Source of the DNA: an uncultured bacterium | Lineage (GTDB): Bacteria > UBP14 > UBA6098 | Direction of reading: 5' to 3' | NCBI GenBank assembly: GCA_964606695.1 | Contig: CAZSHG010000010.1 | Coordinates: 9,497-73,496, forward strand | Length of the DNA: 64,000 nucleotides | Part shown: piece by piece, positions 1 to 64,000 of the stretch | Layout: each line of letters opens with the position of its first letter | Position numbering within the stretch: position 1 is the first letter of the stretch | Translations under genes and position numbers: made by a program | The notes under the pieces: generated by a model | What the model was told of the DNA's origin: nothing | The model's input: only the letters and a program-made list of their open reading frames with translations | The model's database searches: none

Positions 1-1
1 A

Positions 2-1483
2 ACGGACTGTGGCGAGGATAAAATCTTCGAGAGTATTATCGAACAAATCGAACCGTTGCTCGACAAGGTTTCTCTGGATTTAGGTTCGGTGCAGGAACCG
101 GAATTGCCGGAATATAAGGAAAGCTGGCTGGCTAAATCGGCGGGCGATGACATTGCGGAGGTTGAGACGTTCATCGACGGTCTCCCGAAACACAAATATC
201 CGGGCAAGCTCATCGCGATGGAAGGAGCGTCTCGGGAGAGCGTTACGCATCAGGTGAACGCGCTTTACGACTGGTTCCAGATACACAACGTGGACGTTGT
301 CAAGGCGGGTATCGGCGAGACGTGGATATCGTCCGAGATAATGAACAAAGCAATGTCGAAAAATGCGTTGTCCGCACGAACCAACGTGATGCTGGCCGCC
401 AGCGAGATGGCGTATATCATAGAAACCGAAGTCGTCCCGGCGCTGGAACGTGGCGCGACGGTCATCCTCAACAGATTCTTCCTGACGACGCTGGTGAGCG
501 GTTTATTGAGCCACATGGGCAGGGAATGGCTTGCGGAAACGCTGAAAGGTTTCGCTATAAAACCGGATCTGACGTTGTATATCGACACGCCGACCGATAT
601 TCTACTGGAAAAGAACGACCTGTCAAACCTGCTCGCGATAGAATCGCTCAAATTGGATCTCGACGACGACATACCTCGCAATATCGAAATAAACTACGAT
701 TATTATCATGACGAAGTCCTTTCGGCATACAGAAAAATCGTGGAAGCGGACGCATTGCCGATAATCCGGGATAGTGATGATCGAACCGAGCTTTACAATC
801 CGATTATCGAAGCGGTTTCCGGGGAAATCGGCATCGACCCGGACGAGAAGGGCATCGATAAGGAATTGAAGGAAGTCCTGGAACTATATCATAAACACAA
901 CGGCTATTTCGAACACGCGCAGAAGGTCCGCCGTTTCGCGACGCAGTTATTCGACGTAACAGTGGACATCCACGGCTTGAACAGCCGCGCACGGCGGCTA
1001 TTGGAATACGCGGCACTGCTTCACGACGTCGGAAGGTCGCAGGGGGAGAACCACGAAAAGCACAGCTACAAGATCATCATGAAGAACAAATTCTCCCGAA
1101 TAAAGAAGCGGGAAAAGCGAATTATCGCCATCGCCGCGCTTTACCACAACGGTTCTGTGAGCGGATTAAATCTGTCTCGGCAATGGAAACTTCGCGCGGG
1201 CGAACAACTTGCTGTGCGCCGTCTGGCCGCTATTCTCCGCGTCGCCGACGCCCTGGATTCCTCCGACAGGCAGGTCATTATGAAATTGCGCTTGTCAAGG
1301 GAGGAAAAAGCGCTCATATTGGATATTAACTCGGTGAACAAGGCGAAGGCCGAACGGAAATCCGTCCTTAACAAGAAGGATTTGTTCGAGCAGGAATTCG
1401 GGCTTGACGTTCTGGTCGATAGGAACCGCGCCGAGAGAATGAAAACTAAAGGCGTAAAATCCGGAAGGGAGCTTTTCCTATGA
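2..1483 (+). CDS. Thymidylate-kinase-like domain (degenerate P-loop) fused to a Ppx/GppA-type HD domain; probably 5'-truncated by the window edge
   Basis: The frame is open from nt 2 (TDCGEDKIF...). The first in-window start is TTG at 56. N-terminal half: LIAMEGASRESVT sits where dTMP kinases have EGxDGxGK[ST]T, and NRFFLTTLVSG and PDLTLYIDTP are also kinase-like. C-terminal half: HAQKVRRFATQLFD...LLHDVGRS..HEKHSYKII...ALYHNG resembles the HD region of exopolyphosphatase/GppA. The stop overlaps the next start (ATGA at 1480-1483). Confidence 0.6.
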   Translation, partial: TDCGEDKIFESIIEQIEPLLDKVSLDLGSVQEPELPEYKESWLAKSAGDDIAEVETFIDGLPKHKYPGKLIAMEGASRESVTHQVNALYDWFQIHNVDVVKAGIGETWISSEIMNKAMSKNALSARTNVMLAASEMAYIIETEVVPALERGATVILNRFFLTTLVSGLLSHMGREWLAETLKGFAIKPDLTLYIDTPTDILLEKNDLSNLLAIESLKLDLDDDIPRNIEINYDYYHDEVLSAYRKIVEADALPIIRDSDDRTELYNPIIEAVSGEIGIDPDEKGIDKELKEVLELYHKHNGYFEHAQKVRRFATQLFDVTVDIHGLNSRARRLLEYAALLHDVGRSQGENHEKHSYKIIMKNKFSRIKKREKRIIAIAALYHNGSVSGLNLSRQWKLRAGEQLAVRRLAAILRVADALDSSDRQVIMKLRLSREEKALILDINSVNKAKAERKSVLNKKDLFEQEFGLDVLVDRNRAERMKTKGVKSGRELFL

Positions 1484-2367
1484 TGAAAGCCTTTTCGCAT
1501 ATTTGGTGGAGTGCGATAGTAATTGTGATGATCGGCGCGATGATATTGATCCTGGGCAGTGAGCGTATTATGAGCGATTTGTCAGCCACCACGACGGCTT
1601 TCGCGCAGTCGATCGATTCCTTGTTCACATCGACCGGCGAAACGCAGGCGGAAGGCCCGCCTGACGAAGGAGGCGCGCCGCGCAAACCGCTATGGGATAC
1701 CGATTGGAGCAACGCATTCAACATCATAGCAACGCTTCTGCTGGCGTCGGTGCTGTCCGCTCTGGTTAGCTACAGGCGGGGGGGAGGCAAGGCGCAGATG
1801 GATTTCACCGAGGCGCACGTTGTTTTGTCCGTGGCCGCGGCGCTGATGATGATGATCATCGGCAGTCAGATAGCGCGCGCTTTCGGTTTGATGGGCGCGG
1901 CGTCGATAGTCCGTTATCGATATTCGCTCAAATCGCCTAAAGAGGCCAGTTCGCTGGTGATAGCTCTCGGTGTGGGAATGGCATGTGGCGTGGGACTCTA
2001 CCCTCTGGCGATTATTGCGTCGCTGTATATTGTCGCGATGATATTCATCTTCGAGCACCTTCCCGACGGCTTGAAGAAAGCGCTTTTCCCCACGAGTTGG
2101 AACTGGAACCTGCGAGTCCGGACTATCGACCCGGACGATACCCTCGCAAAAATGAAGGAAATCCTATCCGACGAGGAAGTCGTATTCAAAATCAAACGTG
2201 TGCGGGGCGACCGAGGCCCTAACAGCGACCAGACCGAGATCGAGGTCGAGATCGCGGGTTATGTCGATAGGAATCATTTCGCTGAGGAAATCACCGGGCC
2301 TAATGTAATTCGGGTGCGGTGGAAACGCGAGAAATCCTCCAGCTGGGACGATCTGGAGATCGAGTAA
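1480..2367 (+). CDS. DUF4956-like integral membrane protein with a soluble C-terminal extension
   Basis: Several hydrophobic helices. The motif GAASIVRYRYSLKSPKEASSLVIALGVGMACGVGLY matches the remembered DUF4956 core (G-A-x-S-L-V-R-F-R-x6-K/R-D/E...A-M-A-V-G-L-A-x-G). ATGA overlap upstream and TAATG overlap downstream. Confidence 0.55.
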   Translation: MMKAFSHIWWSAIVIVMIGAMILILGSERIMSDLSATTTAFAQSIDSLFTSTGETQAEGPPDEGGAPRKPLWDTDWSNAFNIIATLLLASVLSALVSYRRGGGKAQMDFTEAHVVLSVAAALMMMIIGSQIARAFGLMGAASIVRYRYSLKSPKEASSLVIALGVGMACGVGLYPLAIIASLYIVAMIFIFEHLPDGLKKALFPTSWNWNLRVRTIDPDDTLAKMKEILSDEEVVFKIKRVRGDRGPNSDQTEIEVEIAGYVDRNHFAEEITGPNVIRVRWKREKSSSWDDLEIE

Positions 2368-3329
2368 TGATTGGAAGCCGGATTGCAATATTCCTCCTCG
2401 CACTTTTTTGCACTATTTCTTTTGCTAAAATCGACGTGGACGTCGGCGGGGATATAATCGCCGGATGGAGTTGGGATTCGCGGGAGATCTATCCTAACAA
2501 CGAGTTTTATCTCGATCGCGTCCGCCCGAAGATCGAGGTCGATTTCGACACGCTGGACAGATTCTCAGCGGAAATATCCTTTGACCTGAACTTCTACGGC
2601 GCGGAACTCAAGGATGTCGAACTCGACTATAAGTATTCACGGGCAATCGGTTTTGGTATCGGACGACGGCGCAAGCCCTTCGGCGTTGAGGATTTATTCA
2701 GACGATGGTCGTCGCCGGGTGTCGATTGGACTGAATTACACGGCAGTTTGGACGATGCGCATTACCTCGATCGCGATGTAGGCCTCTGGGCAAAAGGTAA
2801 GGTCTTTCAGGAACCGTATCAAATCGAATACGAAATCGGCATATTCAACGGAAGAGACGACGAAGTTATAACCAGCGAAAAGAATTACGCGGGCAGGCTG
2901 ATATACTCGCCCTCAAAATCTATCGACCTAATCTTTAGCTACGGCAACGGACTGGACACTTTGGGCTTGAAGTTCCGAGATGGAATAGGGGTCGGCGCGA
3001 TTCTCGAATTCGGCGATTTAGATTGCGCTGGTGAGGCGATTTTCGTTCAGGATATGGACAGAGGGAAAGCAATAACCGGCTATCAGGTCTGGGTGCGCTA
3101 TTTTGTGGGCAATTTTGCCCCGTATATTCAATTTGAGGCCCTCGAAGATTTATGGAACAACCCCGACGACCCGGATTGCTCGATAGACAACAGGCAGAAA
3201 CGGTTCCATCTCGGTTTAACCTTCGACCCGGTCTATAACATCCGCCTGAGGCTCGAGAGCATACACGATAATATCGAAACCGAACCGCAATACACCACAA
3301 TCAAACTTCAAGCACAGGTAGATTTTTAA
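2367..3329 (+). CDS. Outer-membrane porin, phosphate-selective porin O/P (OprO/OprP)-like
   Basis: I moved the start to the ATG at 2367 (TAATG overlap), which gives the signal peptide MIGSRIAIFLLALFCTISFA. GRRRKPFGVEDLFRRWSS and DRDVGLWAKG...YEIGIFNG resemble the porin O/P signature (GRFKxPFGLE ... RDxG ... GxFNG). Alternating beta-strand pattern and a C-terminal Phe (QAQVDF). Confidence 0.55.
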   Translation: MIGSRIAIFLLALFCTISFAKIDVDVGGDIIAGWSWDSREIYPNNEFYLDRVRPKIEVDFDTLDRFSAEISFDLNFYGAELKDVELDYKYSRAIGFGIGRRRKPFGVEDLFRRWSSPGVDWTELHGSLDDAHYLDRDVGLWAKGKVFQEPYQIEYEIGIFNGRDDEVITSEKNYAGRLIYSPSKSIDLIFSYGNGLDTLGLKFRDGIGVGAILEFGDLDCAGEAIFVQDMDRGKAITGYQVWVRYFVGNFAPYIQFEALEDLWNNPDDPDCSIDNRQKRFHLGLTFDPVYNIRLRLESIHDNIETEPQYTTIKLQAQVDF

Positions 3330-3841
3330 TGAGATCAACTATTGTAATACCCGCCTGCCTTGCGCTCATCGTCCTTGCCGCCTGCACGAAATCGCCATAC
3401 GAACCTGAACCCGAGCCGGTGGATAGCTGGCATTTAGTTATTTTGACGGAAATTCTGTCCGACAACGAGACCGTAATCGCGGATGAGTTCGGTGATTATG
3501 ACGATTACATCGAGATTTACAACCCACAGGACACTTCGATCGATTTATCCGGTTACTTTCTTACCGACGATCCATGGGAACTTAAATACGAGTTCCCGTT
3601 ATATACGGTTCTCCAACCGGACACGGTTATTCTAATCTGGTGCGACACCGAGCCCGATGAGGGGGATTACCACGCCGATTTTCGTGTAAGTTTGGACGGC
3701 GAATGGGTCGGCCTTTACGACCTCTATGGCTCGCTAATCGACAGCGTAACCGTCCCCGCCCTCCCCGCTGATTCCGCTTATGCGAGGGACGATTCCACTT
3801 CCGAATGGCAGATCACCTCGCCCTCGCCGGGAGAGAGATAG
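3329..3841 (+). CDS. Lipoprotein with a lamin-tail domain (LTD)
   Basis: Lipobox LIVLAAC. ILSDNETVIADEFGDYDDYIEIYNPQDTSIDLSGYFLTDD matches the LTD pattern (dWIElyN..vdLsGw.L.D). TAATG overlap with the upstream gene. Confidence 0.6.
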   Translation: MRSTIVIPACLALIVLAACTKSPYEPEPEPVDSWHLVILTEILSDNETVIADEFGDYDDYIEIYNPQDTSIDLSGYFLTDDPWELKYEFPLYTVLQPDTVILIWCDTEPDEGDYHADFRVSLDGEWVGLYDLYGSLIDSVTVPALPADSAYARDDSTSEWQITSPSPGER

Positions 3842-4332
3842 AATAGAATCTTCTGTTTCCGCGAAACATGCGGTTGTCACAGTTCTTGCTAACTCTTTTT
3901 TGCCGATTTTAAATTGTGTGAGAAGGCAAGAACTGCGCCAACCGCTTATCCGCCTGGATTTCTTACTGTTTACATAATTTCTCGATCGCAGGTCGCTGTC
4001 ACGCTACGTGCGAGGGATTCCTTTTTTTTGCAGGATTTCCCCTGTAGGCACGTATCGCGCCAGCGACTCTCATTGCAAACCGGCGCCGGGGATATGAGAG
4101 ACTTTTCGAATACCTTTAAAAAGGCTTGCACCCCGCAACCCCGCGAATTATATTGTCATTCGATGATCGATGGTAAGAAACATATCATCAAATCCAAAAA
4201 CGTTTCAAACGGCATTTCCGACGTGCGCCACACCCTGTTCGAGCGGATTGGCGGGGCATGCAGTAGCAACAATGTGCAACAAGCCCAAATCGAAGAACTC
4301 AAAGACGAAATCAAACAACTAAAGGAGAACAA

Positions 4333-5505
4333 ATGAAAAGAACCATTCTAATCCTTCTCGCCTTAGCGGCCATTCTAACGGCCGCGCCTGTTGAGAACGT
4401 CATCTCGTTTCAGGGCAAGCTCGTCGAGGGCGGCGCGCCGGTCGATGGAACTCGAAATATTGTATTCAGAATCTATGACACAGATGCTGGCGGTGTCCAC
4501 CTATGGGAGGAATCCCACCTCGGCGTGTCGGTCGTAGGCGGCCTGTTCAATGTCGAACTCGGCGGTTCCGTAAATTTCGCCGGTGCCGGAGTGAGTTTCG
4601 ACGAACAATACTGGATCGGAATCTCTGTCGGCGGCGGCGCGGAAATTACGCCGAGATACAAGCTGACCAGTTCATCGTATTCGATGGCTCCGTGGACAAT
4701 CGACGCCGATAACATCTACCGCGAAACCGGAAATGTAGGCATCGGAACGAACAGCCCTGTTTACAAATTGCATGTCAGTGCGGAAGGAGGTGGAACTGCT
4801 GTTTATGGTTTCACTGACGCCCTATTCATAGACAACTTTGGCATCATTGGCGCACAGGATGTGTCAACATGCTGGGGCGGCCTCGGCGGATATACCGTCG
4901 AAGGAAACGACGTCGGTGTTTACGGTGTTCAAGGCACGGGTGATTATGCCGGTTATTTCGACGGCGGCGTGTTCGTCGATGGTCAAATAACTATCTCCGG
5001 CGGTTCTCCCGGCGCAGGCAAAGTCCTCACATCGAATGCGAGCGGCTTGGCCACCTGGCAAACACCCGCAGGCGGCTCGAATTGGACACTATCGAGTGGC
5101 AACGTTTACCGCACAACGGGTAATGTTGGAATAGGCACATCATCACCAACTAACAAACTTCACGTTGTGGGCAATACACTTATCGACGGAACCCTAAAAA
5201 CAGGTAATCATACTTCATCAGCAGTTCCAGTAGCTTATGGCAGTATTGCTTCTGATGGTTCAATTTCGTCAGGAACCTCAAATGTTCTATCTTGTGTTTG
5301 GAGTGGAACTTATGAAAGATATGAGATTACTATTGATGGCGAGAGTTATTACGGTCCTACTTATCCAACGGTTGTTACAACAACGGGTAGTTCACCGGCA
5401 ATAGCTAGAACAGGCTCTGTAAGTAGTAAACTTCTTGTTTTCATATATAACTTAAGCGGTGATCAAATTCAAACAGCTTTCAGCTTCGTTATTTATAAAC
5501 CATAA
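4333..5505 (+). CDS. Secreted fibre-like protein, head-domain paralog of the 2456-aa giant
   Basis: RBS aaaggagaac precedes the ATG. Signal peptide MKRTILILLALAAILTAAP. The head motif VISFQGKLVEGGAPVDG..FRIYD..GG..LWEESH....GLFNVELGG parallels the N-terminus of the ORF at 10542-17912. Two copies of GNVGIGT(N/S)SP..KLHV. Confidence 0.75.
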   Translation: MKRTILILLALAAILTAAPVENVISFQGKLVEGGAPVDGTRNIVFRIYDTDAGGVHLWEESHLGVSVVGGLFNVELGGSVNFAGAGVSFDEQYWIGISVGGGAEITPRYKLTSSSYSMAPWTIDADNIYRETGNVGIGTNSPVYKLHVSAEGGGTAVYGFTDALFIDNFGIIGAQDVSTCWGGLGGYTVEGNDVGVYGVQGTGDYAGYFDGGVFVDGQITISGGSPGAGKVLTSNASGLATWQTPAGGSNWTLSSGNVYRTTGNVGIGTSSPTNKLHVVGNTLIDGTLKTGNHTSSAVPVAYGSIASDGSISSGTSNVLSCVWSGTYERYEITIDGESYYGPTYPTVVTTTGSSPAIARTGSVSSKLLVFIYNLSGDQIQTAFSFVIYKP

Positions 5506-5524
5506 TAACTTCATAGGAGCAATC

Positions 5525-6061
5525 ATGCGCAAATACATCATTCTACTTATTTTCGCGGCGGCAATAGCGTTTTCGCAGACCGAGGTGAACTGGTGGGTGT
5601 TCGACGGCGGAGGCGGAATGCGTTCACCGGCGTCGGGCGACACCCTTTACGCCTCGATTGGCCAGGGGGCGATAGGATTCTCCAACGGCGGAACAGCCGA
5701 GGTTTCCGCAGGCTATCTCTACGGCGTCAACGGCCTTGTCAAAATCGACGAGAACGACGAGGATTTAGACGACAGTGGCGACGAAACCAAGCGCCCATAC
5801 GTGTTTGGAATCAATTCCATATCGCCGAATCCGTTCAACCCGACATGCAAAATCGAGTTCGAGGTGGAAGACGGCGCGCCGGTTACCTTCGAGTTCTACG
5901 ATATGCTCGGAAGAGTCGTCGATTCGCCTATTCGCGGCGAGGTCATGGCTCCGGGCAAATATCAGCTCACCTGGGGCGGCGATTTGCCCTCAGGCACCTA
6001 TTTCGCGAGGCTAACCTCGAACAACAGAGCAATCACCAAACGAGTTGTTTACCTGAAATAG
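5525..6061 (+). CDS. Small secreted protein with a T9SS type-A C-terminal sorting domain
   Basis: I moved the start to the ATG at 5525 (RBS ataggag), which gives the signal peptide MRKYIILLIFAAAIAFSQ. The C-terminus NPFNPTCKIEFEV...VTFEFYDMLGRVV....PGKYQLTWGG....GTYFARL....ITKRVVYLK is a typical Por/T9SS CTD. Confidence 0.8.
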   Translation: MRKYIILLIFAAAIAFSQTEVNWWVFDGGGGMRSPASGDTLYASIGQGAIGFSNGGTAEVSAGYLYGVNGLVKIDENDEDLDDSGDETKRPYVFGINSISPNPFNPTCKIEFEVEDGAPVTFEFYDMLGRVVDSPIRGEVMAPGKYQLTWGGDLPSGTYFARLTSNNRAITKRVVYLK

Positions 6062-6071
6062 AACAAAAAAC

Positions 6072-6105
6072 ATCGGGCGGGGCGAAAAAAATCGCTCCGC
6101 CCGAT
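6072..6105 (+). terminator. Stem-loop downstream of the T9SS cargo gene
   Basis: atcgggcgg (6072-6080) pairs perfectly with ccgcccgat (6097-6105). There is no clean T-tract after it. Confidence 0.4.
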
Positions 6106-6200
6106 TAGAATCGACCGGTATTTGGGCGAAAACGCCCTGAATAGTCATAAGTTCTTTAAAATCAATGAGTTGAAGATGTCGAGTGGTTGATTAAAGTTGT

Positions 6201-6473
6201 CGATAAATGCGTTTGTGCTCTCGATTAGTAGATTTTAGCAATCAATCAGGCAGATTTAGGAGTCGATCAGACAATTTGAGCAACCGACCGGGCAGTTTTA
6301 GTAGTCGATCAGACGATTTGAGCAAACGACCGGGCAGTTTTAGCAGTCGATCAGACAATTTGAGCAATCGATCAATCAACTTTTGCGCTAAAATCGTCCA
6401 ATCGGGTGCTAAAATCGACCAATCGGGTGCTCAAATCGACCAATCGGGAGCTCAAATTGCTTGATCGATGGCT
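6201..6473. repeat. Array of 13 consecutive 21-bp phased units (42-bp super-units), with the right arm an inverted copy of the left arm
   Basis: Units start at 6201, 6222, 6243 ... 6453. Examples: cgatcagacaatttgagcaac / cgaccgggcagttttagtagt / cgatcagacgatttgagcaaa / cgaccgggcagttttagcagt. From 6390: aaaatcgaccaatcgggtgct x3. The reverse complement of the right arm (tcgatcaagcaatttgagctcccgattggtcga...) aligns with the left arm (tcgatcagacaatttgagcaaccgaccgggcag...). Confidence 0.85.
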
Positions 6474-6510
6474 TTTTTTATCCACTCGGAAACAAAAATC
6501 CCTTTTCCCT

Positions 6511-6649
6511 CGTTCCACAGCTCCAGCTGTGGAACGCCACTGCCCTCGAAGCTCCGCTTCGACTAAGCGAAGCATAGCTTCGGACGCATTTTCATCGCAT
6601 AGCTGGAGCTATGCGACGAGAGGGGGCTGGAGCTATGCGGCGAGAGGGG
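6511..6649. repeat. Cluster of three palindromic hairpins plus a 24-bp tandem direct repeat
   Basis: cgttccacagct-cc-agctgtggaacg (6511-6536). gaagct..gcttcg-actaag-cgaagc..agcttc (6548-6581). gcatagct-gg-agctatgc (6597-6614). gctggagctatgcg[a/g]cgagagggg occurs at 6602-6625 and 6626-6649. Confidence 0.8.
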
Positions 6650-6699
6650 AAAATAATCCAAACCCCGCCCTTCCGCAAATAAAAAAGGGCGACCACAGT

Positions 6700-8379
6700 T
6701 CATTGAGTTTTATATGCACGGGAGGAGTTTCTGCCAGCTTTCTTTGCGGAATACATAGCTCTGTCAGCGTTTCGTATGTAGCTTGCTACATCAAATCGAT
6801 TTTCGCTTTCTGCGACGCCAAAAGACATCGTAACTTTAACGCTTTTTCCTTCATAAATGATATTAATGCTTTCAATTTTCTTCCGTAACTTCTCGGCAAC
6901 TACTAAAGCGCCTGAGATTTTGGTTTCAGGGAGTAGCAAAATGAATTCTTCGCCGCCCCATCTACCGACAGAATCCTGTTTACGAATACTTTCGCGTATC
7001 AGCTTTGAAATTTCTTCAAGGACGACATCTCCACATTCATGGCCGTAAGTATCGTTTATTTGCTTGAAGTAATCTATATCGCAGATGCCAATGGAAAATG
7101 GGTTTCCGCTTCTCTCCGAACGATGGCATTCGATTTTTACTATTTCTTGAAAATAGCGGCGGTTCCACAGTCCCGTAAGGGGATCGATCCGAGAAATTTC
7201 TTCGAGTTTCTCGTAAGCCTTTGCGAGTTCGGTGTGTTGAGCCTCTATTTTTTCCTTTGCGGAGGCAAGTTCAACATTGCGCAACCGATATATTTCAGCT
7301 TCTTTTTCTTTGCGTTCAGTCTCGAATTTTGTTTTCATCTCGGAAATTTTCTCTTTTAATTCAGAGTCCGCATATTCTATTTCCGCGTAGCGAAACTTTT
7401 TAAAATATTCGAGTGCATTTTTATAATCGCCCAGCTTTTCGTAAACTGCAGAAAGTGTGCTGTTAGAATTCATTATTGCTTCAACCCAGTTGGGTTCTTC
7501 GGCCATTTCCAACACGGTGTTCAGTATTACGATGCTTTTTTCAAAATCGCCTCGAAGATAATGTAACTCACCTATAGATTCGAGTGTAAGAGCCGTCTGC
7601 ATCTTGTTACCAAGTTCTTCTATAATGGCCAATTCCTTGTTAGAAAATTGCAGAGCTTTATCATATTCGCCGAGACCCTTATAACAGTTTGAAAGGTTAT
7701 TGAACAAAGCACTTTGCTGAACTTTCGACCCTTTTTCTAAAGTGTAATCAATTATCGGCTCCAGATATTCCAGGGCTTTTTTGTAATCGTGTTTGATGTC
7801 CGCATATATATTGCCTATGTTGCTTTTAAGGGTATTAATCTGTTCGATTGATCCAGTTTCAACTACGATATCGTGGGCTTGTAGAATGTATTGAAGGGCG
7901 TTATCGAAATCACCCATCTTAAAATAAATTCCCGCCAGAGTATTCAGTGCCGGGACGATAGATAAATCGAAATCGTTTTCCTCACACAGATTTATCGAAT
8001 CGAAACAAAGTTCCATAGCTTCGTCGAATTCGAGTTGGACGAACTTTATATAGGCAAGCTTCTGTTTTAGGCGAGCTACTCCTTTTAGATACCCTTTAAC
8101 TTCAAATTCTTCGATCCCCGCAGAATATTTATCGATTGCCGATTCATAATCGCCGCGAGAACGATAATGTTCGCCAACTGCATTGTAAATATCCGCTTTC
8201 AATGACAACGAACCGATGCTATCGGCGAATTTGTCTGCATCATCGACCTCCGATAACAAATCGGGATGATTCGTCTTAATCAAATAGCGGATTAAATCAG
8301 CATAGACATTTACCCTCTCTTCATCCGTGTCAGCGGAGCCGAGTTCCTTTCGAAAGTTTTTAATCCTTTCATCATTCAT
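6700..8379 (-). CDS. TPR-repeat / coiled-coil / GGDEF diguanylate cyclase
   Basis: The N-terminal ~330 aa contain repeated TPR-like units (..Y..G.Y..A..Y..A...). A coiled-coil segment follows (EKISEMKTKFETERKEKEAEIYRLRN). C-terminus: DPLTGLWNRRYF...GGEEF active site, with RKQD (RxxD I-site) five residues upstream. Confidence 0.85.
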   Translation of the reverse strand: MNDERIKNFRKELGSADTDEERVNVYADLIRYLIKTNHPDLLSEVDDADKFADSIGSLSLKADIYNAVGEHYRSRGDYESAIDKYSAGIEEFEVKGYLKGVARLKQKLAYIKFVQLEFDEAMELCFDSINLCEENDFDLSIVPALNTLAGIYFKMGDFDNALQYILQAHDIVVETGSIEQINTLKSNIGNIYADIKHDYKKALEYLEPIIDYTLEKGSKVQQSALFNNLSNCYKGLGEYDKALQFSNKELAIIEELGNKMQTALTLESIGELHYLRGDFEKSIVILNTVLEMAEEPNWVEAIMNSNSTLSAVYEKLGDYKNALEYFKKFRYAEIEYADSELKEKISEMKTKFETERKEKEAEIYRLRNVELASAKEKIEAQHTELAKAYEKLEEISRIDPLTGLWNRRYFQEIVKIECHRSERSGNPFSIGICDIDYFKQINDTYGHECGDVVLEEISKLIRESIRKQDSVGRWGGEEFILLLPETKISGALVVAEKLRKKIESINIIYEGKSVKVTMSFGVAESENRFDVASYIRNADRAMYSAKKAGRNSSRAYKTQ

Positions 8380-8525
8380 CGAAATTCTCTAACGGTAACT
8401 TCACTCGTTAATAAAACAATATCCAAACATGCTAACTTAAGATTAATTATAATACTAAAAAACGGTTATACCAATAATAAAAGGCAGGTTTTTACACTGC
8501 CCTTCGTTTCCCATTGCTTGCCTTT

Positions 8526-8597
8526 TTACGGCGTTTTCTTTTCGGAAAGAAAACACATGTTCGTGCTGTCGAGGTCGCAATTCAATTCATCGATATC
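8526..8597 (-). pseudogene. Remnant of the last ~24 codons of a paralog of the giant gene
   Basis: The minus-strand translation DIDELNCDLDSTNMCFLSEKKTP* compares with the giant protein C-terminus ...ITIQSDGANWWVISEKKTP*. The DNA tttacggcgttttcttttcggaaa matches tttacggcgtcttcttttcggaaa at 10541-10564. A decayed copy of the downstream terminator hairpin lies at 8481-8504. Confidence 0.6.
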
Positions 8598-8618
8598 CAG
8601 CCTCGAAAGTTGCGGTTC

Positions 8619-8681
8619 TTAGTTCGATTGCGCGAACAACGCCGCCACAAGAATCAATGAAACGAGAATCAGCTTATTCAT
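8619..8681 (-). pseudogene. Truncated third copy of the DUF1566-family tandem genes (signal peptide only)
   Basis: ATG at 8681, then MNKLILVSLILVAALFAQSN followed by TAA. Nucleotides 8619-8718 are nearly identical to 9514-9613, which is the start of the gene at 8719-9576 plus the 37-nt spacer. Confidence 0.7.
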
Positions 8682-8718
8682 TCTATGTCCTTTCGAGAAA
8701 TCCTAAATCAACCGAACC

Positions 8719-9576
8719 CTAAAAAGCCCGAACAGCACGCACATAGTCCGTGTCGCTCTTATCGTCGAAGTTCTGACTGCCACTGCCGAAGCCCTGGCCC
8801 CAAGCGGCGCCGTGATTGAACTCGGTAGAACTCCAATAGTAGGCACTAGCAAAACCGCCACCTCCATTCGAAGTTGCGGTAGCATCAATAGTTGCCTTGT
8901 TATCATACATCAGGTTTAGTTCTTCTTTTGAAGGTAAGTACCAATCGCCATAGGTTTTGCCACCTTCGGTAATTTGTAAATCGTTGCAGATTTGAGCCGC
9001 ATAATCAGAACCATCGTCTCCAATTGACACATGTGATGATATAATTATTGATGTGTTTAACTCGCCTGAATATGGGCCATCTCCGGTTGCTCGTGTAACA
9101 CCATAAGTTCCGGCATACCATCTTATTCCTGTGCTTTGGTCATCTTTGGCACAAACAAGCCCGTGTTGCCCCGTTTCATCCACCCAAAACACGACACCGC
9201 CCTGCGCAAAGTCGCCGACTGAGTATGTAGTTCCGCCTCCGCCGGATGGCGTATATCCCGTCTCCTCCGGGTCGCTGGAGAGTTTGGCTATCCAGACCTT
9301 CGCGTTCCCCGGGTCGGCGAAATCGTCCGGGCGGATTACGCCGGGGGAGGACTCGGCGTCAGTCCCCGCAGTCAGGCGATAGATACGCGTCTCCGTGCCG
9401 TCGAAGACCGCGAGCATAGTTCCGACAGCCAACCCCGTAGTCGGGATGCCGTCCAGGTCGGTCGCCGTGCCGCCGGTGAGTCCGGTGATGTCCGGGCGCG
9501 ATAACAGAACCTCGTAGTTCGATTGCGCGAACATCGCCGCCACAATAATCAATGAAACGAGAATCAGCTTATTCAT
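8719..9576 (-). CDS. Secreted DUF1566 (Lcl C-terminal-like) domain protein, tandem paralog 2
   Basis: Signal peptide MNKLILVSLIIVAAMFAQS. C-terminal GDWYLPSKEELNLMY......YYWSSTE......VRAVRAF is the DUF1566 pattern. Paralogous to the gene at 9614-10474. Confidence 0.75.
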   Translation of the reverse strand: MNKLILVSLIIVAAMFAQSNYEVLLSRPDITGLTGGTATDLDGIPTTGLAVGTMLAVFDGTETRIYRLTAGTDAESSPGVIRPDDFADPGNAKVWIAKLSSDPEETGYTPSGGGGTTYSVGDFAQGGVVFWVDETGQHGLVCAKDDQSTGIRWYAGTYGVTRATGDGPYSGELNTSIIISSHVSIGDDGSDYAAQICNDLQITEGGKTYGDWYLPSKEELNLMYDNKATIDATATSNGGGGFASAYYWSSTEFNHGAAWGQGFGSGSQNFDDKSDTDYVRAVRAF

Positions 9577-9613
9577 TCTATGTCCTTTCGAGAAATCCTA
9601 AATCAGCCGAACC

Positions 9614-10474
9614 CTAAAAAGCCCGAACAGCACGAACCCTATACGTGATGCCCTTAAAGTAGTAGTACTGGTAGCCATCGTCGAAGGCCTGATACCAAGC
9701 GTTGCTGGTAAGGTACTCGGTAGAACTCCAATAGTAGGCACTAGCAAAACCGCTGCCTCCGTTAGCCCCTGCGGTAGCATCAATAATTGCCTTGTTTTGA
9801 TACATTAAATCCAATTCTTCTTTTGAGGGAAGGTACCAGTCGCCATAGGTTTTGCCACCTTCAGTAATTTGTAGCTCATTACAAATACGAGCTGCATAAG
9901 TACTTCCATCATCACCTATAGCTACTTGAGCTGCAATAATTATTGAGGTATTTGCTTCACCTGCGTAAGGACCGTCTCCTTTTGCCTGTGTATAACCATA
10001 AGTACCGGCATACCATCTTACTCCAGTGTTTTGGTCATCTTTGGCACAAACAAGCCCGTGTTGCCCCGTTTCATCCACCCAAAACACGACACCGCCCTGC
10101 GCAAAGTCGCCGACTGAGTATGTAGTTCCGCCTCCGCCGGATGGCGTATATCCCGTCTCCTCCGGGTCGCTGGAGAGTTTGGCTATCCAGACCTTCGCGT
10201 TCCCCGGGTCGGCGAAATCGTCCGGGCGGATTACGCCGGGGGAGGACTCGGCATTCGTCCCCGCAGTCAGAGCGTAGATGCGCGTCTCCGTGCCGTCGAA
10301 GACCGCGAGCATAGTCCCGACAGCCAACCCTGTAGTCGGGATGCCGTCGAGGTCGGTCGCCGTGCCGCCGGTGAGTCCGGTGATGTCCGGGCGCGACAGC
10401 AGAACATCATAATTCGATTGCGCAAACAGTGAAATCGCAACAAGAACTGTTAAGAAGAGAATAACTTTTTTCAT
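9614..10474 (-). CDS. Secreted DUF1566 (Lcl C-terminal-like) domain protein, tandem paralog 3
   Basis: Signal peptide MKKVILFLTVLVAISLFAQS. Same architecture as 8719-9576. Nucleotides 10031-10250 are identical to 9136-9355. Confidence 0.75.
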   Translation of the reverse strand: MKKVILFLTVLVAISLFAQSNYDVLLSRPDITGLTGGTATDLDGIPTTGLAVGTMLAVFDGTETRIYALTAGTNAESSPGVIRPDDFADPGNAKVWIAKLSSDPEETGYTPSGGGGTTYSVGDFAQGGVVFWVDETGQHGLVCAKDDQNTGVRWYAGTYGYTQAKGDGPYAGEANTSIIIAAQVAIGDDGSTYAARICNELQITEGGKTYGDWYLPSKEELDLMYQNKAIIDATAGANGGSGFASAYYWSSTEYLTSNAWYQAFDDGYQYYYFKGITYRVRAVRAF

Positions 10475-10494
10475 TTTTTGACCCCCTATAAATT

Positions 10495-10522
10495 GAAAAA
10501 GGGCAGTCTTGAAACTGCCCTT
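10495..10522 (-). terminator. Rho-independent terminator of the giant gene
   Basis: On the minus strand: agggcag-tttcaaga-ctgccct followed by ttttt, about 20 nt after the stop at 10542. Confidence 0.7.
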
Positions 10523-10541
10523 TGGTTGGTTCGATGCTTAT

Positions 10542-13500
10542 TTACGGCGTCTTCTTTTCGGAAATCACCCACCAGTTCGCGCCGTCGGATTGGATTGTGA
10601 TAGCGTGGTTTACCGAAGCAATAACTCCGATTGGGTCGTCGATGCCGTCGAGGGTCTGAGTGCCACTTGTTATGATATCAATTTCATCGAAACCGCCGCC
10701 GCCGCCGGCTGTCTTCTTAATCACATAGATTCTACCGGCACAGGTTGTTGCGTCTGGTAGCGTTAGGACAGTGTTAACAGCATCGAAGCCGGTATCAACG
10801 AAGATGCTATAGTCATTATCCGTAACGGTATAGTCAGTGTTTGCTGGGACGGAGACAATGGGCATTGAAACTGCGCCGCCGACATTGAGGCCTTCACTAA
10901 TGGTTACATCGCCGCCGGTTCCGACGACCAGGGAAGCGTCGCCGATTTTGATTGGGTTATCGGAGTTGAAACGGGTGGTGTCGCCGTCGTCGTAAATCCA
11001 GAAGGAGTCGGCTAATGAAGCGTCGGTGCCCCAGTAACGGTAACCACCGTCGATCATGAAGTCGTCGTAAGTGTATATATTTCCGCTTGTTCCATCAAAG
11101 TTCATCTTGAGAACCGCAGGATCGCCGGTGTATATTCTAACATCGCCTGGCCTGGCGGCATTTTGATGCCCACCGCCGATTAGATTCACATTGCCACCAT
11201 CGAGAGAGATACTATAAGCATCTCCACCAACGATACTCACACTACCACCACCGTGACCGGCAGATGCATGACCAGCATTTAGTGAAATACTCGATCCCCA
11301 TCCTCCATTGCCATCAGATCCCTTGATATCTGTCGAACCTAATAAATTCAGATTTCCACCACCAACAGCGAGGTCTTGTGTTGCAAATACGTCGCCGTCG
11401 GTTTCGACGATGAGAGAAGCATTGCCGACCTTGATGGGGTTATCGGAGTTGAAACGGGTGGTGTCGCCGTCGTCGTAAATCCAGAAGGAGTCGGCCTGAG
11501 TGGCGTCCACGCCGATGTAGCGGTTGCCGTTATCGAGGAAGACATTGCCGCCATCGATGTGCAACTTAGACTGAGGACTTGTCGTTCCGATGCCGACATC
11601 GCCAGACGATAATACCCGCATCGCTTCGCCAGAAGTGGTAGTAGTAAATTTAATATCAGAACCGCCGCCGGAGGTTAATACAAGATGTGCGTCGGATTCA
11701 ATTGTGCATTCATACCAAGCCGGACGCTTGATAGATAGTTTCCCAAATCCATCGTTCGGGAAGAAATTAGTGTTTAATCCAAGTAAGCTGGCGTCGCCGT
11801 TGACATCGAGCAAATTCCCAGGAGTTGTCGTTCCGATACCTACATTGCCAGCGGCATCGACATAAAGGGCGCTATCCGGGTCGCCGTCGGAGGCATTGAG
11901 GAAGTTATGCCAATGGCTGTTCGGGTCGATGCTCGTTAAGCCGGAACCGTCGCCGGTGAGAACACCGCTAACATCGAGATCGCCGGAGACATAAACGTCG
12001 CCGTCGGTCTCGACGATGAGGGAAGCATCACCGATTTTAATCGGGTTGTCGCCGTCGAAACGAACCGTGTCGCCGTCGTCGTAAATCCAGAAATCATTCG
12101 CGCCGGAAGCATCCGAACCGCGAAGATAGGCACCATCGCCCATAACGACGTCGCCTACTGTTTGAATCGCGCCATCGACGAAGAGATTATTGTCGATATA
12201 GACCGTATCGCCTATGGCCTGAATGGAATCGACGATGAGTTCGCCGTTGACGTATAGTTGCGCCATGGTCCAGATTGTGTCGCTGTCGCTACCTGAAACA
12301 GAGCGAATCGTGTCAACTGAAGCTAACGACGCTGTAAGATCCGACCAATAGACATCGGAGCCGTCGGTTATGAGGATTTGTCCTGCGGTGCCGAAGGATG
12401 TGCCGTCGTGGATGCCGCCGTCGAGATATAGGTCGTTATCGATATTCACGTCGCCGTCTGCGAAATAGGCCGCCCAATTGATCGTTCCGCCGGAAGCGGT
12501 TGCATAAATACCGTAGTTTTCGTCGCCGTTGAGTGCTTCCATGTATGCACCATAATTGATGCTGGTTCCGGAGCCATTGTCCTGGGCATAACCATAGATA
12601 CCGTAGTTTTCGCCGTCTCCCCATGCATCACCGTAAACGCCGTAGTTTGATCCGTCGCTACCATCTACATAACCATAGACACCGTAATAAGAATTACTTC
12701 CTGTGGTATAAACCTCGCCTGTAGTTCCAATATATCCACCCAGTCCGTAAACACCGATGCCGTAGTAATCTGCGGGAACACTTACGCCGTAAACGGCCGC
12801 GCCGTCGGTTGTTCCAACGTAATTATTCTGGAAATAACCTACTGCTTCGCCCCATGCGTCCGGTTCGCCTTCGACATGGAGCCTTGCCGTTGGAGTTTCC
12901 GTTCCGATTCCTACAGAGTCGGCGATAATCGCGCTTCCTCGTGTGTATGTATTATCATCGAACCATATTGTATCCCCGTCGGCTTGAATTGAATCGGCGA
13001 TAAGCTCGCCGTTGACGTAAAGTTGCGCCATCGTCCAGATTGTATCGGAATCGAGGCCATTAACCGAGCGGAGCGTATCGAAATAACCTAATGACGCTAC
13101 TACATCAGACCAGTATATATCGGAGCCGTCGGTCATGAGAATCTGGCCTGAGGTTCCGAAGTCTGTGCCATCGTGAATGCCGCCGTCGAGATAAGCATCG
13201 CCCGTTACCATTAATCCCGAATTAATCAGGAGAGAATCTTTCAATAGAACCGTTCCGCTATTCCAGGCCTCGATGGAATCGAGGGCAATTTCAGGAACAA
13301 CGAGGACTGTATCGACAAAGAGCGAACCGGCTTTTGTGCCGTGAATTCGACTTGTATAAAGCGTGTCCGCCCACAATGGCTGATGACCGGCAATGATAAT
13401 CGGTCCCCATATCATCAGGGAGTCCATGATGTCGAGATTGTCGCCTATCCAGACGTCGCCTTGCACTCTTAGATATTCGTTGACGAATAATGAATCGCCA

Positions 13501-16500
13501 ACCTGAAGATCATTCTGAAAAATAGCGTCGCCATAGAGTATAAGGCTATCATTGACAGATAGATCGTCATCGATAACGACATCGTTATCGAAATACGCGT
13601 CGCCATTTACGGTTAATGAATCATCGATATATGCGTCATCATTTACCCATAAATCGTGGTCGATTTCGAGATTATCGTCGATATATGCGCTTCCCATTAT
13701 TATGAGGCTGTCAGCCAAATACATGTCATCGGCTGAAATATCGCCGGTAACATCAAGGTCGCCTCCGATAGATACGTCCATAGTAACATCGAGACTCTCG
13801 GCAATAACAACATTATCCGCGAAGAATGCATCGCCGAGGACGTAGAAGTCCTGAGTTGCGATTACATCGCCGTCGGTTTCTACTACGAGGGAAGCGTCGC
13901 CGATTTTAATCGGATTGTCGGCGTCGAAGCGCGTCGTATCGCCATCATCGTAAATCCAGAAGCTGTCCGCGCCCGTGGCGTCAACGCCATAATAGCGATT
14001 GCCGTTATCGACGAAGACATCGCCGTCAACGGTAAGGCCGGCGTTTATCAGGACGGAATCTTTTATCAGGATAGTTCCGCTGTTCCACGCCTCGATGGAG
14101 TCAAGGGCGATTTCCGGCGTAACCAGAACGGTATCGACGAAGAGGGAACCGGCGACCGTGCCGTATATTCTATCTACCCAAAGTTCGTGCCCGGGAGTGA
14201 TGACGACCGAGCTGTCGAACATTGCGGGACCGTCAACGTAAAGGGTGTCGTCGCCTATGAATACAGTGCTGTCCAGGTTAGTCGGTCCGGCGACAAAAAG
14301 GCTTTCGAGGACATCGACATCCGTTGCCAGTAGATAGAAAGCCGTGATGCTGTCCGCAGTGATGACATTGGCAAATATCGTGTCGTCGTTGGTCAGATTG
14401 TCGTGGAAATAGGCGTCGAGATCGACTTCGAGCTCGCCCTGTAGATAGGTGTTGCCGCCGACTATAAGGCTATCGGTGATTTCGACGTCCTGATTGAACA
14501 AGCCGTCGCCATCGACTTCGAGGTCCTCCTGGACGTTCACATATCTCTGGAAATAAGTCGAATCTTTTACGATTATTGAATTTCCGTTCCACGCCTCGAG
14601 TGAATCCAGTGCCACTTCGGGAGTAGCCAGAACAGTATCCACGAAGAGGGTGCCTGCGACCGTGCCATAAATCTTATCGACCCAGAGTTGATGTCCCGGA
14701 GTGATAACGACCATGCTGTCGAACATTGCCGGTCCCTCGACGTAAAGCGTGTCATCATCGATATAAACCGTGCTGTCGAAATTGGCAGGGCCATCGACAT
14801 AGAGGCTTTCGAGGACATCGACATCCGTTGCCAGCAGATAATTTGCCGTTATACTATCCGCGGTTATTACATTTGCGAATATCGTGTCGTCGTTGGTCAG
14901 ATTATCGTGGAAATAGGCGTCCAGATCGACTTCCAGCTCGCTCTGAAGGTATGTATTTCCGACAACCATCAGGCTGTCGCCGATCCATACGTCCTGATTG
15001 AATAGCCCGTCGCCGTCAACTTCGAGGTCCTCCTGGACGTTCACATATCTCCTGAAATAAGTCGTATCTTTGATTATTAACGAAGTCGTATTCCAGGCTT
15101 CGAGTGAATCGAGAGCTACTTCGGGAGTCGCCAGAACCGTGTCAACAAAGAGCGTGCCGGCAACCGTGCCGTAGATCTTATCGACCCAGAGTTGATGTCC
15201 CGGGGTGATGACCACCATACTGTCAAACTGCGCCGGGCCTTCGACGTATAGCGTATCGTCGTCTATATAAACCGTGCTGTCGAAATTGGCCGGGCCATCG
15301 ACAAAGAGGCTCTCCATAACATCGACATCTGTAGCTAATAAATAGTTAGTCGTGATGCTATCGGCTGTGATGACATTGGCGAATATCGAATCGTCGTTGG
15401 TCAGATTATCGTGGAAATAGGCGTCCAGATCGACTTCGAGTTCGCTCTGCAAATAAGTATTTCCGACGACCATCAGGCTGTCGCCGATCCATACATCCTG
15501 ATTGAATAGCCCGTCGCCGTCAACTTCGAGGTCCTCCTGGACATTAACGTATCTTCGGAAATAAGTAGAATCTTTTATGATTATTGAATTTCCGTTCCAG
15601 GCCTCGATAGAGTCTAAAGCCACTTCCGGTGTGGCCAGAACTGTATCTACAAACAGAGTGCCCGCGACAGTGCCATAAATCTTATCGACCCAGAGTTGAT
15701 GTCCCGGTGTAATGACAACCATGCTGTCGAATTGCGCCGGGCCGTCAACATAGAGCGTATCGTCGTCGATTGTAACCGTGCTGTCGAAATTAGCTGGGCC
15801 ATCGACAAACAGACTCTCGGTAACATCTATATCGGTTGAAAGCAGGTAATTGGTAGTGATACTGTCCGCGGTAATCACGTTGGCGAATATCGTGTCGTTG
15901 ACCCATGCGTTGTGCATTACGTAGAGATCGGTTCCTACCGTTAATGTCTGCATAACGTAAGCGTCCATGCCGACCATAAGGCTCTCGCCAATCATCGCAT
16001 CGTCGTAAACGAGGAGGTCGTCATCGACAACATTCGAGCCGTGAACGATGATGTTGTCATCGAAATGGATTGTATCGCCCACCGCCTGCATCGAATCGGC
16101 GATAAGTTCGCCGTTGACATAAAACTGCGCCATCGTCCATATCGTATCGGAGTCGCTGGCGCTGAGGGTGCGCAGAGTATCGACTCGAATTAAATCGCCG
16201 TAGAGGAAATCCCAGAATACATCGGAGCCGTCGGAACGGAGATACTGGTCGTGAGCGCCGAAACTGACGCCGTCATAAAGACCCGTGTTCAGGTAAATAT
16301 CATTTTCGATGTTGACATCGCCGGCATCGAAATAACCGGCCCAGTTGACCGAGCCGCCGGAAGCCCATGCATATACGCCGTAGTTCTCGGCTCCGTTTGT
16401 GGCCAGGAGGTAACTACCGTAGTTTTCACTTGCTCCACTACCATTATCACTTGCGTAACCGTATAAACCATAATTAATTCCATCACCGTATGTTGAGCCG

Positions 16501-17912
16501 GTAACACCGTAGTTTTCGCCGTCGCTACCATAGACATAGCCGTAAACGCCGTAATAATAATCACTGCCTGTCGGATAAACGTCACCCTCGACACCGATAT
16601 AACCGCCTTCACCGACGACGCCGATTCCCCAGTAATCCTGCGGGACGCTAACGGCGTAAATACCCGCGCCGTCAGCCGATCCAACGTAATTATTCTGGAA
16701 ATATGCGACAGCTTCGCCCCAAGTATCCGGTTCGCCTTCGACATGAAGTCGCGCAGTCGGGGTTTCCGTGCCTATGCCGACCGAATCCACGACAATTGCG
16801 CTTCCGTCAGTATAAGTGTTATCATCGAGCCAGATAGTGTCGGCGTCGGCCTGTATCGAATCGGCAATCAGTTCTCCATGAATTTTCGTGTTGGCCATAA
16901 GCACTATAGTATCGGTTACATCGTGTCCTTCACTCCAGATCGTATCGACACCCAGGCTGTTTACGATAAGACTATCGCCGAAATAGAGATTACCGCCTAT
17001 GTGTAAATCTCCATCAATCCATTGGCTTCCATGGACAATTAGGGAATCGAAAATCTCAACGAAATCGTCCATGGCGGCTATCGAATCGGCGAATAACATA
17101 CCGTAAACCCGGAAGTTCGACATAACGAGCATAGTATCGCCGGTAAGACTATCCGTGGTATATAAAGTGTCGAATCCGAAGGGGCCGTTTGGGATATATG
17201 CCGCAACGGGATAAGCGCCGTCGAAAATCCATAGCGAATCGGTAACGTCGTCGAATTCGAACCAGGTAATACACTCATTAAGAGAGGATAGGTCGTGATC
17301 CGCATCGACATGACTGGTTATTGCCGTTTCGTTGGCTGATATGTTTATTAAATTCGCCCTGACCCCCTGGTCGAGATCGACAAGAGCGCCGTGAACTTCG
17401 GTCTCGCCGAAAACGATACCGAAGTCGCCGGGGCTGGTCAAAGGCACATCGACGTCGTCCTGCATGAAACCGCCGCCGCCGCCTGCAGAAGAATCGGCGT
17501 AAATCGCGTAGAGCGCGGTATCCGCATAGATAGACCTGAATGAATAAGGGGAAGCCCGGAAGGTTACTCTGGGCTCCAGAACGTGTCCATCGATTGTAAC
17601 TTCGAGATAATAAAGAACGTCGAATTCCAGATTCAGAGGTGTTACCGAACCGAGATCGACGTCGAACAATCCTCTAACTATCGGAATAGAAGGATGAGTC
17701 TCAGTCCAAACCGCTACACCTCCAGTTTCTACCTCGTAAAGCCCAAATTGGATCGGTAAGGTGTCGTTGACACCGACGCCACCGATATCTGTAACTTTAC
17801 CCTGATAGGCGATTACTCTCGGAATAGCCTCGGCGCTAAGCCCTATAGCTACAGCGAGAGTAATAATGATGACGGAAAATAATGTCTTTTTCACGGGATT
17901 CCCCTTTCTCAC
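10542..17912 (-). CDS. Giant (2456 aa) secreted repetitive fibre/adhesin-like protein
   Basis: Signal peptide KKTLFSVIIITLAVAIGLSAEA. Head motif VIAYQGKVTD...FGLYEVETGG.AVWTETH...GLFDVDLGS. Multiple internal repeat families (see findings). D/G/V/T-rich beta-helix-like composition. The long ORF is uninterrupted. Confidence 0.85.
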   Translation of the reverse strand: MRKGNPVKKTLFSVIIITLAVAIGLSAEAIPRVIAYQGKVTDIGGVGVNDTLPIQFGLYEVETGGVAVWTETHPSIPIVRGLFDVDLGSVTPLNLEFDVLYYLEVTIDGHVLEPRVTFRASPYSFRSIYADTALYAIYADSSAGGGGGFMQDDVDVPLTSPGDFGIVFGETEVHGALVDLDQGVRANLINISANETAITSHVDADHDLSSLNECITWFEFDDVTDSLWIFDGAYPVAAYIPNGPFGFDTLYTTDSLTGDTMLVMSNFRVYGMLFADSIAAMDDFVEIFDSLIVHGSQWIDGDLHIGGNLYFGDSLIVNSLGVDTIWSEGHDVTDTIVLMANTKIHGELIADSIQADADTIWLDDNTYTDGSAIVVDSVGIGTETPTARLHVEGEPDTWGEAVAYFQNNYVGSADGAGIYAVSVPQDYWGIGVVGEGGYIGVEGDVYPTGSDYYYGVYGYVYGSDGENYGVTGSTYGDGINYGLYGYASDNGSGASENYGSYLLATNGAENYGVYAWASGGSVNWAGYFDAGDVNIENDIYLNTGLYDGVSFGAHDQYLRSDGSDVFWDFLYGDLIRVDTLRTLSASDSDTIWTMAQFYVNGELIADSMQAVGDTIHFDDNIIVHGSNVVDDDLLVYDDAMIGESLMVGMDAYVMQTLTVGTDLYVMHNAWVNDTIFANVITADSITTNYLLSTDIDVTESLFVDGPANFDSTVTIDDDTLYVDGPAQFDSMVVITPGHQLWVDKIYGTVAGTLFVDTVLATPEVALDSIEAWNGNSIIIKDSTYFRRYVNVQEDLEVDGDGLFNQDVWIGDSLMVVGNTYLQSELEVDLDAYFHDNLTNDDSIFANVITADSITTNYLLATDVDVMESLFVDGPANFDSTVYIDDDTLYVEGPAQFDSMVVITPGHQLWVDKIYGTVAGTLFVDTVLATPEVALDSLEAWNTTSLIIKDTTYFRRYVNVQEDLEVDGDGLFNQDVWIGDSLMVVGNTYLQSELEVDLDAYFHDNLTNDDTIFANVITADSITANYLLATDVDVLESLYVDGPANFDSTVYIDDDTLYVEGPAMFDSMVVITPGHQLWVDKIYGTVAGTLFVDTVLATPEVALDSLEAWNGNSIIVKDSTYFQRYVNVQEDLEVDGDGLFNQDVEITDSLIVGGNTYLQGELEVDLDAYFHDNLTNDDTIFANVITADSITAFYLLATDVDVLESLFVAGPTNLDSTVFIGDDTLYVDGPAMFDSSVVITPGHELWVDRIYGTVAGSLFVDTVLVTPEIALDSIEAWNSGTILIKDSVLINAGLTVDGDVFVDNGNRYYGVDATGADSFWIYDDGDTTRFDADNPIKIGDASLVVETDGDVIATQDFYVLGDAFFADNVVIAESLDVTMDVSIGGDLDVTGDISADDMYLADSLIIMGSAYIDDNLEIDHDLWVNDDAYIDDSLTVNGDAYFDNDVVIDDDLSVNDSLILYGDAIFQNDLQVGDSLFVNEYLRVQGDVWIGDNLDIMDSLMIWGPIIIAGHQPLWADTLYTSRIHGTKAGSLFVDTVLVVPEIALDSIEAWNSGTVLLKDSLLINSGLMVTGDAYLDGGIHDGTDFGTSGQILMTDGSDIYWSDVVASLGYFDTLRSVNGLDSDTIWTMAQLYVNGELIADSIQADGDTIWFDDNTYTRGSAIIADSVGIGTETPTARLHVEGEPDAWGEAVGYFQNNYVGTTDGAAVYGVSVPADYYGIGVYGLGGYIGTTGEVYTTGSNSYYGVYGYVDGSDGSNYGVYGDAWGDGENYGIYGYAQDNGSGTSINYGAYMEALNGDENYGIYATASGGTINWAAYFADGDVNIDNDLYLDGGIHDGTSFGTAGQILITDGSDVYWSDLTASLASVDTIRSVSGSDSDTIWTMAQLYVNGELIVDSIQAIGDTVYIDNNLFVDGAIQTVGDVVMGDGAYLRGSDASGANDFWIYDDGDTVRFDGDNPIKIGDASLIVETDGDVYVSGDLDVSGVLTGDGSGLTSIDPNSHWHNFLNASDGDPDSALYVDAAGNVGIGTTTPGNLLDVNGDASLLGLNTNFFPNDGFGKLSIKRPAWYECTIESDAHLVLTSGGGSDIKFTTTTSGEAMRVLSSGDVGIGTTSPQSKLHIDGGNVFLDNGNRYIGVDATQADSFWIYDDGDTTRFNSDNPIKVGNASLIVETDGDVFATQDLAVGGGNLNLLGSTDIKGSDGNGGWGSSISLNAGHASAGHGGGSVSIVGGDAYSISLDGGNVNLIGGGHQNAARPGDVRIYTGDPAVLKMNFDGTSGNIYTYDDFMIDGGYRYWGTDASLADSFWIYDDGDTTRFNSDNPIKIGDASLVVGTGGDVTISEGLNVGGAVSMPIVSVPANTDYTVTDNDYSIFVDTGFDAVNTVLTLPDATTCAGRIYVIKKTAGGGGGFDEIDIITSGTQTLDGIDDPIGVIASVNHAITIQSDGANWWVISEKKTP
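14060..15890 (-). repeat. About 3.6 tandem copies of a 504-bp (168-codon) coding repeat inside the giant gene
   Basis: The unit starts (codons IFAN, atattcgcc/gaa-type) end at 15890, 15386, 14882 and 14378. The marker tcgacccagagttgatgtcccgg recurs at 15685, 15181 and 14677, with a diverged copy at 14173. Spacing is exactly 504 nt. Confidence 0.85.
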
Positions 17913-18362
17913 TTCATTAGAAGTATAGTTATCTAATCATTAAAAGTTTAGTTATCTTAGAACTCCTGTTTAACTTCTAAAATACGAAAGTCTAATTTAT
18001 AAAACAAATAAATAATACCTTCATCTTAAAAAAGTATTTCACCCAAAATAGCCTAATTGAATGTCCTGTCAAGTCTAAAAACGATTTTTCTAAAGTTTTT
18101 TTTTAAGTTAATAAAAAGCTTTTTATGATCTTATTACTGATTTCTTACTCTGAAGTAACGCGTTATTTCTTATATGTGCATATTCGAATATTAATTCGTA
18201 ATGGTAAAATTATATTTATGGATACACTCGTATTCCTATTGATATTTGTGTTATTATCCTATTAGAATTTGACTATAATTAATATTAATGTTATACCTTA
18301 AGTAAAGCAGATAACTATATTATAATCAAAAGAGTAATGAATTTCTTAATAAAGATATTCCA
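17913..18362. promoter_or_regulatory. Visibly AT-rich ~450-bp island upstream of the giant gene; presumed promoter/leader
   Basis: Base composition changes sharply relative to the flanking coding DNA. agttatct occurs at 17937 and 17960, with an inverted copy agataact at 18309. I identified no convincing ORF. Confidence 0.35.
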
Positions 18363-18400
18363 TAGAAAAAAGCAAGGATTGAAAATTTTAATCCTTGCTT
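18363..18400 (-). terminator. Rho-independent terminator closing the 25-kb minus-strand cluster
   Basis: aagcaaggatt (18370-18380) pairs with aatccttgctt (18390-18400). On the minus strand it is followed by ttttttc. It lies 25 nt after the stop of the DsrE-like gene. Confidence 0.75.
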
Positions 18401-18424
18401 TAATCTTTTTAGATTTACTGTTCG

Positions 18425-18778
18425 TTAGAACGAGAAGGTCAGCGTGGCGTCTTTCGCCTCGTTGATGAATGTGGTCGCGCCGACTACTTCCACGCCCTCG
18501 CGCAAATCTTCCTCGGTGAAGCCGTTGGCTTCGAAGGAAAGCTCGCACATCAGGATTCTTCCGCCGAGAAGCTGGTAGCCCTCGACGAGTTCCATCAGTT
18601 CGGGCATGCCTTTGCCGGTCATGTTTTCCATAACGCCCTTAACCAGAGCGGATGCGCCGCCCGGGGTGAAGAACAGAATAACGTCGTCGCCGGAAGCTAT
18701 CGCCGAAGATGCTACGACGAAAGGCATGAAAATGTTTTCCGGTTTAGCGCCGTTGATTGTGATTGCCATCATTCCCAT
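18425..18778 (-). CDS. DsrE/DsrF-like sulfur-relay family protein (COG2210-type)
   Basis: 117 aa, no signal peptide. MAITINGAKPENIFMPFVVASSAIASGDDVILFFTPGG...ILMCELS is typical of DsrE-like proteins encoded next to TusA and rhodanese. RBS aggaga. Confidence 0.7.
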   Translation of the reverse strand: MGMMAITINGAKPENIFMPFVVASSAIASGDDVILFFTPGGASALVKGVMENMTGKGMPELMELVEGYQLLGGRILMCELSFEANGFTEEDLREGVEVVGATTFINEAKDATLTFSF

Positions 18779-18814
18779 TTGTTTTCTCCTGTTGTTTTTT
18801 GTTTATCGATTGAA

Positions 18815-19663
18815 TTATTCCATCGGGTTAGAAGAAGTCGCCGCCCATTCGTAGATGCCGCCGTCATAGACTTTGACATTCCCATAGTCCAGAACGTTTT
18901 TGAGGGCGAAGTAGATTATGCCGCTACGCAGGCTGGTTTCGCAGTAGATGATGATTTCCTTGTCGGATGTGATTCCGGCGTTGGTGAAGAGGGATTTCAT
19001 TTCCGCCTGGGGAATGAGGGTCTCGTCTTCCGTGATTATTTGCTCATAGTTGAAACTAATCGCGCCGGGGATATGTCCCTTGCGGGATGCTTCGCCCTTT
19101 TCGCCACTGAACTCTTCCGGTGTGCGGACATCGACGAGAACTACGCCGGGTTTGGCCATATTCGCCTTGACATAATCCATGGAAGCGAAGACATCGGGGT
19201 TCAGGGAGACGTTGAAGGTAGTCGGTTCGAGGACAGTGGGGTCTTTTGTAACGGGCTTACGAGCTTTGCGCCAGGCTTTCATCTGGCCGTCGAGCATCGA
19301 AACGTCCTTTGCGCCGAGGTAGTCGAGAATCCAATAGAGTCTTCCGGCTCGAACGCCTGTGTCGCAGTATAGGACTATCTTGTTGGTTTCCGAGATGCCC
19401 TTTTCGCCGAGGATTTTCGCGACGTCTTCGGGGCTTTTGAGCATGCCCTTGATTTCGCCGGGTTTGTCGAGGTCCTCGAACCAGAGATGCATCGCGCCTG
19501 TGATGTGAACTGTGCTGTAATCCGATGCTTTTCTGCCTGAGACGATAATGAGGTTTTCATCACCAGTCATGCCTGCGAGGTCTTTCACGCTGATAAGTTG
19601 CGCCTGAAGCAGACCTGCAAACAGCAGAAGGGCAAGCGAGAACAGTATTAGAGTTTTTTTCAT
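18815..19663 (-). CDS. Exported tandem-rhodanese sulfurtransferase
   Basis: Signal peptide MKKTLILFSLALLLFAGLLQA. Two rhodanese domains, each with an active-site loop Cys: VLYCDTGVRAG and IIYCETSLRSG. Confidence 0.8.
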   Translation of the reverse strand: MKKTLILFSLALLLFAGLLQAQLISVKDLAGMTGDENLIIVSGRKASDYSTVHITGAMHLWFEDLDKPGEIKGMLKSPEDVAKILGEKGISETNKIVLYCDTGVRAGRLYWILDYLGAKDVSMLDGQMKAWRKARKPVTKDPTVLEPTTFNVSLNPDVFASMDYVKANMAKPGVVLVDVRTPEEFSGEKGEASRKGHIPGAISFNYEQIITEDETLIPQAEMKSLFTNAGITSDKEIIIYCETSLRSGIIYFALKNVLDYGNVKVYDGGIYEWAATSSNPME

Positions 19664-19684
19664 TCTTTCTCCTTTTCTATTAGG

Positions 19685-20752
19685 TTAGTTAAACAAAGCC
19701 TGGAATTGGACAACAAGCTCATCATTGGGGACTTCGTTGCCGTATTCGGCTTTGTATAGATAGTTGACCTGAACTCTCGACCAGTCGTTGATGAAGTAGT
19801 TAATGCCGAAAGTAATAATGCCGGTTTCGTCATCTTCGGTATCCGAATCGCGATCGTAGAATTCGTATTTGACCACGGGCTGAAGGTTCCAGGGCGTCAT
19901 ATACGCTATGAAACCCCAGTAGCCGCCGCTTTTGGATTCGCCGGGGGGGACGACTGTGTACCAGGTGGTATCATGGGTGCAGTCAGGGGGATGTGTGACG
20001 GTGCCGCCGGAAGATTCTCTTTTTCCGCCGATATATTCTCCCTGAATGAGTAAATCTTTATAAGCAAATTGTAATTCGCCTGCAAATATCGTCTTTTTGT
20101 CTTCCTCTTCGGCTGTTGGGTCGGCCGCAGGCTGTTTGCCGGTCTGGAAACTCCCGCCGATGTTTAACATCTCGATAGGGGTTACTACGACCCTTGCGAC
20201 GATGTCTTTGGCCTTGTTGTTATCGATATCGGCCAATCCTGTCCCGTGCATTAACCCGATATTGTATCTGACCAAACTTTCGTAGTTGCCGTAAAGCATC
20301 AAACCAAGGTCGCGGTCGAGGACCAAATTGTTCACAACTTCGGAACGATAGATGGTGTATAATGCCTGGCATCCCGTATTTCTTTCGAGTCCGAAAGGAG
20401 TCTTGAATCTACCCATAGAGAAACTGGCGTAGGATTCGAGACGAGTGTATGAGACGAATGCATCCAGGAGCTTGACATCGCCCTTGAAGGGGCTTGTTTC
20501 GAGCAGAAGATAGTAACTGACGTCATATGGGATATTGCCCATGACGCCTAATCTTGCCCGGTTAAAGGTGAAATCGAATCTATTGTCGGCCTCGCCGGAA
20601 GCGTCCTCGGCGAATTTGTATTCCAGCTGAGGCTGAATATAACCGATTACATTGACGCCTTCCGATGAGCCGCCAGCCATGCATCCTTGCGCAAAAAGCG
20701 CTCCCGAATACATGGTGAGTAGAAGAAGCGATAGTAACAACAACCTTCGCAT
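19685..20752 (-). CDS. Outer-membrane porin, porin O/P (OprO/OprP)-like
   Basis: I chose the ATG at 20752 (MRRLLLLSLLLL...), which is preceded by ggaggaaaa; the track start at 20764 is also possible. MGRFKTPFGLERN...LDRDLGLMLYG...YNIGLMHGTG matches the porin O/P signature. Beta-strand periodicity throughout. Confidence 0.6.
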   Translation of the reverse strand: MRRLLLLSLLLLTMYSGALFAQGCMAGGSSEGVNVIGYIQPQLEYKFAEDASGEADNRFDFTFNRARLGVMGNIPYDVSYYLLLETSPFKGDVKLLDAFVSYTRLESYASFSMGRFKTPFGLERNTGCQALYTIYRSEVVNNLVLDRDLGLMLYGNYESLVRYNIGLMHGTGLADIDNNKAKDIVARVVVTPIEMLNIGGSFQTGKQPAADPTAEEEDKKTIFAGELQFAYKDLLIQGEYIGGKRESSGGTVTHPPDCTHDTTWYTVVPPGESKSGGYWGFIAYMTPWNLQPVVKYEFYDRDSDTEDDETGIITFGINYFINDWSRVQVNYLYKAEYGNEVPNDELVVQFQALFN

Positions 20753-20830
20753 ATTTTCCTCCATTGTTTTTTTTACAGGGAGAAGGATGGCTTCCCCCTG
20801 TATGTTATTGTTTCTCTTAAACGTATGTAA

Positions 20831-21787
20831 CTACGGGGTTGTAACCACGTAGGGATAATCTCCCGAAGCCGTCCATTTACTGCTCTCGAGATCGTCGTAG
20901 ATCATGGCGTTCACACCGTATTTGAGGCTCTTAGCATCGTAGCCGAGAACGGTCAGATATGCTGTAGCTACTGCTGAAGTATGTCCTGTCCAGCAATAAG
21001 TTACGATAGTCTGGCTCGGATCGAGATGCATAAAGCCGTCACTGGCGAGGGTTAGGTCTTCATTGATCCTATATGCGCCATCGATGTGGCCATATTGAGT
21101 AACGGCTGTTTCCGGCCAATAGACATTCACGAAGTAATCGGTCGGAGTTTCGAGGACGACACTGCCGTCAATGCCTTTGAATCCGCCGGTAACCATAGCC
21201 TCGACGCGCTCGGCGAGAATAGCCGAACCGGTGGTCGAGTTTGAAGTGATTTCCGGATAGTCGAAGGTTGCCAGTGGCGCTGTAGCCGTTGTAACCCAAC
21301 TCGCATGTCCCGAGGCGATGTTGCCGGTAAAGGAAGTCCATTTATCGAACACGGAATTCCACGAGCTCATGCCGAACTTGAGGTTCTTAGCAGTCGGATA
21401 GCCGCTGAGACGCAATGCTACGACAGCATTACAGGCACTCTGGCCACTATAGCAAGTAACCACGATGGGCAAGGAACCGCTGGCCGCGGCGTCGGTAACG
21501 ATATTCGCCAATGACGAATGAATCGCGCCTTCGATGTGGCCGAGGGTGTCGTAATCGCCCTGACTCCGAATGTCCATAATATAGTAGGAATCGGGATTGG
21601 CCGCGACGTCAGAGGCGGTGATTGTCCAGGCGTTTGTCATATCCGTCAGGTCCATGCTGTTGGCTTCCATGTATTCGACAAGGATATCGAAAGCTGAATC
21701 ATCGGGGGGATCGGTGGAATCTTTACAGCCGCTGAACAATGCCAGCATGGCCATAAGAGTGATAAGCAAATAAGCTTTTTTTAACAT
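20831..21787 (-). CDS. Lipoprotein with two rhodanese domains
   Basis: Lipobox LALFSGC. Active-site-type loops VVTCYSGQSAC and VTYCWTGHTSA. Confidence 0.75.
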   Translation of the reverse strand: MLKKAYLLITLMAMLALFSGCKDSTDPPDDSAFDILVEYMEANSMDLTDMTNAWTITASDVAANPDSYYIMDIRSQGDYDTLGHIEGAIHSSLANIVTDAAASGSLPIVVTCYSGQSACNAVVALRLSGYPTAKNLKFGMSSWNSVFDKWTSFTGNIASGHASWVTTATAPLATFDYPEITSNSTTGSAILAERVEAMVTGGFKGIDGSVVLETPTDYFVNVYWPETAVTQYGHIDGAYRINEDLTLASDGFMHLDPSQTIVTYCWTGHTSAVATAYLTVLGYDAKSLKYGVNAMIYDDLESSKWTASGDYPYVVTTP

Positions 21788-21817
21788 ATTCTCTCCTCAA
21801 AGGATAATTTTTTGGGG

Positions 21818-22267
21818 CTATCCGCCGCAACCGGCCGCAACCGGTTCGGCGTCAAGATCGGCATCGGGATCGAGCCAAAGGGTATAGCCGCCATATAGAT
21901 TGTAGATATTTGTGTATCCGAGCTTGCGAAGTCTCTCTATCGCTAAAGCTCCGCGCTTTCCTTTTTCGGAATAGATGATGATAAAGGCGTCCTTGCCGGG
22001 CTTATCCCAGGCTTGAGCGCGCCAGTATGCATCGTCTTCGATGCTTTTTTCCACCACTCCGAGGGGCATGTTGAAAGCGTAGTCGATATAGCCCTCGTCG
22101 AACTCATAAGGCTCGCGAACATCGAGGAGGATGAATTCGCCTTCCTCGTCGAAAATTGCCTGAAGCTCGTCTCGGTCCATTTCGTAATCGCCCTTGATGC
22201 CGGATCCGCCGCAACCAGTAAGGATTAGGGATACGGCAAGAACTAACAGTATAATTGATTTTTTCAT
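21818..22267 (-). CDS. Lipoprotein with a single rhodanese-like domain (Ser replaces the catalytic Cys) and a C-terminal ...AAGCGG tail
   Basis: I moved the start to the ATG at 22267 (RBS ggaggcgag), which gives MKKSIILLVLAVSLILTGC (lipobox). The loop FIIIYSEKGKRGA aligns with the xxYCxxGxRxx loops of the neighbouring rhodaneses. The ORF ends DPDADLDAEPVAAGCGG-stop. Confidence 0.7.
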   Translation of the reverse strand: MKKSIILLVLAVSLILTGCGGSGIKGDYEMDRDELQAIFDEEGEFILLDVREPYEFDEGYIDYAFNMPLGVVEKSIEDDAYWRAQAWDKPGKDAFIIIYSEKGKRGALAIERLRKLGYTNIYNLYGGYTLWLDPDADLDAEPVAAGCGG

Positions 22268-22280
22268 TATTCTCGCCTCC

Positions 22281-23492
22281 TTAAATTGCGGAAAATTTGC
22301 CGGTTCGTTCGTTCCACTTGACGAATACATACCAGAGGATGATCAACACCGCCATGAGAGCGAATGCCCCGCCGTAGCGCAGATAATCGGGCAGGAAAAT
22401 AGCCTTCTGCGACCAGTCGGGAAGTATGTGTGTAAACCAGGGTCCTACGAACTGAGCCGAGATAGGAGACATGAGTGCGAAACCAAGTCCTGCAAACCAG
22501 AGTTTGATTTGGCCTTCGCCCATACGCCACAATGTTCCGACAGCACACCCGCCGGCGATGACCATTCCCATACCGAAAATGGTGCCGCCGATAAGACCGT
22601 TCAGCCAGAAATTAGGCATGACCCAGACCAAAGCTACAGCCCTTGCTCCGCTTGGATAGGCCGAATTGATGCCCATATATTTCAAGACCGTGAAACCTAT
22701 CAGTCCGACCGCGAGAGCAGACATGACAGCAACCGGAGCCTCCGATTCACCAGTCATAAAAGGTTCGCGGAAAGAACGGGTAACGCAGAAACGCGACCGT
22801 TGACTGATTAATCCGAGAACTAATCCAATAATCGCAAACCAGGTGAGAACATCGTTATTCTTGTAGAAGAATGACGCGCCAATGAGCAGAAACATCATCA
22901 CTAAGAAGCCCAATATAGGTTGCCAGATGCCGGATTTCTCCCTGGCGGCGAGAAGCGTTACGCTCTTGCCCGAACTGAACTTTGGAAGTTTTTCCATTTC
23001 CCATAGAAGATACCTCAGGGCAATAAAAGCCCCCAGGGCAAATCCCAGGGCTAATGGAATCGCGCCGGCGGACAGAGCCGGGATACCGCTCAGGAATCCG
23101 CCAATCGTGCAACTTTTGCCTATATGGCATCCAAGCGCCATCAACACACCGCCAATAAGACCTTTCACCATCTCGCCCAGCGGCGGTATTCGAATGGCGA
23201 ATTCGCGGGACATAAGCGCTCCCACGAAAGCACCGATAACAGTCATCGTGCCGAGAAGGCCGTAAAGGTGATAATGAACCGGTGTTGCTCCTTCGAGACC
23301 GAGAATACCGAACAGCTTGAATATATTCTGTCCCCAGCTGAGATAGGTTCCAGTGCCTCCCCATGGTGATTTAACCATGAAGAGCACAATATTCAGCGTC
23401 GCAAGGATAATCCCGCCGACCCACATAGGCCAGGTTTTCCCGAAGAATGTTAACCAAAGTTGGCGCCAGGCTCCATTTTTAGAGTCTGACAT
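22281..23492 (-). CDS. yeeE: YeeE/YedE family (TsuA-type) sulfur-compound/thiosulfate transporter
   Basis: Polytopic membrane protein. The three conserved Cys contexts of the family are present: GKSCTIGGF, QRSRFCVTRSFRE and GMGMVIAGGCAVGTLWRMGEG. Confidence 0.8.
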   Translation of the reverse strand: MSDSKNGAWRQLWLTFFGKTWPMWVGGIILATLNIVLFMVKSPWGGTGTYLSWGQNIFKLFGILGLEGATPVHYHLYGLLGTMTVIGAFVGALMSREFAIRIPPLGEMVKGLIGGVLMALGCHIGKSCTIGGFLSGIPALSAGAIPLALGFALGAFIALRYLLWEMEKLPKFSSGKSVTLLAAREKSGIWQPILGFLVMMFLLIGASFFYKNNDVLTWFAIIGLVLGLISQRSRFCVTRSFREPFMTGESEAPVAVMSALAVGLIGFTVLKYMGINSAYPSGARAVALVWVMPNFWLNGLIGGTIFGMGMVIAGGCAVGTLWRMGEGQIKLWFAGLGFALMSPISAQFVGPWFTHILPDWSQKAIFLPDYLRYGGAFALMAVLIILWYVFVKWNERTGKFSAI

Positions 23493-23561
23493 ATAACTCC
23501 TTTCTTTTTAACCGTAACTCGTTATGAAATTCGGTCGTTTAGACCGTTTCAATTGTTATGG

Positions 23562-23792
23562 TTATCCTTTTTTGATGTAAAACCTATTGACCCCGCCATC
23601 TTCTTCGACCAGTTCGAGAAACTCGTTGCCGGTTTTCTCGCACCATGCGGGGACGTCGTTCTTCGAACCCGGATCCGTGCCCAGTAGTTCCAGAACCTGA
23701 CCGCTTTCCATTCCCTTAATCGCCTTGGCGAGTTTCAGAATGGGCATTGGACAGGATAGACCTTTGCAATCCAGTGTTTCGTCGACTTTCAT
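23562..23792 (-). CDS. tusA: TusA/SirA-family sulfur carrier (TsuB/YeeD-like partner of YeeE)
   Basis: 76 aa. LDCKGLSCPMPILKLAKAIKGM carries the CPxP motif. RBS gggagg. Confidence 0.85.
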   Translation of the reverse strand: MKVDETLDCKGLSCPMPILKLAKAIKGMESGQVLELLGTDPGSKNDVPAWCEKTGNEFLELVEEDGGVNRFYIKKG

Positions 23793-23822
23793 CTTTTACC
23801 TCCCTTTTGGGTTTTGATAATC

Positions 23823-23895
23823 CATATCGAATCGTTTTATTAGTTAATTTATACGTCTTAGAATAATATAAACCACGCACATATCCAAACGTTTT
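23823..23895. promoter_or_regulatory. Pair of 16-nt direct repeats in the arsR-tusA intergenic region; candidate operator/promoter elements
   Basis: catatcgaatcgtttt (23823-23838) and catatccaaacgtttt (23880-23895) share 14 of 16 positions. They lie in an AT-rich 128-nt gap upstream of tusA-yeeE. Confidence 0.3.
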
Positions 23896-23920
23896 TTTTT
23901 GTTGATTAGAGTATATGCAA

Positions 23921-24193
23921 TCAGCCTTTCTCTATTAGTTCGACAATATTCCAAACGGTCTTATCGATGACTTTATAGCACCTTTTGGAACCTTCCCGCC
24001 TGCCCTTAATAATCTTCAGATTACGAAGAACCCTTAGATGCTGTGAAATGGTGGATTGGGGTATTTTCAGTTTTTCGACCATCATCGAGACCGAACATTC
24101 GTCCTTCATTACCCCGGAGATTATCTGAAGGCGGGTCTTATTAGACAGAGCTTTGAATATCTCGGCGTATTTTTCAAATTCTCTTTCCGTCAT
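23921..24193 (-). CDS. ArsR/SmtB-family winged-helix transcriptional regulator
   Basis: FKALSNKTRLQIISGVMKDECSVSMMVEKLKIPQSTISQHLRVLRNLKIIKGRREG is the canonical ArsR HTH. Two Cys are present (DECSV and KRCYKV). Confidence 0.85.
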   Translation of the reverse strand: MTEREFEKYAEIFKALSNKTRLQIISGVMKDECSVSMMVEKLKIPQSTISQHLRVLRNLKIIKGRREGSKRCYKVIDKTVWNIVELIEKG

Positions 24194-24210
24194 ACTAACA
24201 TAATTCCTAA

Positions 24211-27200
24211 TTAGATATTTAATGCGGCTTCGAGAACCGACGATGTTTGATTATATTTGAATCCAAGTTGCTCCATCGCACCGGAGGGACAGCTCGTCGC
24301 GCAGTTCCCACAGCCCTTACAAAGAGCAATATTGACCTGCGAAACCTGTCTTCCGTCCTTGATTATCACCTTCGGCGCTGTGTAGGGGCAAACGGCTTCG
24401 CATATACCGCACCCAACGCAGACGTCCTGGTTCACCGACGCGATAATAGATTCCGCCGTGTATTTGTCCTTCGATATTAGCGTGCATGCTCTCGCGGATG
24501 CGGCCATAGCCTGAGAAATCGACTCGTCTATAGTCTTGGGTGCGTGCGCCAGTCCCGCCAGGAACACGCCCTCCGTTGCGAAATCCACCGGGCGGAGCTT
24601 CACGTGCGCCTCCAGGAAGAAGCCGTCCTCGTTAAGCGGCGTCTTGAGCATACGCGAAATATCCACCGCGTTGGCTCTCGGAACAACGGCGGGAGCGAGA
24701 ACGAGTAAATCCGGGTTTATTTCCAATCGTTCGCCCAGTATAGGATCATCGACCTTCACGCGAATAGTGTCGCCGTCCTGCGTTACTACGGGCTTTTCGG
24801 CCTCGGTGTATCGGATGAAGATAACACCTGCATTCCGCGCTTTCTGATAATATTCCTCGCCGAAGCCGTAAGTCCTGATGTCCCGATAGAGTATGTAGAT
24901 ATTCGCTTTGGGGTTTTCCTCGGCCAGTTTGATCGCGTTTTTAATTGCCTTAGTGCAACAAATCCGCGAGCAATAGGGGTGTTTTTCGTCCCGCGACCCG
25001 ACGCATTGTATCATCACGACGTTCTTGGTCTTTTTCAGGGACTTATCCTCCGGATCGAAAAGCCTCTCTTCCAGTTCATTTTGTGTGAGGACTTTATCGT
25101 TTTCGCCGTAAAGATATTCTTCCGGTTCGTATTCCTCGCCGCCCGTAGCTACTACAATAACACCGTGTTCGATCGGTCTGTCCTCGCCGCCACTGTCAAC
25201 GATTTCCGTTTTGTAATTACCGATATATCCGTCGATGTCCTTTATCTCCGCGCTATTAAACAGGGTTATTTTTGGATGGTTCTCAACGGAGTAAATCAGG
25301 TCTTTCAGATATCCCTGCACGTCCTCGCCGGCGGGAGTGGAGTATATGTTGCGCATATTGCCGCCGAGTTCCGCTTCCTTTTCGACGAGGGTAACATCGA
25401 ACCCCTGATCCGCGATCGAGAGCGCGGATACCATACCGGCCAAACCGCCACCAATAACCAGCGCACTCTGATCGACGTCGAGAGTAACTGTCGGCAACGG
25501 TTCGAGCAGACACGATTTAGCGACCGCCATCCTCAGGAGCTTTCTGGCCTTTTCGGTGGCTTTTTCAGGTTCTTCACGATGCACCCAGGAGCATTGATCA
25601 CGAATATTCGCCATCTCGAACAGGCGCGCGTTCAATCCCGATTCGCGCAGGGTCTCCTGGAAAAGCGGCTCGTGCGTCCTCGGCGAACACGACGCCACAA
25701 CTATCCTGTTAAGCCCGTATTCGGCTATCTTATCTTTGATCTTTTCCTGTGTGTCCTGCGAACAGGTGAAAAGGTTATCCTCGGCGTAGGCTACGTTCGG
25801 CAATGTGTATGCGTAATCCACGAGCGATGGGACATCGACGACACTGCCGATATTTATTCCGCAGTGGCACACGAATACCCCGATTCGCGGCTCTTCCATC
25901 CTGACGTCCCTCTCAGGTGGATAGACCTTCTCCGCAATCGCCGTCCCTCTGACTTCGGCGAGGATACTTTCCGCGCCGGCGACCGCTCCAGATGCCTGTG
26001 TTACGGTTTCCGGGATGTCCTTCGGCGCGCTTGCCGGGCCACATACGAAGATTCCTTCGCGAGACGTTTGCACAGGTTTGAAAGTCGATGTCTCGACGAA
26101 AGAATGTTGGTTCAACCTTATTCCGAGACGTCTTTCGAGTTCGGACGTAGTGTCCGTCGGCTCGAAACCGACTGAGAGAACGACCATATCGAATTCCTCG
26201 GCATATTGACGCCCGTTTTCCTCGGTAGAATAATATACCATCAAATTGCCCGTTTCGGGTATATCGACGACCTTTCCGACACGCGACCGAATGAACCGAA
26301 CGCCCGTCTCGTCTTTTGCCCTGTTATAATAGGCCTCGAAGTCTTTGCCGTAGGCGCGTAAATCCATGAAGAATATAGTCGGCTCGATGTGTTTCTCGTG
26401 TTCCTTTGCGATCACCGCCTCTTTTATGGCATACATACAGCATACCGATGAGCAATATTTCTTATGATCGATTTCGTCCCTGCTCCCCACGCACTGTATC
26501 CACGCGATCTTACGCGGACTTGAATCGTCGGAAGGTCTCTGGATATGACCGCCAAAAGGCCCCGACGCCGATAGCATACGCTCGAATTGAATACTCGTCA
26601 GGACGTTGGGATATCTGCCGTATCCGTATTCGTATTTATGTGATGGATCGTATTTCTTCGCGCCGTTGGCCAGGATAATCGCGCCGACATCGACCTCGAC
26701 TACTTCGCTGACCATATCGTGCAAAACGGCATCTGCTTCACACGCGCTCTCACACTCGAGGCATCCGGAACACAAGCCGCATTCCAGGCATCTTTCGGCC
26801 TCAGCCATAGCCTCCTCTTCCGAAAAGCCGAGTTCGAATTCCACGAAACTCTTCGTTCTCTTTTCCATTTCGACGGTCGGCATGACCGCTCTGGGTTTTC
26901 TGTCTGTGATTTCAGGGAGAGGTTTCATGGGCAATTCCTCGTCGGGGACGTTCCTGCCCGCGCCGATGTCCCGGCCGGTTAAGAACCTGTCGATAGAAAT
27001 CGCCGATTCGTTGCCCTGATGGACGGCTTCGACAATCGATGCCGGGCCGAGAACAATATCGCCGCCCGCGAATACCCCCGGGATATTCGTTTCCAGAGTT
27101 ATCGGATCGACTTCGATTACGCTTCTATTTAATTCGATCGCGTCGAATCCGTTCAAATCGGAACGCTGACCTATCGCGATAATCACCGTGTCAGCCTTAA

Positions 27201-28668
27201 TATCTTCGGTCTTCTCCTTTTCATCGTAAACCGGCGAGAAGGAGCCCTCTTCATTATATACCGAAGTGCATCGCACTGTTTTAACTCCAACCACACGACC
27301 GTTTTCGATTATCAAATCCTTCGGGCCGAGTCTGTCGTGAACCGCAACGCCCTCTTCTTCGGCCTCCTCGATTTCCCAAACGTGTGCGGGCATCCTGTCC
27401 TTCGATGTTAGATCGCGCGTTTCAAGGCACATCAGATCGACGCTTCCCGCGCCGAGCCTCACAGCAGACCTCGCGCAGTCCATAGACACATTGCCGCCGC
27501 CTATCACGAGGACGCGTTTGCCGAAACCTTTTATTTCCTCGCCTTTCTTTGCGGCACGGAGGAAGTCCAGTCCGAGAAGAACGCCGTGGGATTTGCCATA
27601 TTCGCCGAATAGGGTTGATGGATTCTGGAATCCGATCGCAACGTAAAGGGCGTCGTGTTTCTTCTGAAGCTCTTCGAGAGAAATATCGCGCCCGACACGA
27701 ACGCCCATCTTCAGCTCGATTCCACTGGCCAGGATATTGTCGATATCCTGATTTGCTATTTCCTTCGGTATCCTGTAATCGGGCAAACATGAAATCAACA
27801 TACCCCCCGGTTCCTCGGCCTCGTCGTAAACCGTGACCGAATAACCGAGGTTGCGCAGTCTCATCGCGCAGGTAAGGCCTGAAGGCCCCGCGCCGACTAT
27901 CCCGATTGTCTTGTCGCTGGTTATCTCGACCGGTTCCGGACGCGGAAAGTCGCCCTCATATTCCCTGTCAGCGATGTATCTCTTCAGCGAAGCTATCGCT
28001 ATAGGTTCGTCGTATTCGCTACGTCGGCAATTGCTTTCGCATGGGTGATGGCATACCCTTCCGCAGATAGATACGAAAGGATTATGCCGCCTGATAAGTT
28101 CATAAGCCTCGTGGTATTTTTTCTCCTTAGCAAGCGCTACGTAACCCTGAACGTGTATCCCCGCGGGACAATTCGTTTCGCAGGGAGGCCGCAGTTTCTT
28201 ATCGATTACGAAAGCGTTCGGAAAGGCCTGAGCGTAAGGTTTATATATCGCGGTCTGCTGAACAAGACCCTCGTCGAAAATAGATACGGTTTTAACCGGA
28301 CATACCTCGGCGCACTCGCCGCAACCCGTGCAATCTTCCAGACTGATGAAACGGGGATGTTTGAGAACTTTCGCTTTGAAATTCCCCGATTCGCCTTCGA
28401 GAGAAAGCAGTTCGGAGTTGGTCATCAGGTCGATATTGAGATGTCGCCCGCATTCCACAAGTTTGGGGGAGACGATACACATCGCGCAGTCGTTGGTGGG
28501 GAAGGTCTTGTCCAACTGCGCCATAATCCCACCGATAGCCGCCGTTTCCTCGACAAGGTAAACCTTGAATCCGGAATTAGCGAGGTCCAGCGAGGATTGA
28601 ATCCCCGCAATGCCCGCGCCTACTACTAAAACAGCGCCTTTTTTTTCCAATTGTCTTTTATCGCTCAT
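24211..28668 (-). CDS. 1485-aa HdrA-HdrA tandem flavoprotein with an inserted NfnB/GltD-type NAD(P)H-FAD module (HdrL-like)
   Basis: N-terminus [37 protein letters not shown]. The insertion carries [14 protein letters not shown]...[29 protein letters not shown] and [14 protein letters not shown] (GltD/NfnB signature). HdrA motifs follow: [41 protein letters not shown], second FAD fold [38 protein letters not shown], and a C-terminal 2x[4Fe-4S] ferredoxin ([24 protein letters not shown]). Confidence 0.85.
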   Translation of the reverse strand: [1485 protein letters not shown]

Positions 28669-28731
28669 ATTTCCACCGGGAGTTGAATAGTTATTTTCTA
28701 CAATAATCCTGCCTATAAATATCGATAAACA

Positions 28732-29850
28732 TTAATCTTCGGTTAATTTTTCACGATGTCTGGCCGCTCGCTTTTTCTTTTTATCTACAAAGGTCTCGAT
28801 CGTCTTGCCAATCGTGGTCTGTTCTGTATCTGATAATTTCGAAACCTCGATGTATTTCTGGTTCAGGGCGTCCGTGAAGACCTGTTTAGCGAATGTCGAT
28901 CTTATCATGACGGTCGTATATCCCTCCGGCGAACCCAATCCACCAACGGAAACGTCGGCGAAGTCGTTTGCGAAATCCTCGCAGAACAGGCAGGCGGGAC
29001 GCGCAATGTCCTCTATTTCATTGAAAGGGATATGGACCGAAACGCCCGATTTCAGTTCCAGCCGGAAATTTTCCTTGACGTTCATTTTGGTTATATCGGT
29101 CGGGGTTATCTGATGTTTTTTAATAAATTCTTTCTCCATCAGATTATCGAAAGCGAAACACTGCATACAGAATAATCCGACAGTGAAATGGATTATATCG
29201 GAAGGCAGGATATTCAACGCCTGCATCTTCCTGATAGCCAGTATCTGGCAGGGCGTTCCGACAGCCGCGATCCTTATCTGCCTCTTGGGTTTGATTTTCT
29301 GAACCGTCGATATCACTGGAACGTAATTAGTATATTTTTGCCCGATCTTGTCCAGATGTTGGGCTTCCGCGAAAGCCGATCCCGCGGCCTCGATGAGTTC
29401 CTCGCGGTTCTTGGCAATCGCTGGGTCACGGCTGAAAAGCCCTGTTCGTCGTGAGACTATAGCCCCGTCGATGATATTATTTTCCAGCATATACCACAGT
29501 AAAGCCGTAACAACTCCGCCATCAGTGGCGGCTTCGAGGATTTCGATGTCCGTTGCCTGAGCCATGAAAATATCTCTGTAACGTCCAATTGGCGGCTTCC
29601 AGCCGAATTCCTCGCGGATTCTTCCATTGAGATCCTGTGTTTGCGGACATATCAAATAGCAAATCCCGCATTTATAACACAAATCCGGATCGACCCATTG
29701 AGGGATGTTGTCCTCGCAATCGCACATTTGTATAGCGCCCACTCTGCAAGCCGTGCAAAAGGAAACACATGCGCCACAATTATTGCAAAGCCCTTTGTCG
29801 ATAACGTCTCGTTTGAGATCGTCGAAACTTAGTTTGTCGTTCTGGTTCAC
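28732..29850 (-). CDS. FrhB/FdhB/FpoF-family flavoprotein (F420 hydrogenase/dehydrogenase beta-like) with an N-terminal 2x[4Fe-4S]
   Basis: GTG start with RBS ggaga. CNNCGACVSFCTAC and CYKCGICYLICP. GGVVTALLWYMLENNIIDGAIV and VGTPCQILAIRKMQ...GLFCMQCF are the FrhB N- and C-domain signatures. Confidence 0.75.
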   Translation of the reverse strand: MNQNDKLSFDDLKRDVIDKGLCNNCGACVSFCTACRVGAIQMCDCEDNIPQWVDPDLCYKCGICYLICPQTQDLNGRIREEFGWKPPIGRYRDIFMAQATDIEILEAATDGGVVTALLWYMLENNIIDGAIVSRRTGLFSRDPAIAKNREELIEAAGSAFAEAQHLDKIGQKYTNYVPVISTVQKIKPKRQIRIAAVGTPCQILAIRKMQALNILPSDIIHFTVGLFCMQCFAFDNLMEKEFIKKHQITPTDITKMNVKENFRLELKSGVSVHIPFNEIEDIARPACLFCEDFANDFADVSVGGLGSPEGYTTVMIRSTFAKQVFTDALNQKYIEVSKLSDTEQTTIGKTIETFVDKKKKRAARHREKLTED

Positions 29851-29865
29851 TGGTATCTCCAGGTT

Positions 29866-30339
29866 TTATGTGCTTGCACGTTTGAGCTTTTCATCGACCA
29901 TTTTCTCGATCTTAGCGCGTTGCTTATCGGTAGGTTCGATAATATGGCGCACGAAATTGCATCTGAGATCCTGGCAGTATCTATCGAGTTCCTCCACCTG
30001 TTCGATTCTATCTTCGGGAGAATATCCCTGTTCGACGGACATCTCTCGAATAACACCCATTACATCCGCGAACTTGACGTTCTGTGGGCAACGGGCGTAA
30101 CAGACGTAGCATCTCTGGCACATCCAGATTATCTCGGAACTGAGAACGGCGTCGCGCATGCCGAAAATCGACATACGGATGATCTTGCGCGGGTCATAAT
30201 CGTCGTTGACCTCAGCTACGGGGCAACTTGCGGTGCAAGTTCCGCAGGTGAAGCACAGCTTGAAATTCTCCGCTCCCGGTCTCGAGGCTATCTCCTCTTT
30301 GAATTTCGGATCCTGTTCACTCAATACGATTGTATCCAT
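29866..30339 (-). CDS. hdrC: HdrC-like heterodisulfide reductase subunit C (2x[4Fe-4S])
   Basis: 157 aa. CFTCGTCTASCP ... DPRKIIRM ... IWMCQRCYVCYARCPQNV matches the HdrC layout. Confidence 0.75.
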   Translation of the reverse strand: MDTIVLSEQDPKFKEEIASRPGAENFKLCFTCGTCTASCPVAEVNDDYDPRKIIRMSIFGMRDAVLSSEIIWMCQRCYVCYARCPQNVKFADVMGVIREMSVEQGYSPEDRIEQVEELDRYCQDLRCNFVRHIIEPTDKQRAKIEKMVDEKLKRAST

Positions 30340-30355
30340 TATATATCTCCCTTTT

Positions 30356-31189
30356 CTAAATCTCTTCGGGGATTTCTTCTATTTCCGCGAATGAAAACAC
30401 CGGGCCGTCGAAACACACGTATTTCGACCCGATATTACACCGTCCGCATTTGCCGATACCGCATTTCATACGCCTTTCAAGCGACGTATATATTCTATCG
30501 GGTGGAAAACCGAGTTCAGCGAGTGTCGGTAGCGTATATTTTATCATAATAGGCGGGCCGCAAAGCATGACCCACGTGTCTTTGGAGCTGGGTGAAATCT
30601 CCTTCGTTACGGTCGGCACGAAACCGACCATCTTGTCCCAGCCCTCGACTTCCTCGTCTATCGTGAGATGAACTGTGATATCGTTTTCCTTCTCCCAATC
30701 TTCGAGTTCGTCGCGATATATCATCAAACCCGGGCGTCGTGCGCCGTATATCATCGTGATATCGCCGTAATCGTTGCGATTGGCCTTGTCCCGAAGATAA
30801 ACGGTCAGCGAACGCAACGTCGTCAGTGCGAATCCGCCGCTGATTATTACGACGTTCTTGCCTTTGAATTCCTCTACGGGATAATAATTCCCCAGCGGCC
30901 CGCGGATGCCGATTACATCGCCCTCACGAAGGTGATGCAGTTCTGTCGTAACTACGCCGACACGGTTTACGGTGAAACGTAAAAAATCCCTTTCCGTGGG
31001 GGAGGAGGCTATTCCGAAAGGAGCTTCGCCGACGCCGGGAATCGATAACTGGCAGAACTGACCGGGTAGATAATCGAAGGCGTCTTCTTCGTTGACGAAT
31101 TCCAGGTCGAAAGTCCGCAGTGTCTTGTCGTCCGATTCGTTGCGGATGCTCTTAACTCGCACCGGGATGGGCATATATACGTTCTTCAT
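30356..31189 (-). CDS. FAD/NAD(P)-binding oxidoreductase with a C-terminal [2Fe-2S] (AsrB / sulfhydrogenase gamma / PyrK-NfnA-like)
   Basis: Ferredoxin-reductase-type fold (RTFDLEF..PGQF..., VIISGGFALTTL). C-terminal CGIGKCGRCNIGSKYVCFDGPVF. ATGA overlap with the upstream gene. Confidence 0.75.
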   Translation of the reverse strand: MKNVYMPIPVRVKSIRNESDDKTLRTFDLEFVNEEDAFDYLPGQFCQLSIPGVGEAPFGIASSPTERDFLRFTVNRVGVVTTELHHLREGDVIGIRGPLGNYYPVEEFKGKNVVIISGGFALTTLRSLTVYLRDKANRNDYGDITMIYGARRPGLMIYRDELEDWEKENDITVHLTIDEEVEGWDKMVGFVPTVTKEISPSSKDTWVMLCGPPIMIKYTLPTLAELGFPPDRIYTSLERRMKCGIGKCGRCNIGSKYVCFDGPVFSFAEIEEIPEEI

Positions 31190-32220
31190 ACCACAGCTCC
31201 TTCGGACTTTGCAGTTTCAATCGCCTTTGTCATAAACTCCCTGACATCGATGTTCACCGGGCATAGGCTTATACATCTTCCGCAACCGACGCATCCGAAC
31301 TCGCCCTGAGTTTCGACCATATAACTGAACTTATGCATGAACCTTTGCCTGAGCCGCGACATTTGCGACTTCCGTGGATTGTGTCCCGAACCTTCCTTCG
31401 TGAAAATCGGGAACTGGCAGGTGTCCCAGATTCGCAATCGCACGCCCTTACCGCGCCTGCTCTCATCCTGAATGTCGAAGCAATAGCAGGTGGGGCAGGA
31501 GAAGGTGCAAACAGCGCAACCGAGACATTTTGCCGTAACCTCGTCCCAGAAAGAATCGTCGAAAAGGGAATCCAGCGATGCCTTGAGCGGTTCCAGTTCG
31601 GGCGACTTCGCCATAGATTCGAGAGCCTTTTCTCCGATTGCCTCCGCCCTTTCGATATCGCCACTACAGGCCTTTTCGACGCTCTTCAATGAAGAAATCG
31701 CTTTCTCGCCGTTTTCCGTGATGGATTTGAGTATATAATCCTCTCCGATGTCGATAGCCAGCACGTCTGAACCGCTAACGTCGAAAGGCCCGCCGCCCAT
31801 CCAGTTGCAGAAACAGGAGGACAGCGGCAAGTTACAACCCAGAGATATTACCAGTGAATTCTCGCGTCTGGCCGCCCAGTAGAAATCCCTGTATTTGTCG
31901 TCGTCGAAGACGCGTTCGACGGTAACGAAACCCTTCGCGTCGCAAGGCCGGACTCCAAATATCCCTATAGGTTTGCCGGTATATTTATTCGATTTCGTGT
32001 CCTCTTTATCGAATCTGAGCATTACCTCGGTTTGCGGATAATATATTTCCTTTGGCGGTTTCCGCGTGCGAAGGAAGCTTGTATCCGGCGATTCGCCCTT
32101 ATCGAGCTTCTCGAAAGACGTTATCCCATCTCGTTCGACCGGCCCGTAAACCGAGTATTTTTCCGCGAGTTCCTCGATGAAGCCGTTCAGGTTTTTCTTT
32201 TTAAGTTTATATGTTTCCAT
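31186..32220 (-). CDS. AsrA / sulfhydrogenase-beta-like iron-sulfur protein
   Basis: VRPCDAKGF, CLGCAVCTFSCPTCYCFDIQDE and CVGCGRCISLCP. Paired with the AsrB-like gene by a 4-nt overlap. Confidence 0.65.
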   Translation of the reverse strand: METYKLKKKNLNGFIEELAEKYSVYGPVERDGITSFEKLDKGESPDTSFLRTRKPPKEIYYPQTEVMLRFDKEDTKSNKYTGKPIGIFGVRPCDAKGFVTVERVFDDDKYRDFYWAARRENSLVISLGCNLPLSSCFCNWMGGGPFDVSGSDVLAIDIGEDYILKSITENGEKAISSLKSVEKACSGDIERAEAIGEKALESMAKSPELEPLKASLDSLFDDSFWDEVTAKCLGCAVCTFSCPTCYCFDIQDESRRGKGVRLRIWDTCQFPIFTKEGSGHNPRKSQMSRLRQRFMHKFSYMVETQGEFGCVGCGRCISLCPVNIDVREFMTKAIETAKSEGAVV

Positions 32221-32280
32221 TTGTTAACCGCTATTATTTCAAGTTTTTATTCATATAAATAAGCTTAGTTAATTGCTATA

Positions 32281-33237
32281 TCACAAAATAAACTCTTCGC
32301 TATCGTCCTCTTTGAAAGTGGCAAGCGCGGGCGGAGTTTCAAAATCCATACCCGCGACATAATCGAAGCGTTCAAGGACCTCTTTCTCGACACGTTTGCC
32401 CAGCAGACGGACATCTATATCGAGGGGACACGCTGACGCGCAAGCGCCGCAATCCACGCAACGTCCAGCCATGTGCAACGCACGGACTATATGATACACG
32501 AAATTGTCCGGCAGATTATTGCCCTTGCCGAGCCAGGCCGGCATTGACCTGTCGACAAAGCATTCTTCGCAGTAACACATCGGGCAGGCGTTTCTGCAGG
32601 CGTAACAGCGGATACAAGAGCTGTATTCAACCTCGAAATAAGCCCATCTCTCGTCGATAGGTTTACCCGCGAATTCCTCGATGTCCGCGAAATGTTCCTT
32701 CCCGCCGATCGGTTCCGCCGGCTCGCCGATGAAATGGTCATATTGGGGCGCATTTGGATGTTGGCATGTCAGGCAGTTATCCTGCAAAAGCTCGATTAAC
32801 GGCACTTTGCGCTCGAAATCGTCGCTTATCAATATTATATTATCGCCGTCGATTTTATAATCGGTCAGGTCGCCGTTGTCGGTTGCATCGCGCAACTTCT
32901 TCCTGTCGATGACTCCCTCGCAGGGGACACCGATGATAACTACCTTCTCGCGTGGGAATTGGTCTTCGACGACTATCTGCGTAATAGCCCTCGCGTCGCA
33001 ACCTCTGGCGACAACCCCTATCTTGCGCGGCCCGTCGGGGCGTTTTTTCTCGTCGTTGAGGTATTTGGCCAACGTATTAGCGCAGGTGAAATCGAAAATC
33101 AAGCCGTCCAGTTCCTCGATCGATTCGAAGAACCTCAAAGTTCCGCGCAGAGGGACACTACCCTTCTCGAAGCCGATAACGAGGTCGAGTTCCTCATCGG
33201 CGAATATCTTTTTTACACTATCGATTAGCTCGCTCAT
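32281..33237 (-). CDS. AsrA-family-like iron-sulfur protein (paralog)
   Basis: ARGCDARAI, CIRCYACRNACPMCYCEECFVD and CVDCGACASACP. The cysteine architecture matches 31186-32220, 37262-38344 and 38341-39510. Confidence 0.55.
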   Translation of the reverse strand: MSELIDSVKKIFADEELDLVIGFEKGSVPLRGTLRFFESIEELDGLIFDFTCANTLAKYLNDEKKRPDGPRKIGVVARGCDARAITQIVVEDQFPREKVVIIGVPCEGVIDRKKLRDATDNGDLTDYKIDGDNIILISDDFERKVPLIELLQDNCLTCQHPNAPQYDHFIGEPAEPIGGKEHFADIEEFAGKPIDERWAYFEVEYSSCIRCYACRNACPMCYCEECFVDRSMPAWLGKGNNLPDNFVYHIVRALHMAGRCVDCGACASACPLDIDVRLLGKRVEKEVLERFDYVAGMDFETPPALATFKEDDSEEFIL

Positions 33238-33246
33238 ATAAAATCC

Positions 33247-33690
33247 TTATAATTGATCGACGTTCTCGTAAAGCCCGGTTTTAACCATCTTTGTAGCCGG
33301 TCCAAGTTTGCGAACGGTCTCCGTTACGTGGGAAATCACCTTGGAGAATTTTTCGCCCTCTCCCGCGGATACCCACGAGAACTGGACTCTGTCCGGTTCG
33401 ATGCCGATGAATTCGAGCATCGTCTTTAGTATGGCAAATTTCCGCCGTGCCACATAATTCCCCGAAATGTAATGGCAATCCCCCGGATGGCATCCCGATA
33501 CCAACACGCCGTCGTAGCCGTCCTGAAGGCATTTCAGAATAAACATCGGATCGACTCTGCCCGAACAGGGCACACGTATCACACGTGTATTAGTCGGATA
33601 CTGGATGCGCGAAACCCCCGCCAGGTCGGCGCCCGCGTAAGAACACCAATTGCATAGAAAAGCCATTATTTTAGGTTCGAATTCGGCCAT
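33247..33690 (-). CDS. mvhD: MvhD/FlpD-like protein (methyl-viologen-reducing hydrogenase delta subunit family), copy 1
   Basis: FLCNWCSYAGADLAG...RVPCSGRVDP...GYDGVLVSGCHPGDCHYISGN. Confidence 0.85.
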   Translation of the reverse strand: MAEFEPKIMAFLCNWCSYAGADLAGVSRIQYPTNTRVIRVPCSGRVDPMFILKCLQDGYDGVLVSGCHPGDCHYISGNYVARRKFAILKTMLEFIGIEPDRVQFSWVSAGEGEKFSKVISHVTETVRKLGPATKMVKTGLYENVDQL

Positions 33691-33717
33691 AATTACCGCC
33701 GTTTCAAGCTATTGTTA

Positions 33718-36700
33718 CTATGTTGAATACTCCGCCGTTTCCAGAGCGTCTATCGCGTTGTAAATCTGTTGCGCCGTGAATCCCTTCAGATCGATTGCGC
33801 CGGATCTGCACGATGCCGCGCAGGCCCCGCAACCTTTGCACAGAGCTTCGTTAATAAACGCGACGCCTTTTTCCTCGTCCATCTGAGTTGCCGAATAAGC
33901 GCAGACATCGACACAGACGCCACATCCCGCGCAGAGATCCTGGTTTACCTCGCAAATCGAACCCTCGGCCTCAATAACCATCTTGCTCAGCACGGTCATA
34001 GCCCTCGCAGACGCCGCAGTCGCCTGAGTTATCGACTCTTCGCTGTTTTTCGGATTATGCGCGAGGCCGCAAACGAAAACCCCATCCGTGGCGAAATCTA
34101 CCGGGCGAAGTTTGACGTGCGCTTCCAGGAAGAACCTGTCCGCAGTCAACGGCACCTTCAGCATCTTAGCTATTGTCTCGTTGCTCTGCGGCGGATCTAT
34201 GGAAACCGCCAGAACCACGAGATCAGCCTCGACCCGGACGTTCTCGCCCAAAATCGGATCGAAGGTCGTAACCTTGAGTTTGCTGTTCGGGTTAGCCGGG
34301 TCGATTTGTTCGACGATCGGTTTATGGTCGAGGTCGTATCTGGAGAAAACGACGCCCAGATTACGGGCTTTTTCGTAATATTGCTCCTTCAACCCGTAAG
34401 AGCGGAGGTCGCGATAGAGGACATAGACGTTCGTCGGTGGGCGTTCTTCTTTTATTTTCAATGCGTTCTTAATCGCCTGCGGACAGCATATTCGACTGCA
34501 ATAATCGCGTCCCTCCTCGCGGGAATTCACGCAGTTAATCATCACTATATTATCGATCTTCTGGCCGTGCATATAGCCTTCGTCCAGCAATTTCTCGAAC
34601 TCCAGCTGGGTTACAACGCGGTTACTCGTGGGGTAATTGTATTCTTTTGTGGGATATTCCTCCGCGCCCGTAGCAACGATCACCACGCCGTGTTCGATTT
34701 CTCTCTCGCCTATTTCCGGTGTGAATAACTTCGATTTGAAATTTCCTATATAGCCGTCCACGAATTTGACTTCAGTATCCAGGAAAACCCCGATTCTCTC
34801 GTGTTTCATGACCCTGTCGATGGTTTCTTCGAGGAATTTAGCAGGATCTCTATCGCCTAATAGGAATTTAACTTTCTTGAATTTGCCGCCGAGTTCGCTT
34901 TCCTTTTCTACGAGATATACGTCGTAACCGGAATCGGCGATTTCCAGCGCTGATGTCATACCGGCCATTCCGCCGCCGATAACCAGAGCTTTCGGGTTGA
35001 TTTCCACAGGTAGTTTTTCGAGAGGCGTCAGTTTCCGCGCTTTGGCGATTCCCATCTCGACGAGTTCTTTTGCCTTCACGGTCGCCTTTTCGGGCTCTTG
35101 CATGTGCGCCCAACTGCATTGGTCGCGTATATTCGCCATCTCGAATAGATACTGGTTCAAGCCCGCCTCGCGGAGTGTTTCTCGGAAAAGAGGTTCGTGC
35201 GTTCTCGGCGTACAAGCCGCCACGAGTATGCGATTGAGGTCGTGCTCTTCGATGGCTTTCTTTATTGTTTCGAGACAATCGCCGGAACAGGCGTAAAGCA
35301 ATTCGTCAGCGTATTCGACGTTGGGCAATTTGCTGGCATATTCCACGACCGAAGGCACATCGACGATACCGCCGATGTTCGTTCCGCAATGACATATAAA
35401 AGCGCCGATTCGCGGCCTATCGCCTATGACATCCGCCTCGGGCGGGAATTCCTTTTTGGATATCTTCTCCTGCCTTTCCAGGCCGAGATATTTAACCGAC
35501 CTGGCTACTGCCGCCGATGCTCCCATAACCGATTCCGGAATGTCCTTCGGCCCGCTGTTCGCGCCGCACACGAAAACACCCGGTAGAGACGAATCCAGTG
35601 GCTCGAAATCCCCGGTTCTGCAGAAACCGAATTCGTCGAGCTTGATTCCGGCGTCTTTCGAGAGTTCGACTATTTCCTTTCTCGGTTCTATGCCCACGGA
35701 CAGCACGACCAGCGAGAAATCGCGCGTTTCCTTCGTGCCGTCGGGATTGGCGAAATGAAGCCGCAAATCGCCGTTGGGAAGCTCTTCCACCTCCGCCACG
35801 CGCGACCGAACGAAAGATACGCCGAACTGACCCTCGGCCTTTTCGTAATATTTATCGAACTCCTTGCCGAAGGCGCGGATATCCATGAAGAAAATGGTCG
35901 CGTCGAGACCCTTGATATGCTCTTTAGCGATGATAGCTTCCTTGATTGCATACATACAGCAGACCGAGGAGCAGTAGTTCTTACCGTTTTCTCTATCCCG
36001 CGACCCGACGCATTGGATAAACGCGACGTTTTCCGGTTCTTTATCGCCCTTGGGACACGTAACATGCCCCCTCTGAGGCCCTGAAGCGCAGAGCATCCTC
36101 TCGAATTCGAGCGAAGTAACCACGTTCGGGAATTTTTTGTAGCCATATTGGCCATATACTATAGGATCGAAGGCGTCGATGCCGGAGGCGATAATAACCG
36201 CCCCCGCCTCGATTTCATTGACCTCGTCTTTATCCTCGAAATTGATCGCGCCTGCGGGACAGGTCTTTTCGCAGATGCCGCAAACGCCCTTGTTTATCCG
36301 AAGGCAGTATTCCGGGTCGATAAGGTAGGTTGAAGGGACGCTCTGCAGAAAATAGCGGTATATCGCCTTGCGGTTGCGAAGCTCCATGTCGAATTCATCC
36401 AGGACTTTCGAGGGACACTTTTCCTCGCAAAGGCCGCACCCTATACATTTCACCGGATCGACGTAAGTCGCATGTTCCAGAATGGTGCAGGTGAAATTCC
36501 CCGGTTCGCCGTCGATGGATTTCAACTCGGAATTCATGTGAAGCGTGATTCCCGGGTGACGCGCGCATTCGCTCATCTTGGGCGACAGAATACACAGCGA
36601 ACAGTCGTTGGTGGGAAATGTTTTGTCGAGTTGCGCCATGCGTCCGCCGATAGAGGGTGTCTTTTCGACGATATGCACGTCCGCGCCAAGTTCGGCAAGG

Positions 36701-36765
36701 TCCAGCGATGCCTGTATTCCCGCGATTCCAGCGCCTATAACTATAATTGATTTGCTTTTAGCCAT
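33718..36765 (-). CDS. hdrA: 1015-aa fused double HdrA-family flavoprotein
   Basis: [78 protein letters not shown], second fold [38 protein letters not shown], and a C-terminal [12 protein letters not shown] / [11 protein letters not shown]. Confidence 0.85.
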   Translation of the reverse strand: [1015 protein letters not shown]

Positions 36766-36824
36766 CTTACAATTCCTATATGCTATTGTTTTCGCGATAT
36801 ATGAATTTCATAACTCATTGGTAA

Positions 36825-37262
36825 TTATAAAAATACCTCATCGGATATATTATTCGGTCCTAAGTCTTTTATTTTATCCGTATATTCGGTAATAACTTGA
36901 GCGAATCGAGGCCCTTCCGAAGCCGAAATCCACGAAAGGCGTATCCGGTCGCTTTCAAGCCCGAAGGTATCCAGGATTTTCTTCATCATGGCGAATCTAC
37001 GTCGGGTGTAGTAATTTCCCTTCTGGTAATGGCAATCCCCCGGATGGCAACCGCCCACCAGGACCGCATCCGCGCCGCGAAGAAGTGCAGTTAGAAGGAA
37101 TAAAGGATCCACGCGACTCGAACACATCACCCGAATAGGCAGTATCGACGGGGGATACTGAAGCCTGCTCGTGCCCGCCAGATCCGCGCCGGTATATGTG
37201 CACCAGTTGCACAGAAAACCTATAATTCTCGGCTCGAATTCCTCTTTTTTATCTTTTCCCAT
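36825..37262 (-). CDS. mvhD: MvhD/FlpD-like protein, copy 2
   Basis: I moved the start to the ATG at 37262 (TAATG overlap with the upstream stop), which gives MGKDKKEEFEPRIIGFLCNWCTYTGADLAG... The 110-codon R-rich extension in the track overlaps the upstream gene. Confidence 0.8.
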   Translation of the reverse strand: MGKDKKEEFEPRIIGFLCNWCTYTGADLAGTSRLQYPPSILPIRVMCSSRVDPLFLLTALLRGADAVLVGGCHPGDCHYQKGNYYTRRRFAMMKKILDTFGLESDRIRLSWISASEGPRFAQVITEYTDKIKDLGPNNISDEVFL

Positions 37263-38344
37263 TAATCCTCGACCTCCGTAAGCTCGTCCTCGATGAATGT
37301 CGAAAGCGGAACAGGTTCCTCCAAATCTGCGCCCGGAACGTAATCGAATACCTCCTGCACAGCATCGCCGACGCGCGTGAATATCGACGCTACCGGTATA
37401 TCCACAGGGCAGATATCGGCGCACATGCCGCAACCAACGCAGGATATGCTCATGTGCGCGATCCTCCCGAGATGGAAGAACACCGTATTCGGCGGGACTC
37501 GTAATCCGCCGCGTCTTACGAGTTCCTTCTCGAAAACGTCCGGTTTGTATTCGTTTTCCTTTGCGTCGAAAGCACATAGCGCGCAGTAACATATCGGGCA
37601 GACACTACTACAGCCGTGGCATCCGAGACATTTCCCGAAGGCTTCGACAAGCCCTTTGATCTCCATCTTTTCGAGTTCCAGTTCCGCGAAAACGCTTGCG
37701 CGCTTCGCCTCGCGAAGCTTCTTAAGCGGTTCTATTCGCGACTCGTCCAGTCCGCCCTCGGAGATTTCGCCGGAACCTGCAAGCAGATCCTCAGCGACGT
37801 CCGTGTTCAGATATAATTCGCAACCGGCTTTAGTCGGCAGGACTGTGATATCGGTGTTGAAAGGCACTAAATATTTACAAACCTCGCAAGTCGGCCTGAT
37901 TTTGGGCGGGTTTTCATTATTATAAAACGCCTTCCAGTAATCGGGGAGTGCGTTTTCGATTTCGCCGTTATTGTAGGTATCGAAATCAAGCACGCCACCA
38001 CAAACGGGGGAGATGAAAACCAGATTCTCTCTATTTCCGCTCTCGCGTTTCACCAGTTCGCCGAAAGCGCGTAATTCGCAAGGTTTTACCACGACCGCGA
38101 CCTTGTTTGGAAAAGCGCCGCCCGACGTCAATTCGGAAAGATAATTCGCGGCGTTTTCCGGCATGAAGGGCAGGCCGGGGCGAAGATCCTCGATTTTATC
38201 AGGATCCGCAATAAGGAGGTAATTCAGCGCATCGCCCAACTGCCCCAGGCCGAAGACAGCATCGACCTTCTTATTTTCGAGTAAGTTTTTCAGAATGTTT
38301 TTAAGTCCGGTATCGATATCGCTCTTTAGTTTTACTGTTTTCAT
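37262..38344 (-). CDS. AsrA-family-like iron-sulfur protein (paralog)
   Basis: I chose the ATG at 38344 (ATGA overlap with the upstream stop) instead of the TTG at 38350. VVVKPCELRAFGELV, CLGCHGCSSVCPICYCALCAFD and CVGCGMCADICP. Confidence 0.55.
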   Translation of the reverse strand: MKTVKLKSDIDTGLKNILKNLLENKKVDAVFGLGQLGDALNYLLIADPDKIEDLRPGLPFMPENAANYLSELTSGGAFPNKVAVVVKPCELRAFGELVKRESGNRENLVFISPVCGGVLDFDTYNNGEIENALPDYWKAFYNNENPPKIRPTCEVCKYLVPFNTDITVLPTKAGCELYLNTDVAEDLLAGSGEISEGGLDESRIEPLKKLREAKRASVFAELELEKMEIKGLVEAFGKCLGCHGCSSVCPICYCALCAFDAKENEYKPDVFEKELVRRGGLRVPPNTVFFHLGRIAHMSISCVGCGMCADICPVDIPVASIFTRVGDAVQEVFDYVPGADLEEPVPLSTFIEDELTEVED

Positions 38345-39510
38345 TTGCAATCACACCCTTTCAGAGGGTCGGTGCATATCCGTTCGATATCGCCGAGTTC
38401 CTTTTCCTTGCGGAAAACCCTCAACGGCAAGGGTTCATCAATATCCATACCGGGAGAATATTCGAACAACGCCTGGCTGTCTTCAGCGACAGCACTGAAT
38501 AACTCCGCCACCGGAATATCCACCGGGCAGGCGTCCTCACAACTTCCGCAGGAAACGCAGGACATGGTCATGTGCGACATCCGACCGAGATGGAACAGGA
38601 GAACGTCCTGCGAGAAGCGAATACTGCCCTTCTGCTCCGCGCGGGACATATATTGATCCTGTGAGAACTCGATAGCTTCCGACTCGAAGTAACATCTTCG
38701 GCAATAGCAAATCGGGCAGACGCTCATACAGTTGTGGCAGGAGACGCATTTCGAGAGAACCGAGGCAAGGTTATTCAAGCCGTTCGTTCGCTCTTTGATT
38801 TCGGCGTTCGCCTTATCTCTGGCCGCCTGGCGTTCGGTCTTGATCTTCTCGATTTCCTTCGCCCATTTTTCGGTGCCGGTATCGGGCTTCAGCCCGCTTT
38901 TTTCGAGGATTTCCTCGCCCTTTTGGCTGACCGGAATTACCATGTAATCGACGCCGAACCAACCGATATGCAGATCCGGTGAAGTTATAGCGAAATGCAC
39001 GCAGGATTTACACGTCGGACGCATGGTTTCGACGTCGTTAGCCTTCAAGGCTTCGACAAAAACCTTCTCGCCGTTCTCTGGATTATCGACATAATCCTGT
39101 ATCGGCAGTGCGCCCGGGCAGTCGATACTTATAAGAGTTATATTCTCGAGATCGACCTGCTTGAGTTTGGCCAGTTCGATAGCAGACCGAATCTCGCAGG
39201 GACGCAGGACAGCCGCGATCTTCTTCTTAGACGGGCCATGCTTGGTCAGGCTGGAAAGTGCTCTGCCGCCCTGAACAGTCATGATAGGGGGGAGGACGTT
39301 GGCCAGTTCGAGCAGTGATGGGTTTTCGACAAGCACCCAGGCGTAGGAATCGTTCGACGGGACTTTCAACGGCACGAAAACGGCGTCGAAAAGCCCGCCG
39401 TCGAGTCCGTCGCGGAGGATTTGCAGAACGCCCGCGTTCAGACCGTCCGGGGCGGATAATTTGGCCGCCTTCGAGGGCATCGTCGGTATTTCGTTTGACT
39501 TTGGTTTCAT
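38341..39510 (-). CDS. AsrA-family-like iron-sulfur protein (paralog)
   Basis: AVLRPCEIRSAIELA, CVSCHNCMSVCPICYCRRCYFE and CVSCGSCEDACP. Cys-rich C-terminal tail CTDPLKGCDCK. Confidence 0.55.
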   Translation of the reverse strand: MKPKSNEIPTMPSKAAKLSAPDGLNAGVLQILRDGLDGGLFDAVFVPLKVPSNDSYAWVLVENPSLLELANVLPPIMTVQGGRALSSLTKHGPSKKKIAAVLRPCEIRSAIELAKLKQVDLENITLISIDCPGALPIQDYVDNPENGEKVFVEALKANDVETMRPTCKSCVHFAITSPDLHIGWFGVDYMVIPVSQKGEEILEKSGLKPDTGTEKWAKEIEKIKTERQAARDKANAEIKERTNGLNNLASVLSKCVSCHNCMSVCPICYCRRCYFESEAIEFSQDQYMSRAEQKGSIRFSQDVLLFHLGRMSHMTMSCVSCGSCEDACPVDIPVAELFSAVAEDSQALFEYSPGMDIDEPLPLRVFRKEKELGDIERICTDPLKGCDCK

Positions 39511-39552
39511 ATATGCTCTTCGGTTTATTAAATTATCGCTTTCATGCTATAT

Positions 39553-41250
39553 TTATAAAGACGCAATCGCCTCGATTACTTCCTGATGTAACTGCTTCTC
39601 CGTGAAATGCTTGGAACGAATCGCGCCGGAGGGACAGCTTCCCACGCAATTGCCGCATCCACGGCAGATAGCCTCGTTGACGTTGGATACACGCCTTCCG
39701 GGATCGTAGGTAACCGCGCCGTAAGAGCACACTGTAACGCAAGTCTGGCACCCCGTGCACAAATCCTCGATTACTTCCGACGTCTTCACTTCGGGATGAA
39801 GCTTTTTCCCCGGAACGAGCCGAGCGAGTATATTGCCGCTCGCCGCAAGAGCCTGTCTGGACGAATCCACGATGCTCTTCGGCCCGTTGGCCGAGCCAAC
39901 CACGAAAACTCCCTCCACCGCCGTTTTAATCGATCCGATGATCGAGTGTTCTTCCTCGAAGAAACCGAATTTATCCACCGGCAAATCTATCATCTCGGCG
40001 ATTTTAGCCGTGTCAGGTCCGGGGATAATCGCGGAGGCGAGGATGACCATATCGACTTCGATTGTCTCCTCTTTCCCCGATTCAGATTTGAACGCTATCC
40101 CGACCTTGCCGGATTTGTCGGCGATTATTATATCATCCGCGAGGGAAAAAACGACGCCGTCGTCCTTCAATTGCTTTATATAAACCGATTCTGCAGGATT
40201 TGTTACCGATAAATTGCGATACAGGTCGTGAATTTTAATGTTGGGATATTTCTCTTTGAGCGTTCCGGCGATTTTCATCAAACCGTTGCAACAGACGCCG
40301 GAACAGTAACCGACCTTATCCCGACCCACGCAATGCACCAACGCTACCGACTTCGGATCCGAACCGTCGCTAAGTTTTATCCCACCGGATTTGCATTTCT
40401 CTTCGATTTCGGAAACCGTGAATACGTTATCGACTTTGCCGTATCCCCATCTGTCGTCGTCCGAGGGATTATATTCTGAAAAACCGGTTGCAATAACCAC
40501 CGAACCGACCTTGAGATCGGCCTTCTCGTCGCCAGGTTTATTCACGACGACCTCGAAATTCCCGAAGAAGCCAATTACGCTCTCGACCTCGCTCTCAAAG
40601 AGGATATCGATATTCTCGTTCTCCTCGACAGCCTTGATTTTATCAGCGATAGTATTGGGGGAAAGGTCGCCGTAGGGCAGGATGCATCCGAATTTCCCCG
40701 CGACGCCGCCCAATTCGCCGGTCTTCTCGACGAGATAGACCTTGCGTTGCACGGAAGCCATATTCAATGCCGACTGGATACCTGAGATTCCGCCGCCGAT
40801 AACCAGGACGTCCGGAGTGCTCTCCAGCTCCTTCTGTTCGAGGGACGAATGATAGATAACTCGCTTCACGCCCGCGCGAACGTAAGAGATGACTTTATCC
40901 GTTGCCGCTGTCTTGTCTTTTATCATCCACGCACACTGCTCGCGGATGTTGATTATCTGATATAAATAGGGATTTAGCCCGGCTTCCTTGCAGACGTTCG
41001 CGAAGGTAGTCTCGTGGTCCTTGGGCGAACACGCCGCTACTACAACGTGCGTGAGCTCCTCGTCGATAATGTCCTGATGAAGGAATTCTTTGCCTGCGCC
41101 CGAACACATAAGTTTGTGCTTCTTCACAACCGACACGTCCGGGTAATCGGAAACCGTCGCCATCACTCTATCGATATCGACCGCGTCGGCGATATTCGGG
41201 CCGCATTCGCAAATATAAACGCCTATTTTGTAATTACTCTCTGCCATCAT
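39553..41250 (-). CDS. hdrA: HdrA/QmoB-like flavoprotein (C-terminal-half type) with a 2x[4Fe-4S] ferredoxin domain
   Basis: GVYICECGPNIADAVD, VLVIGGGISGIQSA, HCVGRDKVGYCSGVCCNGLMK, CTGCQTCVTVCS and CRGCGNCVGSCPSGA. Collinear with the second halves of the 1015- and 1485-aa proteins. Confidence 0.8.
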   Translation of the reverse strand: MMAESNYKIGVYICECGPNIADAVDIDRVMATVSDYPDVSVVKKHKLMCSGAGKEFLHQDIIDEELTHVVVAACSPKDHETTFANVCKEAGLNPYLYQIINIREQCAWMIKDKTAATDKVISYVRAGVKRVIYHSSLEQKELESTPDVLVIGGGISGIQSALNMASVQRKVYLVEKTGELGGVAGKFGCILPYGDLSPNTIADKIKAVEENENIDILFESEVESVIGFFGNFEVVVNKPGDEKADLKVGSVVIATGFSEYNPSDDDRWGYGKVDNVFTVSEIEEKCKSGGIKLSDGSDPKSVALVHCVGRDKVGYCSGVCCNGLMKIAGTLKEKYPNIKIHDLYRNLSVTNPAESVYIKQLKDDGVVFSLADDIIIADKSGKVGIAFKSESGKEETIEVDMVILASAIIPGPDTAKIAEMIDLPVDKFGFFEEEHSIIGSIKTAVEGVFVVGSANGPKSIVDSSRQALAASGNILARLVPGKKLHPEVKTSEVIEDLCTGCQTCVTVCSYGAVTYDPGRRVSNVNEAICRGCGNCVGSCPSGAIRSKHFTEKQLHQEVIEAIASL

Positions 41251-41272
41251 TCTCCCGCTGGATAAGGAGTGT

Positions 41273-42559
41273 TTATTCGGTTATTAAAATCGGTTCACCA
41301 ACCTCTGATAATGCCTTGCCTACAGCTCCAGAAGCCTGCTCGATGCTGGCCGAAATATCCTTTGCGCCCTCGATACAGCCCGCGATATAGATTCCCTCTT
41401 TCGACGTGCTGACCGGGGTCAATTCCGATTTGTCAGATTTGATGAAACCCGTGTCCGCAATTTCGATTCCGAGCATTTCAGCCAGTTCCGCCGTGCCGTC
41501 ACGCGGGACAAGCATGGACGCGAGGATTACCATATCAACCTTAACTTCCGCTTTATCGCCGTTGACAGCGTATCTAACGACCGCGCCGTCACCGTCCGCC
41601 ACTACTTCGATATCGTCGAATCTCTGAAAATGGACGTTCGGTTCGAGAACCTCGTCGTAGAAGGCCTGATAATTCTTCCCCGGAATGAAGAGATCGTTGT
41701 AGAGATTGTGAATCTCCGCTTCCTCGATCTTGTGTTTTATATAATGTATGAACTTGACCGGATATAACGAACTCACGCCCGAACTATAGCCGTTAACCTC
41801 TTTACCGACATCGTGAATTACCGCGACGCTCTTCGGCGATTCGCCGTTGCGCAATGTCAATTCGCCCTGAGTGGGGCCGTTGGACGCGAAAAGCCGCTCG
41901 AATTCCATCGCGGAATAGACGCAATCGATTACACCGAGGCCATATTTAGCCTCGGTCGAGGCGTTGAACATCTGGAATCCGGTGCAGATGATAATTGCGC
42001 CGACCTCGATATCGACAGTCCTGTCTTCTTTATTATAATCGATCGCCTCGAACATGCAAGATTCCTGGCACAGCGTGCATTCCTCGCCCCTGGTGAACCT
42101 CAGGCAATTAGCCTTGTCGATTACAGGAACGTTTGGCAGTGCGCCCGGACACGGCACGAAAATCGCCTTCCTCTCTGAAAGGTTCTCCTCGAACGCGTTA
42201 GGGATGCTCACGGGGCACGGCTCGTAACACGCCCCGCATCCGATACAATCCACAGCGCTCACGTAATCCGCCTGCACGTTGATCTTCACGGAAAAATTCC
42301 CGATCTCGCCGGAAATCTTCGCAATCTCAGCCATCGTCAGCAGTTCGATATTCGGGTGCTGTAACAGCTCCTGTTGTTTGGGCGCGAGCATACAGGTCGA
42401 ACATTCCATATTCGGGAAAACCTCTTCGTATTTCACGAGATTCCCCCCGATCATCGAGGTCTTCTCGGCGATATAAACCTTCCTGCCCGAACCTGCCATT
42501 AGCAAAGCGGCTTCAATTCCGGTTATCCCGGCGCCGATAATTAATACGTCTTCTTTCAT
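41273..42559 (-). CDS. HdrA/QmoA-like flavoprotein (N-terminal-half type) that has lost the CxGxRD...CSxxCC cluster motif
   Basis: VLIIGAGITGIEAALLMAGSGRKVYIAE, FPNMECSTC and CIGCGACYEPCP. At the position of CVGSRD..YCSSVCCMY it reads HDVGKEVNGYSSGVSSLY. Confidence 0.75.
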   Translation of the reverse strand: MKEDVLIIGAGITGIEAALLMAGSGRKVYIAEKTSMIGGNLVKYEEVFPNMECSTCMLAPKQQELLQHPNIELLTMAEIAKISGEIGNFSVKINVQADYVSAVDCIGCGACYEPCPVSIPNAFEENLSERKAIFVPCPGALPNVPVIDKANCLRFTRGEECTLCQESCMFEAIDYNKEDRTVDIEVGAIIICTGFQMFNASTEAKYGLGVIDCVYSAMEFERLFASNGPTQGELTLRNGESPKSVAVIHDVGKEVNGYSSGVSSLYPVKFIHYIKHKIEEAEIHNLYNDLFIPGKNYQAFYDEVLEPNVHFQRFDDIEVVADGDGAVVRYAVNGDKAEVKVDMVILASMLVPRDGTAELAEMLGIEIADTGFIKSDKSELTPVSTSKEGIYIAGCIEGAKDISASIEQASGAVGKALSEVGEPILITE

Positions 42560-42590
42560 GATAAACTTTCTGATGTTGTAGTTCTTACTA

Positions 42591-43013
42591 TCAATAGGGC
42601 GTTTGCTTGAGGGGATTCGGCCCCAGTTCTTTTATCTTCGACGTGAACTGATTAACCACGTCGGCATATCTGCGCCCCTCGGCGGCGGATACCCACGCCA
42701 GCTCTACCCGATCCGGATCGATGTTCAGGCTCTCGAGAACCTTCTTGAGCTGAGCGAACCTTCTTCGGGTAAAATAGTTTCCCTCTTTGTAATGACAATC
42801 CCCCGGATGGCATCCCGCGACCAGAACGCCGTCCGCGCCCCAGAGCAGGGCGTTGAGAACCATACCCGGATCGACGCGGCTCGAACACATCACACGCGTT
42901 ACCGAAATCGACGGCGACACATCGAATTTGTTCGACCCGGCCAAATCCGCGCCAGTATAAGAACACCAGTTGCAAAGGAAGCCGACTATATTCGGCATGA
43001 ATTCGTCAGACAC
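42591..43013 (-). CDS. mvhD: MvhD/FlpD-like protein, copy 3
   Basis: GTG start preceded by aaggtg. MSDEFMPNIVGFLCNWCSYTGADLAG...RVMCSSRVDP...GADGVLVAGCHPGDCHYKEGN. Confidence 0.85.
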   Translation of the reverse strand: MSDEFMPNIVGFLCNWCSYTGADLAGSNKFDVSPSISVTRVMCSSRVDPGMVLNALLWGADGVLVAGCHPGDCHYKEGNYFTRRRFAQLKKVLESLNIDPDRVELAWVSAAEGRRYADVVNQFTSKIKELGPNPLKQTPY

Positions 43014-43045
43014 GTTTCACCTTTTTCCTGAAACAGTGTTAAATC

Positions 43046-43077
43046 AAACAAAAAGAGGATACGACGTCGTATCCTCT
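43046..43077 (-). terminator. Perfect 24-bp palindrome plus T-run between tusA (copy 2) and mvhD (copy 3): intrinsic terminator or attenuator
   Basis: agaggatacgacgtcgtatcctct (43054-43077). On the minus strand it is followed by tttttgtttg. Confidence 0.55.
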
Positions 43078-43087
43078 CGAGTGCAAA

Positions 43088-43312
43088 TTAAAACTGAATT
43101 TGCGCAGTGAATTTACCCGTTCCGTCGTCGTTACAGAACAGAAGGGTCTTGCCGGTCTTGCTTGCCCACGCCTTGACATCGTCGGGGAAAGAGTGACAGT
43201 CCGCGAGAACTTCCAGAACGTCGCCTGGTTGAAGATCCCGCGCCTCCGCGGCGACCTTCAATATAGGCTGGGGGCATTTTAGGCCGAGCGTGTCCAGTGT
43301 TTTCGTTGCCAT
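43088..43312 (-). CDS. tusA: TusA/SirA-family sulfur carrier, copy 2
   Basis: 74 aa. LDTLGLKCPQPILKVAAEARDLQPGD (CPxP motif). RBS aggagg. Confidence 0.85.
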   Translation of the reverse strand: MATKTLDTLGLKCPQPILKVAAEARDLQPGDVLEVLADCHSFPDDVKAWASKTGKTLLFCNDDGTGKFTAQIQF

Positions 43313-43735
43313 GTTGTTCCTCCTGGGTTATAGCGGAGCGTAGCGCTCCATTAATATATGCACTTATTACGATATTCGGTTATGGTCATAGCTCGATAAT
43401 ACAATTAGTCTGTCTAAAGAAGTTTTGAATAGCTGAACTACGCGACTTTCAAAAAAGGACGATGAATAAAATTGGTCGGCGAAATACGAGGCCCTTCGGT
43501 TGCTTTTGGAGACCCACAAAAATTTCCAAAGACCCAAAGAAACTCCAATATATGAACGAGATAAAATAACGCAAGAAAAAAACGCAAACTTTGTGAATTT
43601 TTTCGCGTTATTTCTGCAGGACATTGATATAACGACATCCGGAAGAGAAAAAAAACAGTTCCGTCCGCGAAATCGGCACCTTGGGGGCGTGGCCCCAGAC
43701 GCGCCCTTTTGTGTCACGGGCAACGTAGGGTAAGG

Positions 43736-43948
43736 TTAGAAATCCTGGCCTAAGGAAATAGCATCGACGATTCGTCCGTTCACATCGAACACCTTTATTT
43801 GTATTTGTATGCCGGACATTCCTGTCTGGCCGGTGGCGTCTTGAACCTACAGGAATGTCTGTTCTATCGAGATTTTGGCCGCGGAATTGAAGGGATTCGA
43901 GTAAACGGAAATTGCGAAGAGCAGAAGGAGGAGCAGAATAATTGCGGA
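43736..43948 (-). pseudogene. Possible relic of a T9SS-CTD protein (signal-peptide-like segment joined to a CTD-like segment, with an in-frame TAG)
   Basis: Minus-strand frame: SAIILLLLLLFAISVYSNPFNSAAKISIEQTFL-TAG-VQDATGQTGMSGIQIQIKVFDVNGRIVDAISLGQDF-TAA. NPFN..(x)I and I.I.VFDV.GR.V are T9SS type-A CTD hallmarks. There is no start codon after the upstream TAA. Confidence 0.3.
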
Positions 43949-44001
43949 TTAATTGGGGTTTTGTTTCCCATTAGCCTACTAACATAAAAGGCGAATATCG
44001 C

Positions 44002-44035
44002 AAAAAAATGCCCTCCATGGGGCGGGAGGGCATTT
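44002..44035 (-). terminator. Rho-independent terminator of the OmpA-family gene
   Basis: aaatgccctcc (44006-44016) pairs with ggagggcattt (44025-44035). On the minus strand it is followed by a T-run. Confidence 0.75.
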
Positions 44036-44057
44036 GCGAAGGGAGAGGGGATTATTT

Positions 44058-45401
44058 TCAGTTGATCTTCTTGAATTCGACGCGCCGGTTTTTGGCTCTG
44101 CCTTCCTCGGTAGCGTTGTCGGCTATGGGCATGGATTCGCCGTAGCCCTGCGCTGTCAGGTTGGCGGGAATCACGTTGAAATTCCCGGCGATGTAGTTCT
44201 TGACCGCTTTCGCTCTGCGTTCGGAGAGCTTTTCGTTGTAGGATTCGGTTCCGATGGAGTCGGTGTGTCCGGCGATTTCGATTACCCATCCGGGGTGTTT
44301 TTCGAGCACGCCGCCGATTTTGTCGAGCAGGCCGTAGGAATCTGGCGTGATCTCGTCGGAGTTGAACTCGAAGAGGATGTCGTTAGTTATGAATACGCCT
44401 CTATCGACGAAATCCTTCTCGACGTTAATTTCCTGCACCGGCCTGCGTTCGCGGCGCGGGCAACCTCTCTCGTTGACGATTGTTCCGATCGGGGTTCCGG
44501 GGCACATATCCCATGGATCCCAGACGCCGTCGCCGTCGGTGTCCTCGTATTTGACCGGTTTCGGGCTGAACCCTATTGCGAGCTGGATGCCGACGTTTCG
44601 GATGAAGCTGGATTTATCCTCGATTTCGAGTATGGGGACTTCTGCGAAGCCATAATTCTCGATTTCATTATAAACCGGGGATGAGCCGAGGTCGAGCGTG
44701 ATGTCGCCCTCTATGAAGACTGAGGGGGATAGTGGGTATCGCGCGGTCAGGCCGGTGGAGATTCCGAATGCGGTCGCGCTTTCGTTGTAAACGTAGATCA
44801 AACCGCCGGCTTCGGCGAACCAGGTATCGACGCCGTTGTCGTAGGTTTCGACTGTCGGCACGACATAGAAGACCTCGTAATTATCCATGTAGATCGCCGG
44901 GCCGATGAGGAAGCCAAGGCCGGACTGGAGATTGTCGCCGAAGGAAAACTGTAGCGACGGGGCGATTTTGAAGGTCGAGTAACCGCCGTCGTCGTTGGGC
45001 GGTTCGAATTCGACGCTGATGTCGCGATGTTCATCCGAGTAGGAATCGTAGAGGTGGTAGTCGAGAAAAGCTTTTGTCTTGATCGATCCGGCGAAGTAGT
45101 CCAGGTCAAGTCGGGTTCCCAACGAATTGCTGAACCAGTATCCGATGAAACCTCCGCCGCCGATACGCATGCCGGGCGTGACGTCCCAATGTGTGGTCAT
45201 CGTCCTCACCTCGAAAAAAGGCAGTGCGCCAGCATTGTCGAACCATCCGCCGTTGAAGCCGTTGCCTGAGTATTCGTTGGATTCCCAATCTCCAGCGATA
45301 GGCATGTCGAAATTGAGCTTAAGGCCGAAATCGACCGTTCCCTGCGCGAGCAATATCGCTGAGAATAGGCAAATCGTCAGGATTAATAAGGACACTCTCA
45401 T
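44058..45401 (-). CDS. OmpA-family outer-membrane protein (beta-barrel + TSP3-like Ca-binding repeat + OmpA_C peptidoglycan-binding domain)
   Basis: I chose the ATG at 45401 (RBS aagggga), which gives MRVSLLILTICLFSAILLAQG. DTDGDGVWDPWDMCPGTP. C-terminus FEFNSDEI....LDKIGGVLEKHPGWVIEIAGHTDSIGTESYNEKLSERRAKAV...NRRVEF. Confidence 0.85.
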   Translation of the reverse strand: MRVSLLILTICLFSAILLAQGTVDFGLKLNFDMPIAGDWESNEYSGNGFNGGWFDNAGALPFFEVRTMTTHWDVTPGMRIGGGGFIGYWFSNSLGTRLDLDYFAGSIKTKAFLDYHLYDSYSDEHRDISVEFEPPNDDGGYSTFKIAPSLQFSFGDNLQSGLGFLIGPAIYMDNYEVFYVVPTVETYDNGVDTWFAEAGGLIYVYNESATAFGISTGLTARYPLSPSVFIEGDITLDLGSSPVYNEIENYGFAEVPILEIEDKSSFIRNVGIQLAIGFSPKPVKYEDTDGDGVWDPWDMCPGTPIGTIVNERGCPRRERRPVQEINVEKDFVDRGVFITNDILFEFNSDEITPDSYGLLDKIGGVLEKHPGWVIEIAGHTDSIGTESYNEKLSERRAKAVKNYIAGNFNVIPANLTAQGYGESMPIADNATEEGRAKNRRVEFKKIN

Positions 45402-45548
45402 AGTTCCCCTTTGCATTAGGTTATCATGTAACTATGCGCAAGATAATTTGCGCTATAGGGGCTGTCAAGAGATAATAGATGTTCGGCTTGACCGACGCGT
45501 TTCTTTTCCATATAATAGGGCTTGATTTGAGTTGAAACGAGATTTTAT

Positions 45549-47636
45549 ATGCTGACTTTTCTTAACAATATATTTCTCCCGGCGCTTACCGCAGTGGTTC
45601 TGCCGATATTGATTCACCTTTTCACGCGCAGGCGTTTGAAAAGGCAGAAATGGCCTTCTCTGCGATTCCTGCTCGAGATCCAGAAAAAGCAGATGAAGCG
45701 GATGAAGCTCAAACAGATACTCCTTCTGATTTTGCGAACGCTGATACTGCTACTGGTGATAGGCGCGTTTGCGAGACCTGCGATACGCGGCGTTTTCAGC
45801 GGGGGAGTCGGGGCACACGAGAATACTGCGGTTGCACTGTTAATCGATCGGTCTTATTCGATGGGGCAGGAGGCCGCGGGAGTAGACCTCTTCGTTCGTG
45901 CGAAACATCTTGCGGGGGATATTTTGATGTTGTTGAAGGAGGGGGACGAGCTTTTGGTAATTCCCTTCGACGAGAAAGCGGCGCCGGTTACGGCACAGCC
46001 GACTCGGTTTATTTCCGGGGCGCAGGAGGTGGTGGACAGTCTGGAGATTTCCGACGCCGGAACGGACGTTTGGATAGCGATTGCCACAGCTGTCGAGAGA
46101 TTGGATGAGAGCCGGTTATTGCATAAGGAGATTTATGTTTTGACAGACTACCGCGCCGAGGGCTGGCGAAGATCCGGTCGGCTTGAAATCCCGGACAGGA
46201 CGAGATTATACGCGATTACTATCGAACCTGACGACGAACGTAATCTGGGATGTTCCGGCCTCGAGTTCCCCCGGGCACTTTTACAAAAGAAAGTTCCATT
46301 CGATATAACGGCTACGGTCAGGAGTTTCGCGCCTAATCCGGTTTCCAACCACGTAGTGGATTTGTATATCGACGATCAGAGGATCGCTCAGGGCTCGGTG
46401 GATTTACTCCCCGGAGGCGCGGTTCAGGTAATACTGAGAGGGCGAGTGGAAAGCGGCGGCTACCATTACGGCATAGTCGAACTGGAGGGCGACGCGCTCC
46501 CGGCGGATAATAATCGATATTTTTCGATACGAATCCCGAAAACGCTGGACGTTCTCGTGGTTGGCGGGGCGGAAGCGGGATTTATTCAAAAGGCTCTATC
46601 GCCTATGGAGGACGATTTCTTCGATGTTAAGCGCATCGATTATTCGCGTCTTGGCGGCGAACAGCTTTCGCAATACGACGTTTTGATTCTATCCGATCCG
46701 CCCGTGTTGACATCGGCTATGGGGAATACTATTCAGGGATTTGCGGAACGCGGGGGAGGACTGATAGTTTTACTGGGAGGTTCCGATGACCCGGAAAAGG
46801 CCTTCAGCTCGATTTTCGAGGAAGAAACCGAATTTGATATAATGTCGGCCATCGGCGAGGAGGGTGGCGCGGGAAGATTCGAGCTCGCCACCGCCGATTT
46901 CGATCATCCCGTTTTCATGCCTTATAAAGACGAGGGATTGCCGGATGTAAATTTCCGCAGGATAGCCGCTATAGAGAAAGCGCCGTTGTCGTTACTAACT
47001 CTTTCCAATGGCTTACCCGCTGTTTCCGAGGGGGAAATGGGAGATGGAAAAGCGGCTATTTGTGCTTTCTCGGCGAATTTAAAATATGGAAATATCGCCA
47101 CGACGGGTTTCTTTGTTCCGCTGGTTCACAGGCTGACACAGTATGTTGCCAGAGACATCGCGGCTTTCGATCCGGGGTATATTGTAGGCGATATGGCGGT
47201 GCGAAATCTCGACGATTACCCTGTAGGATCGGGTGCCGCAAAGGTCGTTTTCCCCGACGGTTCGGCGAATTATGTTACGCCGAGGTTCGGAGCCGGAAAG
47301 GCGGTTTTAACCACGCAAGAACTCGATCAGGCCGGGATTTACAGGATTTACGCCGATACGACTCTCGTAGATTTATTCGCTGTTAATTCCGATATTTCAG
47401 AAAGCGAACCTGAGTCATTGGAAAAGGACGTAATCGAAGATGCGGTCCCCATTGTCTGGTTGGATAACGAGGGCAAAATCGAGGAGGACATATTGGCCGC
47501 CAGATACGGCAAGGAACTACATCATGGGATGCTCGTTCTCGCTTTTTTATTGATGTTCGCCGAACTTGCGTTGGGTAGCAGTTGGCGGCGACAGAGGGAT
47601 TTATCGGGTTCCATCGAAAAACACGGGGCTCTTTAG
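45549..47636 (+). CDS. BatA-type N-terminal double-TM domain / von Willebrand factor A protein
   Basis: MLTFLNNIFLPALTAVVLPILIHLFTRRR....WPSLRFL is the aerotolerance-regulator N-terminal motif. vWA MIDAS-like LLIDRSYSM. C-terminal TM helix GMLVLAFLLMFAELALG. Confidence 0.7.
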   Translation: MLTFLNNIFLPALTAVVLPILIHLFTRRRLKRQKWPSLRFLLEIQKKQMKRMKLKQILLLILRTLILLLVIGAFARPAIRGVFSGGVGAHENTAVALLIDRSYSMGQEAAGVDLFVRAKHLAGDILMLLKEGDELLVIPFDEKAAPVTAQPTRFISGAQEVVDSLEISDAGTDVWIAIATAVERLDESRLLHKEIYVLTDYRAEGWRRSGRLEIPDRTRLYAITIEPDDERNLGCSGLEFPRALLQKKVPFDITATVRSFAPNPVSNHVVDLYIDDQRIAQGSVDLLPGGAVQVILRGRVESGGYHYGIVELEGDALPADNNRYFSIRIPKTLDVLVVGGAEAGFIQKALSPMEDDFFDVKRIDYSRLGGEQLSQYDVLILSDPPVLTSAMGNTIQGFAERGGGLIVLLGGSDDPEKAFSSIFEEETEFDIMSAIGEEGGAGRFELATADFDHPVFMPYKDEGLPDVNFRRIAAIEKAPLSLLTLSNGLPAVSEGEMGDGKAAICAFSANLKYGNIATTGFFVPLVHRLTQYVARDIAAFDPGYIVGDMAVRNLDDYPVGSGAAKVVFPDGSANYVTPRFGAGKAVLTTQELDQAGIYRIYADTTLVDLFAVNSDISESEPESLEKDVIEDAVPIVWLDNEGKIEEDILAARYGKELHHGMLVLAFLLMFAELALGSSWRRQRDLSGSIEKHGAL

Positions 47637-47647
47637 TTACGCCGAAA

Positions 47648-47721
47648 GAGGTTGTCACGATTCTTGCTATCGGTTTTCTTCATTTCCTAAGGTCAGTTCT
47701 GGCAAGAATCGTGCCAACCTC
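47648..47721. other. Long imperfect hairpin (20-bp stem, 34-nt loop) between convergent genes
   Basis: gaggttgtcacgattcttgc (47648-47667) pairs with gcaagaatcgtgccaacctc (47702-47721) with one mismatch. Confidence 0.5.
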
Positions 47722-47810
47722 CTTGTAAAACGCTCGCTGTCACGGCGTTTGCCAAGATTTCCCTTTAGCCACAGATTTCCTTTTATTTGCAAACGTCGCG
47801 CCAGCGAGCG

Positions 47811-48614
47811 TTAATCATCTTCCCGGTCTTTACGCGATTCCCATAAGAGAGCTTCGCCGGCCCATTTCGACGCGAGGGCTTTTTCGCCGTTATCGCGGTA
47901 GTATTCTGCGAGTTTAAGGGCTATTTCCGAGGCGAGTTCGGCGTTGCCGAACCCTGCCGATGCGCTATAAACGTATTTGTAATCCTTGATGGCTTTTGCG
48001 GGGGAATCGGCGAATATTTGGTTTGCGTTTCTGTAGCGATTGGTCATTTCAGCGCCGAATTCGTCGAGTAATTTTTCCGCCCGGGATGTATAGGGCTGAA
48101 GATTTGGCGGGACTTCGACGGTATCTGGACGGGAAGTTAGCCGCATTAAATAAGCTATTGCGACTCCGGGGCTGTCGGGGGGAACGGTTTCGGCGGTTAG
48201 CAGTAGTGCGTCGGCGAGAGGGAATGGATCGCCACGATATGCGTGGAGGCTATCCGACCACTGCAGGTAACGGTTGGCTGTCGCGTATGCGGAATCGGAA
48301 TATTCTTCCGGGCTATCGCTTTTAATAGAGTAATCGAGATAGGTCAATACCAGGTTTTTGTATGATTGAGCTCGAAGAACGTCGTTGCCGAAGGTTTTTG
48401 AGACGTTTAGAAGCCAGTAATACGCTGAAGTCCGGCATTCCAGGTTCGAACATAGGGAAGCCGCCGAATCGATATGGGCTGTCGCGGACCTGAAATTTGA
48501 AGAGTCATAAGCCTGTCGAGCTATCGTCCTATGTCGCTCGATTTCGGCCTTGTTGCCCGCACAGGCAAGGATAAGTATGGCTACGAATAAAAGCGCAGAA
48601 GTTATGTTTCTCAT
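47811..48614 (-). CDS. Hypothetical lipoprotein (helical, TPR-like composition)
   Basis: I chose the ATG at 48614 (TGATG overlap with the upstream stop), which gives MRNITSALLFVAILILAC. I recognised no catalytic motif. Confidence 0.55.
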   Translation of the reverse strand: MRNITSALLFVAILILACAGNKAEIERHRTIARQAYDSSNFRSATAHIDSAASLCSNLECRTSAYYWLLNVSKTFGNDVLRAQSYKNLVLTYLDYSIKSDSPEEYSDSAYATANRYLQWSDSLHAYRGDPFPLADALLLTAETVPPDSPGVAIAYLMRLTSRPDTVEVPPNLQPYTSRAEKLLDEFGAEMTNRYRNANQIFADSPAKAIKDYKYVYSASAGFGNAELASEIALKLAEYYRDNGEKALASKWAGEALLWESRKDREDD

Positions 48615-49429
48615 CAAAAACTCCATGTTATATTAATTCCCATAGGATATGCGGATACCTGTCCGGTCGGGATTCTCCCTTCGGCCTGTGAGTGCTGGTA
48701 ATAAAACGTCCCCGCGCCTACGGCGGTTCCGAGCACAGCGCCGGAAAGGACTTCATCCCACCTATGAGCATTGTCCTCGACTCTCGAATATCCAACCCAT
48801 CCGGCGGTGCCGATCAGAATAGCCGTGAAAAAGCCTCTGGCTATTTTTTCGGATTCGCTTTCGGAATCTACGGCCTGCCATAGATATAGGGAGAGGTAGG
48901 AAGCCACGGCGAAACTAGTGCTGGTATGGCCGCTGGGGAAACTGTCTCTAATGCGTGTTTCGTCGTATCCCGCGGCCTGCCGAGCGTCGGCGTTGGGACG
49001 GTAACGTCCGGTAATGTCTTTTCCGAGTGTCGTCAGGAAGGAGTTCAACGCTACTGTTTGCACCAGGCCTTTAGTATAAATATATCGGGTTTCCAGATCG
49101 TTTTGCGATGGCGGTATCGCTATAACTCCAGCTCCGGCGAGGGCGCTAACCGACATCAGCCAGGAATTGGGCACGGTTTCCGGGACTAACGGTTTGTCCG
49201 TTTCGCCGACGATTAACGGCTCGTCGGTGAAAGGGCCAGATTTCCAGCAGGCGTAGGCACCGGCACCGGCGGAGCACGTCAGGCTCCATTCAACCGTCTC
49301 GCGTTTCCAATCGAGGGCGAAAGTGTTAGAATTCAATAACAGAAGTGTTACAAAAATATAACACCCTATAGCCAGTATTTTCTGATGATTCTGGATAGTT
49401 CCTCTCCGTTTATCAATTCGATAGGGCAC
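48614..49429 (-). CDS. PAP2-family (type 2 phosphatidic acid phosphatase-like) membrane phosphatase
   Basis: The three PAP2 motifs are present: KDITGRYRPN, PSGHTS and SRVEDNAHRWDEV. The GTG start at 49429 overlaps the upstream gene by 64 nt, so the true start is uncertain. Confidence 0.75.
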   Translation of the reverse strand: MPYRIDKRRGTIQNHQKILAIGCYIFVTLLLLNSNTFALDWKRETVEWSLTCSAGAGAYACWKSGPFTDEPLIVGETDKPLVPETVPNSWLMSVSALAGAGVIAIPPSQNDLETRYIYTKGLVQTVALNSFLTTLGKDITGRYRPNADARQAAGYDETRIRDSFPSGHTSTSFAVASYLSLYLWQAVDSESESEKIARGFFTAILIGTAGWVGYSRVEDNAHRWDEVLSGAVLGTAVGAGTFYYQHSQAEGRIPTGQVSAYPMGINITWSF

Positions 49430-49926
49430 TTTTCCGCCTGTTCGATAGCCTGCCGTGTGAAATCCGACGTCGTTATCAACACAGCCTGATCAGCGCCGAA
49501 ATGCGGCATCGCTCCTATTAGCTGTTGAATCCATCTATTGCCGACTTTGCGAGATTCTTCGTATCGTTTAGCACCTATTATCAGAGTTACTCCTTTCTTT
49601 CGTGCAACGACGTCCGCGCCGTAATCCCCTCCGCCCGATGTCATTTCGATTTTGTATCCGCGTTTTTTGAATATCTCCGCGCATAACATCTCGAATTCTT
49701 CCGGGGTCGCAAGATGCGGATTGCGAAGTTTTTTCGTCCTTAAAGGCCCTCTGCTTCCGACGACCAATCTCAATCCGATAATCCATATCGCAATCGCAAT
49801 AGCCACGGCATAGAGAAGCGATTCGTGGATTTCGAGTCCTGCCTTGCAGTGTAGTCTCCATGCGCCGACTCCGAAAAGAGCGAGCGAGATTATCGTCCAG
49901 AACCAGAACCTGACCGGGCGGGACAT
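49366..49926 (-). CDS. Membrane-anchored Mrr-like restriction-endonuclease-fold (Mrr_cat) domain protein
   Basis: Two N-terminal TM helices, then FEMLCAEIFKKRGYKIEMTSGGGDYGADVVARKKGVTLIIGAKRY...VGNRWIQQLIGA...AVLITTSDFT, the D-(D/E)xK-type Mrr catalytic core pattern. Confidence 0.65.
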   Translation of the reverse strand: MSRPVRFWFWTIISLALFGVGAWRLHCKAGLEIHESLLYAVAIAIAIWIIGLRLVVGSRGPLRTKKLRNPHLATPEEFEMLCAEIFKKRGYKIEMTSGGGDYGADVVARKKGVTLIIGAKRYEESRKVGNRWIQQLIGAMPHFGADQAVLITTSDFTRQAIEQAEKCPIELINGEELSRIIRKYWL

Positions 49927-49928
49927 GA

Positions 49929-50435
49929 TTATTCTCCGGACTTCGATTTCGGAGATGATAACCGTTCGCCGGGCGTCAATAATATACGAATCCTATCTTT
50001 ATCGCCACCGTGGACATAATCTTCTAATGCTATCCCAATAACTATTGGGGTTAACGGATAATCCTCTTCGAGTGGCATCGCTGTGCCGATTCCCCCCGAC
50101 GCTACCAGCCATTCGCCGGTATTAACGCTATCGACACTCCCGTCTATCAGGACTTCGACTTCGCCGCCGACGGCCACCCGAAGCGAATCCAGAGAATCGA
50201 GAGACGCAACGCCTATAATGTTGGGATCATAGGGCGTTACGGAACGTCCCAATGTAGGTTGTTTTCGGTCGGGGATAATCGACAGAACCTCGCCCGGAGT
50301 GGCGTTTTTCGGGATCGTATAATCTCCGTAAACAATATTCCATCCGGGAATATTAATCATCGATGGGATAGGAGGTTCCTCGGCGAAAATGGAGAAACAT
50401 AAAATGAATAGTATTACAAGTATCGATTTACTCAT
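49929..50435 (-). CDS. Secreted hypothetical protein
   Basis: Signal peptide MSKSILVILFILCFSIFA. 8-nt overlap with the upstream gene and a 2-nt gap to the downstream gene. Confidence 0.55.
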   Translation of the reverse strand: MSKSILVILFILCFSIFAEEPPIPSMINIPGWNIVYGDYTIPKNATPGEVLSIIPDRKQPTLGRSVTPYDPNIIGVASLDSLDSLRVAVGGEVEVLIDGSVDSVNTGEWLVASGGIGTAMPLEEDYPLTPIVIGIALEDYVHGGDKDRIRILLTPGERLSSPKSKSGE

Positions 50436-51075
50436 TATCTATTTTCTTATCCTTAAAAATCACATTATAAGTCAGGAGATACCCCAGAAAAGCCACAGCG
50501 ATACCGCCCGGGAAATCTACAAACCAATGCTGTTTGATGAAAAGAGTGGATAGGCTTATACATAAGGCTATGAAGAAACCAATGTAGCCATATATCCTGT
50601 TTCTTCTGAAGAAGACCAGCGCGGCTGTCCAGCTATAAGCCACATGTTGGCTGGGGAAGCAGTTGTATGGGTTATCCCCCCGGTAAATCGCTTTCAACAA
50701 TCTGGCGGATAAGTCTTCATTGATGATCTTCGGACGATTTATTCCCGTTCGCCAGAAGAAATAGAAAGTGAGCGTAATGGCCGCGGTTATTAAAAAAAAT
50801 GTGAATGCCCTATATAGTTCTTTCCTGTTTCGGAGGAATAAAAAGGGTAGGAAGATAAAGGGAAAATACAGGTAATAAAACCACACCCAGTGCCTGTTGT
50901 AGGGGATCATACCGTCGATTACCGTGGAGAGGAACGTGGCGTCCTCGCCGTCGTGCATGCGATTGATGGATAGATAGCCCAGACTGGTAATAATTGCGAG
51001 GATAATAATCACCGCGATTTTTTGAACCCAGAAGAGGTATTCATTTTTTTCAGACTGCGTCATGGCGATTTCCAA
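50428..51075 (-). CDS. PAP2-superfamily integral membrane protein (PAP2_C / sphingomyelin-synthase-like)
   Basis: Six predicted TM helices. CFPSQHVAYSW and IKQHWFVDFPGG correspond to the PAP2 C2/C3 motifs (SxH, HxxxD). Confidence 0.6.
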   Translation of the reverse strand: MEIAMTQSEKNEYLFWVQKIAVIIILAIITSLGYLSINRMHDGEDATFLSTVIDGMIPYNRHWVWFYYLYFPFIFLPFLFLRNRKELYRAFTFFLITAAITLTFYFFWRTGINRPKIINEDLSARLLKAIYRGDNPYNCFPSQHVAYSWTAALVFFRRNRIYGYIGFFIALCISLSTLFIKQHWFVDFPGGIAVAFLGYLLTYNVIFKDKKIDNE

Positions 51076-51142
51076 TATATATGCGATTTCGTTTTAGGCA
51101 AGTGCAAGAATTATCGACGATTGGTATAATTTTTGTAGTTCA

Positions 51143-54100
51143 TCAGTAAATTACCGCTATTGCCCCGCTTATTCGCGTTTCACCGCCGGAGGATAATCTG
51201 TAATAATAGGTTCCTATTGGGACTGTCGATCCGTTTTCGCGTGCGTCCCAGTTTTCGAGATGGCCGCTCGTTATAAGATTCCCCCGGGAATCGTAGATTT
51301 CCACGTTCCAGTTCGATTCGCCGTCCGGGACATTGAATTCGATTATGTCGTTGAGTCCGTCGCCGTTGGGAGTTACAACCTCGGTGCTGACGGAATATCC
51401 CGCATGGATTATTCCCAATCCCAGCGCGAGAAGTTGGTATAACGACTCATCCGGGTCGTTGGATTCAGTATCAATCCATGTGTTTAGCGAACCCGCGGCG
51501 GTCGGGCAGAACTCGAAGACGTAGTATTTTCCCTCGTTGAGCGTTAACGTGTCCGGCAGTGGCGGCCTTATGAACGCTACGCTTGTAGCTTCTGGCGCGA
51601 CATCGTTGATTATCAATAATCCTCCGCCGGAGTTGGATATATAGACAGAATCTCTCTCGCAGGAATCGACTATGACGGCACCGAAATCGAGTATCTCCGG
51701 GAATACACCTATATCGGGGTCGTCCGGCGGATGGACATGCCCCAGGAGATGGAGGGCTAACCGCGATTCATCCGGGTCGTTGGATTCGATAATCAGCGTA
51801 TCCCTGTAATCGCCTATTACTGAAGCTTCAAAGGTAACGACAACTACTTCGGAAGAATCGGGATCGATCTCTACGGGCGTAATATCCGCAAATGTAAACT
51901 CGTCGAGGCTGATTGCGCGGTAAAGGGAAGTTATCAATAAAGTTGAATCGCCCGCATTCGAAACTTGAAGAGTCTCCCGATCCTCTGTCTCGCCCTCGTA
52001 AATATCAAATTCCAACCAGGGGGAGGATAGGGCAATATCGGGATAGGCGGGAGGAGTCAGCACCGAAATGTTCACCGAATCGACCCCTGTGCATCCAATC
52101 TCATTTGTTACGGAAACGGAATACCAACCGCATTGCGATGTGTCTATATCATTGACAAAGTTAATTCTATCGTTCGATAAGAAACCGGCAGGTCCGCTCC
52201 ATTCATATATAAAAGATGAGTCCGCGGGATATGCTCGCAGTTCGAGATCTTCGCCGATATATAATGTTTCGTCGATAGCCATGGCCAGAACAGTGGGCGT
52301 CTCCCGGATTACCACGGATACGCCGTTTGAATCTTTGCAACCGAGGGTATCCGTCGCTATCGCCCAATAGAAGGTAGTTACGGTCGGCGACGCCCATATC
52401 GACTCCGACGCAGTATCGCTCAATCCTGTCGATGGTCGCCATAACCAGTTTATTTGGCCGTTTGCGCCCTCAGCCGTTGACGTTAATTCGACGGAATCGC
52501 CCCGGCAAATCGAATCGGGAGTAACTATCGAGACTTCCAGGGAACATGGATCCATGCCGACTTCGACGAACACACTATCGGTAATCGAATAAATTCCGCA
52601 TTCCTGGCTGTCGCGCACCGTCACGGTAAACCACATCGACGAGTCGGGAAATGCCCATGTTATATCCTCTGTGGGCGATTCGACAATTCCATCAGCCGTA
52701 TCCCATTCGATAGAGACCTCGCCGACCTCGCCGTCTATCACAACCGTTAACAACGCGCTATCGCCGGGAGCTATAGTATAAGGCGAAGCGTAAGCGTCTA
52801 TCAACATGGTAATCAATATACTATCCACTTCGATATTGACCACGATCGAATCTGAACATCCCGCGTCATCGGATGCGATAAGTATATATTCCGTAGTCGT
52901 TTCGGGAAAAGCCATCGTATAATTCGAATCCGGGTGGGATAGCCGTAAATCGGGCGACCACTCGTAAGTTATTTCGCCAGTGGGATTTATGAGTTCTCCC
53001 CACATTTCGGCAGTGTCACCTCTACATATATTTATTACGCTGTCTAATAATGAGATAACTCGTGTTACATGAATAATTATATTAGATGAATCAGCGCAAC
53101 TATCGTCGGTTACGATAATTGTATATGTAATCGTGGAATCGAGTTCGCTTGCGACCGGGTTAGCGGAATCCGGGAAATCGAGATAATCGACTGGAATCCA
53201 TTCATAAGCAACATCGCCCATCTCGCCGGATAACGATGTTTCCAGTTGAACTGAAGAACCTCTGCATACAGTGGTTTCCTCAAACGCCGGAGTTACTTCG
53301 AGACTGCATTCAAATTCGGGGATTATATCGACGATAACCGAATCATCGACGGAATAAACGCCGCAGAGCTGACTGTCAAGCGCTGTGAAGGTATAAACGG
53401 TAGTGGTCGGCGGTGTGGCTGTGGGGGTGAGGCTATACGGATCGTCAAGCCAGCTTGGCGGAGACCAGAACCAACGCACGGAACCGCTTATATCGGTTAT
53501 CTCCGCGCGAAGATTCGCCTCTCCGCCGAAAATAATTGATGTATCTGGCGAGAGATTCACTTCCATGCCGGTTCGCATGGAATCGACGGTTATGGGAATT
53601 TCTATTGTATCCGCGCAATCCTCGGCATCGGATGCGATTACAGTGTAGGTCAGGCTCGAATCCGCCCAACATGAAGGCGAGGATATATCCGCATCCGATA
53701 GGAAAATATCGGGCAACCAGGTCCATGAAACCGGTTCGACGCCCGCGTGCATGGACAAATCGAGGAGAATTGTATCCGTATCGCAAATATCCAGTTCCGG
53801 TAGATCGCCAGTGTCTATGGTTTTAACCCATATTGTTACGGTATCTCGCGCGATACACGCGGAATCGTCAACCGCGGTTATAACGTAAGGCGTCGTAACC
53901 GAAGGCGACGCGATAGGATTGACTATGTATGGGTCTGAAAGCCCCGTATGCGGAGTCCACTCGAAGGAAGAAGTTCCAATTGCGTTTTCCGTGAGGGCGT
54001 CGAGGGGCGTGGAACTACCCGGACAGATACTATCCGCCCCAAAAGCCGTAACGGAAAGGGAGCAACCAAACCATGTGTTGACGAAAATGTGTATGCTATC

Positions 54101-57100
54101 GTTAACTTCGTAAACCCCGCATTCCTGGCTGTCCATGGCTGTGATTACGTAGGTTGTAGGTTCTTCCGGGAAAGCCCACGTTTCGGTGGAATCGGGATTT
54201 GACAGGGAAGAAACCGGTGTCCAATGGACGGACAAATCACCGGATTCGCCCGTAATACTGGAAAATAGATAAGTCGAATCGCCGATGTCTATTGTATCGA
54301 AAGTAGCCGCTACAGAAACAATTCGCATCCCGGTGTGAACAGTATCGACGAATACGATAACTCTCGCGCTGTCCGCGCAACTGTCGTCGCTGACGATTAT
54401 CCAATAAAAAGTAGTGTGATTCGGCGTAGCTATTGGATTCGGCGACGAAGGATCGGAAAGGCTCGACGACGGTGTCCAGGAGTAATCCACGGTGCCGGAA
54501 GCGCCTTCGACAGAAACCTCTAACATTATCTCATCGCCGAGGCAGATATGTGTATCGGGTGTGATATATGTTATATTCAGTGGACAGCTCGAAGTGTCCT
54601 CGACCTCGATGTATATACTGTCGTATATAGTGTATTCACAATATTCCTGATAATCCGTTACGGCGACTTTTAGCCACCCGGAGACCGGGGGAGTCGCCCA
54701 GGGATTCGGCGAGGCGGGAACGTCGAAGTAGGCCTCGGGTGTCCATAAATACCCGACGGAACCGCCCGCGTCGTAAGCGTTCGCATGGAGCCGCGTGGAC
54801 TCGCCGAGAATAAGACTGCTGTCGTCCGCGGAAACCTCGACATATAGTGTAGTTATAGGCGTATCCACATGAACTGTAACATAATCTATTCCATAGCAAC
54901 TCATCGAATCCACGGCGATTATTCTGTAAGTAGTCGTGGTTTCGGGCGTCGCTATGACAATTTCGCTGTCGGGATCGGATATAGTAGTTGCGGGCGTCCA
55001 GGCTATTTCGTAAGGCGGGATTCCACCATGCAGATCAGCAATCAATTCAATAAAACCGCCCACGCAGATATGTCCCGAATCGGGTTCTATATCGATTTGA
55101 ACGTCGCTGACCGATACCTCGACGTATCCGGTATCCGTGCAGGCCGAATCGTCCTCCGCGACGACGGTGTATATCGTTGTCGTTTCGGGATAAACATAGG
55201 GTGTTCGGGAGCTAATGGAGGAAATATTATAATTAGGCGACCATCGATAATCGGTGGTTCCGACTCCCAGAAAAGCATCGACATGGAGCTGGATAGTGTC
55301 GCCAAGACATATCCGTTTATCGTGCGTCAGGCTGTCTATGTAGATAAGACATTCAAAATCAGTCATAACCTGAATGATAATCGTATCACTCACCTGATAT
55401 ATGCCGCATTCCTGGCTATCGGTTACCGTAACCTCGAACGTAGTCGTAACCGACGGGGCAACCATTGGATCGGAGGTGTCCGGATCCCATATCGACTCGT
55501 AGGGTTCCCAATGATAGCTCAAATCGCCTTCTGCGCCGGACACGAAACAGTGCAGTTCCGTAATACTGCCGGAAAAAATAAAGGTGCTGTCGGCGGTGAG
55601 CGAATCGATTTCGAGGGTTTTGATAACGGTATCGATTATCGCCATAACCCACGCCGTATCTGCGCAACCGTCCTCGCTGGTTCCGATTACGCTATAAATT
55701 CCGGACATATCCGCGGATACGGGATTCCGGAAAATTACTCTACCAGGAATAATCGTGCCACCGGGAACATACCAGAAATAAGAATCCAATCCGGGCGGTT
55801 CTGCGCGCAGTTCGAGGATACTTCCTTCGCAAACCGGGGCGTTGGAAGACGCCGTGATTTCCGGTTTTTCGTAAACGATTATACTCGTAAATGCCGTATC
55901 TACACATCCTGCGTCGCTTGTTACAATCACGCTATAGGTTCCCGCATGGGAGGTGTCCGCAGAGGGGATGATCGCTATTCTATCGCTACTGGAAAAACCG
56001 AGCGGTCCGCTCCATTCGTAAGTGGCCATATCCGCCGGGTTCGCGGTGAGTTGTATTGCCTGCCCGCCACAATAAGGGCCGGTATTCGACGCCGATGCCG
56101 AGGGTTTTGAATTGACCGTAAGATATGTATTTGCGGTATCGAGACAACCGTAGGAATTCTGGACTATCAGCCTGTAATTGCCGGTCATCGACGGAGTTCC
56201 GGGTGGGAGAACGGGAGCTTGCAATGTCGAGGTGAATCCGCCGGGGCCTGTCCAGTAATATGAAACCATACCGTCCGGGCCGCCGTATAATTCCGGGATT
56301 TCATTCTGGCAATAGGGGCCGCCGCTGGATGCCGTCGCGGTCGGTTTGTCTTCCACCGTGATTAAGACCGAATCGGACTTCTCGCCGAAGAACGAGATGC
56401 CGCTCTTGCCCATCTGCCATTGGAATACGTAGTCTCCCGGTGTATCCGGCGCGATAACCGTGAATTCGAAGGTATGAGTTTCTCCCGGTTCCACCATACT
56501 GCCTTCGAACTCGACCTCCGAAAGCCCCCAGATTTCGTTCATCGGAGGATTCTGGCTCCATAAGTATAAGTTATCCCACTCCGTCCATTCGATCGAACCG
56601 GAATTTAACATCGTAACGGAAACATCAATGTGGGAACCTGCACATACAATTGCGGGAGGAGCGCTCTGCATCATGAAATCCGCCGTGATGGAATCATAAT
56701 AGCAAGTGATCGTAACGTTCGTCGCTCCTACTTCGTGGCAATGGCTAATCGCGCTGCCGTCGCTCCATTCGCGGTAGTAATAAATGGCGCCATCTGGAGG
56801 ATAAGATTGCGGACTGACGGCTTCTATCAAGTGGCAGGGGCCGGTGGGGCCTTCGTAAGGCCAATCGAATTCGGTCGTAGTGTAATAAGTATCTCCCTCC
56901 GCGATGAACATCAGGTCTTCCGGGGAGGTCTGGATTGTCGTTATCGGTTGTGGAAGAGTATTGAACGGAATGCTCGTCCACGGAGAATAACTTATGCTGG
57001 AGGTTTCGCAATTCAACCAACCACGAACGTGAAGGTAATAGCTCGTCTCCGAAACAAGCCCGGTCAACTCGATGTAATTCGTGTCCAGATCGATTCCAGA

Positions 57101-57817
57101 TGCGGGAGGAGTGGGAGAAGTGTTGATTCTGTATTGATATCCCTCGTGCAACATCACGTGATGCCAGACAGCCTTGGCTTCGAGCGGTGTGATGTCGTAA
57201 ACCTCGCCACATTTGGGCGCGCGCATCGGAGGACAATCCATGGCGGGGCCGGTAATCGTTAGTGTTGCTGTATCGCTGACTACGGTCCATTCGTCGTAGG
57301 CGTCAGTCATGTATTTCTCCGTCAGGGATATCTCGAGATTGCCCGGTCGATAACAGTCGATGTAAAACGCATATTCCGTTCGCAGGAAGGCGTCAGCGCT
57401 GTCCAGGCTATCCGAAACAAAGAAGTAACATGCCGTCGCGACGAGTTCCCGGTCGAGGTCGAAGGGGGAGGAGTGCGTATAATAATCGCGGTAGCACGGC
57501 GAACCGGTGCAATGGTCGCCGGCTTCAGGTTCGATATCGCCAAGCGGTCTGCCCGCCGTAGAATGGAGACGCCAGGTCTGGTATTCCTGCAAACACGGAT
57601 CTGCGGCAAGAACCGGGTCACCCAGGACGGTGCGAATCGAGTCGGTAATCGCGGTCAATTCGACACTTGTTCCGACGCCGGCCGAAGGAAACTCCAGATC
57701 GAGGTGACAATAGATAGTTCCGACGACGTCGGCGGAGAGAGAAACCAAGATGAAAAGTAAAAACAAGCAGACTACTTTGAGCGAAGCGGGATTTCTATGT
57801 GATAGATTCGTCGACAT
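51143..57817 (-). CDS. Giant T9SS cargo with a type-B (gliding-motility-associated, CHU_C) C-terminal sorting domain and about 20 Cys-containing Ig-like repeats
   Basis: I chose the ATG at 57817 (MSTNLSHRN...LFLLFILVSLSA), 2 nt after the upstream stop; the track TTG at 57832 is also possible. C-terminus VVTPNGDGLNDIIEFNV......VEIYDSRGNLI.....WDARENG..VPIGTYYYRL. Recurrent ~95-aa modules (C.GD.I.L......G...Y.W.P...LSDP....P.A.P..TT.Y.V...D...C.D...V.V). Confidence 0.85.
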   Translation of the reverse strand: MSTNLSHRNPASLKVVCLFLLFILVSLSADVVGTIYCHLDLEFPSAGVGTSVELTAITDSIRTVLGDPVLAADPCLQEYQTWRLHSTAGRPLGDIEPEAGDHCTGSPCYRDYYTHSSPFDLDRELVATACYFFVSDSLDSADAFLRTEYAFYIDCYRPGNLEISLTEKYMTDAYDEWTVVSDTATLTITGPAMDCPPMRAPKCGEVYDITPLEAKAVWHHVMLHEGYQYRINTSPTPPASGIDLDTNYIELTGLVSETSYYLHVRGWLNCETSSISYSPWTSIPFNTLPQPITTIQTSPEDLMFIAEGDTYYTTTEFDWPYEGPTGPCHLIEAVSPQSYPPDGAIYYYREWSDGSAISHCHEVGATNVTITCYYDSITADFMMQSAPPAIVCAGSHIDVSVTMLNSGSIEWTEWDNLYLWSQNPPMNEIWGLSEVEFEGSMVEPGETHTFEFTVIAPDTPGDYVFQWQMGKSGISFFGEKSDSVLITVEDKPTATASSGGPYCQNEIPELYGGPDGMVSYYWTGPGGFTSTLQAPVLPPGTPSMTGNYRLIVQNSYGCLDTANTYLTVNSKPSASASNTGPYCGGQAIQLTANPADMATYEWSGPLGFSSSDRIAIIPSADTSHAGTYSVIVTSDAGCVDTAFTSIIVYEKPEITASSNAPVCEGSILELRAEPPGLDSYFWYVPGGTIIPGRVIFRNPVSADMSGIYSVIGTSEDGCADTAWVMAIIDTVIKTLEIDSLTADSTFIFSGSITELHCFVSGAEGDLSYHWEPYESIWDPDTSDPMVAPSVTTTFEVTVTDSQECGIYQVSDTIIIQVMTDFECLIYIDSLTHDKRICLGDTIQLHVDAFLGVGTTDYRWSPNYNISSISSRTPYVYPETTTIYTVVAEDDSACTDTGYVEVSVSDVQIDIEPDSGHICVGGFIELIADLHGGIPPYEIAWTPATTISDPDSEIVIATPETTTTYRIIAVDSMSCYGIDYVTVHVDTPITTLYVEVSADDSSLILGESTRLHANAYDAGGSVGYLWTPEAYFDVPASPNPWATPPVSGWLKVAVTDYQEYCEYTIYDSIYIEVEDTSSCPLNITYITPDTHICLGDEIMLEVSVEGASGTVDYSWTPSSSLSDPSSPNPIATPNHTTFYWIIVSDDSCADSARVIVFVDTVHTGMRIVSVAATFDTIDIGDSTYLFSSITGESGDLSVHWTPVSSLSNPDSTETWAFPEEPTTYVITAMDSQECGVYEVNDSIHIFVNTWFGCSLSVTAFGADSICPGSSTPLDALTENAIGTSSFEWTPHTGLSDPYIVNPIASPSVTTPYVITAVDDSACIARDTVTIWVKTIDTGDLPELDICDTDTILLDLSMHAGVEPVSWTWLPDIFLSDADISSPSCWADSSLTYTVIASDAEDCADTIEIPITVDSMRTGMEVNLSPDTSIIFGGEANLRAEITDISGSVRWFWSPPSWLDDPYSLTPTATPPTTTVYTFTALDSQLCGVYSVDDSVIVDIIPEFECSLEVTPAFEETTVCRGSSVQLETSLSGEMGDVAYEWIPVDYLDFPDSANPVASELDSTITYTIIVTDDSCADSSNIIIHVTRVISLLDSVINICRGDTAEMWGELINPTGEITYEWSPDLRLSHPDSNYTMAFPETTTEYILIASDDAGCSDSIVVNIEVDSILITMLIDAYASPYTIAPGDSALLTVVIDGEVGEVSIEWDTADGIVESPTEDITWAFPDSSMWFTVTVRDSQECGIYSITDSVFVEVGMDPCSLEVSIVTPDSICRGDSVELTSTAEGANGQINWLWRPSTGLSDTASESIWASPTVTTFYWAIATDTLGCKDSNGVSVVIRETPTVLAMAIDETLYIGEDLELRAYPADSSFIYEWSGPAGFLSNDRINFVNDIDTSQCGWYSVSVTNEIGCTGVDSVNISVLTPPAYPDIALSSPWLEFDIYEGETEDRETLQVSNAGDSTLLITSLYRAISLDEFTFADITPVEIDPDSSEVVVVTFEASVIGDYRDTLIIESNDPDESRLALHLLGHVHPPDDPDIGVFPEILDFGAVIVDSCERDSVYISNSGGGLLIINDVAPEATSVAFIRPPLPDTLTLNEGKYYVFEFCPTAAGSLNTWIDTESNDPDESLYQLLALGLGIIHAGYSVSTEVVTPNGDGLNDIIEFNVPDGESNWNVEIYDSRGNLITSGHLENWDARENGSTVPIGTYYYRLSSGGETRISGAIAVIY

Positions 57818-57819
57818 TT

Positions 57820-60555
57820 TTACTCGTTCCAATCGAAAACAGGCGCGGTTTCTACGAGCCTATATAAATATTGAATATCGATTCTCCTGTCGGGGAACTC
57901 TCCCTCGACAGATTCCACGCGGATGACGAGTTCGTAACCGTCGGGTGTCCTAACGAGATAGCGCGTTCCCACCCGGCACGGTTCCGATTGTTTTTTATCG
58001 ATAGACGTTATTTCCTGCACATCGTAGGGCGCTTGAAGCGGGAGGACGTCCATCATGAGGATTCCCGCGTTGCGGCTCTTCCAGATAGTCCTCTCCGATT
58101 CGACTATCGACGGCGATTTCAGTTCGAGGTTGCCGTAGCCGTCCTCGGGCACGTCGGTGCCGAGGTAAAGGTCGATTATTTCCGCGTTGACGGACAGCAT
58201 CGACACCTCGCGGTATTCCGAGAAATCGAAGGCGGACGGATTGCCCAGCTTGCTCGAAAATTCGTAAACAGTAGTCTTTCGCCGGGCTTTGGTCTGGATA
58301 GTAATTTGATTGGAAAGCTCCCCGAATTGCCCCTTTCCAGTGATCGGGGCAATACGCGCATACACGGGGATATCGGGCGATATCTCGGAAATGATGAACA
58401 TGTTTCCGACAATTGGTTCTCTGTTGAGTTGCAAATACGCCAGCGAATCGTAGAGCGCGAATTCCGGAATCGGTTTGTTATCGGCGAAAACTATGTAACC
58501 CGCGACGTCCGCCGGCTGAGGAATATCCTCCCACATAATTATAGCCTGAGAGAAATTATTGATGAACCATATCGAATCCGGCGCAATCCATTTTCCCTCG
58601 AAACGAACGCTGGGGGGAATCAACGAGGGATCGATGCGAACCTGTGTCGCGGGCAAAGTCTTTCGGGCATGATTATAAGCGCAAAGGGCGTCGCGATAGC
58701 GGTAACCAGTTATCAACAATTTGCCGTCCGTGGTTTTCGCTCTATCGATGAGATGTTTTAGATGCGGGTCGATATCGCCTCTGCAGTTATCGTCGTTTTC
58801 GGCGAAATAGACGAAGTTGAACAGGCTATAATCAGTGTTATCCCAGACCTTGGCGATTATTTCGTTGTCGAGAGTATCCGGGCCTATTTTATGGACGCGC
58901 ATCCAGGCGTCCGTAGCGCTTCCGGTAACGACTATCGGAATCGAGTCCGGGATTTCGTTAGGAACTATGAAAGTGAGAGTATCGTGAGGATTATTCGAGA
59001 AAACCGCGCAATCCCCCGCCCATGACGAAGTCGCCAGAAGTCTATGCGGTATCCTCCCAACCGCGACCGCGACTTCGGCGTGCAGGCGGTTATCGATTTT
59101 TTCCACGGCGAACTCCGATGCAAGCCGTATTTCCGGCGGATCGGGATTGTAGGTCGGCGCGGCGAAAAGGAACCGATCTGCGCTTTGCCAATCCAGATAA
59201 TATTCCCATTTGCGTTCGTCGTCCGAATCGAGATAAAAGGGAATCGGAAGATCGGAATAGACGGCAATCGAATCGATAATCTCGTTGGAGAATACAAAGG
59301 GGATAACTGCTACGTATTCTTCCATCGCGACCGTCATTCTGGTGGCCTGAGCTGGATTGTTGTAAATATGTTCTAAACAGAATCCCTCGCCGTCCTTGAA
59401 ACCGGCTATCCAACAGGTTGGGCCGGGGAATTCCGTCATCTTAACCCGCCAGAGTTCGCCGTTACGCGATCCCGACATCTTGAAGTTTCGCCCGGGGGAA
59501 AGATAGAATATCGCGGAATCGAGAGTCTGTGTCTGAATAGAATAATCGTATATTCGAGAATCCACGCCCTTACGGACGATAGCCCATTCCGCGATTAAAG
59601 GATTGGAAGGGCAGATGTAATCGGTCGTATCCGGCAGTTCGATTTCGACCGGTTCCGGTTCGAAGGAACGAAGCTCGATATGTGCGGAATGACTGTTACC
59701 GTATATATTTGCAGGATCGCCGAAAGGTCGTTTGAATTCGTAACCGACCGTTATTTCTCCAAAATCGTAGGAAGCTCCCGCGGTCAGGCCGTCATTACCG
59801 ACGGCACATAAAAGCCCGAGACGATTCTTCAACGCAAATCCCACGATTCCTCCGCGGAAATCGAAATCGGGTTCATTGTCGAAATATAAATCGACGTCGC
59901 CGAAGGGAACGTATCTTCCGAAACGCCAGGTTAGTCCGGTGGAGAGAACCGTTGGATCCCGCGATTTTTCCTGTGATCCCAACGCCATATTCGGTCTTAA
60001 TATATTTTTCGCCATAAGAACCAGCGATAGATCTCCTGTCGGCGAAAAACCGGCTCCGACACTGAAACTCGGCGCGAGTTTGGATTGATTTTCGGAAGCG
60101 AGAGGGTCGTTCTCGTCGCCGATGGACGCGTCGCCGGGAGAATAGGCATAGCCGCAAAGATCGCCGGAAATAGCGACATTAATAAATCTGGACAGATCCC
60201 AATTCGCCCAGAGATTCCAATAATACCGAGTGAAGAACCTGTCGATTCCTACCGAAGATTCCAAACCGAGACCGAAATTCCGTCCAATGGGAAATCCGGT
60301 GGAGATATGGACGTAGCTGTCATTTCGATCGATAATATCCAGATTGTGCGAGGTAAACCCGGTGCTGATGAATCTCGACGAATTGGATCTGGCCGGCCAT
60401 AGCGAAGTATTTGATAAATAACCGTATTCGAGTGCATATTGGCCGATTAACGATATCGGCCAGTAGAGCGATATCAGAATCAGAAGCGACAGCAAACCAC
60501 GCCTGCCGAGGATTCCGTTTCCGTAGATTATTTGAGTCTTTTCTGGTCTGGTCAT
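57820..60555 (-). CDS. Large outer-membrane-associated protein; the N-terminal ~300 aa may be a PorP/SprF-like beta-barrel
   Basis: I chose the ATG at 60555 (MTRPEKTQ...LLSLLILISLYWPISLIG); the track TTG at 60597 is also possible. The N-terminal region has alternating beta-strand patterning (GDENDPLASENQSKLAPSFSVGAGFSPTGDLSLVLMAKNILRPNM....GASYDFGEITVGYEFKR). It sits immediately upstream of a type-B CTD cargo. Confidence 0.4.
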   Translation of the reverse strand: MTRPEKTQIIYGNGILGRRGLLSLLILISLYWPISLIGQYALEYGYLSNTSLWPARSNSSRFISTGFTSHNLDIIDRNDSYVHISTGFPIGRNFGLGLESSVGIDRFFTRYYWNLWANWDLSRFINVAISGDLCGYAYSPGDASIGDENDPLASENQSKLAPSFSVGAGFSPTGDLSLVLMAKNILRPNMALGSQEKSRDPTVLSTGLTWRFGRYVPFGDVDLYFDNEPDFDFRGGIVGFALKNRLGLLCAVGNDGLTAGASYDFGEITVGYEFKRPFGDPANIYGNSHSAHIELRSFEPEPVEIELPDTTDYICPSNPLIAEWAIVRKGVDSRIYDYSIQTQTLDSAIFYLSPGRNFKMSGSRNGELWRVKMTEFPGPTCWIAGFKDGEGFCLEHIYNNPAQATRMTVAMEEYVAVIPFVFSNEIIDSIAVYSDLPIPFYLDSDDERKWEYYLDWQSADRFLFAAPTYNPDPPEIRLASEFAVEKIDNRLHAEVAVAVGRIPHRLLATSSWAGDCAVFSNNPHDTLTFIVPNEIPDSIPIVVTGSATDAWMRVHKIGPDTLDNEIIAKVWDNTDYSLFNFVYFAENDDNCRGDIDPHLKHLIDRAKTTDGKLLITGYRYRDALCAYNHARKTLPATQVRIDPSLIPPSVRFEGKWIAPDSIWFINNFSQAIIMWEDIPQPADVAGYIVFADNKPIPEFALYDSLAYLQLNREPIVGNMFIISEISPDIPVYARIAPITGKGQFGELSNQITIQTKARRKTTVYEFSSKLGNPSAFDFSEYREVSMLSVNAEIIDLYLGTDVPEDGYGNLELKSPSIVESERTIWKSRNAGILMMDVLPLQAPYDVQEITSIDKKQSEPCRVGTRYLVRTPDGYELVIRVESVEGEFPDRRIDIQYLYRLVETAPVFDWNE

Positions 60556-60735
60556 AGGATAAACCGTCTTCGCTCCCAAATTATTATAATAATACAACGT
60601 AAAATATCAAGCGCAAATAGTAATACGCGGGAGTAAAAATAATCGCTTTTCTATAAAAAACGCTTGCAATTTGTTTTATTAATCGTATATTACCAATATG
60701 ACCGGGCGGTCATAATAGTATGAAAGGCGATTATC

Positions 60736-61989
60736 ATGCAACTTGCAGGAAAAATTACCTATGTAGAAAAAAGAGGAAAAGCCAGTTTCGAGTTGAAATT
60801 GAAACTGACCGAATCGATATGCGACACGGCGAAACTCCATCGATCGCTTAAGAACAAAGAGGTCTGTCTGGTTAGGGAATTTAGCACAGCCGCACCTGCT
60901 CCGTCGGTGGGGGAGCTTGTTGTCCTCGACGAGACCGAATCTCGTGAAATCCTGGATTCTCTGATGCCGGCCGTTGAAGTGCACGAACCGAAATCGGGTA
61001 AGGCTATTTCTCAAACGGCGGATTTCAATTTGGACGGCTACGACGAGTTGTTCCTATCCAACGATATAATGTCTTCGATGATCTCGCCGAAGAGGGGCGG
61101 GATTATCCAACACCTTGGCGCTAAAGGATTCAACGGCCTAATCGAGGATACGGTGCTTCAAGGTGTTATGGCAAAACTCGCCTGCGGAATGGGCTTCGAT
61201 TCGACTAAAAAGGATTTCGATATATCGAACGCCAAATTTAAAATCGCGGGGAGTTATTGTGGAGCAAAGCTCGAAGATGAAATCGAGGTTCCCTTACGAG
61301 CTAAACTCGGTGGGATGAAAACAACCGTGAATATCGCCATTTCGTCGCAATCCCCGGCGCTTTCGTATAATCTACATATCGCGAATAAAGTAAAAAAGGC
61401 GAAGCCAAAAAAGGTGTCGCCGACGTTCCACATACGATTGAAACAGATGGACAACAGGAATTCTCGTCTCGTCTGTATCCAGCCCGACGGAGAGAAAAGA
61501 CGGTTCGTAAAACGCGTCCAGATTCCCGTATGGTGCTGGCATGAGCACTGGTATATGTATATCGGCGACATACAGGCCGGCAATAGCGGTTTCATAGTAT
61601 TGAAGCGTGAAGACACCGGGGAAGCCCTTCTCCTGTCGTTCCAGCCGGGGCAGGTGAGCAGGATATGGCACAACAGCGGTTCTTATATGCCGGAAATAAT
61701 TATTTTCGCGCGGCAGAAAACTCTCGCTAAGAACAAATCCACCGATTTCGATATCTCGCTTTGTCCGATTAATCGAATCCGGGTCGAGGACGGTTATTTA
61801 TTGGCTTATATCGAGGACCGGAACGGATTTCATGCTATTTCCGCCGGGCCCAGAGCGAGGAATTTTATTATAGACGACGAAGAAATCACTGCGGACAAAA
61901 TCGGGCCGACGATATATCATCGTAAACTCGATACAAAACCGGGTGCGCTTAGTCTGACCGGCGGATTTCCGGTGCTCGAAGTTATCTAA
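60736..61989 (+). CDS. Hypothetical protein (possible mutarotase-like/DUF1926-like beta-sandwich region)
   Basis: RBS gaaagg. DELFLSNDIMSSMISPKRGGIIQHLGAKGFN recalls the ...I.P..GG.I.E.. motif of GH57-associated C-terminal domains. This is a weak recollection only. Confidence 0.3.
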   Translation: MQLAGKITYVEKRGKASFELKLKLTESICDTAKLHRSLKNKEVCLVREFSTAAPAPSVGELVVLDETESREILDSLMPAVEVHEPKSGKAISQTADFNLDGYDELFLSNDIMSSMISPKRGGIIQHLGAKGFNGLIEDTVLQGVMAKLACGMGFDSTKKDFDISNAKFKIAGSYCGAKLEDEIEVPLRAKLGGMKTTVNIAISSQSPALSYNLHIANKVKKAKPKKVSPTFHIRLKQMDNRNSRLVCIQPDGEKRRFVKRVQIPVWCWHEHWYMYIGDIQAGNSGFIVLKREDTGEALLLSFQPGQVSRIWHNSGSYMPEIIIFARQKTLAKNKSTDFDISLCPINRIRVEDGYLLAYIEDRNGFHAISAGPRARNFIIDDEEITADKIGPTIYHRKLDTKPGALSLTGGFPVLEVI

Positions 61990-61999
61990 AGGAAATAAA

Positions 62000-63199
62000 A
62001 TGCAACCCATAAAGAACGTTACAATTGGAATCGATTGGGAATTATTAGTGAACTCGCTCAAAACCGGCCTCAGCGTGGGCCCGGAGAAGATCGGTTCGAT
62101 AATAGACTTATCGAAAAGGAAACTGCCCGACCTGGAAATCGGGGAGGATATGGACCTTCTCGAAATCAGGCTGGGTATGACCCGGAGCTTCGATGAGTTT
62201 GCGGAGAAAACCCGCCGGGCTTTTAAGACATGCAGTGAAATCGCGTCCCGAAAAAAAGCGGTTTTAGTTGGAATCGGGTACCGCGAGGCCGACTATAATC
62301 CTGCGGGTGGGCATATCCATGCCGGTTCGTTGGAAACATACGAGGAAGCGGGGATACTACATAATCGACTGATGCCCTTTGTTCCAGCGTTAATAGCGAT
62401 TGCGGCTTCTTGTCCGAGTCTGGACGGTAAATATAAATCGATGCGGATGCAGAACAACGCGCATAATTGCTCGAATCCCATGACTACGATGGATCCGAAG
62501 CTCAGCCGACACCTATGGGGCACGGACGTCTGTTTGAAATATCCGGACAAACCCACGTTGGAGCTTCGGGCGGGAGACAGCCAGCCAATGCCGGAACTTA
62601 TGTGCGAAATGGCGGCGCTATACGTCGGATTAGCCGCTGGGCTTGCAAAACGCGGTTCCGCGGTATTGGACGCCGATATTATCGAATACGGTTTGAATCG
62701 TCTTAACGCTACTGTTAACGGCATGACGGCAACTTTTCGCATTAAAGGAAGAGAAATTCCAGTGTCAGAAATGTTGATGGAATATATCATTCCAATAGCT
62801 GTTGAAGGTCTTGCCGATTTCGGCACACCCGAAGGGCCTTTCACGATCGCGAAATTATTCGCTAATAAACGCATGTCCGTTTCGGATTGGGTGTCGGCGA
62901 TCAATCCGCCGGGAACAGATAAATACCGCGCTTCCGGCGAGATTACGAGGGTTATCCATGCCGGCGCGAATACAGTAAGTTGGATCGAGACACAATCACC
63001 GCGTAAAATAAGGGATTTCGAAGAGCCAGAGAAATTTCTATTGGGCGCGATAACGCTTGAAACGCCGCTTCAACAAGCTTTCGATTCGGTTCCACTGCCG
63101 CGAAGTTATATCGAGAAATTGATTTTCGATCTGGACAAAGCTGGAGAAATTAAAATAACCCGCGGCTCGAGAAACGAGATGTTGTTGAGCCGAATCTGA
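62000..63199 (+). CDS. Carboxylate-amine ligase, glutamate-cysteine ligase family 2 (GCS2/YbdK)-like
   Basis: RBS aaaggaaat, 10 nt after the upstream stop. IGIDWELLV, GGHIHAGS..YEEAGILHNRLMPFVPALIAIAASCP and PTLELRAGDSQPMPELMCEMAALYVGL parallel the YbdK motifs (GxExE, HVHVG...N.L....P.LLALSANSP, IE.R..D). Confidence 0.5.
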   Translation: MQPIKNVTIGIDWELLVNSLKTGLSVGPEKIGSIIDLSKRKLPDLEIGEDMDLLEIRLGMTRSFDEFAEKTRRAFKTCSEIASRKKAVLVGIGYREADYNPAGGHIHAGSLETYEEAGILHNRLMPFVPALIAIAASCPSLDGKYKSMRMQNNAHNCSNPMTTMDPKLSRHLWGTDVCLKYPDKPTLELRAGDSQPMPELMCEMAALYVGLAAGLAKRGSAVLDADIIEYGLNRLNATVNGMTATFRIKGREIPVSEMLMEYIIPIAVEGLADFGTPEGPFTIAKLFANKRMSVSDWVSAINPPGTDKYRASGEITRVIHAGANTVSWIETQSPRKIRDFEEPEKFLLGAITLETPLQQAFDSVPLPRSYIEKLIFDLDKAGEIKITRGSRNEMLLSRI

Positions 63200-63224
63200 T
63201 GCGAAAAAAAACCGTCGAATAAAG

Positions 63225-63250
63225 AAAGGCGGCCAACCGTGGCCGCCTTT
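63225..63250. terminator. Bidirectional stem-loop between convergent genes
   Basis: aaaggcggcca-accg-tggccgccttt, a perfect 11-bp stem flanked by A-rich and T-rich runs. Confidence 0.7.
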
Positions 63251-63273
63251 ATATTTACCATTTATCGGGGCTT

Positions 63274-64000
63274 TTAAGATTTCCGTAACAATATCCAGTT
63301 GTCGCCGAATTTAGCCTGTTCTTCCTCGAATCCCTTGTATTTTGGGTATTTTTCCGGCGGTAACATCGGTTCATGTTTGCCTTCGTCGATTTGTTTGTAT
63401 CGAAGGACGTTATCATCCACCTCGATATCGGCCTCGAAGGAGCGATAACCTACTGACAGATCGACACTTTTCGGTAGATATTCGATTTCGTAACCATCGG
63501 GAAGTTCGATATTAATATATTTTTCATTGTAGAAATTGCCTGCGCGCGAGAAAGACAATGTCCTTTCGGCGGCACCGACCTCATATGTATTGAAATCTAC
63601 GGTCGGCAATCTGAAGGCGAGTATTTCCTCGCCTGCGGAAACCGCAAAACCGGGAATCTCCACGGTGTAACTCATTTCGACTTCATCTGATAGACTCTTA
63701 AATCCTTCGAGTTTATAATCGACAATATTCGCCAACTCGTCTATATTCTTCGCCATAGCGTCGAAATAGTTATCTATCTCGCGCGGTTTGCGATTCTTCT
63801 GGCGTCGAAAACGATCTCCGCCCGTCTCGCCGACATATCGTTCGGTATATTCAACTTCGAGCGTGCCGTCGGGGAGAAGCCTGCAGGCATATTGGGGGAT
63901 AGTATAATGGTCGTCTCCCGGAAGTCGGTCTTTCTCGCGTAATTTTGAGCCTTTCTCGCTTACAGGAAGGTAGTAATAACCGCTGTGATGTTGATGATCG
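63274..64000 (-). CDS. Hypothetical protein, 5'-truncated by the window edge (possibly the DUF3858-type C-terminal region of a transglutaminase-like protein)
   Basis: The minus-strand frame stays open from the listed Met at 63756 up to nt 64000 (...DHQHHSGYYYLPVSEKGSKLREKDRLPGDDHYTIPQYACRLLPDGTLEVEYTERYVGETGGDRFRRQKNRKPREIDNYFDAMAKNIDE...). The family assignment is a weak recollection. Confidence 0.5.
   Translation of the reverse strand, partial: DHQHHSGYYYLPVSEKGSKLREKDRLPGDDHYTIPQYACRLLPDGTLEVEYTERYVGETGGDRFRRQKNRKPREIDNYFDAMAKNIDELANIVDYKLEGFKSLSDEVEMSYTVEIPGFAVSAGEEILAFRLPTVDFNTYEVGAAERTLSFSRAGNFYNEKYINIELPDGYEIEYLPKSVDLSVGYRSFEADIEVDDNVLRYKQIDEGKHEPMLPPEKYPKYKGFEEEQAKFGDNWILLRKS

Follow-up and report, generated by a model that had tools for sequence, protein, structure and literature searches.

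The locus raises the question of why sulfur-handling genes stand at both ends of a large Hdr-type redox core that lacks HdrB. In the window, the whole 64-kb stretch of DNA analysed here, 23 co-directional minus-strand genes (the sequence-only reading had counted 22) run unbroken from 43312 to 18425 in a block of about 25 kb. The best explanation of the locus is that it encodes two functionally coupled systems of an uncultured anaerobe that probably belongs to the FCB group: a sulfur relay and a very large soluble flavin/Fe-S complex. We give slightly less than even odds (about 0.45) to the reading that a bifurcating complex linked to NAD(P)H and ferredoxin uses imported sulfane sulfur or thiosulfate, carried on TusA, as its electron acceptor.

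The two tusA, arsR, yeeE, three rhodaneses, porin O/P and dsrE-like gene named by the sequence-only reading were all recovered with Pfam and NCBIfam profiles:

43088..43312, minus: tusA74, TusA-type sulfur carrier, 74 aa (Pfam TusA, E = 8e-18; CPxP active-site Cys13)
23921..24193, minus: arsR90, small ArsR-family regulator (Pfam HTH_5)
23562..23792, minus: tusA76, TusA-type carrier (Pfam TusA, E = 1.5e-27)
22281..23492, minus: yeeE403, YeeE/YedE-family inner-membrane sulfur (or chalcogen) transporter (Pfam Sulf_transp, E = 9e-44; NCBIfam YedE/FdhT 124 bits and TsuA 99 bits, both under cutoff)
21818..22267, minus: rhd149, single-domain rhodanese lipoprotein (Pfam Rhodanese; lipobox LTGC)
20831..21787, minus: rhd318, tandem-rhodanese lipoprotein (Pfam Rhodanese, two stretches)
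19685..20764, minus: porin359, outer-membrane anion porin, OprO/P family (Pfam Porin_O_P, E = 6e-16; weak NCBIfam ExtI match, 50 bits against a cutoff of 150)
18815..19663, minus: rhd282, exported tandem rhodanese, thiosulfate/3-MST sulfurtransferase type (Pfam Rhodanese, E = 6e-37; NCBIfam 3-MST, 114 bits)
18425..18778, minus: dsrE117, DsrE-family sulfur carrier (Pfam DrsE_2 and DsrE)

Inspection of the sequences bears out the claimed export of the rhodaneses, with lipoboxes in two and a signal peptide in one; the porin also has a signal peptide. A relay is supported by intact cysteines in YeeE (Cys128, Cys236 and Cys316, all invariant), TusA76 (Cys14, 56/56), DsrE117 (Cys78, 14/14) and the rhodaneses, where the catalytic Cys is kept in both domains of rhd318 (Cys112 and Cys265, 28/28) and Cys241 of rhd282 is invariant (20/20). 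In this lineage rhd149 has Ser in place of the active-site Cys; at this position, 100, 28/42 homologues carry Cys and 10/42 Ser. The conserved Cys33 and Cys72 of ArsR90 (11/12) make it a candidate sulfur sensor. While tusA76 always adjoins yeeE, tusA74 (Cys13 and Cys39 conserved, 5/5) adjoins mvhD-hdrA, a junction with mvhD140 that recurs in loci L094/95, L110 and L118, and in L127 the tusA-mvhD gap is 5 nt.

Between these ends lies the redox core, for which profile and PDB matches agree with the proposed three MvhD copies, six HdrA FAD modules in four polypeptides (428, 565, 1015 and 1485 aa) and NfnB/GltD module; the families of the HdrC, the FrhB-like protein, the AsrA/AsrB-like pair and the three further Fe-S proteins were likewise upheld by Pfam and NCBIfam:

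42591..43013, minus: mvhD140, MvhD/FlpD [2Fe-2S] electron-transfer protein, copy 1 (Pfam FlpD, E = 4e-51)
41273..42559, minus: hdrA428, a-type HdrA module (NCBIfam HdrA2 positions 139-557, E = 1e-108)
39553..41250, minus: hdrA565, b-type HdrA module (NCBIfam HdrA2, E = 3e-130; Pfam Fer4, aa 492-545)
38341..39510, minus: fes389, FdhB-like Fe-S protein (PDB FdhB 9t1s_M, E = 5e-29)
37262..38350, minus: fes362, FdhB-like Fe-S protein (PDB FdhB 9t1s_M and 7bkb_E, E = 1e-25 to 1e-26)
36825..37262, minus: mvhD_b, MvhD copy 2, 145 aa (Pfam FlpD, E = 7e-53, aa 123-245 of the long ORF)
33718..36765, minus: hdrA1015, fused a-type and b-type HdrA, two FAD modules (NCBIfam HdrA2, 1012 bits, three stretches)
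33247..33690, minus: mvhD147, MvhD copy 3, FlxD position (Pfam FlpD, E = 2.5e-55)
32281..33237, minus: fes318, FdhB-fold Fe-S adaptor, FlxC position (AlphaFold pLDDT 88; Foldseek matches)
31186..32220, minus: asrA344, HydB/ShyB/AsrA-family Fe-S subunit, FlxB position (Pfam Fer4_22)
30356..31189, minus: asrB277, NAD(P)H/FAD/[2Fe-2S] subunit, HydG/AsrB/PyrK family, FlxA position (NCBIfam hydrogenase gamma, E = 2e-69; Pfam FAD_binding_6, NAD_binding_1 and DHODB_Fe-S_bind)
29866..30339, minus: hdrC157, soluble HdrC-like 2x[4Fe-4S] protein (NCBIfam HdrC, E = 7e-25; QmoC N-terminus, E = 6e-21; PDB HdrC, E = 1e-21)
28732..29850, minus: frhB372, FrhB-family flavoprotein with an N-terminal 2x[4Fe-4S] extension (Pfam FrhB_FdhB_N and FrhB_FdhB_C)
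24211..28668, minus: hdrL1485, a-type HdrA interrupted by NfnB/GltD and fused to b-type HdrA (NCBIfam HdrA2, 1008 bits, four stretches)

By their alignments, the HdrA modules form three paralogous a/b pairs, of which one is fused to NfnB in the manner of HdrL. HdrA428 consists of the FAD domain with an inserted ferredoxin domain, without an N-terminal or C-terminal domain, a QmoA-like layout, and aligns over its full length with the N-terminal half of HdrA1015 and with the split N-terminal part of HdrL. In HdrA565 the FAD domain is flanked by an N-terminal cluster domain and a C-terminal 2x[4Fe-4S] ferredoxin domain, and the C-terminal halves of HdrA1015 and HdrL are its paralogues; the two halves of HdrA1015 were assigned by blastp. 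The NAD(P)H module of HdrL1485 spans aa 157-665 (PDB matches to NfnB/GltD, and also to HdrA 5odc), the protein exceeds the cutoff of PRK12771 at 533 bits, and fusions of this HdrL type have been described (PMC2702500, PMC5947623). FrhB372 is a predicted hydride-exchange module, with two F420-reductase modules among its PDB matches (8rja_E, E = 4e-47; 8riu_B, E = 9e-40).

The middle segment equals Flx/Flox-Hdr clusters in composition and order: hdrA-mvhD-fes318-asrA-asrB is kept in nearly all of 83 loci, and the unit of HdrA, MvhD, FdhB-like Fe-S, HydB/AsrA-like and HydG/AsrB-like proteins occurs in at least 598 species. The redox core is built from known parts, this unit, the HdrA pairs, HdrC and FrhB, and the label of an undescribed machine was overstated; linkage of such genes to sulfur genes, too, had already been noted (PMC8542988).

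The absence of HdrB makes the catalytic site the central problem. Neither the window (profile scan of most ORFs of at least 110 aa) nor any extended-type relative contains a CCG-domain HdrB, and a regular-expression search for the CCG motif over all six frames found no match, as the sequence-only reading had maintained; it was equally right that genes for LbpA, hydrogenase, Fdh, Apr, Sat and Dsr are lacking among the scanned ORFs of the window. The CCG-domain HdrB is the only disulfide-reducing site known for Hdr enzymes. AsrA-like proteins had been proposed in its place, which is implausible. Fes318, fes362 and fes389 are paralogues of FdhB (E = 1e-24 to 1e-29) and of each other (fes389 and fes362 share 34% identity and a Cys pattern), and asrA344 is a HydB homologue (NCBIfam ShyB E = 2e-52, HydB E = 5e-48, AsrA E = 3e-44; PDB sulfhydrogenase I beta 9nez_B, E = 1e-45). 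The model of fes318, which has 2137 homologues and resembles Sfum_0822 of the HdrABC/HdrL locus, matches 7bkb_E (TMq 0.77) and 8rvu_E (TMq 0.73). Since the FdhB subunit docks onto MvhD-HdrA in solved Hdr complexes, homology and the predicted fold point to all four as electron-input wiring, with the FdhB-fold proteins as likely adaptors to MvhD-HdrA. Candidates for the catalytic site are the HdrC-like protein, whose ninth cysteine Cys127 is invariant (30/30), FrhB, or an HdrB elsewhere in the genome. No HdrB partner for hdrC157 is encoded nearby, and hdrC directly adjoins tusA in about 20 loci. A lack of HdrB in the window does not imply a lack in the genome: L094/L095 encode an HdrB at a distance of 8 kb, and in L091 the same sulfur block is paired with a cluster that contains HdrB.

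What is chiefly new is the co-conservation of the sulfur block with HdrA-type genes; a synteny search for co-occurrence was among the checks that the sequence-only reading had suggested. A search from YeeE gave 51 loci; in 27/30 informative metagenomic loci the tusA-yeeE-rhodanese-porin(-dsrE) block lies within 750 nt of HdrA-type genes, and among loci whose flanks reach at least 3 kb either way, HdrA-cluster genes are missing from only 3. The linkage spans at least six gene orders:

A: sulfur block after hdrL, with arsR preceding tusA-yeeE
B: sulfur block inserted between hdrC and frhB (about 18 loci)
C: sulfur block upstream, yielding dsrE-tusA74-mvhD140, again with arsR before tusA-yeeE
D: frhB between the sulfur block and tusA74, with dsrE before tusA-yeeE
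E: sulfur block divergent from an hdrC-hdrB-hdrA/nuoE-nuoF-mvhD-mvhG cluster
F: sulfur block beside a minimal tusA-mvhD-hdrA-hdrA-hdrC-like set (tusA-mvhD gap 5 nt)

Because the GC content of the linked loci ranges from 0.35 to 0.59, several lineages are involved. From the redox side, the block accompanies the extended-type clusters of the window, L003, L008, L009 and L011, and none is in view beside the full redox clusters of L001/L002/L004 and L010; the linkage is facultative. A lack of co-conservation had been named in advance as refuting; co-conservation was found.

The genes are tightly packed as described, with a widest gap of 128 nt (arsR to tusA) and three overlaps: asrA/asrB (4 nt), fes389/fes362 (10 nt) and fes362/mvhD (TAATG). 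The last follows from a corrected start, as the 255-aa ORF at 36825-37592 is in truth a 145-aa MvhD starting at ATG 37262 (in L003 the orthologue has a called length of 144 aa). For the 170-aa rhodanese ORF the most likely start is 22267, which shortens it to 149 aa and removes the overlap with yeeE. Two hairpins bear on transcription:

18369..18401, minus: distal intrinsic terminator, 12-bp stem and U-tract (-18.2 kcal/mol, z = -5.0)
43053..43078, minus: terminator-like hairpin between tusA74 and mvhD140, 11-bp stem in a 24-nt perfect palindrome, then a U-tract (-17.4 kcal/mol, z = -5.0)

The strong distal terminator is real, but it is not the only one, as a hairpin of comparable strength lies directly 3' of the first tusA; L110 and L118 have hairpins with U-runs of different sequence in the same position. 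The whole cluster is therefore probably not one operon, and arsR may signal a regulatory unit of its own.

Williams et al. (2021, PMC8542988) noted, in one Cloacimonadota MAG, a cluster in which Hdr genes lie with those for a periplasmic rhodanese, TusA and a sulfur transporter, and read the linkage as serving sulfur oxidation. In arrangement E, the block is paired with a group-3c-type Mvh/HdrABC, a complex that runs from H2 to an acceptor, and this favours sulfur as acceptor. For Flx-Hdr and HdrABC/HdrL of sulfate reducers, the proposed acceptor is DsrC, a sulfur carrier of the TusE family. Against sulfur as acceptor counts that, without a CCG-domain HdrB, the cluster has no identified catalyst for this chemistry. 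At about -260 to -270 mV, the S0 or polysulfide/HS- couple is only marginally suited as the high-potential acceptor when NADH drives bifurcation in sulfidic habitats, and thiosulfate/(sulfite + HS-), near -400 mV, is less suited still. The facultative linkage, the hairpin after tusA74 and the possible arsR unit also speak against it.

A cytoplasmic NAD(P)H/ferredoxin complex acting on TusA-borne sulfur nevertheless stays the best reading, with the AsrA-like terminal site dropped from the original proposal. We infer that the OprO/P-type porin and the three periplasmic rhodaneses would capture sulfur from outside the cell, most likely in the form of polysulfide, sulfane sulfur or thiosulfate, which YeeE would carry over the inner membrane onto TusA76, and that DsrE117 and the second TusA, encoded at the mvhD-hdrA genes, would hand the sulfur onward. 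The soluble complex would comprise three HdrA a/b pseudo-heterodimers, three MvhD connectors and FdhB-like adaptors, together with a HydBG/Flx-type NAD(P)H dehydrogenase, the NfnB-type NAD(P)H site, the FrhB-type flavoprotein and HdrC. Flavin-based electron bifurcation at the HdrA flavins would oxidise NAD(P)H, and perhaps also a second hydride carrier that acts at FrhB; the low-potential electrons would pass to ferredoxin, and the higher-potential ones would reduce the sulfur on its carrier to H2S. In this scheme, TusA-persulfide or TusA-thiosulfonate would take the role of CoM-S-S-CoB in methanogens and that proposed for DsrC in sulfate reducers. The recurrent pairing in several gene orders among uncultured anaerobes suggests carrier-bound sulfur as the probable electron acceptor of the enzyme.

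The cluster is an unbroken series of 23 minus-strand genes running from 43312 to 18425, according to the ORF listing and inspection of starts and stops, with intergenic gaps of 9-128 nt and three overlaps (4 nt, 10 nt and a TAATG). The sequence-only reading had counted 22 genes with gaps of 0-128 nt and three overlaps; its co-directional run, its overlaps and its maximum gap stand, while the count is corrected. Every family it had named was recovered by Pfam and NCBIfam, the middle mvhD ORF is reduced from 255 to 145 aa with its start at ATG 37262, and the small rhodanese rhd149 probably starts at 22267. With genes named by family and length in amino acids, the order of transcription is as follows.

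Start of the series, minus strand: tusA74; mvhD140, hdrA428, hdrA565, fes389 and fes362; mvhD_b (the middle MvhD copy) and hdrA1015
Middle of the series, minus strand: mvhD147, fes318, asrA344 and asrB277; hdrC157, frhB372 and hdrL1485
End of the series, minus strand: arsR90, tusA76, yeeE403, rhd149, rhd318, porin359, rhd282 and dsrE117

The genes from mvhD140 to hdrL1485 form the redox part, and the distal genes form a sulfur block of the type (arsR-)tusA-yeeE-rhodaneses-porin(-dsrE). The 23 window proteins were mapped onto 83 related loci (numbered with the prefix L), and a scan of metagenome contigs with three aligned YeeE orthologues gave 51 loci. Redox-cluster genes lie at most 750 nt from the sulfur block in 27 of these 51; of the other 24, only L099, L101 and L109 are flanked by 3 kb or more on each side, and the remainder are too short for a judgement. 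Co-conservation of the two gene sets, which had been set beforehand as a test, thus holds: HdrA-type genes accompany the block in 27 of the 30 informative loci centred on YeeE, and they do so in at least six gene orders.

Arrangement A (window, L003, L084-86): hdrL, then arsR-tusA-yeeE and onward
Arrangement B (about 18 loci, GC about 0.38): asrB-hdrC, then tusA-yeeE-rhd-rhd-porin-rhd, then frhB-hdrL
Arrangement C (L094/95, GC 0.58): block ending in dsrE, then tusA74-mvhD140-hdrA and onward
Arrangement D (L110, L118): block ending in rhd, then (frhB)-tusA74-mvhD140
Arrangement E (L091/92): block divergent from hdrC-hdrB(2xCCG)-hdrA/nuoE-nuoF-FeS-mvhD-mvhG
Arrangement F (L127): block, then dsrE-tusA-mvhD-hdrA434-hdrA644-x-hdrC-like, with a gap of 5 nt between tusA and mvhD

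In arrangement B, which includes named Cloacimonadota MAGs, the sulfur block is located inside the redox cluster. The two sulfur ends of the cluster, as arrangements C and D show, are a permutation of a single neighbourhood. The link is facultative; among loci with the extended redox cluster, the window, L003, L008, L009 and L011 have the block attached, whereas it is absent in L001/2/4 and L010. The latter loci also lack frhB, and many loci have both; L105 and L118 carry the block with no frhB in view, and a strict co-occurrence of the two is suggestive only. The linkage is kept through repeated reshuffling and the block pairs with three Hdr architectures (extended HdrB-less, minimal Qmo-like and HdrB-containing Mvh/Nuo), which speaks for a joint function of the sulfur relay with complexes of HdrA type.

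The cluster is probably more than one transcription unit, since tusA74 is directly followed by a hairpin and U-tract (43078-43053, -17.4 kcal/mol, z = -5.0) equal in strength to the distal terminator at 18369-18401 (-18.2 kcal/mol). The distal terminator noticed earlier is therefore real, although it is not the only strong one, and a single operon is unsupported. The hairpin is a perfect 24-nt palindrome (window 43054-43077, AGAGGATACGAC|GTCGTATCCTCT), which has the form of a terminator hairpin but might equally well serve a dimeric regulator as its binding site; hairpins with U-runs but a different sequence occupy the same place after tusA74 in L110 and L118. Apart from this palindrome, nothing convincing was found as a common ArsR operator upstream of tusA74, mvhD140, tusA76 and arsR. 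An Rfam scan of the whole window found no riboswitch or other known RNA, and a scan for sigma-70 promoters gave counts not clearly above those of shuffled sequence, the consensus being probably unsuitable for an FCB-type host.

Assignment of the host to the FCB group is pointed to solely by type-IX-secretion (T9SS) sorting domains in two window proteins. Giant predicted secreted proteins are encoded at 51143-57832, 5459-6061, 10542-17912 and 57820-60597; they comprise a 2229-aa protein that has a CHU_C type-IX secretion signal as well as Ig-like domains, a 200-aa protein with a Por_Secre_tail domain, and ORFs of 2456 and 925 aa with no significant domain match, and together they indicate a T9SS-bearing FCB-type organism. 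The window also holds tandem paralogues of 285 and 286 aa with an Lcl_C domain at each C-terminus (8719-9576 and 9614-10474), an Mrr-type restriction endonuclease gene between PAP2-family phosphatase genes (49366-49926), and a 475-aa ORF that is an unusual fusion of a thymidylate-kinase-like domain with an HD / Ppx-GppA domain III region (56-1483).

The cysteines of the relay are conserved. Cys128, Cys236 and Cys316 of YeeE are invariant in 43-45 of 45 sequences and Cys14 of TusA76 in 56 of 56, and DsrE Cys78, rhd318 Cys112 and Cys265, and rhd282 Cys241 are conserved as well. TusA falls into two types across loci, of which the first is always a neighbour of YeeE and the second adjoins MvhD-HdrA. 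The lipoprotein rhd149 (21818-22267) has Ser at the catalytic Cys site (YSEKGKRG) in the window lineage, where it may be a binding protein rather than a transferase; its orthologues have Ser in 10 and Cys in 28 of 42 cases. ArsR (23921-24193) has conserved Cys33 and Cys72 in a spacing unlike that of the SqrR/BigR/sHdrR type, and it is 93-97% identical to the orthologues in L003, L084 and L085, against approximately 68-76% for the neighbouring genes; L086 has two arsR copies. The combination of yeeE403, tusA76 and dsrE117 resembles the YTD cluster, i.e., yedE-tusA-dsrE with conserved proteins (PMC13490349), and the order dsrE-tusA-yeeE, which is that of arrangement D, is found in L110, L112, L120, L123, L128 and L130. 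However, the window has only one DsrE-family gene and no DsrEFH-type-II partners, and has three exported rhodaneses and an OprO/P porin instead. The three YeeE cysteines and the adjacent TusA-like partner with its active-site Cys also recall the TsuA/TsuB (YeeE/YeeD) thiosulfate uptake pair, as it is described in a paper citing Tanaka et al. 2020 (PMC8542988), but yeeE403 scores 98.9 and 78.7 bits where the TsuA cutoffs are 400 and 645, and 123.6 bits where that of YedE/FdhT is 350.

On the redox side, blastp among the HdrA pieces together with NCBIfam coordinates resolved three paralogous HdrA a/b pairs, which account for the six HdrA FAD modules seen by the sequence-only reading.

a-type HdrA (FAD domain with an inserted ferredoxin domain, no terminal domains): hdrA428; N-terminal half of hdrA1015; N-terminal part of hdrL
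b-type HdrA (N-terminal cluster domain, FAD domain and C-terminal 2x[4Fe-4S] domain): hdrA565; C-terminal half of hdrA1015; C-terminal part of hdrL

One pair is in separate genes, one is fused, and the third, in hdrL, is a fusion whose a-type member is interrupted by an NfnB/GltD NAD(P)H module at aa 157-665, with matches to NfnB/GltD structures in PDB. The Fe-S proteins fes389, fes362 and fes318 are mutual paralogues with a single common cysteine pattern; among solved structures they come closest to the FdhB subunits of formate dehydrogenase complexes bound to Hdr (7bkb_E, 8rvu_E and 9t1s_M, E = 1e-24 to 1e-29); the AlphaFold model of fes318 (pLDDT 88, pTM 0.87) superposes on 7bkb_E (TMq 0.77) and 8rvu_E (TMq 0.73). 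Because FdhB feeds MvhD-HdrA in these structures, the three proteins are predicted input adaptors rather than a terminal site. The protein asrA344 is homologous to Pyrococcus sulfhydrogenase I beta (9nez_B, E = 1e-45), and asrB277 is the matching NAD(P)H/FAD/[2Fe-2S] subunit of gamma/AsrB type. On homology and fold, the AsrA-like proteins, FdhB-type adaptors or a HydB-type subunit, are thus rejected for the role of terminal sulfur site that had been proposed for them.

The flavoprotein frhB372 is closest to 8rja_E and 8riu_B, F420-reductase modules of ethane-oxidising archaea (PMC11493965). In the closest relatives of the window (L003, L084-86) a response regulator lies between frhB and hdrL, an insert that the window lacks, and frhB is called as a 675-aa product of FrhB plus histidine-kinase ATPase (L003:13396-15844 and L084:2358-4846, also L085 and L086); this product and the regulator could represent a redox-sensing two-component system or a gene-calling fusion.

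The core is indeed HdrB-less, in the window and in the loci with a window-like extended cluster alike. An HdrB hidden among the Fe-S ORFs was rejected, with no Pfam match at E < 0.01 and no match to the CCG-motif regex; PF02754 (CCG) had no match in the cluster ORFs, the AsrA-like ones included, or in the other window ORFs scanned, and the regex that finds HdrB in 27 canonical loci gave 0 matches in the window and extended-type loci. The non-cluster window ORFs scanned (most of at least 110 aa) contain no HdrB/CCG, LbpA, hydrogenase, Fdh, Apr, Sat or Dsr, in agreement with the absences listed from the sequence. The HdrC-like hdrC157 (29866-30339; NCBIfam HdrC E = 7e-25, PDB HdrC E = 1.5e-21) has a ninth cysteine, Cys127, beyond the eight cluster ligands, which lies within the C-terminal motif ELD+F.Q.LRC and is invariant in 30 of 30 extended-type orthologues, and in about 20 loci hdrC directly adjoins tusA. 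A gene at another place in the genome could supply HdrB; in L094/95, hdrB is 8 kb away in a separate Tfr-like cluster. In L094, which belongs to a GC-rich lineage, this cluster (L094:410-5811) comprises hdrB (CCG), hdrA, an Fe-S protein and a fumarate-reductase-like flavoprotein, i.e., it is thiol:fumarate-reductase-like, and lies 4-9 kb upstream of the sulfur block with EF-G and a sugar-phosphate-isomerase-like gene between.

Parts of the cluster are of known kinds. The fes318 protein has 2137 detectable homologues, and its pattern was found in at least 598 species in a scan of one genome per species. The unit hdrA-mvhD-fes318-asrA-asrB is near-universal among the 83 loci, in Desulfobacterota, Syntrophales, Firmicutes, Cloacimonadota, Bathyarchaeia and Heimdallarchaeota, and a CCG-motif HdrB adjoins it in 27 of them; the full extended arrangement is confined to L001-L005, L007-L012 and L017 (L035 partial), none with HdrB. 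As far as papers citing Ramos et al. 2015 describe FlxABCD-HdrABC (Flox-Hdr) of Desulfovibrio vulgaris and other anaerobes (PMC6687939, PMC4759654), hdrA1015-mvhD147-fes318-asrA344-asrB277-hdrC157 corresponds to the Flx parts list, with an NAD(P)H/FAD/[2Fe-2S] subunit, two Fe-S subunits, MvhD, HdrA and HdrC in common. FlxA is represented by asrB277 (Pfam FAD_binding_6, NAD_binding_1 and DHODB_Fe-S_bind; NCBIfam HydG/AsrB-type matches at E = 2e-69 to E = 3e-56), asrA344 and fes318 are by position the candidates for FlxB and FlxC, in an order kept in nearly all 83 loci, mvhD147 (Pfam FlpD E = 2.5e-55) adjoins hdrA1015 in the manner of FlxD, and hdrC157 provides HdrC. Unlike Flx-Hdr, the window has no HdrB with two CCG domains, the HdrA of the unit joins an a-type and a b-type module in one protein, the unit itself sits among two more HdrA a/b sets, FrhB and HdrL, and no DsrC context is visible in the window.

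HdrL, defined in Desulfobacterium autotrophicum (PMC2702500), has its counterpart in hdrL1485, a single-polypeptide fusion of HdrA with the glutamate-synthase small subunit, NfnB/GltD (HdrA2 1008 bits; PRK12771 533 bits with a cutoff of 516, over aa 157-665; PDB 5odc_A and NfnB/GltD). It co-occurs with MvhD and an FdhB-like Fe-S protein, and the fes318-mvhD-hdrL combination matches the HdrABC/HdrL locus of Syntrophobacter fumaroxidans (Sfum_0819-0824), whose complex was detected only with sulfate and was proposed to reduce the sulfur carrier DsrC (PMC5947623); in the window, however, hdrL has no adjacent hdrB, none of the three mvhD genes of the cluster adjoins it, and it is followed by arsR-tusA-yeeE, not by dsr genes. 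The three a/b pairs also show the QmoA/QmoB-like division of domains, with paired HdrA paralogues of which the a-type lacks terminal domains and the b-type has a ferredoxin domain. An MvhD module and an HdrC-like 2x[4Fe-4S] module are further likenesses to QmoABC, hdrC157 matching the QmoC N-terminus (E = 6e-21), and the minimal set of L127 (tusA-mvhD-hdrA434-hdrA644-...-hdrC-like) resembles a soluble Qmo. In contrast to QmoABC, the membrane cytochrome b domain is absent, as hdrC157, with its 157 aa, matches the QmoC model of 360 positions only at positions 3-98, MvhD is encoded on its own, aprAB and Apr domains are missing from the window, and no NCBIfam QmoA or QmoB match is among those listed for the window HdrA proteins. 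HdrA, HdrC and MvhD are clear homologues of those in the MvhADG-HdrABC and Fdh-Hdr-Fmd supercomplexes of methanogens (5odc, 7bkb, 8rvu), and FdhB, the subunit that feeds MvhD-HdrA there, shares its fold with fes318, fes362 and fes389. The window differs in having no hydrogenase (MvhA, MvhG), Fdh catalytic subunit, HdrB or CoM/CoB context and in drawing hydride through NAD(P)H-type modules; a gene of MvhG type is present in the relative L091. Flavin-based electron bifurcation, in which one hydride donor reduces both ferredoxin and an acceptor of higher potential, is the predicted function of the window complex.

We tentatively favour, with a probability of about 0.45, the reading that imported sulfane sulfur or thiosulfate carried by TusA is the acceptor of a putative NAD(P)H/ferredoxin-linked bifurcating complex. 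Electrons would flow reductively, from the NAD(P)H or H2 side to carrier-bound sulfur; this direction is favoured because the modules belong to bifurcating enzymes that oxidise NAD(P)H or H2, because arrangement E joins the block to an H2-oxidising Mvh-type cluster, and because the oxidative sHdr parts (HdrB1/B2 and LbpA) are missing. The redox potential of sulfane sulfur makes it only a marginally suitable acceptor. Flx-Hdr and HdrABC/HdrL of sulfate reducers have been proposed to reduce DsrC, a sulfur carrier of the TusE family, and organisms without DsrC are said to need some other, unknown substitute (PMC6687939, PMC5947623), for which TusA-bound persulfide or thiosulfonate would be a natural candidate. 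It is a more speculative and rather doubtful step to propose a TusA-dependent, HdrB-independent, flavin-based bifurcating reductase of sulfane sulfur (or thiosulfate), whose sulfur chemistry would occur at a site new for Hdr enzymes; the place of heterodisulfide or DsrC as acceptor of high potential would then be taken by protein-bound persulfide, and candidates for the sulfur site would be, for example, the HdrC-like protein with its invariant extra Cys or the FrhB-like flavoprotein. If true, fermentative Cloacimonadota-like (FCB) bacteria would carry out dissimilatory sulfur reduction and conserve energy in a new way.

The two gene sets could also be independent neighbours, i.e., a Flx/HdrL/Nfn-type NADH-NADPH-ferredoxin hub (a transhydrogenase or confurcating complex) with an acceptor other than sulfur, beside an ArsR-controlled block for sulfur assimilation or reactive-sulfur detoxification, their proximity resulting from co-regulation in sulfidic habitats or from history. 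This would agree with the extended redox clusters that have no sulfur block, with the Flx-like core being mostly without sulfur genes in its at least 598 species, with the terminator-like hairpin after tusA74 and arsR at the head of the distal block, and with the lack of a recognisable sulfur-reducing catalytic subunit in the cluster. We nevertheless consider it unlikely, as linkage in 27 of 30 informative loci and at least six orders, the mid-cluster insertion and the tusA-mvhD pair 5 nt apart form a pattern hard to keep without selection for co-function. TusA-family proteins also feed biosynthetic sulfur pathways, and in a cluster exceptionally rich in Fe-S proteins the relay might provide sulfur for assembly, for example of the complex with its more than 50 Fe-S clusters or of a thiolated cofactor, rather than a substrate. 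This is the least probable of the alternatives; the locus has no cysteine desulfurase or Fe-S scaffold genes, and the dedicated outer-membrane porin and three periplasmic rhodaneses imply bulk uptake of external sulfur.

Uptake of selenium or tellurium, by YedE/YedF-type import and an ExtH/ExtI-type porin-rhodanese route for selenite or tellurite with subsequent reduction by the flavoprotein complex, appears improbable. The best NCBIfam match of the transporter is YedE/FdhT (full-length alignment, 124 bits), the porin and rhd282 weakly match ExtI and ExtH, the TusA copies also match YedF, and hdrL partially matches the 'diclust_near_Sec' family, but all these scores are far below the curated cutoffs, no cluster gene needs an in-frame TGA (selenocysteine), a multi-flavin complex of about 20 kb is out of proportion for a trace element, and DsrE with multiple rhodaneses is typical of sulfur relays. 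An oxidative function of sHdr type, in which rhodanese and TusA deliver sulfane sulfur to an Hdr-like complex that oxidises it and passes electrons to NAD(P)+ or ferredoxin for carbon fixation, seems very improbable, even though TusA/DsrE/rhodanese sets always accompany sHdr (PMC11094781) and the window shares with sHdr-LbpA (PMC6067878, PMC11094781) the genetic tie of an Hdr-type complex to such a set. Williams et al. 2021, the sole earlier mention of this kind of cluster that we found in the literature, reported a Ca. Stygibacter MAG of Cloacimonadota in which Hdr genes are accompanied by TusA, a sulfur transporter and a rhodanese with a signal peptide, and suggested sHdr-like oxidation (PMC8542988). 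This assignment fails the defining features of the sHdr family, a correction to the published reading: neither the window cluster nor the extended-type relatives have HdrB1/B2 CCG subunits or a lipoate-binding protein, the window ORFs scanned contain no lipoyl or GcvH-type domain, the MvhD, Flx-, NfnB- and FrhB-type modules are absent from sHdr, the HdrA/MvhD/Flx/NfnB content is that of reductive or bifurcating complexes, and one relative joins the block to an H2-oxidising Mvh-type cluster.

The sequence-only reading therefore survives in its coupling of sulfur and redox genes and in the lack of HdrB, but not in the AsrA-like site, the single operon or the description of the system as wholly undescribed, since the Flx-like unit, HdrL and the YTD/TsuAB-like importer are of known kinds and a similar cluster was noted by Williams et al. 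2021. What is new is the HdrB-less triple-HdrA assembly, its conserved coupling in multiple arrangements to a porin-rhodanese-YeeE-TusA-DsrE relay, and the split of the TusA copies into importer-associated and HdrA-associated ones. As one separate pair, one fusion and one fusion carrying an NfnB insert, the HdrA a/b sets are a natural series for studies of HdrA wiring. Complexes of the Flx-Hdr and HdrL types rank with the most widespread putative systems for electron bifurcation in anaerobes, and their high-potential acceptor outside sulfate reducers is unknown (PMC6687939); the conserved, rearrangement-proof link to a complete outer-membrane-to-cytoplasm relay names a testable candidate, TusA-bound sulfur. 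If this is true, abundant uncultured fermenters in sulfidic waters and sediments (Cloacimonadota and relatives) would have a ferredoxin-generating route of sulfur reduction in the cytoplasm that is invisible to current marker-gene surveys (dsr, psr, phs, sHdr).

Follow-up and report, generated by a model that had tools for sequence, protein, structure and literature searches.

A putative rhodanese-fold lipoprotein without the catalytic cysteine carries a conserved Gly-flanked cysteine arm at its C-terminus

A gene on the minus strand of the 64-kb window (the whole stretch of DNA that was analyzed, 64,000 nucleotides), at 21818..22267 with its stop codon at 21818-21820, encodes a 149-aa putative lipoprotein of rhodanese fold that lacks the catalytic Cys and ends in ...AAGCGG. 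The Gly-flanked tail Cys is conserved across a family of related proteins, and the residues that follow it co-vary with the type of locus. We rate as about even the chance that the protein is a lipid-anchored periplasmic persulfide carrier, in which a catalytically dead rhodanese scaffold presents a GCGG arm that feeds sulfur to YedE and onward through TusA and DsrE to an Hdr-like complex. The wider family of tail-bearing rhodaneses probably serves to pass sulfur from the cell envelope on to an importer in the membrane. In the literature, sulfur is said to reach the cytoplasm "by unknown means" (PMC11582611) and the route of polysulfide across the outer membrane is described as not elucidated (PMC13510729). 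The acknowledged gaps concern both the passage of sulfane or zero-valent sulfur across the outer membrane and periplasm and its hand-over to YeeE/SoxT-type importers or periplasmic polysulfide reductases. The finding points to a candidate that is both widespread and open to testing: a conserved cassette of envelope proteins comprising an anion porin, rhodaneses with Cys and a rhodanese with the arm.

Gene model and degenerate rhodanese domain

The ATG at 22267 is preceded at a distance of 8 nt by a GGAGG, directly past the stop codon of the yeeE-like gene (intergenic gap 13 nt), and is favoured by the N-termini of homologues. An alternative start at 22330, giving a 170-aa ORF, was rejected: it overlaps the 3' end of the yedE-like gene and has no ribosome-binding site, and homologues begin with MKK or MRK. 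The N-terminal sequence MKKSIILLVLAVSLILTG-C19 was read as a signal peptide with lipobox (residues 1-19, ...LILTG-C19; 22211..22267, minus strand) and fits the pattern [LVI][ASTVI][GAS]C. Cys19 is invariant among the 42-55 aligned relatives (alignments A1-A4). By this motif, Cys19 would carry lipid and the mature protein would be anchored on the periplasmic side. Only one further Cys is present, Cys147 in the tail, which is the single free thiol of the mature protein.

The rhodanese homology domain spans residues 33-132 (21872..22171, minus strand), as supported by Pfam, AlphaFold2 and Foldseek, and includes a family-specific insertion, PLGVVEKSIEDDAYWRAQAWDKPGKD. The match to PF00581 (Rhodanese) has E = 1.9e-16 and 60.8 bits against a cutoff of 22.2, and the core is modelled by AlphaFold2 at pLDDT 94-97 (>90). 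The top Foldseek matches to the model are all rhodaneses, with 6mxv, 6bev, 3gk5 and 1gmx each at probability 1.00 (6bev at ranks 2-3, 1gmx at rank 44). A sequence search of the PDB gave 6mxv, which has no tail, as the best match. Beyond Rhodanese, the Pfam scan of the protein returned nothing, and the NCBIfam search yielded generic rhodanese matches below threshold only.

The active-site loop, IIIYSEKGKRGA, is degenerate. Its core Y-S-E-K-G-K-R (residues 99-105; 21953..21973, minus strand) places Ser100 (codon tcc, 21970-21968) in the alignment column that holds Cys in 134/148 aligned relatives. Catalytic residues were assigned from such columns and not by regular expression, which mislabelled several sequences. 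The nucleophilic Cys of the CX4R type that marks an active rhodanese or thiosulfate sulfurtransferase is absent, since position 100 is Ser and the domain holds no other Cys. Other Ser variants have also lost the loop Arg (SRKGLLG, SQKHKLS). The first-pass annotation had read Ser in the catalytic position and had set it against four Cys-bearing loops of neighbouring domains, LYCDTGVRAG, IYCETSLRSG, VTCYSGQSAC and TYCWTGHTSA. The alignment bears out the Ser, and the four loops were located in the 282-aa and 318-aa rhodaneses of the same operon. The possibility that a different Cys takes the catalytic role falls away with the single free thiol.

Several single-domain rhodaneses resemble the protein in part. 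PspE, GlpE and TSTD1 share its fold and size and figure in the Foldseek list (6bev, 1gmx), and PspE is periplasmic; they differ in having the catalytic Cys in a CX4R loop and in lacking a conserved C-terminal Cys, a lipobox and the FW-rich beta-3/beta-4 insertion. Sud of Wolinella succinogenes (1qxn, a weak sequence match at E = 7e-6) and Aquifex SbdP also have a single-domain rhodanese fold, bind sulfane or polysulfide sulfur and supply Psr. Relatives of our protein that end in ...GGC adjoin PsrABC-like genes. Sud and SbdP, however, carry sulfur on the Cys of the catalytic loop and have no C-terminal Cys arm, whereas the present protein has Ser in that loop and is putatively lipid-anchored.

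The C-terminal cysteine arm and its family

The acidic arm LDPDADLDAEPVAAGCGG (residues 133-149; 21821..21871, minus strand) was assessed by tail conservation, synonymous codon variation and pLDDT. It ends in ...DPDADLDAEPVAAGCGG, encoded by gcg gcc ggt tgc ggc gga tag exactly as first read, with Cys147 at 21827-21829. AlphaFold2 confidence is high to about residue 140, which leaves a free arm of only about nine residues; the block-mean pLDDT falls to about 50 over these ~9 residues and to less than 50 at 146-149, and disorder is predicted for the tail tip.

The GCGG ending is present in all close homologues (50-89% identity), comprising 7/7 from the database and the proteins of two further loci (L009 and L010). 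Among these nine orthologues (P0001-P0007, L009, L010), seven end in GGCGG; P0001 has TGCGG and P0002 SGGCGG, while the window protein has AGCGG. The linker diverges, as in EGGEEAYEELLKKEAAPKVSGGCGG of L010, and GCGG stays invariant in orthologues down to 50% identity. The tail Gly and Cys codons vary synonymously between orthologues, and a stop follows GG in every one of them. A chance or assembly artefact of the tail or stop codon was considered and rejected, as the stop comes immediately after GG or C in ten independent loci whose codons differ synonymously. A scan of GTDB species representatives found a close orthologue in only three species. At one related locus (L001), T9SS-type domains hint at the FCB group.

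More distantly, about 120 lipoprotein rhodaneses, mainly from Bacteroidota, have an acidic linker and a GGC, GGCG or GGCGG end. The 99 homologues of one distant member (P0008) include 78 ending in GGC, 11 in GCGG and three in GCG, and such a tail occurs in about 40 of the best 150 representative clusters. Tail statistics were drawn from 29 CG(G) and 91 GC members, with a median net charge of -5. In a rough neighbour-joining tree, the tail-bearing proteins are monophyletic with respect to tail-less relatives. We propose a new family on these sequence features, defined by a lipobox, a rhodanese domain with a PRGxLEF...FW...P insertion, and an acidic linker, 18-48 residues long, with GGC, GGCG or GGCGG at its end; all of these are present in the target by alignment. 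The family with this tail has no name in Pfam or NCBIfam, and a search of open-access papers and preprints returned no description of a rhodanese with such a C-terminal Cys arm. The combination of lipobox, rhodanese domain and acidic linker with one of the three endings can serve as an annotation signature in place of the generic "rhodanese-like domain-containing protein".

The first-pass annotation had proposed that the scaffold exchanged its catalytic Cys for a SoxY-type carrier arm. Much of what that proposal leaned on held up: the tail Cys does not vary among homologues, the window clade conserves the Ser-for-Cys replacement, the predicted tip is disordered, and the stop codon keeps its place despite synonymous changes. 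The exchange itself did not. Among tail-bearing members of the 140-260-aa alignment set, the catalytic Cys is kept in 110 and replaced by Ser or Gly in 11. Since most tail-bearing members keep the catalytic Cys, the arm predates its loss and is not a substitute for it. The Gly-flanked C-terminal Cys is ancestral to a large lipoprotein-rhodanese family, with the catalytic Cys lost later in the window clade. Two proteins within or beside that clade, P0005 and P0147, still have it. Across relatives, sequence decay affects the active-site loop but spares the tail. GGCGG is also the ending of a second paralogue clade, whose catalytic residue is Ser or Gly, which indicates that the Cys-less carrier form recurs. 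As for the likeness to SoxY, the Gly-Cys-Gly-Gly motif is present, on a scaffold that is not homologous, and the resemblance is confined to it: the protein has no SoxY Pfam match, and neither SoxZ nor Sox enzyme genes were found in the window or at related loci. The resemblance is convergent, and the protein is no homologue of SoxY.

Operon context and tail endings

All genes described here lie on the minus strand. Directly upstream of the target is a gene for a 403-aa YedE/YeeE-like membrane protein (22281..23492), preceded by one for a TusA-like cytoplasmic sulfur carrier with a CPMP motif (23562..23792; Pfam TusA, 1.5e-27), which is syntenic in all ...CG(G) loci. An ArsR-family regulator (23921..24193; Pfam HTH_5) is encoded upstream of the operon and is also found at L001, L005 and L094. 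Downstream of the target follow genes for a tandem-rhodanese lipoprotein of 318 aa (20831..21787), an outer-membrane porin of the phosphate-selective porin O/P family (19685..20764; Pfam Porin_O_P, 5.6e-16) and a secreted, SseA/3-MST-like tandem rhodanese of 282 aa (18815..19663). Both tandem rhodaneses have Cys in both loops, and the target lies between the rhodaneses and YeeE, as first annotated. The last operon gene encodes a DsrE-like cytoplasmic sulfurtransferase (18425..18778; Pfam DsrE and DrsE_2) and is syntenic in L001 and L005-7. Beyond the regulator lies a cluster of HdrA-, MvhD- and FrhB-like Fe-S flavoprotein genes (24211..43013; Pfam), likely a cytoplasmic redox system that receives imported sulfur; HdrA and MvhD genes also flank ...CG(G) loci elsewhere. 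A promoter and terminator scan of 17900-24300 gave counts equal to those of shuffled controls and yielded no operon boundaries; the sole feature standing out was a hairpin with a 15-bp stem after the dsrE-like gene.

By its Pfam match (Sulf_transp), the 403-aa protein is assigned to the Sulf_transp superfamily. Its scores against NCBIfam models of the TsuA/YeeE thiosulfate transporter are below cutoff (98.9 bits versus 400 and 78.7 versus 645). S. thermophila YeeE (6LEO) is a homologue, and counterparts of its three channel cysteines, Cys22, Cys91 and Cys293, are present. The yedE-like, tusA and dsrE-like genes of this operon recall the YTD cluster, which comprises these three together with genes for two conserved hypothetical proteins and has been proposed as a marker of sulfur disproportionators (PMC8780430). 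The likeness rests on these three genes; the window operon differs in having four envelope genes, those for the tail rhodanese, tandem-rhodanese lipoprotein, porin and tandem rhodanese, between yedE and dsrE.

The arm ending predicts locus content, a YedE-TusA importer versus a periplasmic reductase. Genes for proteins with ...CG or ...CGG tails lie directly downstream of tusA and a 403-aa yedE/yeeE-like gene in 13/13 informative loci, whereas those with ...GGC tails take this position in 0/20 loci for which 1.5 kb or more of upstream sequence is available. Their neighbours are instead TAT-exported PsrA-like proteins with PsrB and PsrC, or octahaem cytochromes and reductases. It is thus the YedE/YeeE-like channel with TusA, not Sox enzymes, that co-varies with the ...CG(G) ending. 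Most loci of both types have in common a cassette that encodes the tail rhodanese, the tandem-rhodanese lipoprotein, the anion porin and the tandem rhodanese. GGC tails are also found on membrane-anchored rhodanese-like proteins beside a split Sulf_transp pair in Psr loci, so the tail ending is not a simple code for YedE. Because the neighbour-joining tree is weak, the link between ending and context may partly reflect shared ancestry.

Proposed sulfur relay and alternative roles

The carrier reading would run as follows. With Ser100 and a partly decayed loop, the rhodanese domain would no longer catalyze sulfur transfer and would act as a scaffold for the flexible acidic arm. Anionic sulfur species, polysulfide or thiosulfate, would enter through the Porin_O_P channel of the operon and be turned into protein persulfides by the two Cys-bearing tandem rhodaneses, the proposed sulfur donors. 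Sulfane sulfur would then move to Cys147. The arm, free of side chains, could enter the adjacent YedE/YeeE-like channel, its proposed acceptor, at the periplasmic mouth, and the cysteines of this channel would pass sulfur inward to cytoplasmic TusA, then to DsrE and finally to the Hdr-like flavoprotein complex. The Cys of the SoxY GGCGG arm is, according to PMC6067878 (citing Sauve et al. 2007), established as binding sulfur intermediates that travel between partner active sites. SoxY has also been proposed to hand over from this Cys to the channel cysteines of YeeE-like SoxT (PMC11582611).

A more specific version, which we offer tentatively and hold to be somewhat doubtful, is a covalent Cys-to-Cys envelope relay. 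The SoxY-like GCGG arm of the dead rhodanese, presenting sulfane sulfur, would fit into the periplasmic vestibule of a YedE/YeeE-type channel, and the residues after the Cys would encode the partner: no residue for the reductases of the periplasm (Psr or octahaem), and G or GG for the importer. If true, such a relay would supply the missing periplasmic donor for sulfur importers of the YeeE/SoxT family and would mean that the swinging-arm carrier principle evolved a second time, independently. To our knowledge, the YeeE proteins of E. coli and Spirochaeta take up thiosulfate in its free form with no carrier in the periplasm, so that transport may not require the arm. The shortness of the free arm, about nine residues in the AlphaFold2 model, likewise counts against the carrier reading.

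Other roles of the tail Cys were weighed against the carrier reading. It could be a resolving or regulatory thiol that attacks persulfides or polysulfides of the partner rhodaneses (in ancestors, of the protein's own catalytic Cys), either releasing sulfide or forming a gating mixed disulfide, in the manner of a redox adaptor or brake. The flexibility of the arm in the AlphaFold2 model agrees with this, as does the presence of both catalytic and tail Cys in most family members, the pattern one would look for in a nucleophile with its resolving thiol. The tail is nevertheless unchanged in two clades without the catalytic Cys, which argues for a role independent of a Cys in the same protein. Moreover, the operon contains no thioredoxin- or DsbD-like gene, a mixed disulfide would have no obvious periplasmic reductant, and the strict adjacency to the YedE-like gene suits delivery better than quenching. 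We consider a resolving thiol rather unlikely. Inactive rhodanese domains are commonly docking modules, and the tail Cys could accordingly be a structural disulfide tether to the porin, the YedE-like protein or a tandem rhodanese, with the inactive domain a docking or assembly subunit without chemistry of its own. Such a tether would make sense of the single free Cys and of the tight synteny, in which the gene start is coupled to the yedE stop codon. It leaves unexplained the strict Gly flanking, the two discrete endings (GGC versus GGCG(G)) and the fact that the closest known motif belongs to a substrate-carrying arm, and the same tail occurs on members with an active Cys; we give it little credence.

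Two further readings change the cargo or the partners. In a selenium cassette, selenite would enter through the porin, be bound by the rhodaneses and the tail Cys as selenotrisulfide or perselenide, and be imported by the YedE/FdhT-like protein. In NCBIfam, the membrane protein does match the selenium-associated YedE/FdhT model best (123.6 bits), and the 282-aa rhodanese bears a weak likeness to ExtH from the selenite/tellurite operon of Geobacter (59.1 bits to model NF040901), yet both scores are far under their cutoffs (350 and 200), and NF040901 has no match to the target. ExtH and ExtI of Geobacter sulfurreducens do offer a parallel: a rhodanese-like lipoprotein is coupled there to an outer-membrane channel dedicated to a chalcogen oxyanion, and the pair is linked to the uptake of selenite (PMC5877670 and a reference cited in PMC13510729). 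ExtI is not a Porin_O_P protein, however, and the Ext cluster is built around multihaem cytochromes. No selD, selA, selB or selenoprotein genes were found in the window, the conserved partners belong to sulfur relay and sulfur redox (TusA, DsrE, HdrA/MvhD, PsrABC-like proteins, octahaem cytochromes), and a seven-gene operon is large for a trace-element need. This cargo therefore seems quite improbable. We regard as very improbable indeed that the protein is a true SoxY-type substrate carrier for SoxXA and SoxB encoded elsewhere in the genome. SoxY of the Sox thiosulfate oxidation system (SoxYZ) is periplasmic, as our protein would be, and has a Gly-flanked Cys at the extreme C-terminus of a flexible arm, and the GGCGG of most orthologues is identical to its motif. 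SoxY, however, is an exported beta-sandwich protein paired with SoxZ, whereas the present protein is a putative lipoprotein of rhodanese alpha/beta fold; SoxZ, SoxXA and SoxB genes were absent from the scanned ORFs of the 64-kb window and from about 30 related loci, and the neighbouring genes suggest anaerobic metabolism of the Hdr/Mvh type.

A Cys on a C-terminal arm is also known from cytoplasmic proteins. DsrC/TusE proteins, which act in sulfur trafficking, have a conserved Cys on a flexible C-terminal arm that reaches partner active sites. Under the carrier reading, the swinging-arm solution known from SoxY and DsrC would have evolved again on a rhodanese scaffold. DsrC/TusE differ from the window protein in their cytoplasmic location, their fold, their two-Cys arm (CX10C) and their partners, DsrAB and DsrK.

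The target protein and its cysteine arm

The target gene, on the minus strand (22267..21818), encodes a 149-residue protein (MKKSIILLVLAVSLILTGCGGSGIKGDYEMDRDELQAIFDEEGEFILLDVREPYEFDEGYIDYAFNMPLGVVEKSIEDDAYWRAQAWDKPGKDAFIIIYSEKGKRGALAIERLRKLGYTNIYNLYGGYTLWLDPDADLDAEPVAAGCGG) in which Rhodanese is the sole Pfam domain (E = 1.9e-16). A GGAGG motif 8 nt 5' of its ATG immediately follows the stop codon of the preceding yedE/yeeE-like gene, and the two genes are 13 nt apart. A longer 170-residue ORF from an ORF finder was rejected; it overlaps the yedE-like gene and is supported by no homologue. AlphaFold2 (55-sequence alignment) modelled residues 30–140 with a pLDDT of 94–97 and the last nine residues with a mean of ~50 (<50 for residues 146–149). 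Foldseek matches of the model were all rhodaneses (6mxv, TSTD1 6bev and GlpE 1gmx). Ser100 occupies the catalytic-Cys column of a 148-sequence alignment, where 134 relatives carry Cys. This bears out the serine replacement reported in the first-pass annotation, and the four neighbouring rhodanese loops that it quoted are present in the neighbouring proteins. The target is in the rhodanese superfamily, yet lacks the defining feature of active sulfurtransferases. Its only cysteines are Cys19, in a canonical lipobox (LILTG-C), and Cys147, in a terminal AAGCGG; the first-pass observation holds in every detail. The mature protein therefore has a single free thiol, three residues from the C-terminus.

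A search of 5.8 billion proteins returned only seven close homologues (60–89% identity). All seven end in GCGG, conserving the C-terminal Cys, and five in GGCGG. Two further orthologues were found among GTDB species representatives. The orthologue in related locus L010 (50% identity) has a wholly different linker (EGGEEAYEELLKKEAAPKVSGGCGG) and an ending identical to that of the target. Across ten loci the arm codons differ synonymously (GGC/GGT/GGA for Gly, TGC/TGT for Cys) and the stop always follows directly, which upholds the annotated stop codon. Judged by its sequence, the arm is under selection and family-defining. GGC, GGCG or GGCGG endings were seen in ~40 of the best 150 clusters of a profile search against 1.8 billion representative clusters. 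The more distant homologue P0008 retrieved 99 proteins (78 ending in GGC, 11 in GCGG and 3 in GCG), including cultured Marinifilum proteins annotated merely as "rhodanese-like domain-containing protein". Every family member combines a lipobox with the rhodanese core, an insertion peculiar to the family (PRGxLEFxI...FW...P) and an acidic linker of 18–48 residues (median net charge -5) that leads to the Gly-flanked Cys. NCBIfam lacks a model for the family, and no description was found in the searchable literature. The architecture, which joins a known kind of scaffold, the rhodanese, to a putative swinging-arm carrier, is genuine, conserved and apparently undescribed.

Catalytic cysteine, tail ending and locus type

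Tail ending was compared with the catalytic residue by alignment-column counts, using sequences of 140–260 residues only. The catalytic column held Cys in 92 sequences ending in ...GC, 16 ending in ...CGG and 2 ending in ...CG; 10 further ...CGG sequences had Ser and one Gly. These counts indicate that the arm is ancestral and that Cys was lost later, inside the arm-bearing, YedE-linked lineage, rather than one being exchanged for the other as first proposed. The catalytic Cys is still present in the homologues P0005, within the target clade, and P0147, beside it, and Ser (TCC) differs from Cys (TGC) by a single base. The loop Arg is also missing from several Ser variants (SRKGLLG, SQKHKLS and SKKGKLG), whose active-site loop appears to be decaying while the tail is invariant.

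A second paralogue clade comprises lipoprotein rhodaneses whose catalytic column holds Ser or Gly (IYIYSQTxDRA), with no FW insertion and the ending ...EESGGCG(G). Its members lie in L090 (2125–2664), L096 (786–1316), L099 (3372–3881), L100 (9415–9930), L101 (13515–14048), L102 (1643–2158) and L104 (660–1178), each near a Cys-bearing, arm-bearing paralogue. On the contigs that extend far enough (L090, L099, L100 and L101), the member is preceded by tusA-yedE. This clade suggests that the Cys-less, arm-only form is a recurrent and maintained type.

All arm-bearing ORFs in ~170 loci were annotated by BLAST comparison with reference proteins. In most loci, whichever the tail type, the arm rhodanese belongs to a common cassette with a tandem-rhodanese lipoprotein, a Porin_O_P porin and a tandem rhodanese; among the CGG loci, L094 has only part of it and L090 none within reach. 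In 13 of 13 distinct loci that extend far enough upstream, the gene for the ...CG/...CGG protein comes straight after tusA and the 403-residue yedE-like gene, with HdrA, MvhD, TusA or DsrE genes nearby. The same position was seen for ...GGC proteins in 0 of 20 loci (each with ≥1.5 kb upstream of the gene). Their genes instead come after a divergent crp-like regulator, or after an octahaem cytochrome and cytochrome b, and most precede PsrA/B/C-like genes, the PsrA-like proteins being periplasmic to judge from their twin-arginine signals (SRRDFIK). One octahaem cytochrome (L089, 5184–7978; eight CxxCH motifs, PF11783) is directly 5' of a GGC-type arm rhodanese; others are so placed in L093, L106, L108, L111, L112, L116, L120 and L133. 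Where gene calls were read (L089 and L093), a cytochrome b/PAS protein lies between the two. The cytochrome may be a periplasmic reductase of tetrathionate, polysulfide or another sulfur compound, supplied by the same cassette.

In the Psr loci L002 (17594–19970), L111 (16070–18675) and apparently L106 (18775–20419; gene cut), the PsrABC-like genes are followed by a split Sulf_transp pair and then by two rhodanese-like proteins with membrane anchors. These two proteins have no canonical catalytic Cys and a strongly basic linker ending in ...KKKRAEGGC, and by sequence constitute a third type of Cys-arm rhodanese. As they adjoin split Sulf_transp genes, the tail ending seems to belong to the whole system rather than to be a simple YedE tag. 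A lineage effect could partly underlie the link between ending and locus, the neighbour-joining tree being rough.

The operon and a possible sulfur relay

On the minus strand the window genes run arsR, tusA, yedE-like, target, 318-residue tandem-rhodanese lipoprotein, Porin_O_P porin, 282-residue secreted tandem rhodanese and dsrE-like, with gaps of 13–69 nt from tusA on. The order recurs in L001, L005–7, L008, L009 and L010. A perfect 15-bp-stem hairpin (AAAGCAAGGATTGAAAATTTTAATCCTTGCTTT; 18369–18401), 24 nt downstream of the dsrE-like stop, probably marks the operon end. The 318-residue lipoprotein (20831–21787, minus) has Cys in both loops and no usual loop Arg (VTCYSGQSAC and TYCWTGHTSA). 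Its mature N-terminus, C-KDSTDPPDD, is similar to the acidic export signal of Bacteroidota lipoproteins; if this similarity holds, the protein may lie on the cell surface, where it could mobilise sulfur from outside the cell. Upstream of the operon lies a ~19-kb minus-strand cluster of HdrA-, MvhD- and FrhB-like Fe-S flavoproteins (24211–43013), including a 1485-residue GltD/NfnB-like module–HdrA fusion, a 1015-residue double HdrA-like protein, three MvhD (FlpD) copies and FrhB-like subunits. The window ORFs scanned gave no match to the HdrB CCG domain, DsrAB, AprAB or Sat.

The YedE-like protein (22281–23492, minus) has a structurally characterised homologue in the thiosulfate channel YeeE (6LEO, S. 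thermophila). Counterparts of the three channel cysteines lie in RSRFC, AGGCAVG and KSCTIGG. Its homologous halves are in swapped order (residues 220–352 align with 6LEO 6–127, and 70–158 with 236–323), and it scores under the NCBIfam cutoffs for both YedE/FdhT and TsuA, which leaves it in an unassigned Sulf_transp subfamily. Covalent sulfur carriage by the Cys of the SoxY GGCGG motif is established (PMC6067878), and Li et al. proposed that sulfur could move from that Cys to TusA by way of the three cysteines in SoxT, a YeeE-like channel (PMC11582611). By analogy, the window operon holds exactly the parts needed for such a relay, with a rhodanese-borne arm replacing SoxYZ. The anion porin would be the entry route, and the four Cys-bearing rhodanese domains would make protein persulfides from polysulfide or thiosulfate. 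The Cys-less arm protein, whose translation is coupled to that of the channel gene, would then take the place of SoxYZ, its degenerate, still cationic loop (KGKR) perhaps sheltering the loaded arm. TusA, DsrE and an Hdr-like redox complex would act on the cytoplasmic side. A variant of the YTD cluster (yedE-tusA-dsrE) discussed for sulfur disproportionators (PMC8780430), the operon differs from it in its inserted envelope module.

This complement of relay parts favours a role for Cys147 in carrying persulfide or polysulfide sulfur, to which we attach about even confidence. That the thiol is resolving or regulatory seems unlikely, and a structural disulfide tether more so. Selenium trafficking by the cassette, which has a precedent in ExtH/ExtI and draws on similarities to YedE/FdhT and ExtH that are both sub-threshold, is just as improbable as the tether. 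True use of the arm by Sox enzymes is highly improbable, and no Sox genes were found in the window. As far as sequence goes, most of the original idea stands, corrected on two points, the order of events and the partner. The target plausibly works like SoxY, with which it shares a C-terminal Gly-flanked Cys on an arm; it does not belong to the SoxY family, having a different fold and neither SoxZ nor Sox enzymes, and its likely partner is YedE/TusA. Sud and SbdP, rhodaneses passing polysulfide sulfur to Psr-type reductases, are closest in function to its ...GGC relatives, and differ from them in carrying sulfur on the loop Cys and having no arm.

Elsewhere on the minus strand are two giant ORFs of 2456 (10542–17912) and 2229 (51143–57832) residues. 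The former has long internal repeats of ~190 residues that abound in D, V, L and T; it resembles a secreted or cell-surface protein and adjoins two Lcl_C-domain proteins (8719–10474).

What the first reader, a model, noticed from the sequence alone, without database searches (positions are those of the whole stretch)
33247..43013. The same MvhD + double-HdrA unit occurs three times in three fusion states
Reading along the minus strand:
- mvhD (42591-43013) is followed by a split pair, 428 aa (N-half type) plus 565 aa (C-half type starting YICECGPNIADAVD).
- mvhD (36825-37262) is followed by the two halves fused into 1015 aa (...AFICHCGTNIGGIVD... in the middle).
- mvhD (33247-33690) heads the sub-block that ends with the 1485-aa version carrying the NfnB-like insertion.
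The collinearity of the landmark motifs is visible directly. This is either a record of stepwise gene fusion within one locus, or three specialised bifurcation modules that assemble into a larger complex.
Basis: seen in the sequence. Interest (0 to 1): 0.65.

Follow-up and report, generated by a model that had tools for sequence, protein, structure and literature searches.

The report
Three different Hdr electron-transfer gene units
The three "MvhD plus double-HdrA" repeats are real, but they are three old, separately inherited electron-transfer gene units strung into one operon, and the first unit is consistently tied to sulfur-carrier (TusA) genes, which gives a testable clue to its unknown function.

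Summary
Three mvhD genes match Pfam FlpD (E 1e-51 to 1e-55). The 428+565 aa pair, the 1015 aa protein and the 1485 aa protein are collinear double HdrAs.

The division into three "MvhD + double HdrA" copies is wrong. Comparison with about 170 related loci gives three units:
- **Unit 1:** tusA-mvhD1-428-565-two FdhB-like genes-mvhD2. The second MvhD closes the unit in 35/35 loci and TusA heads it in 55/60. A double HdrA follows in only 7/30.
- **Unit 2:** the 1015 aa HdrA-mvhD3-Flx-like genes-HdrC-like gene. This unit stands alone in many phyla.
- **Unit 3:** a FrhB-like gene plus the 1485 aa HdrL-type protein. It has no MvhD of its own and its position varies between relatives.

Each form belongs to a large family with a stable architecture. 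On TrxR-core identity, the 1485 aa protein is closer to archaeal fused HdrAs than to the 1015 aa protein. The split pair groups apart from both halves of the fused proteins. In-locus stepwise fusion is therefore rejected.

Every pair shows the known complementary pattern of a pseudo-dimeric HdrA. Function remains inferred: flavin-based bifurcation linked to NAD(P)H and, for unit 1, probably to TusA-bound sulfur.

The parts
43088..43312 (-). tusA (74 aa, motif CPQP), the first gene of unit 1
   Evidence: Pfam TusA E 8e-18. A TusA gene lies directly upstream of the first mvhD in 55 of 60 related loci with room for it.
42591..43013 (-). mvhD1 (140 aa), MvhD/FlpD [2Fe-2S] adaptor at the 5' flank of unit 1
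   Evidence: Pfam FlpD E 4e-51. Five conserved Cys are visible in the sequence. Positional orthologues are 80-90% identical.
41273..42559 (-). HdrA N-type module (428 aa). It has the TrxR-like FAD core, the inserted ferredoxin domain and the ECSTC motif (Cys194/197 equivalents). It lacks the N-terminal domain and the C-terminal ferredoxin domain. The four Cys of the cluster next to FAD (HA4) are lost (D250, S259, S263, S264).
   Evidence: Aligns with PDB HdrA residues 142-558 (E 2e-84). Ligand alignment. The HA4 Cys are kept in 113 of 120 family members and lost only in the 7 closest relatives.
39553..41250 (-). HdrA C-type module (565 aa). It has the N-terminal cluster domain, the TrxR-like FAD core without the inserted ferredoxin domain, the HA4 Cys and the C-terminal 2x[4Fe-4S] ferredoxin domain. 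It lacks the DCxxC motif.
   Evidence: Aligns with PDB HdrA residues 12-244 and 323-650, skipping the inserted domain (E 1e-98). Alignment.
38341..39510 (-). FdhB-like Fe-S protein (389 aa), unit 1
   Evidence: Matches the PDB FdhB subunits of Fdh-Hdr complexes (9t1s_M E 5e-29, 8rvu_E, 7bkb_E). It is a paralogue of the next gene (33% identity, E 4e-66).
37262..38350 (-). FdhB-like Fe-S protein (362 aa), unit 1. Its stop codon overlaps the mvhD2 start by 1 nt.
   Evidence: Pfam FrhB_FdhB_C and dicluster hits. Paralogy. Coordinates.
36825..37262 (-). mvhD2 (145 aa), the last gene of unit 1
   Evidence: Pfam FlpD E 2e-53. A second MvhD follows the 362 aa-type gene in 35 of 35 loci, whether or not a double HdrA comes next. 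It is 63% identical to MvhD1.
33718..36765 (-). Fused double HdrA (1015 aa, 'type II'). The N-type module is about aa 1-440 (nt 35446-36765). The C-type module is about aa 441-1015 (nt 33721-35445). It is the first gene of unit 2.
   Evidence: PDB HdrA E 1e-205 with three matched stretches. Ligands. The family is found across bacteria and archaea.
33247..33690 (-). mvhD3 (147 aa), partner of the 1015 aa HdrA (FlxD-like)
   Evidence: Pfam FlpD E 3e-55. It is 70-72% identical to MvhDs that lie between a double HdrA and a 318 aa-type gene in other phyla, against 55-58% to MvhD1 and MvhD2.
32281..33237 (-). FdhB-like Fe-S protein (318 aa), in the FlxC-like position of unit 2
   Evidence: PDB FdhB 7bkb_E E 4e-27. 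Synteny.
31186..32220 (-). Sulfhydrogenase-beta/AsrA/FlxB-like Fe-S protein (344 aa)
   Evidence: Pfam Fer4_22 E 3e-32. NCBIfam ShyB E 2e-52. PDB 9nez_B E 1e-45.
30356..31189 (-). NAD(P)H/FAD/[2Fe-2S] protein (277 aa), HydG/AsrB/FlxA/NfnA-like
   Evidence: Pfam FAD_binding_6, NAD_binding_1 and DHODB_Fe-S_bind. NCBIfam PRK08345 E 2e-69.
29866..30339 (-). HdrC-like dicluster protein (157 aa), the last gene of unit 2
   Evidence: PDB HdrC E 1.5e-21. Pfam Fer4_8.
28732..29850 (-). FrhB-like flavin/Fe-S protein (372 aa), unit 3
   Evidence: Pfam FrhB_FdhB_N and _C (E 2e-39). PDB 8rja_E E 4e-47.
24211..28668 (-). HdrL-type protein (1485 aa): a type II double HdrA with a GltD/NfnB-like NAD(P)H module (about aa 160-635, nt about 26764-28191) inserted between the two cluster motifs of the inserted ferredoxin domain. 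Unit 3.
   Evidence: The family's top 120 members are mostly 1466-1560 aa.
18815..24193 (-). Linked sulfur-handling cassette: arsR (23921-24193), a second tusA (23562-23792), yeeE (22281-23492), rhodanese (21818-22330), rhodanese (20831-21787), porin (19685-20764), rhodanese (18815-19663)
   Evidence: Pfam hits. The same cassette lies next to the hdr array in Marinimicrobia, Cloacimonadota and other contigs.

Best explanation
The region belongs to one co-directional gene array on the minus strand (43312 to 24211). The array joins three evolutionarily separate Hdr-type electron-transfer units; it is not three copies of one unit.

- **Unit 1:** tusA-mvhD1-HdrA(N-type, 428)-HdrA(C-type, 565)-two FdhB-like Fe-S proteins-mvhD2.
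- **Unit 2:** fused double HdrA (1015)-mvhD3-FdhB-like/FlxC-like-FlxB-like-FlxA-like NAD(P)H flavoprotein-HdrC-like protein.
- **Unit 3:** FrhB-like protein plus an HdrL-type double HdrA that carries an inserted GltD/NfnB-like NAD(P)H module.

Shown from sequence. In each unit the two HdrA modules carry complementary halves of the accessory equipment of a canonical HdrA homodimer. The N-type module has the inserted ferredoxin domain and the DCxxC motif. The C-type module has the N-terminal cluster domain and the C-terminal ferredoxin domain.

Inferred by analogy with the HdrA and BamE structures. Each pair or fusion folds as a pseudo-twofold 'HdrA dimer' with a single complete electron path:
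1. Electrons enter from the MvhD [2Fe-2S] cluster into the C-terminal ferredoxin domain.
2. They pass to the N-terminal-domain cluster, which is completed by the Cys197 equivalent of the partner module.
3. They reach the FAD, where they split. One goes to the inserted ferredoxin domain (low potential: ferredoxin, or in HdrL the NAD(P)H module). The other goes through the cluster next to FAD to an HdrC-like exit (high potential).

Inferred for function. Unit 2 takes electrons from NAD(P)H through the Flx-like chain. Unit 3 exchanges electrons with NAD(P)H directly. Unit 1 works on or with TusA-bound sulfur delivered by the neighbouring rhodanese-porin-YeeE-TusA genes.
For: **One array.** Fifteen genes (mvhD1 to arsR) follow one another with gaps of 63 nt or less, or overlaps. 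tusA lies 74 nt upstream. Terminator-like sites are not enriched over shuffles; the only strong one on the minus strand lies between tusA and mvhD1.

**Complementary domains.** PDB mapping and the ligand alignment show the pattern. E356 and K409 equivalents are present in all six modules.

**Unit 1 boundaries** (83 loci):
- An upstream MvhD is present in 71 of 74 loci.
- TusA lies directly upstream in 55 of 60.
- A second MvhD follows in 35 of 35.
- A double HdrA follows in only 7 of 30.
- Unit 1 stands alone in L087 and L088.

**Unit 2.** The order double HdrA-MvhD-318-344-277(-157) recurs in Desulfobacterota, Chloroflexota, Archaeoglobi, a Nitrososphaeria MAG and Stahlbacteria. MvhD3 is 70-72% identical to those MvhDs.

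**Unit 3 is variable.** NuoE/F-like genes plus a 1080 aa protein replace it in Zixibacteria. The sulfur cassette separates it in Cloacimonadota. A kinase and response regulator separate it in L001.

**The paralogues are old**.

**The whole array is conserved** in Marinimicrobia and in L086.

**TusA is specific to unit 1.** Only 1 of 79 control loci holding a type II HdrA has any TusA, and none has YeeE or a rhodanese.

**Literature.** The complementarity rule for tandem and fused HdrA is in PMC9012536. BamE is described as a fused HdrA dimer with one bifurcating FAD in bioRxiv 10.64898/2026.04.10.717634.
Against: - No biochemical or expression data exist for this array. Only a DNA metagenome from a microbial mat holds it.
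- The array encodes no HdrB or CCG-domain protein, so the high-potential acceptor is unknown.
- The 428 aa module has lost the cluster next to FAD, which is the usual high-potential exit. The BamE-type path cannot apply unchanged to unit 1 in this lineage.
- Unit 1 has two MvhDs and two FdhB-like proteins, but by analogy only one MvhD entry path. Its stoichiometry is unexplained.
- All six modules keep K409 and E356, so sequence does not show which FAD bifurcates.
- The trees are neighbour-joining on about 340 columns. The grouping of the two split-pair cores (76-93%) could owe something to long-branch attraction.
- Conserved order of all three units in several phyla would also fit a supercomplex.
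Confidence: 0.7

Rival explanations
1. Record of stepwise fusion. One ancestral mvhD + hdrA + hdrA unit was duplicated twice within this locus. The copies were then fused (1015 aa) and extended by a GltD insertion (1485 aa), so the locus preserves the intermediate stages.
For: The three forms are collinear and sit in one operon. The published phylogeny of archaeal HdrA derives type II from fusion of A6-like and A12-like single HdrAs (PMC12054007).
Against: - Identity between the split pair and the fused form is only 33-35%, while each form has relatives of 52-82% identity in other phyla with the same architecture.
- The 1485 aa protein's modules are closer to archaeal fused HdrAs than to the 1015 aa protein.
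- The split pair's cores and its N-terminal domain fall outside the type II N and C clades.
- The MvhD tree is incongruent with the proposed pairing.
- The units occur separately elsewhere.
Confidence: 0.03
2. One supercomplex. The products of all three units, or at least of units 1 and 2, assemble into a single multi-flavin machine that couples several bifurcation or confurcation events, as the Bam complex couples two such modules.
For: Gene order from tusA/mvhD1 to the HdrC-like gene is kept in the window, L001, Zixibacteria, Marinimicrobia, Cloacimonadota and L086. Spacing is tight and some genes overlap. Unit 1 encodes no recognised substrate-level electron-input enzyme of its own, whereas unit 2 carries an NAD(P)H module.
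Against: Unit 1 is followed by a double HdrA in only 7 of 30 loci. It is otherwise autonomous or sits next to a sulfhydrogenase-like [NiFe] hydrogenase. Unit 2 is autonomous in many phyla. Unit 3 is replaced or displaced in close relatives.
Confidence: 0.2
3. Nfn-like transhydrogenase array. With no HdrB, the array mainly shuttles electrons among NADH, NADPH and ferredoxin. It would use the NfnA-like 277 aa protein and the NfnB-like insert of the 1485 aa protein. The sulfur genes would be neighbours only by chance.
For: Two separate NAD(P)H-type modules are present. No CCG-domain protein is encoded. The insert's nucleotide motif reads GGGNVS (sequence), so cofactor preference is open.
Against: The link between TusA and unit 1 is strong and specific (55/60 against 1/79). 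The YeeE/rhodanese cassette travels with the array in at least four lineages, though in different positions. The NfnA-like and NfnB-like parts are not adjacent, and each sits in its own unit.
Confidence: 0.1

Closest known systems
BamE/BamF of the class II benzoyl-CoA reductase of Geobacter metallireducens (cryo-EM preprint 10.64898/2026.04.10.717634)
   Same: BamE is a single polypeptide formed by a fused HdrA dimer, with two TrxR-like FAD domains and one set of accessory Fe-S domains. It is fed by an MvhD-type adaptor. The 1015 aa protein has the same kind of build: two FAD sites and ligands for seven [4Fe-4S] clusters.
   Different: No BamB, BamC (tungsten enzyme), BamD (HdrBC-like) or BamGHI genes are here. 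MvhD3 is a short 147 aa MvhD without selenocysteine, unlike the long BamF. Both FAD sites keep the Lys409 equivalent, whereas BamE's second FAD has Gln.
HdrA classes of methane-metabolising archaea: type I A6 and A12, type II, type III (PMC12054007), and the tandem or fused HdrA of ANME (PMC9012536)
   Same: The 428 aa protein has the A6 domain pattern, the 565 aa protein resembles A12, the 1015 aa protein is type II, and the GltD insertion is the type III feature. The complementarity between the N-terminal domain and Cys197 described for tandem and fused HdrA holds in all three units.
   Different: This is a bacterial operon. The 1485 aa protein combines type II with the GltD insert. The split pair here is a lineage outside the type II N and C clades, whereas other split pairs fall inside them. 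It is also TusA-linked, which the control type II loci are not. In the ANME fusions HdrA3 and HdrA4 described in PMC9012536 the module order is the reverse.
FlxABCD-HdrABC of Desulfovibrio vulgaris (Ramos et al. 2015, cited in PMC5947623) and Hdr/Flox clusters
   Same: Unit 2 has an NAD(P)H/FAD/[2Fe-2S] protein, two Fe-S proteins, an MvhD (FlxD), an HdrA and an HdrC-like protein.
   Different: HdrA is the fused double type and no HdrB is encoded. The identification of the Flx subunits rests on domain content and my recollection of the Flx description, not on direct comparison with the D. vulgaris sequences.
HdrL of Desulfobacterium autotrophicum (PMC2702500) and Syntrophobacter fumaroxidans (PMC5947623)
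   Same: It is a large HdrA/glutamate-synthase-type fusion with an NAD(P)H-binding module, soluble, and associated with Fe-S proteins.
   Different: In D. autotrophicum every hdrL is followed by an mvhD. Here the 1485 aa gene is followed by arsR. No selenocysteine codon interrupts it.
Sulfur-oxidising sHdr-LbpA system with TusA, DsrE and rhodanese (PMC11094781)
   Same: An Hdr-like flavoprotein system that is consistently accompanied by TusA, DsrE and rhodanese sulfur transferases.
   Different: From my knowledge of the system, sHdr has HdrB1/B2 and HdrC1/C2, a minimal HdrA and lipoate-binding proteins. None of HdrB or LbpA is encoded here. sHdr also lacks MvhD and FdhB-like proteins.

Membership tests
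MvhD/FlpD (PF02662) | Full-length match to the FlpD model above the curated cut-off | tested here: met
   Scores of 172.6, 180.3 and 186.2 bits against a cut-off of 22.3, covering profile positions 1-123.
MvhD/FlpD (PF02662) | Conserved Cys set for the [2Fe-2S] cluster, plus the extra Cys near it | tested here: met
   All three proteins have CNWC...C...GCHPGDC, five Cys in all (sequences). Assigning these as ligands rests on knowledge of the MvhD structure.
HdrA (flavin-based bifurcating TrxR-like flavoprotein) | TrxR-like FAD domain with GxGxxG and the E356 and K409 equivalents | tested here: met
   Present in all six modules. K and E are invariant in 120 of 120 members of the 428 aa family.
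HdrA (flavin-based bifurcating TrxR-like flavoprotein) | [4Fe-4S] cluster next to FAD (HA4; Cys386, Cys399, Cys403, Cys404) | tested here: inconclusive
   Present in five modules. Absent from the 428 aa protein (D/S/S/S), as a recent loss confined to its 7 closest relatives.
Heterodimeric or fused 'double' HdrA (type II; tandem A6 + A12) | Complementarity: one module has the N-terminal cluster domain and lacks Cys197; the other has Cys197 and lacks the N-terminal domain | tested here: met
   It holds for 428/565, for both halves of the 1015 aa protein and for both halves of the 1485 aa protein. The rule comes from PMC9012536.
Heterodimeric or fused 'double' HdrA (type II; tandem A6 + A12) | Phylogenetic placement of the two cores in the type II N and type II C clades | tested here: inconclusive
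   Met for the 1015 and 1485 aa proteins (clades at 100% and 90%). Not met for the 428/565 pair, whose cores group together outside both clades (76-93%). These are neighbour-joining trees only.
HdrL / type III HdrA (GltD insertion) | A GltD/NfnB-like FAD/NAD(P)H module inserted in the ferredoxin domain of HdrA | tested here: met
   Fer4_20 + Pyr_redox_2 at aa 160-565. PRK12771 E 9e-160. The insert is flanked by the two cluster motifs.
HdrL / type III HdrA (GltD insertion) | An mvhD directly downstream, as in D. autotrophicum | tested here: not met
   The next gene is arsR at 23921-24193.
FlxABCD-HdrABC | FlxA-like NAD(P)H flavoprotein, two Fe-S proteins, and FlxD (MvhD) next to hdrA | tested here: met
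   The 277, 344 and 318 aa proteins and MvhD3, by domain content. They were not compared directly with the D. vulgaris proteins.
FlxABCD-HdrABC | HdrB (CCG domains) and HdrC present | tested here: not met
   An HdrC-like 157 aa protein is present. No CCG-domain protein is found among the array's genes.
Class II benzoyl-CoA reductase (BamB-I) | BamB/BamC tungsten module, BamD (HdrBC-like) and BamGHI next to BamE/BamF | tested here: not met
   None of these is among the array's genes.
sHdr sulfur-oxidation system | HdrB1/B2 and HdrC1/C2 with a lipoate-binding protein | tested here: not met
   No CCG-domain gene is in the array. Only the accompanying sulfur transferases are shared.
QmoABC | QmoA and QmoB HdrA paralogues together with membrane QmoC, next to aprAB | tested here: not met
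   No membrane Hdr-like subunit and no apr genes appear among the genes examined between 18.8 and 49.4 kb. The defining features are from my own knowledge.

The most novel reading that the evidence does not exclude
Unit 1 (tusA-mvhD-HdrA_N-HdrA_C-two FdhB-like genes-mvhD) is an uncharacterised, HdrB-independent Hdr-type enzyme. Its 'heterodisulfide' would be sulfane sulfur carried on TusA. Sulfur imported by the rhodanese-porin-YeeE-TusA cassette would be reduced (or oxidised) at the FAD/CxxC site of a pseudo-dimeric HdrA. That reaction would be coupled to ferredoxin and to NAD(P)H or H2 through neighbouring Flx-type, HdrL-type or sulfhydrogenase-like modules. This would add a widespread cytoplasmic route of sulfur-dependent energy metabolism in uncultured anaerobes (Cloacimonadota, Marinimicrobia, Zixibacteria, WOR-3, Thermoplasmatales).
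Probability: 0.25. Interest if true: 0.75.

Novelty: new variant of a known kind. Interest (0 to 1): 0.5.

Why it matters
HdrA-based electron bifurcation is central to anaerobic energy conservation. Outside methanogens and the Bam complex, the partners and acceptors of most bacterial HdrA homologues are unknown.

This locus shows that what looks like a repeat is a mosaic of three separable units. That changes how such clusters should be annotated, in particular which MvhD belongs to which HdrA.

It also singles out one unit with a clear and specific genomic link to the sulfur carrier TusA and to a sulfur import cassette: 55/60 loci against 1/79 controls. That gives a concrete substrate hypothesis for a family with about 1,400 database relatives (E <= 1e-40), and it can be tested by expressing seven genes.

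The independent lineage of the split pair would also be a case of convergent evolution of an asymmetric HdrA 'dimer'.

Tried and rejected
- **Bam, Qmo and sHdr membership:** considered and rejected because the defining partner genes are absent.
- **Loss of the FAD-adjacent cluster as a trait of the 428 aa family:** rejected. It is restricted to the 7 closest relatives.
- **Expression data:** only three DNA runs from a microbial-mat metagenome came up, and only one holds the sequence. No RNA runs, so co-transcription could not be checked.
- **Promoter and terminator scan:** site counts were not above shuffled controls. The only strong hairpin lies between tusA and mvhD1.
- **Literature:** searches for a description of the TusA-headed unit or of the three-unit array found only generic mentions of hdr genes in these phyla. 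The BBA review by Appel et al. 2021 is not in the library and was not read.
- **Genome-collection scan with the 1015 aa family:** Close relatives had to be reached through exact-protein look-ups and a metagenome scan.
- **Structure prediction:** not run. The tools fold single chains and return no coordinates, so the key question (inter-module cluster ligation, MvhD docking) could not be answered.
- **Flx subunits:** not compared directly with the D. vulgaris sequences.

Full report
**1. What is in the sequence**

A co-directional run of genes lies on the minus strand with gaps of 63 nt or less, or small overlaps:

| Gene | Coordinates |
|---|---|
| mvhD1 | 43013-42591 |
| 428 aa HdrA-like | 42559-41273 |
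| 565 aa HdrA-like | 41250-39553 |
| 389 aa Fe-S protein | 39510-38341 |
| 362 aa Fe-S protein | 38350-37262 |
| mvhD2 | 37262-36825 |
| 1015 aa HdrA-like | 36765-33718 |
| mvhD3 | 33690-33247 |
| 318 aa protein | 33237-32281 |
| 344 aa protein | 32220-31186 |
| 277 aa protein | 31189-30356 |
| 157 aa protein | 30339-29866 |
| 372 aa protein | 29850-28732 |
| 1485 aa HdrA-like | 28668-24211 |
| arsR | 24193-23921 |

- The three small proteins match Pfam FlpD (MvhD) over the full model, with E 4e-51 to 3e-55.
The 428 aa protein aligns with residues 5-428 of the 1015 aa protein (33%, E 3e-73). The 565 aa protein aligns with residues 452-1005 (35%, E 1e-98).
- The 1015 and 1485 aa proteins are 49-52% identical end to end, apart from an insert of about 465 aa in the longer one. 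The insert matches GltD/NfnB-type models.
- So the genes, coordinates and motifs are right and cannot be chance.

**2. Domain anatomy**

I mapped the proteins on solved HdrA structures and aligned the six modules with two canonical HdrAs.

- The 'N-half' type covers the 428 aa protein, residues 1-440 of the 1015 aa protein and the N part of the 1485 aa protein. It is an HdrA that starts at the TrxR-like FAD domain. It keeps the inserted ferredoxin domain and the DCxxC motif (Cys194/Cys197 of the Methanothermococcus enzyme). It lacks the N-terminal cluster domain and the C-terminal ferredoxin domain.
- The 'C-half' type is the mirror image.
- All six modules keep GxGxxG and the E356 and K409 equivalents.
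- This is the complementarity described for tandem and fused HdrAs of ANME archaea and for Moorella (PMC9012536). It is now seen structurally in BamE, 'a fused HdrA dimer' with one bifurcating and one non-bifurcating FAD (bioRxiv 10.64898/2026.04.10.717634).
- In the typology of PMC12054007, the 428 aa protein has the A6 pattern, the 565 aa protein resembles A12, and the 1015 aa protein is type II. The 1485 aa protein is type II plus the GltD insertion that defines type III and HdrL.
- The insert sits between the two cluster motifs of the inserted ferredoxin domain.
- One peculiarity: the 428 aa protein has lost all four Cys of the cluster next to FAD. Within its family this loss is confined to the 7 closest relatives out of 120.

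**3.

I collected related loci in three ways: exact-protein look-ups, a scan of species genomes with the 1015 aa family and a metagenome scan with the 428 aa family. I annotated them against the window's proteins.

*mvhD1 and mvhD2 both belong to the split pair.* Among 83 loci with a 428 aa-type gene:
- An MvhD precedes it in 71 of 74 loci with room.
- The 565-type, 389-type and 362-type genes follow.
- A second MvhD closes the series in 35 of 35.
- A double HdrA comes next in only 7 of 30. In 4 others the next gene is a sulfhydrogenase beta/gamma-like fusion, which in L088 is followed by [NiFe]-hydrogenase subunit genes.
- This unit stands alone in L087 and in the Thermoplasmatales MAG L088.

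*mvhD3 belongs to the 1015 aa gene upstream of it.*
- The order double HdrA-MvhD-318-344-277(-157) recurs without any split pair in Desulfobacterota, Chloroflexota, Archaeoglobi, a Nitrososphaeria MAG and Stahlbacteria.
- MvhD3 is 70-72% identical to those MvhDs, against 55-58% to MvhD1 and MvhD2.

*The 1485 aa gene travels with the FrhB-like gene, has no MvhD of its own here, and is the variable part.*
- Zixibacteria carry NuoE/F-like genes and a 1080 aa protein in its place.
- In a Cloacimonadota contig a sulfur cassette separates it from unit 2.
- In L001 a kinase domain and a response regulator intervene.

The complete three-unit array does recur in Marinimicrobia and L086.

**4. Age and relationships**

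- Each form belongs to a large family with constant architecture. The top 120 relatives of the 1015 aa protein are almost all 1000-1060 aa (56-82% identity). Those of the 428 aa protein are 417-433 aa (52-71%; 1419 hits at E <= 1e-40). Those of the 1485 aa protein are mostly 1466-1560 aa, with some of about 1650 aa, some of which carry a fused MvhD domain (52-73%).
- In neighbour-joining trees of about 340 TrxR-core columns (148 and 170 modules, 100 bootstraps), all type II C halves plus the C-type split proteins of other lineages form one clade (99-100%). All type II N halves plus the N-type split proteins of other lineages form another (88-90%).
- The window's 1015 and 1485 aa proteins fall inside these clades. 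However, the 1485 aa protein's modules are nearer to fused HdrAs of Thermoplasmatales and Bathyarchaeia (59-63%) than to the 1015 aa protein (54/51%).
- The window-type split pair behaves differently. Its N-type and C-type cores group with each other outside both clades (93%, or 76% with denser sampling).
- The N-terminal domain of the 565 aa type is more like that of canonical HdrA (42%) than that of type II C halves (36%). Type II C halves and the C-type split proteins of other lineages are 60% alike.
- So the 428+565 pair is not the unfused precursor of the neighbouring fused gene. It looks like an independent lineage that reached the same asymmetric design. The caveat is that these are simple distance trees and long-branch effects are possible.
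- Within unit 1, MvhD1/MvhD2 (63%) and the 389/362 aa proteins (33%) are each other's closest paralogues in the array, and the 428/565 cores group together in the trees. The unit therefore has an internal pseudo-twofold make-up.

**5. The other genes**

- The 389 and 318 aa proteins match the FdhB subunits that dock formate dehydrogenase to MvhD/HdrA in solved Fdh-Hdr complexes (E 4e-27 to 5e-29 for the best hits). The 362 aa protein is their paralogue.
- The 344 aa protein matches sulfhydrogenase beta/AsrA (PDB 9nez_B E 1e-45).
- The 277 aa protein is an NAD(P)H/FAD/[2Fe-2S] protein of the HydG/AsrB/PyrK kind.
- The 157 aa protein is HdrC-like (E 1.5e-21).
- The 372 aa protein is a full FrhB-type flavoprotein.
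- Unit 2 thus has the content of a Flx-Hdr cluster, with a fused HdrA and without HdrB. No CCG-domain protein is encoded anywhere in the array.

**6.

- A 74 aa TusA gene (43312-43088, CPQP motif, Pfam E 8e-18) lies 74 nt upstream of mvhD1.
- Downstream of the 1485 aa gene come arsR, a second tusA (E 1.5e-27), yeeE, three rhodaneses and a porin.
- TusA directly precedes the first mvhD of unit 1 in 55 of 60 loci. YeeE and a rhodanese lie just upstream of that TusA in 13 and 14 of 24 loci with room.
- The cassette keeps company with the array in Marinimicrobia, Cloacimonadota and L086, although its position differs: upstream, inserted or downstream.
- As a control, 79 type II HdrA loci from other phyla contain one TusA and no YeeE or rhodanese. 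The association is specific to unit 1.
- A similar rhodanese-porin-YeeE arrangement has been read as a sulfur import route in Desulfurivibrio (PMC12142623).

**7. How it most likely works**

Shown: the gene content, cofactor ligands, unit boundaries, conservation and the TusA link.

Inferred by analogy with the HdrA and BamE structures (the electron path in canonical HdrA is partly from my own knowledge of the 2017 structure):
- Each pair or fusion forms a pseudo-dimer with one complete path. Electrons go from the MvhD [2Fe-2S] cluster to the C-terminal ferredoxin domain, then to the N-terminal-domain cluster completed by the partner's Cys197 equivalent, then to FAD.
- From FAD they split between the inserted ferredoxin domain (low potential) and the FAD-adjacent cluster leading to an HdrC-type exit (high potential).
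- Unit 2 would be fed by NAD(P)H through the 277, 344 and 318 aa proteins and MvhD3.
- In unit 3 the GltD module replaces or blocks the ferredoxin site and exchanges electrons with NAD(P)H, as proposed for type III HdrA.
- Unit 1 would act on TusA-bound sulfur.

Open points:
- the high-potential acceptor, given that there is no HdrB;
- the role of two MvhDs and two FdhB-like proteins in unit 1;
- the consequence of losing the FAD-adjacent cluster in the 428 aa protein;
- which FAD bifurcates, since all keep Lys and Glu.

**8. Verdict**

The genes and the collinearity are real; 'one unit three times' is not.
- In-locus stepwise fusion is rejected. 'Three specialised modules' is right in spirit, but assembly into one complex is unproven, and the fact that the units occur separately elsewhere argues against it.
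- All protein types are known kinds. What I did not find described in the searchable literature is the TusA-headed unit 1 with its paired MvhDs and FdhB-like proteins, its separate lineage, and its recurrent combination with Flx-type II HdrA and HdrL units next to a sulfur import cassette.
- The window's DNA is found in a microbial-mat metagenome. The closest relatives are unnamed metagenomic contigs, and named ones at 58-68% identity include WOR-3, Zixibacteria, Cloacimonadota and Marinimicrobia.

Noticed in passing
window 43053-43078 (minus strand): This is the strongest terminator-like hairpin of the region: an 11 bp stem followed by a T-rich tail. It lies between tusA and mvhD1. It could be an attenuator or a transcript-stabilising element between the sulfur carrier gene and the hdr genes.
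   Followed up: no
window 41273-42559 (428 aa protein, residues 250, 259, 263, 264): All four Cys of the [4Fe-4S] cluster next to FAD are replaced (D, S, S, S). The loss occurs only in the 7 closest relatives (67% identity or more) of the 120 family members checked.
   Followed up: partly
window 18815-24193: An arsR-tusA-yeeE-rhodanese-rhodanese-porin-rhodanese cassette lies directly downstream of the hdr array. The 170 aa rhodanese may carry a lipoprotein-type signal (Cys after a hydrophobic stretch). The whole looks like a sulfur import route from outside the cell to cytoplasmic TusA.
   Followed up: partly
L088 6666-11181; also L107, L108, L109, L145, L165: In several contigs unit 1 is followed by a 646-649 aa fusion of sulfhydrogenase beta-like and gamma-like parts. 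In L088 the small and large [NiFe]-hydrogenase subunit genes and a maturation protease come next. This suggests H2 as an alternative electron partner of unit 1.
   Followed up: no
L002/L003 16951-22877 (Zixibacteria): In place of the FrhB-like and HdrL genes there are NuoE-like and NuoF-like genes and a 1080 aa protein with Fer2_4, ferredoxin and Pyr_redox_2 domains. This is a different NADH-linked module at the same position.
   Followed up: no
L001 16907-19355: In the closest full-length relative, the FrhB-like protein is fused to a histidine-kinase ATPase domain (675 aa). A response regulator follows, before the HdrL gene.
   Followed up: no
L102, L120, L123, L124, L127, L130, L131, L143 (upstream of unit 1 or of its TusA-YeeE-rhodanese cassette): Many unit 1 loci also carry a 332-362 aa protein containing an MvhD domain, just upstream of unit 1 or of the sulfur cassette. 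The window has no counterpart.
   Followed up: no
Proteins P0052, P0330 and P0355: Some family members of the 1015 aa and 1485 aa types carry a fused MvhD (PF02662) domain. More fusion states therefore exist in nature than the three seen here.
   Followed up: no
window 24211-28668 (1485 aa protein, about residue 388): The second nucleotide-binding motif of the GltD-like insert reads GGGNVS. It is neither the GxGxxG nor the GxGxxA form discussed for NAD versus NADP preference, so cofactor specificity is open.
   Followed up: no
window 10542-17912 and 51143-60597: Very large minus-strand ORFs (2456, 2229 and 925 aa) flank the region. They were not examined.
   Followed up: no
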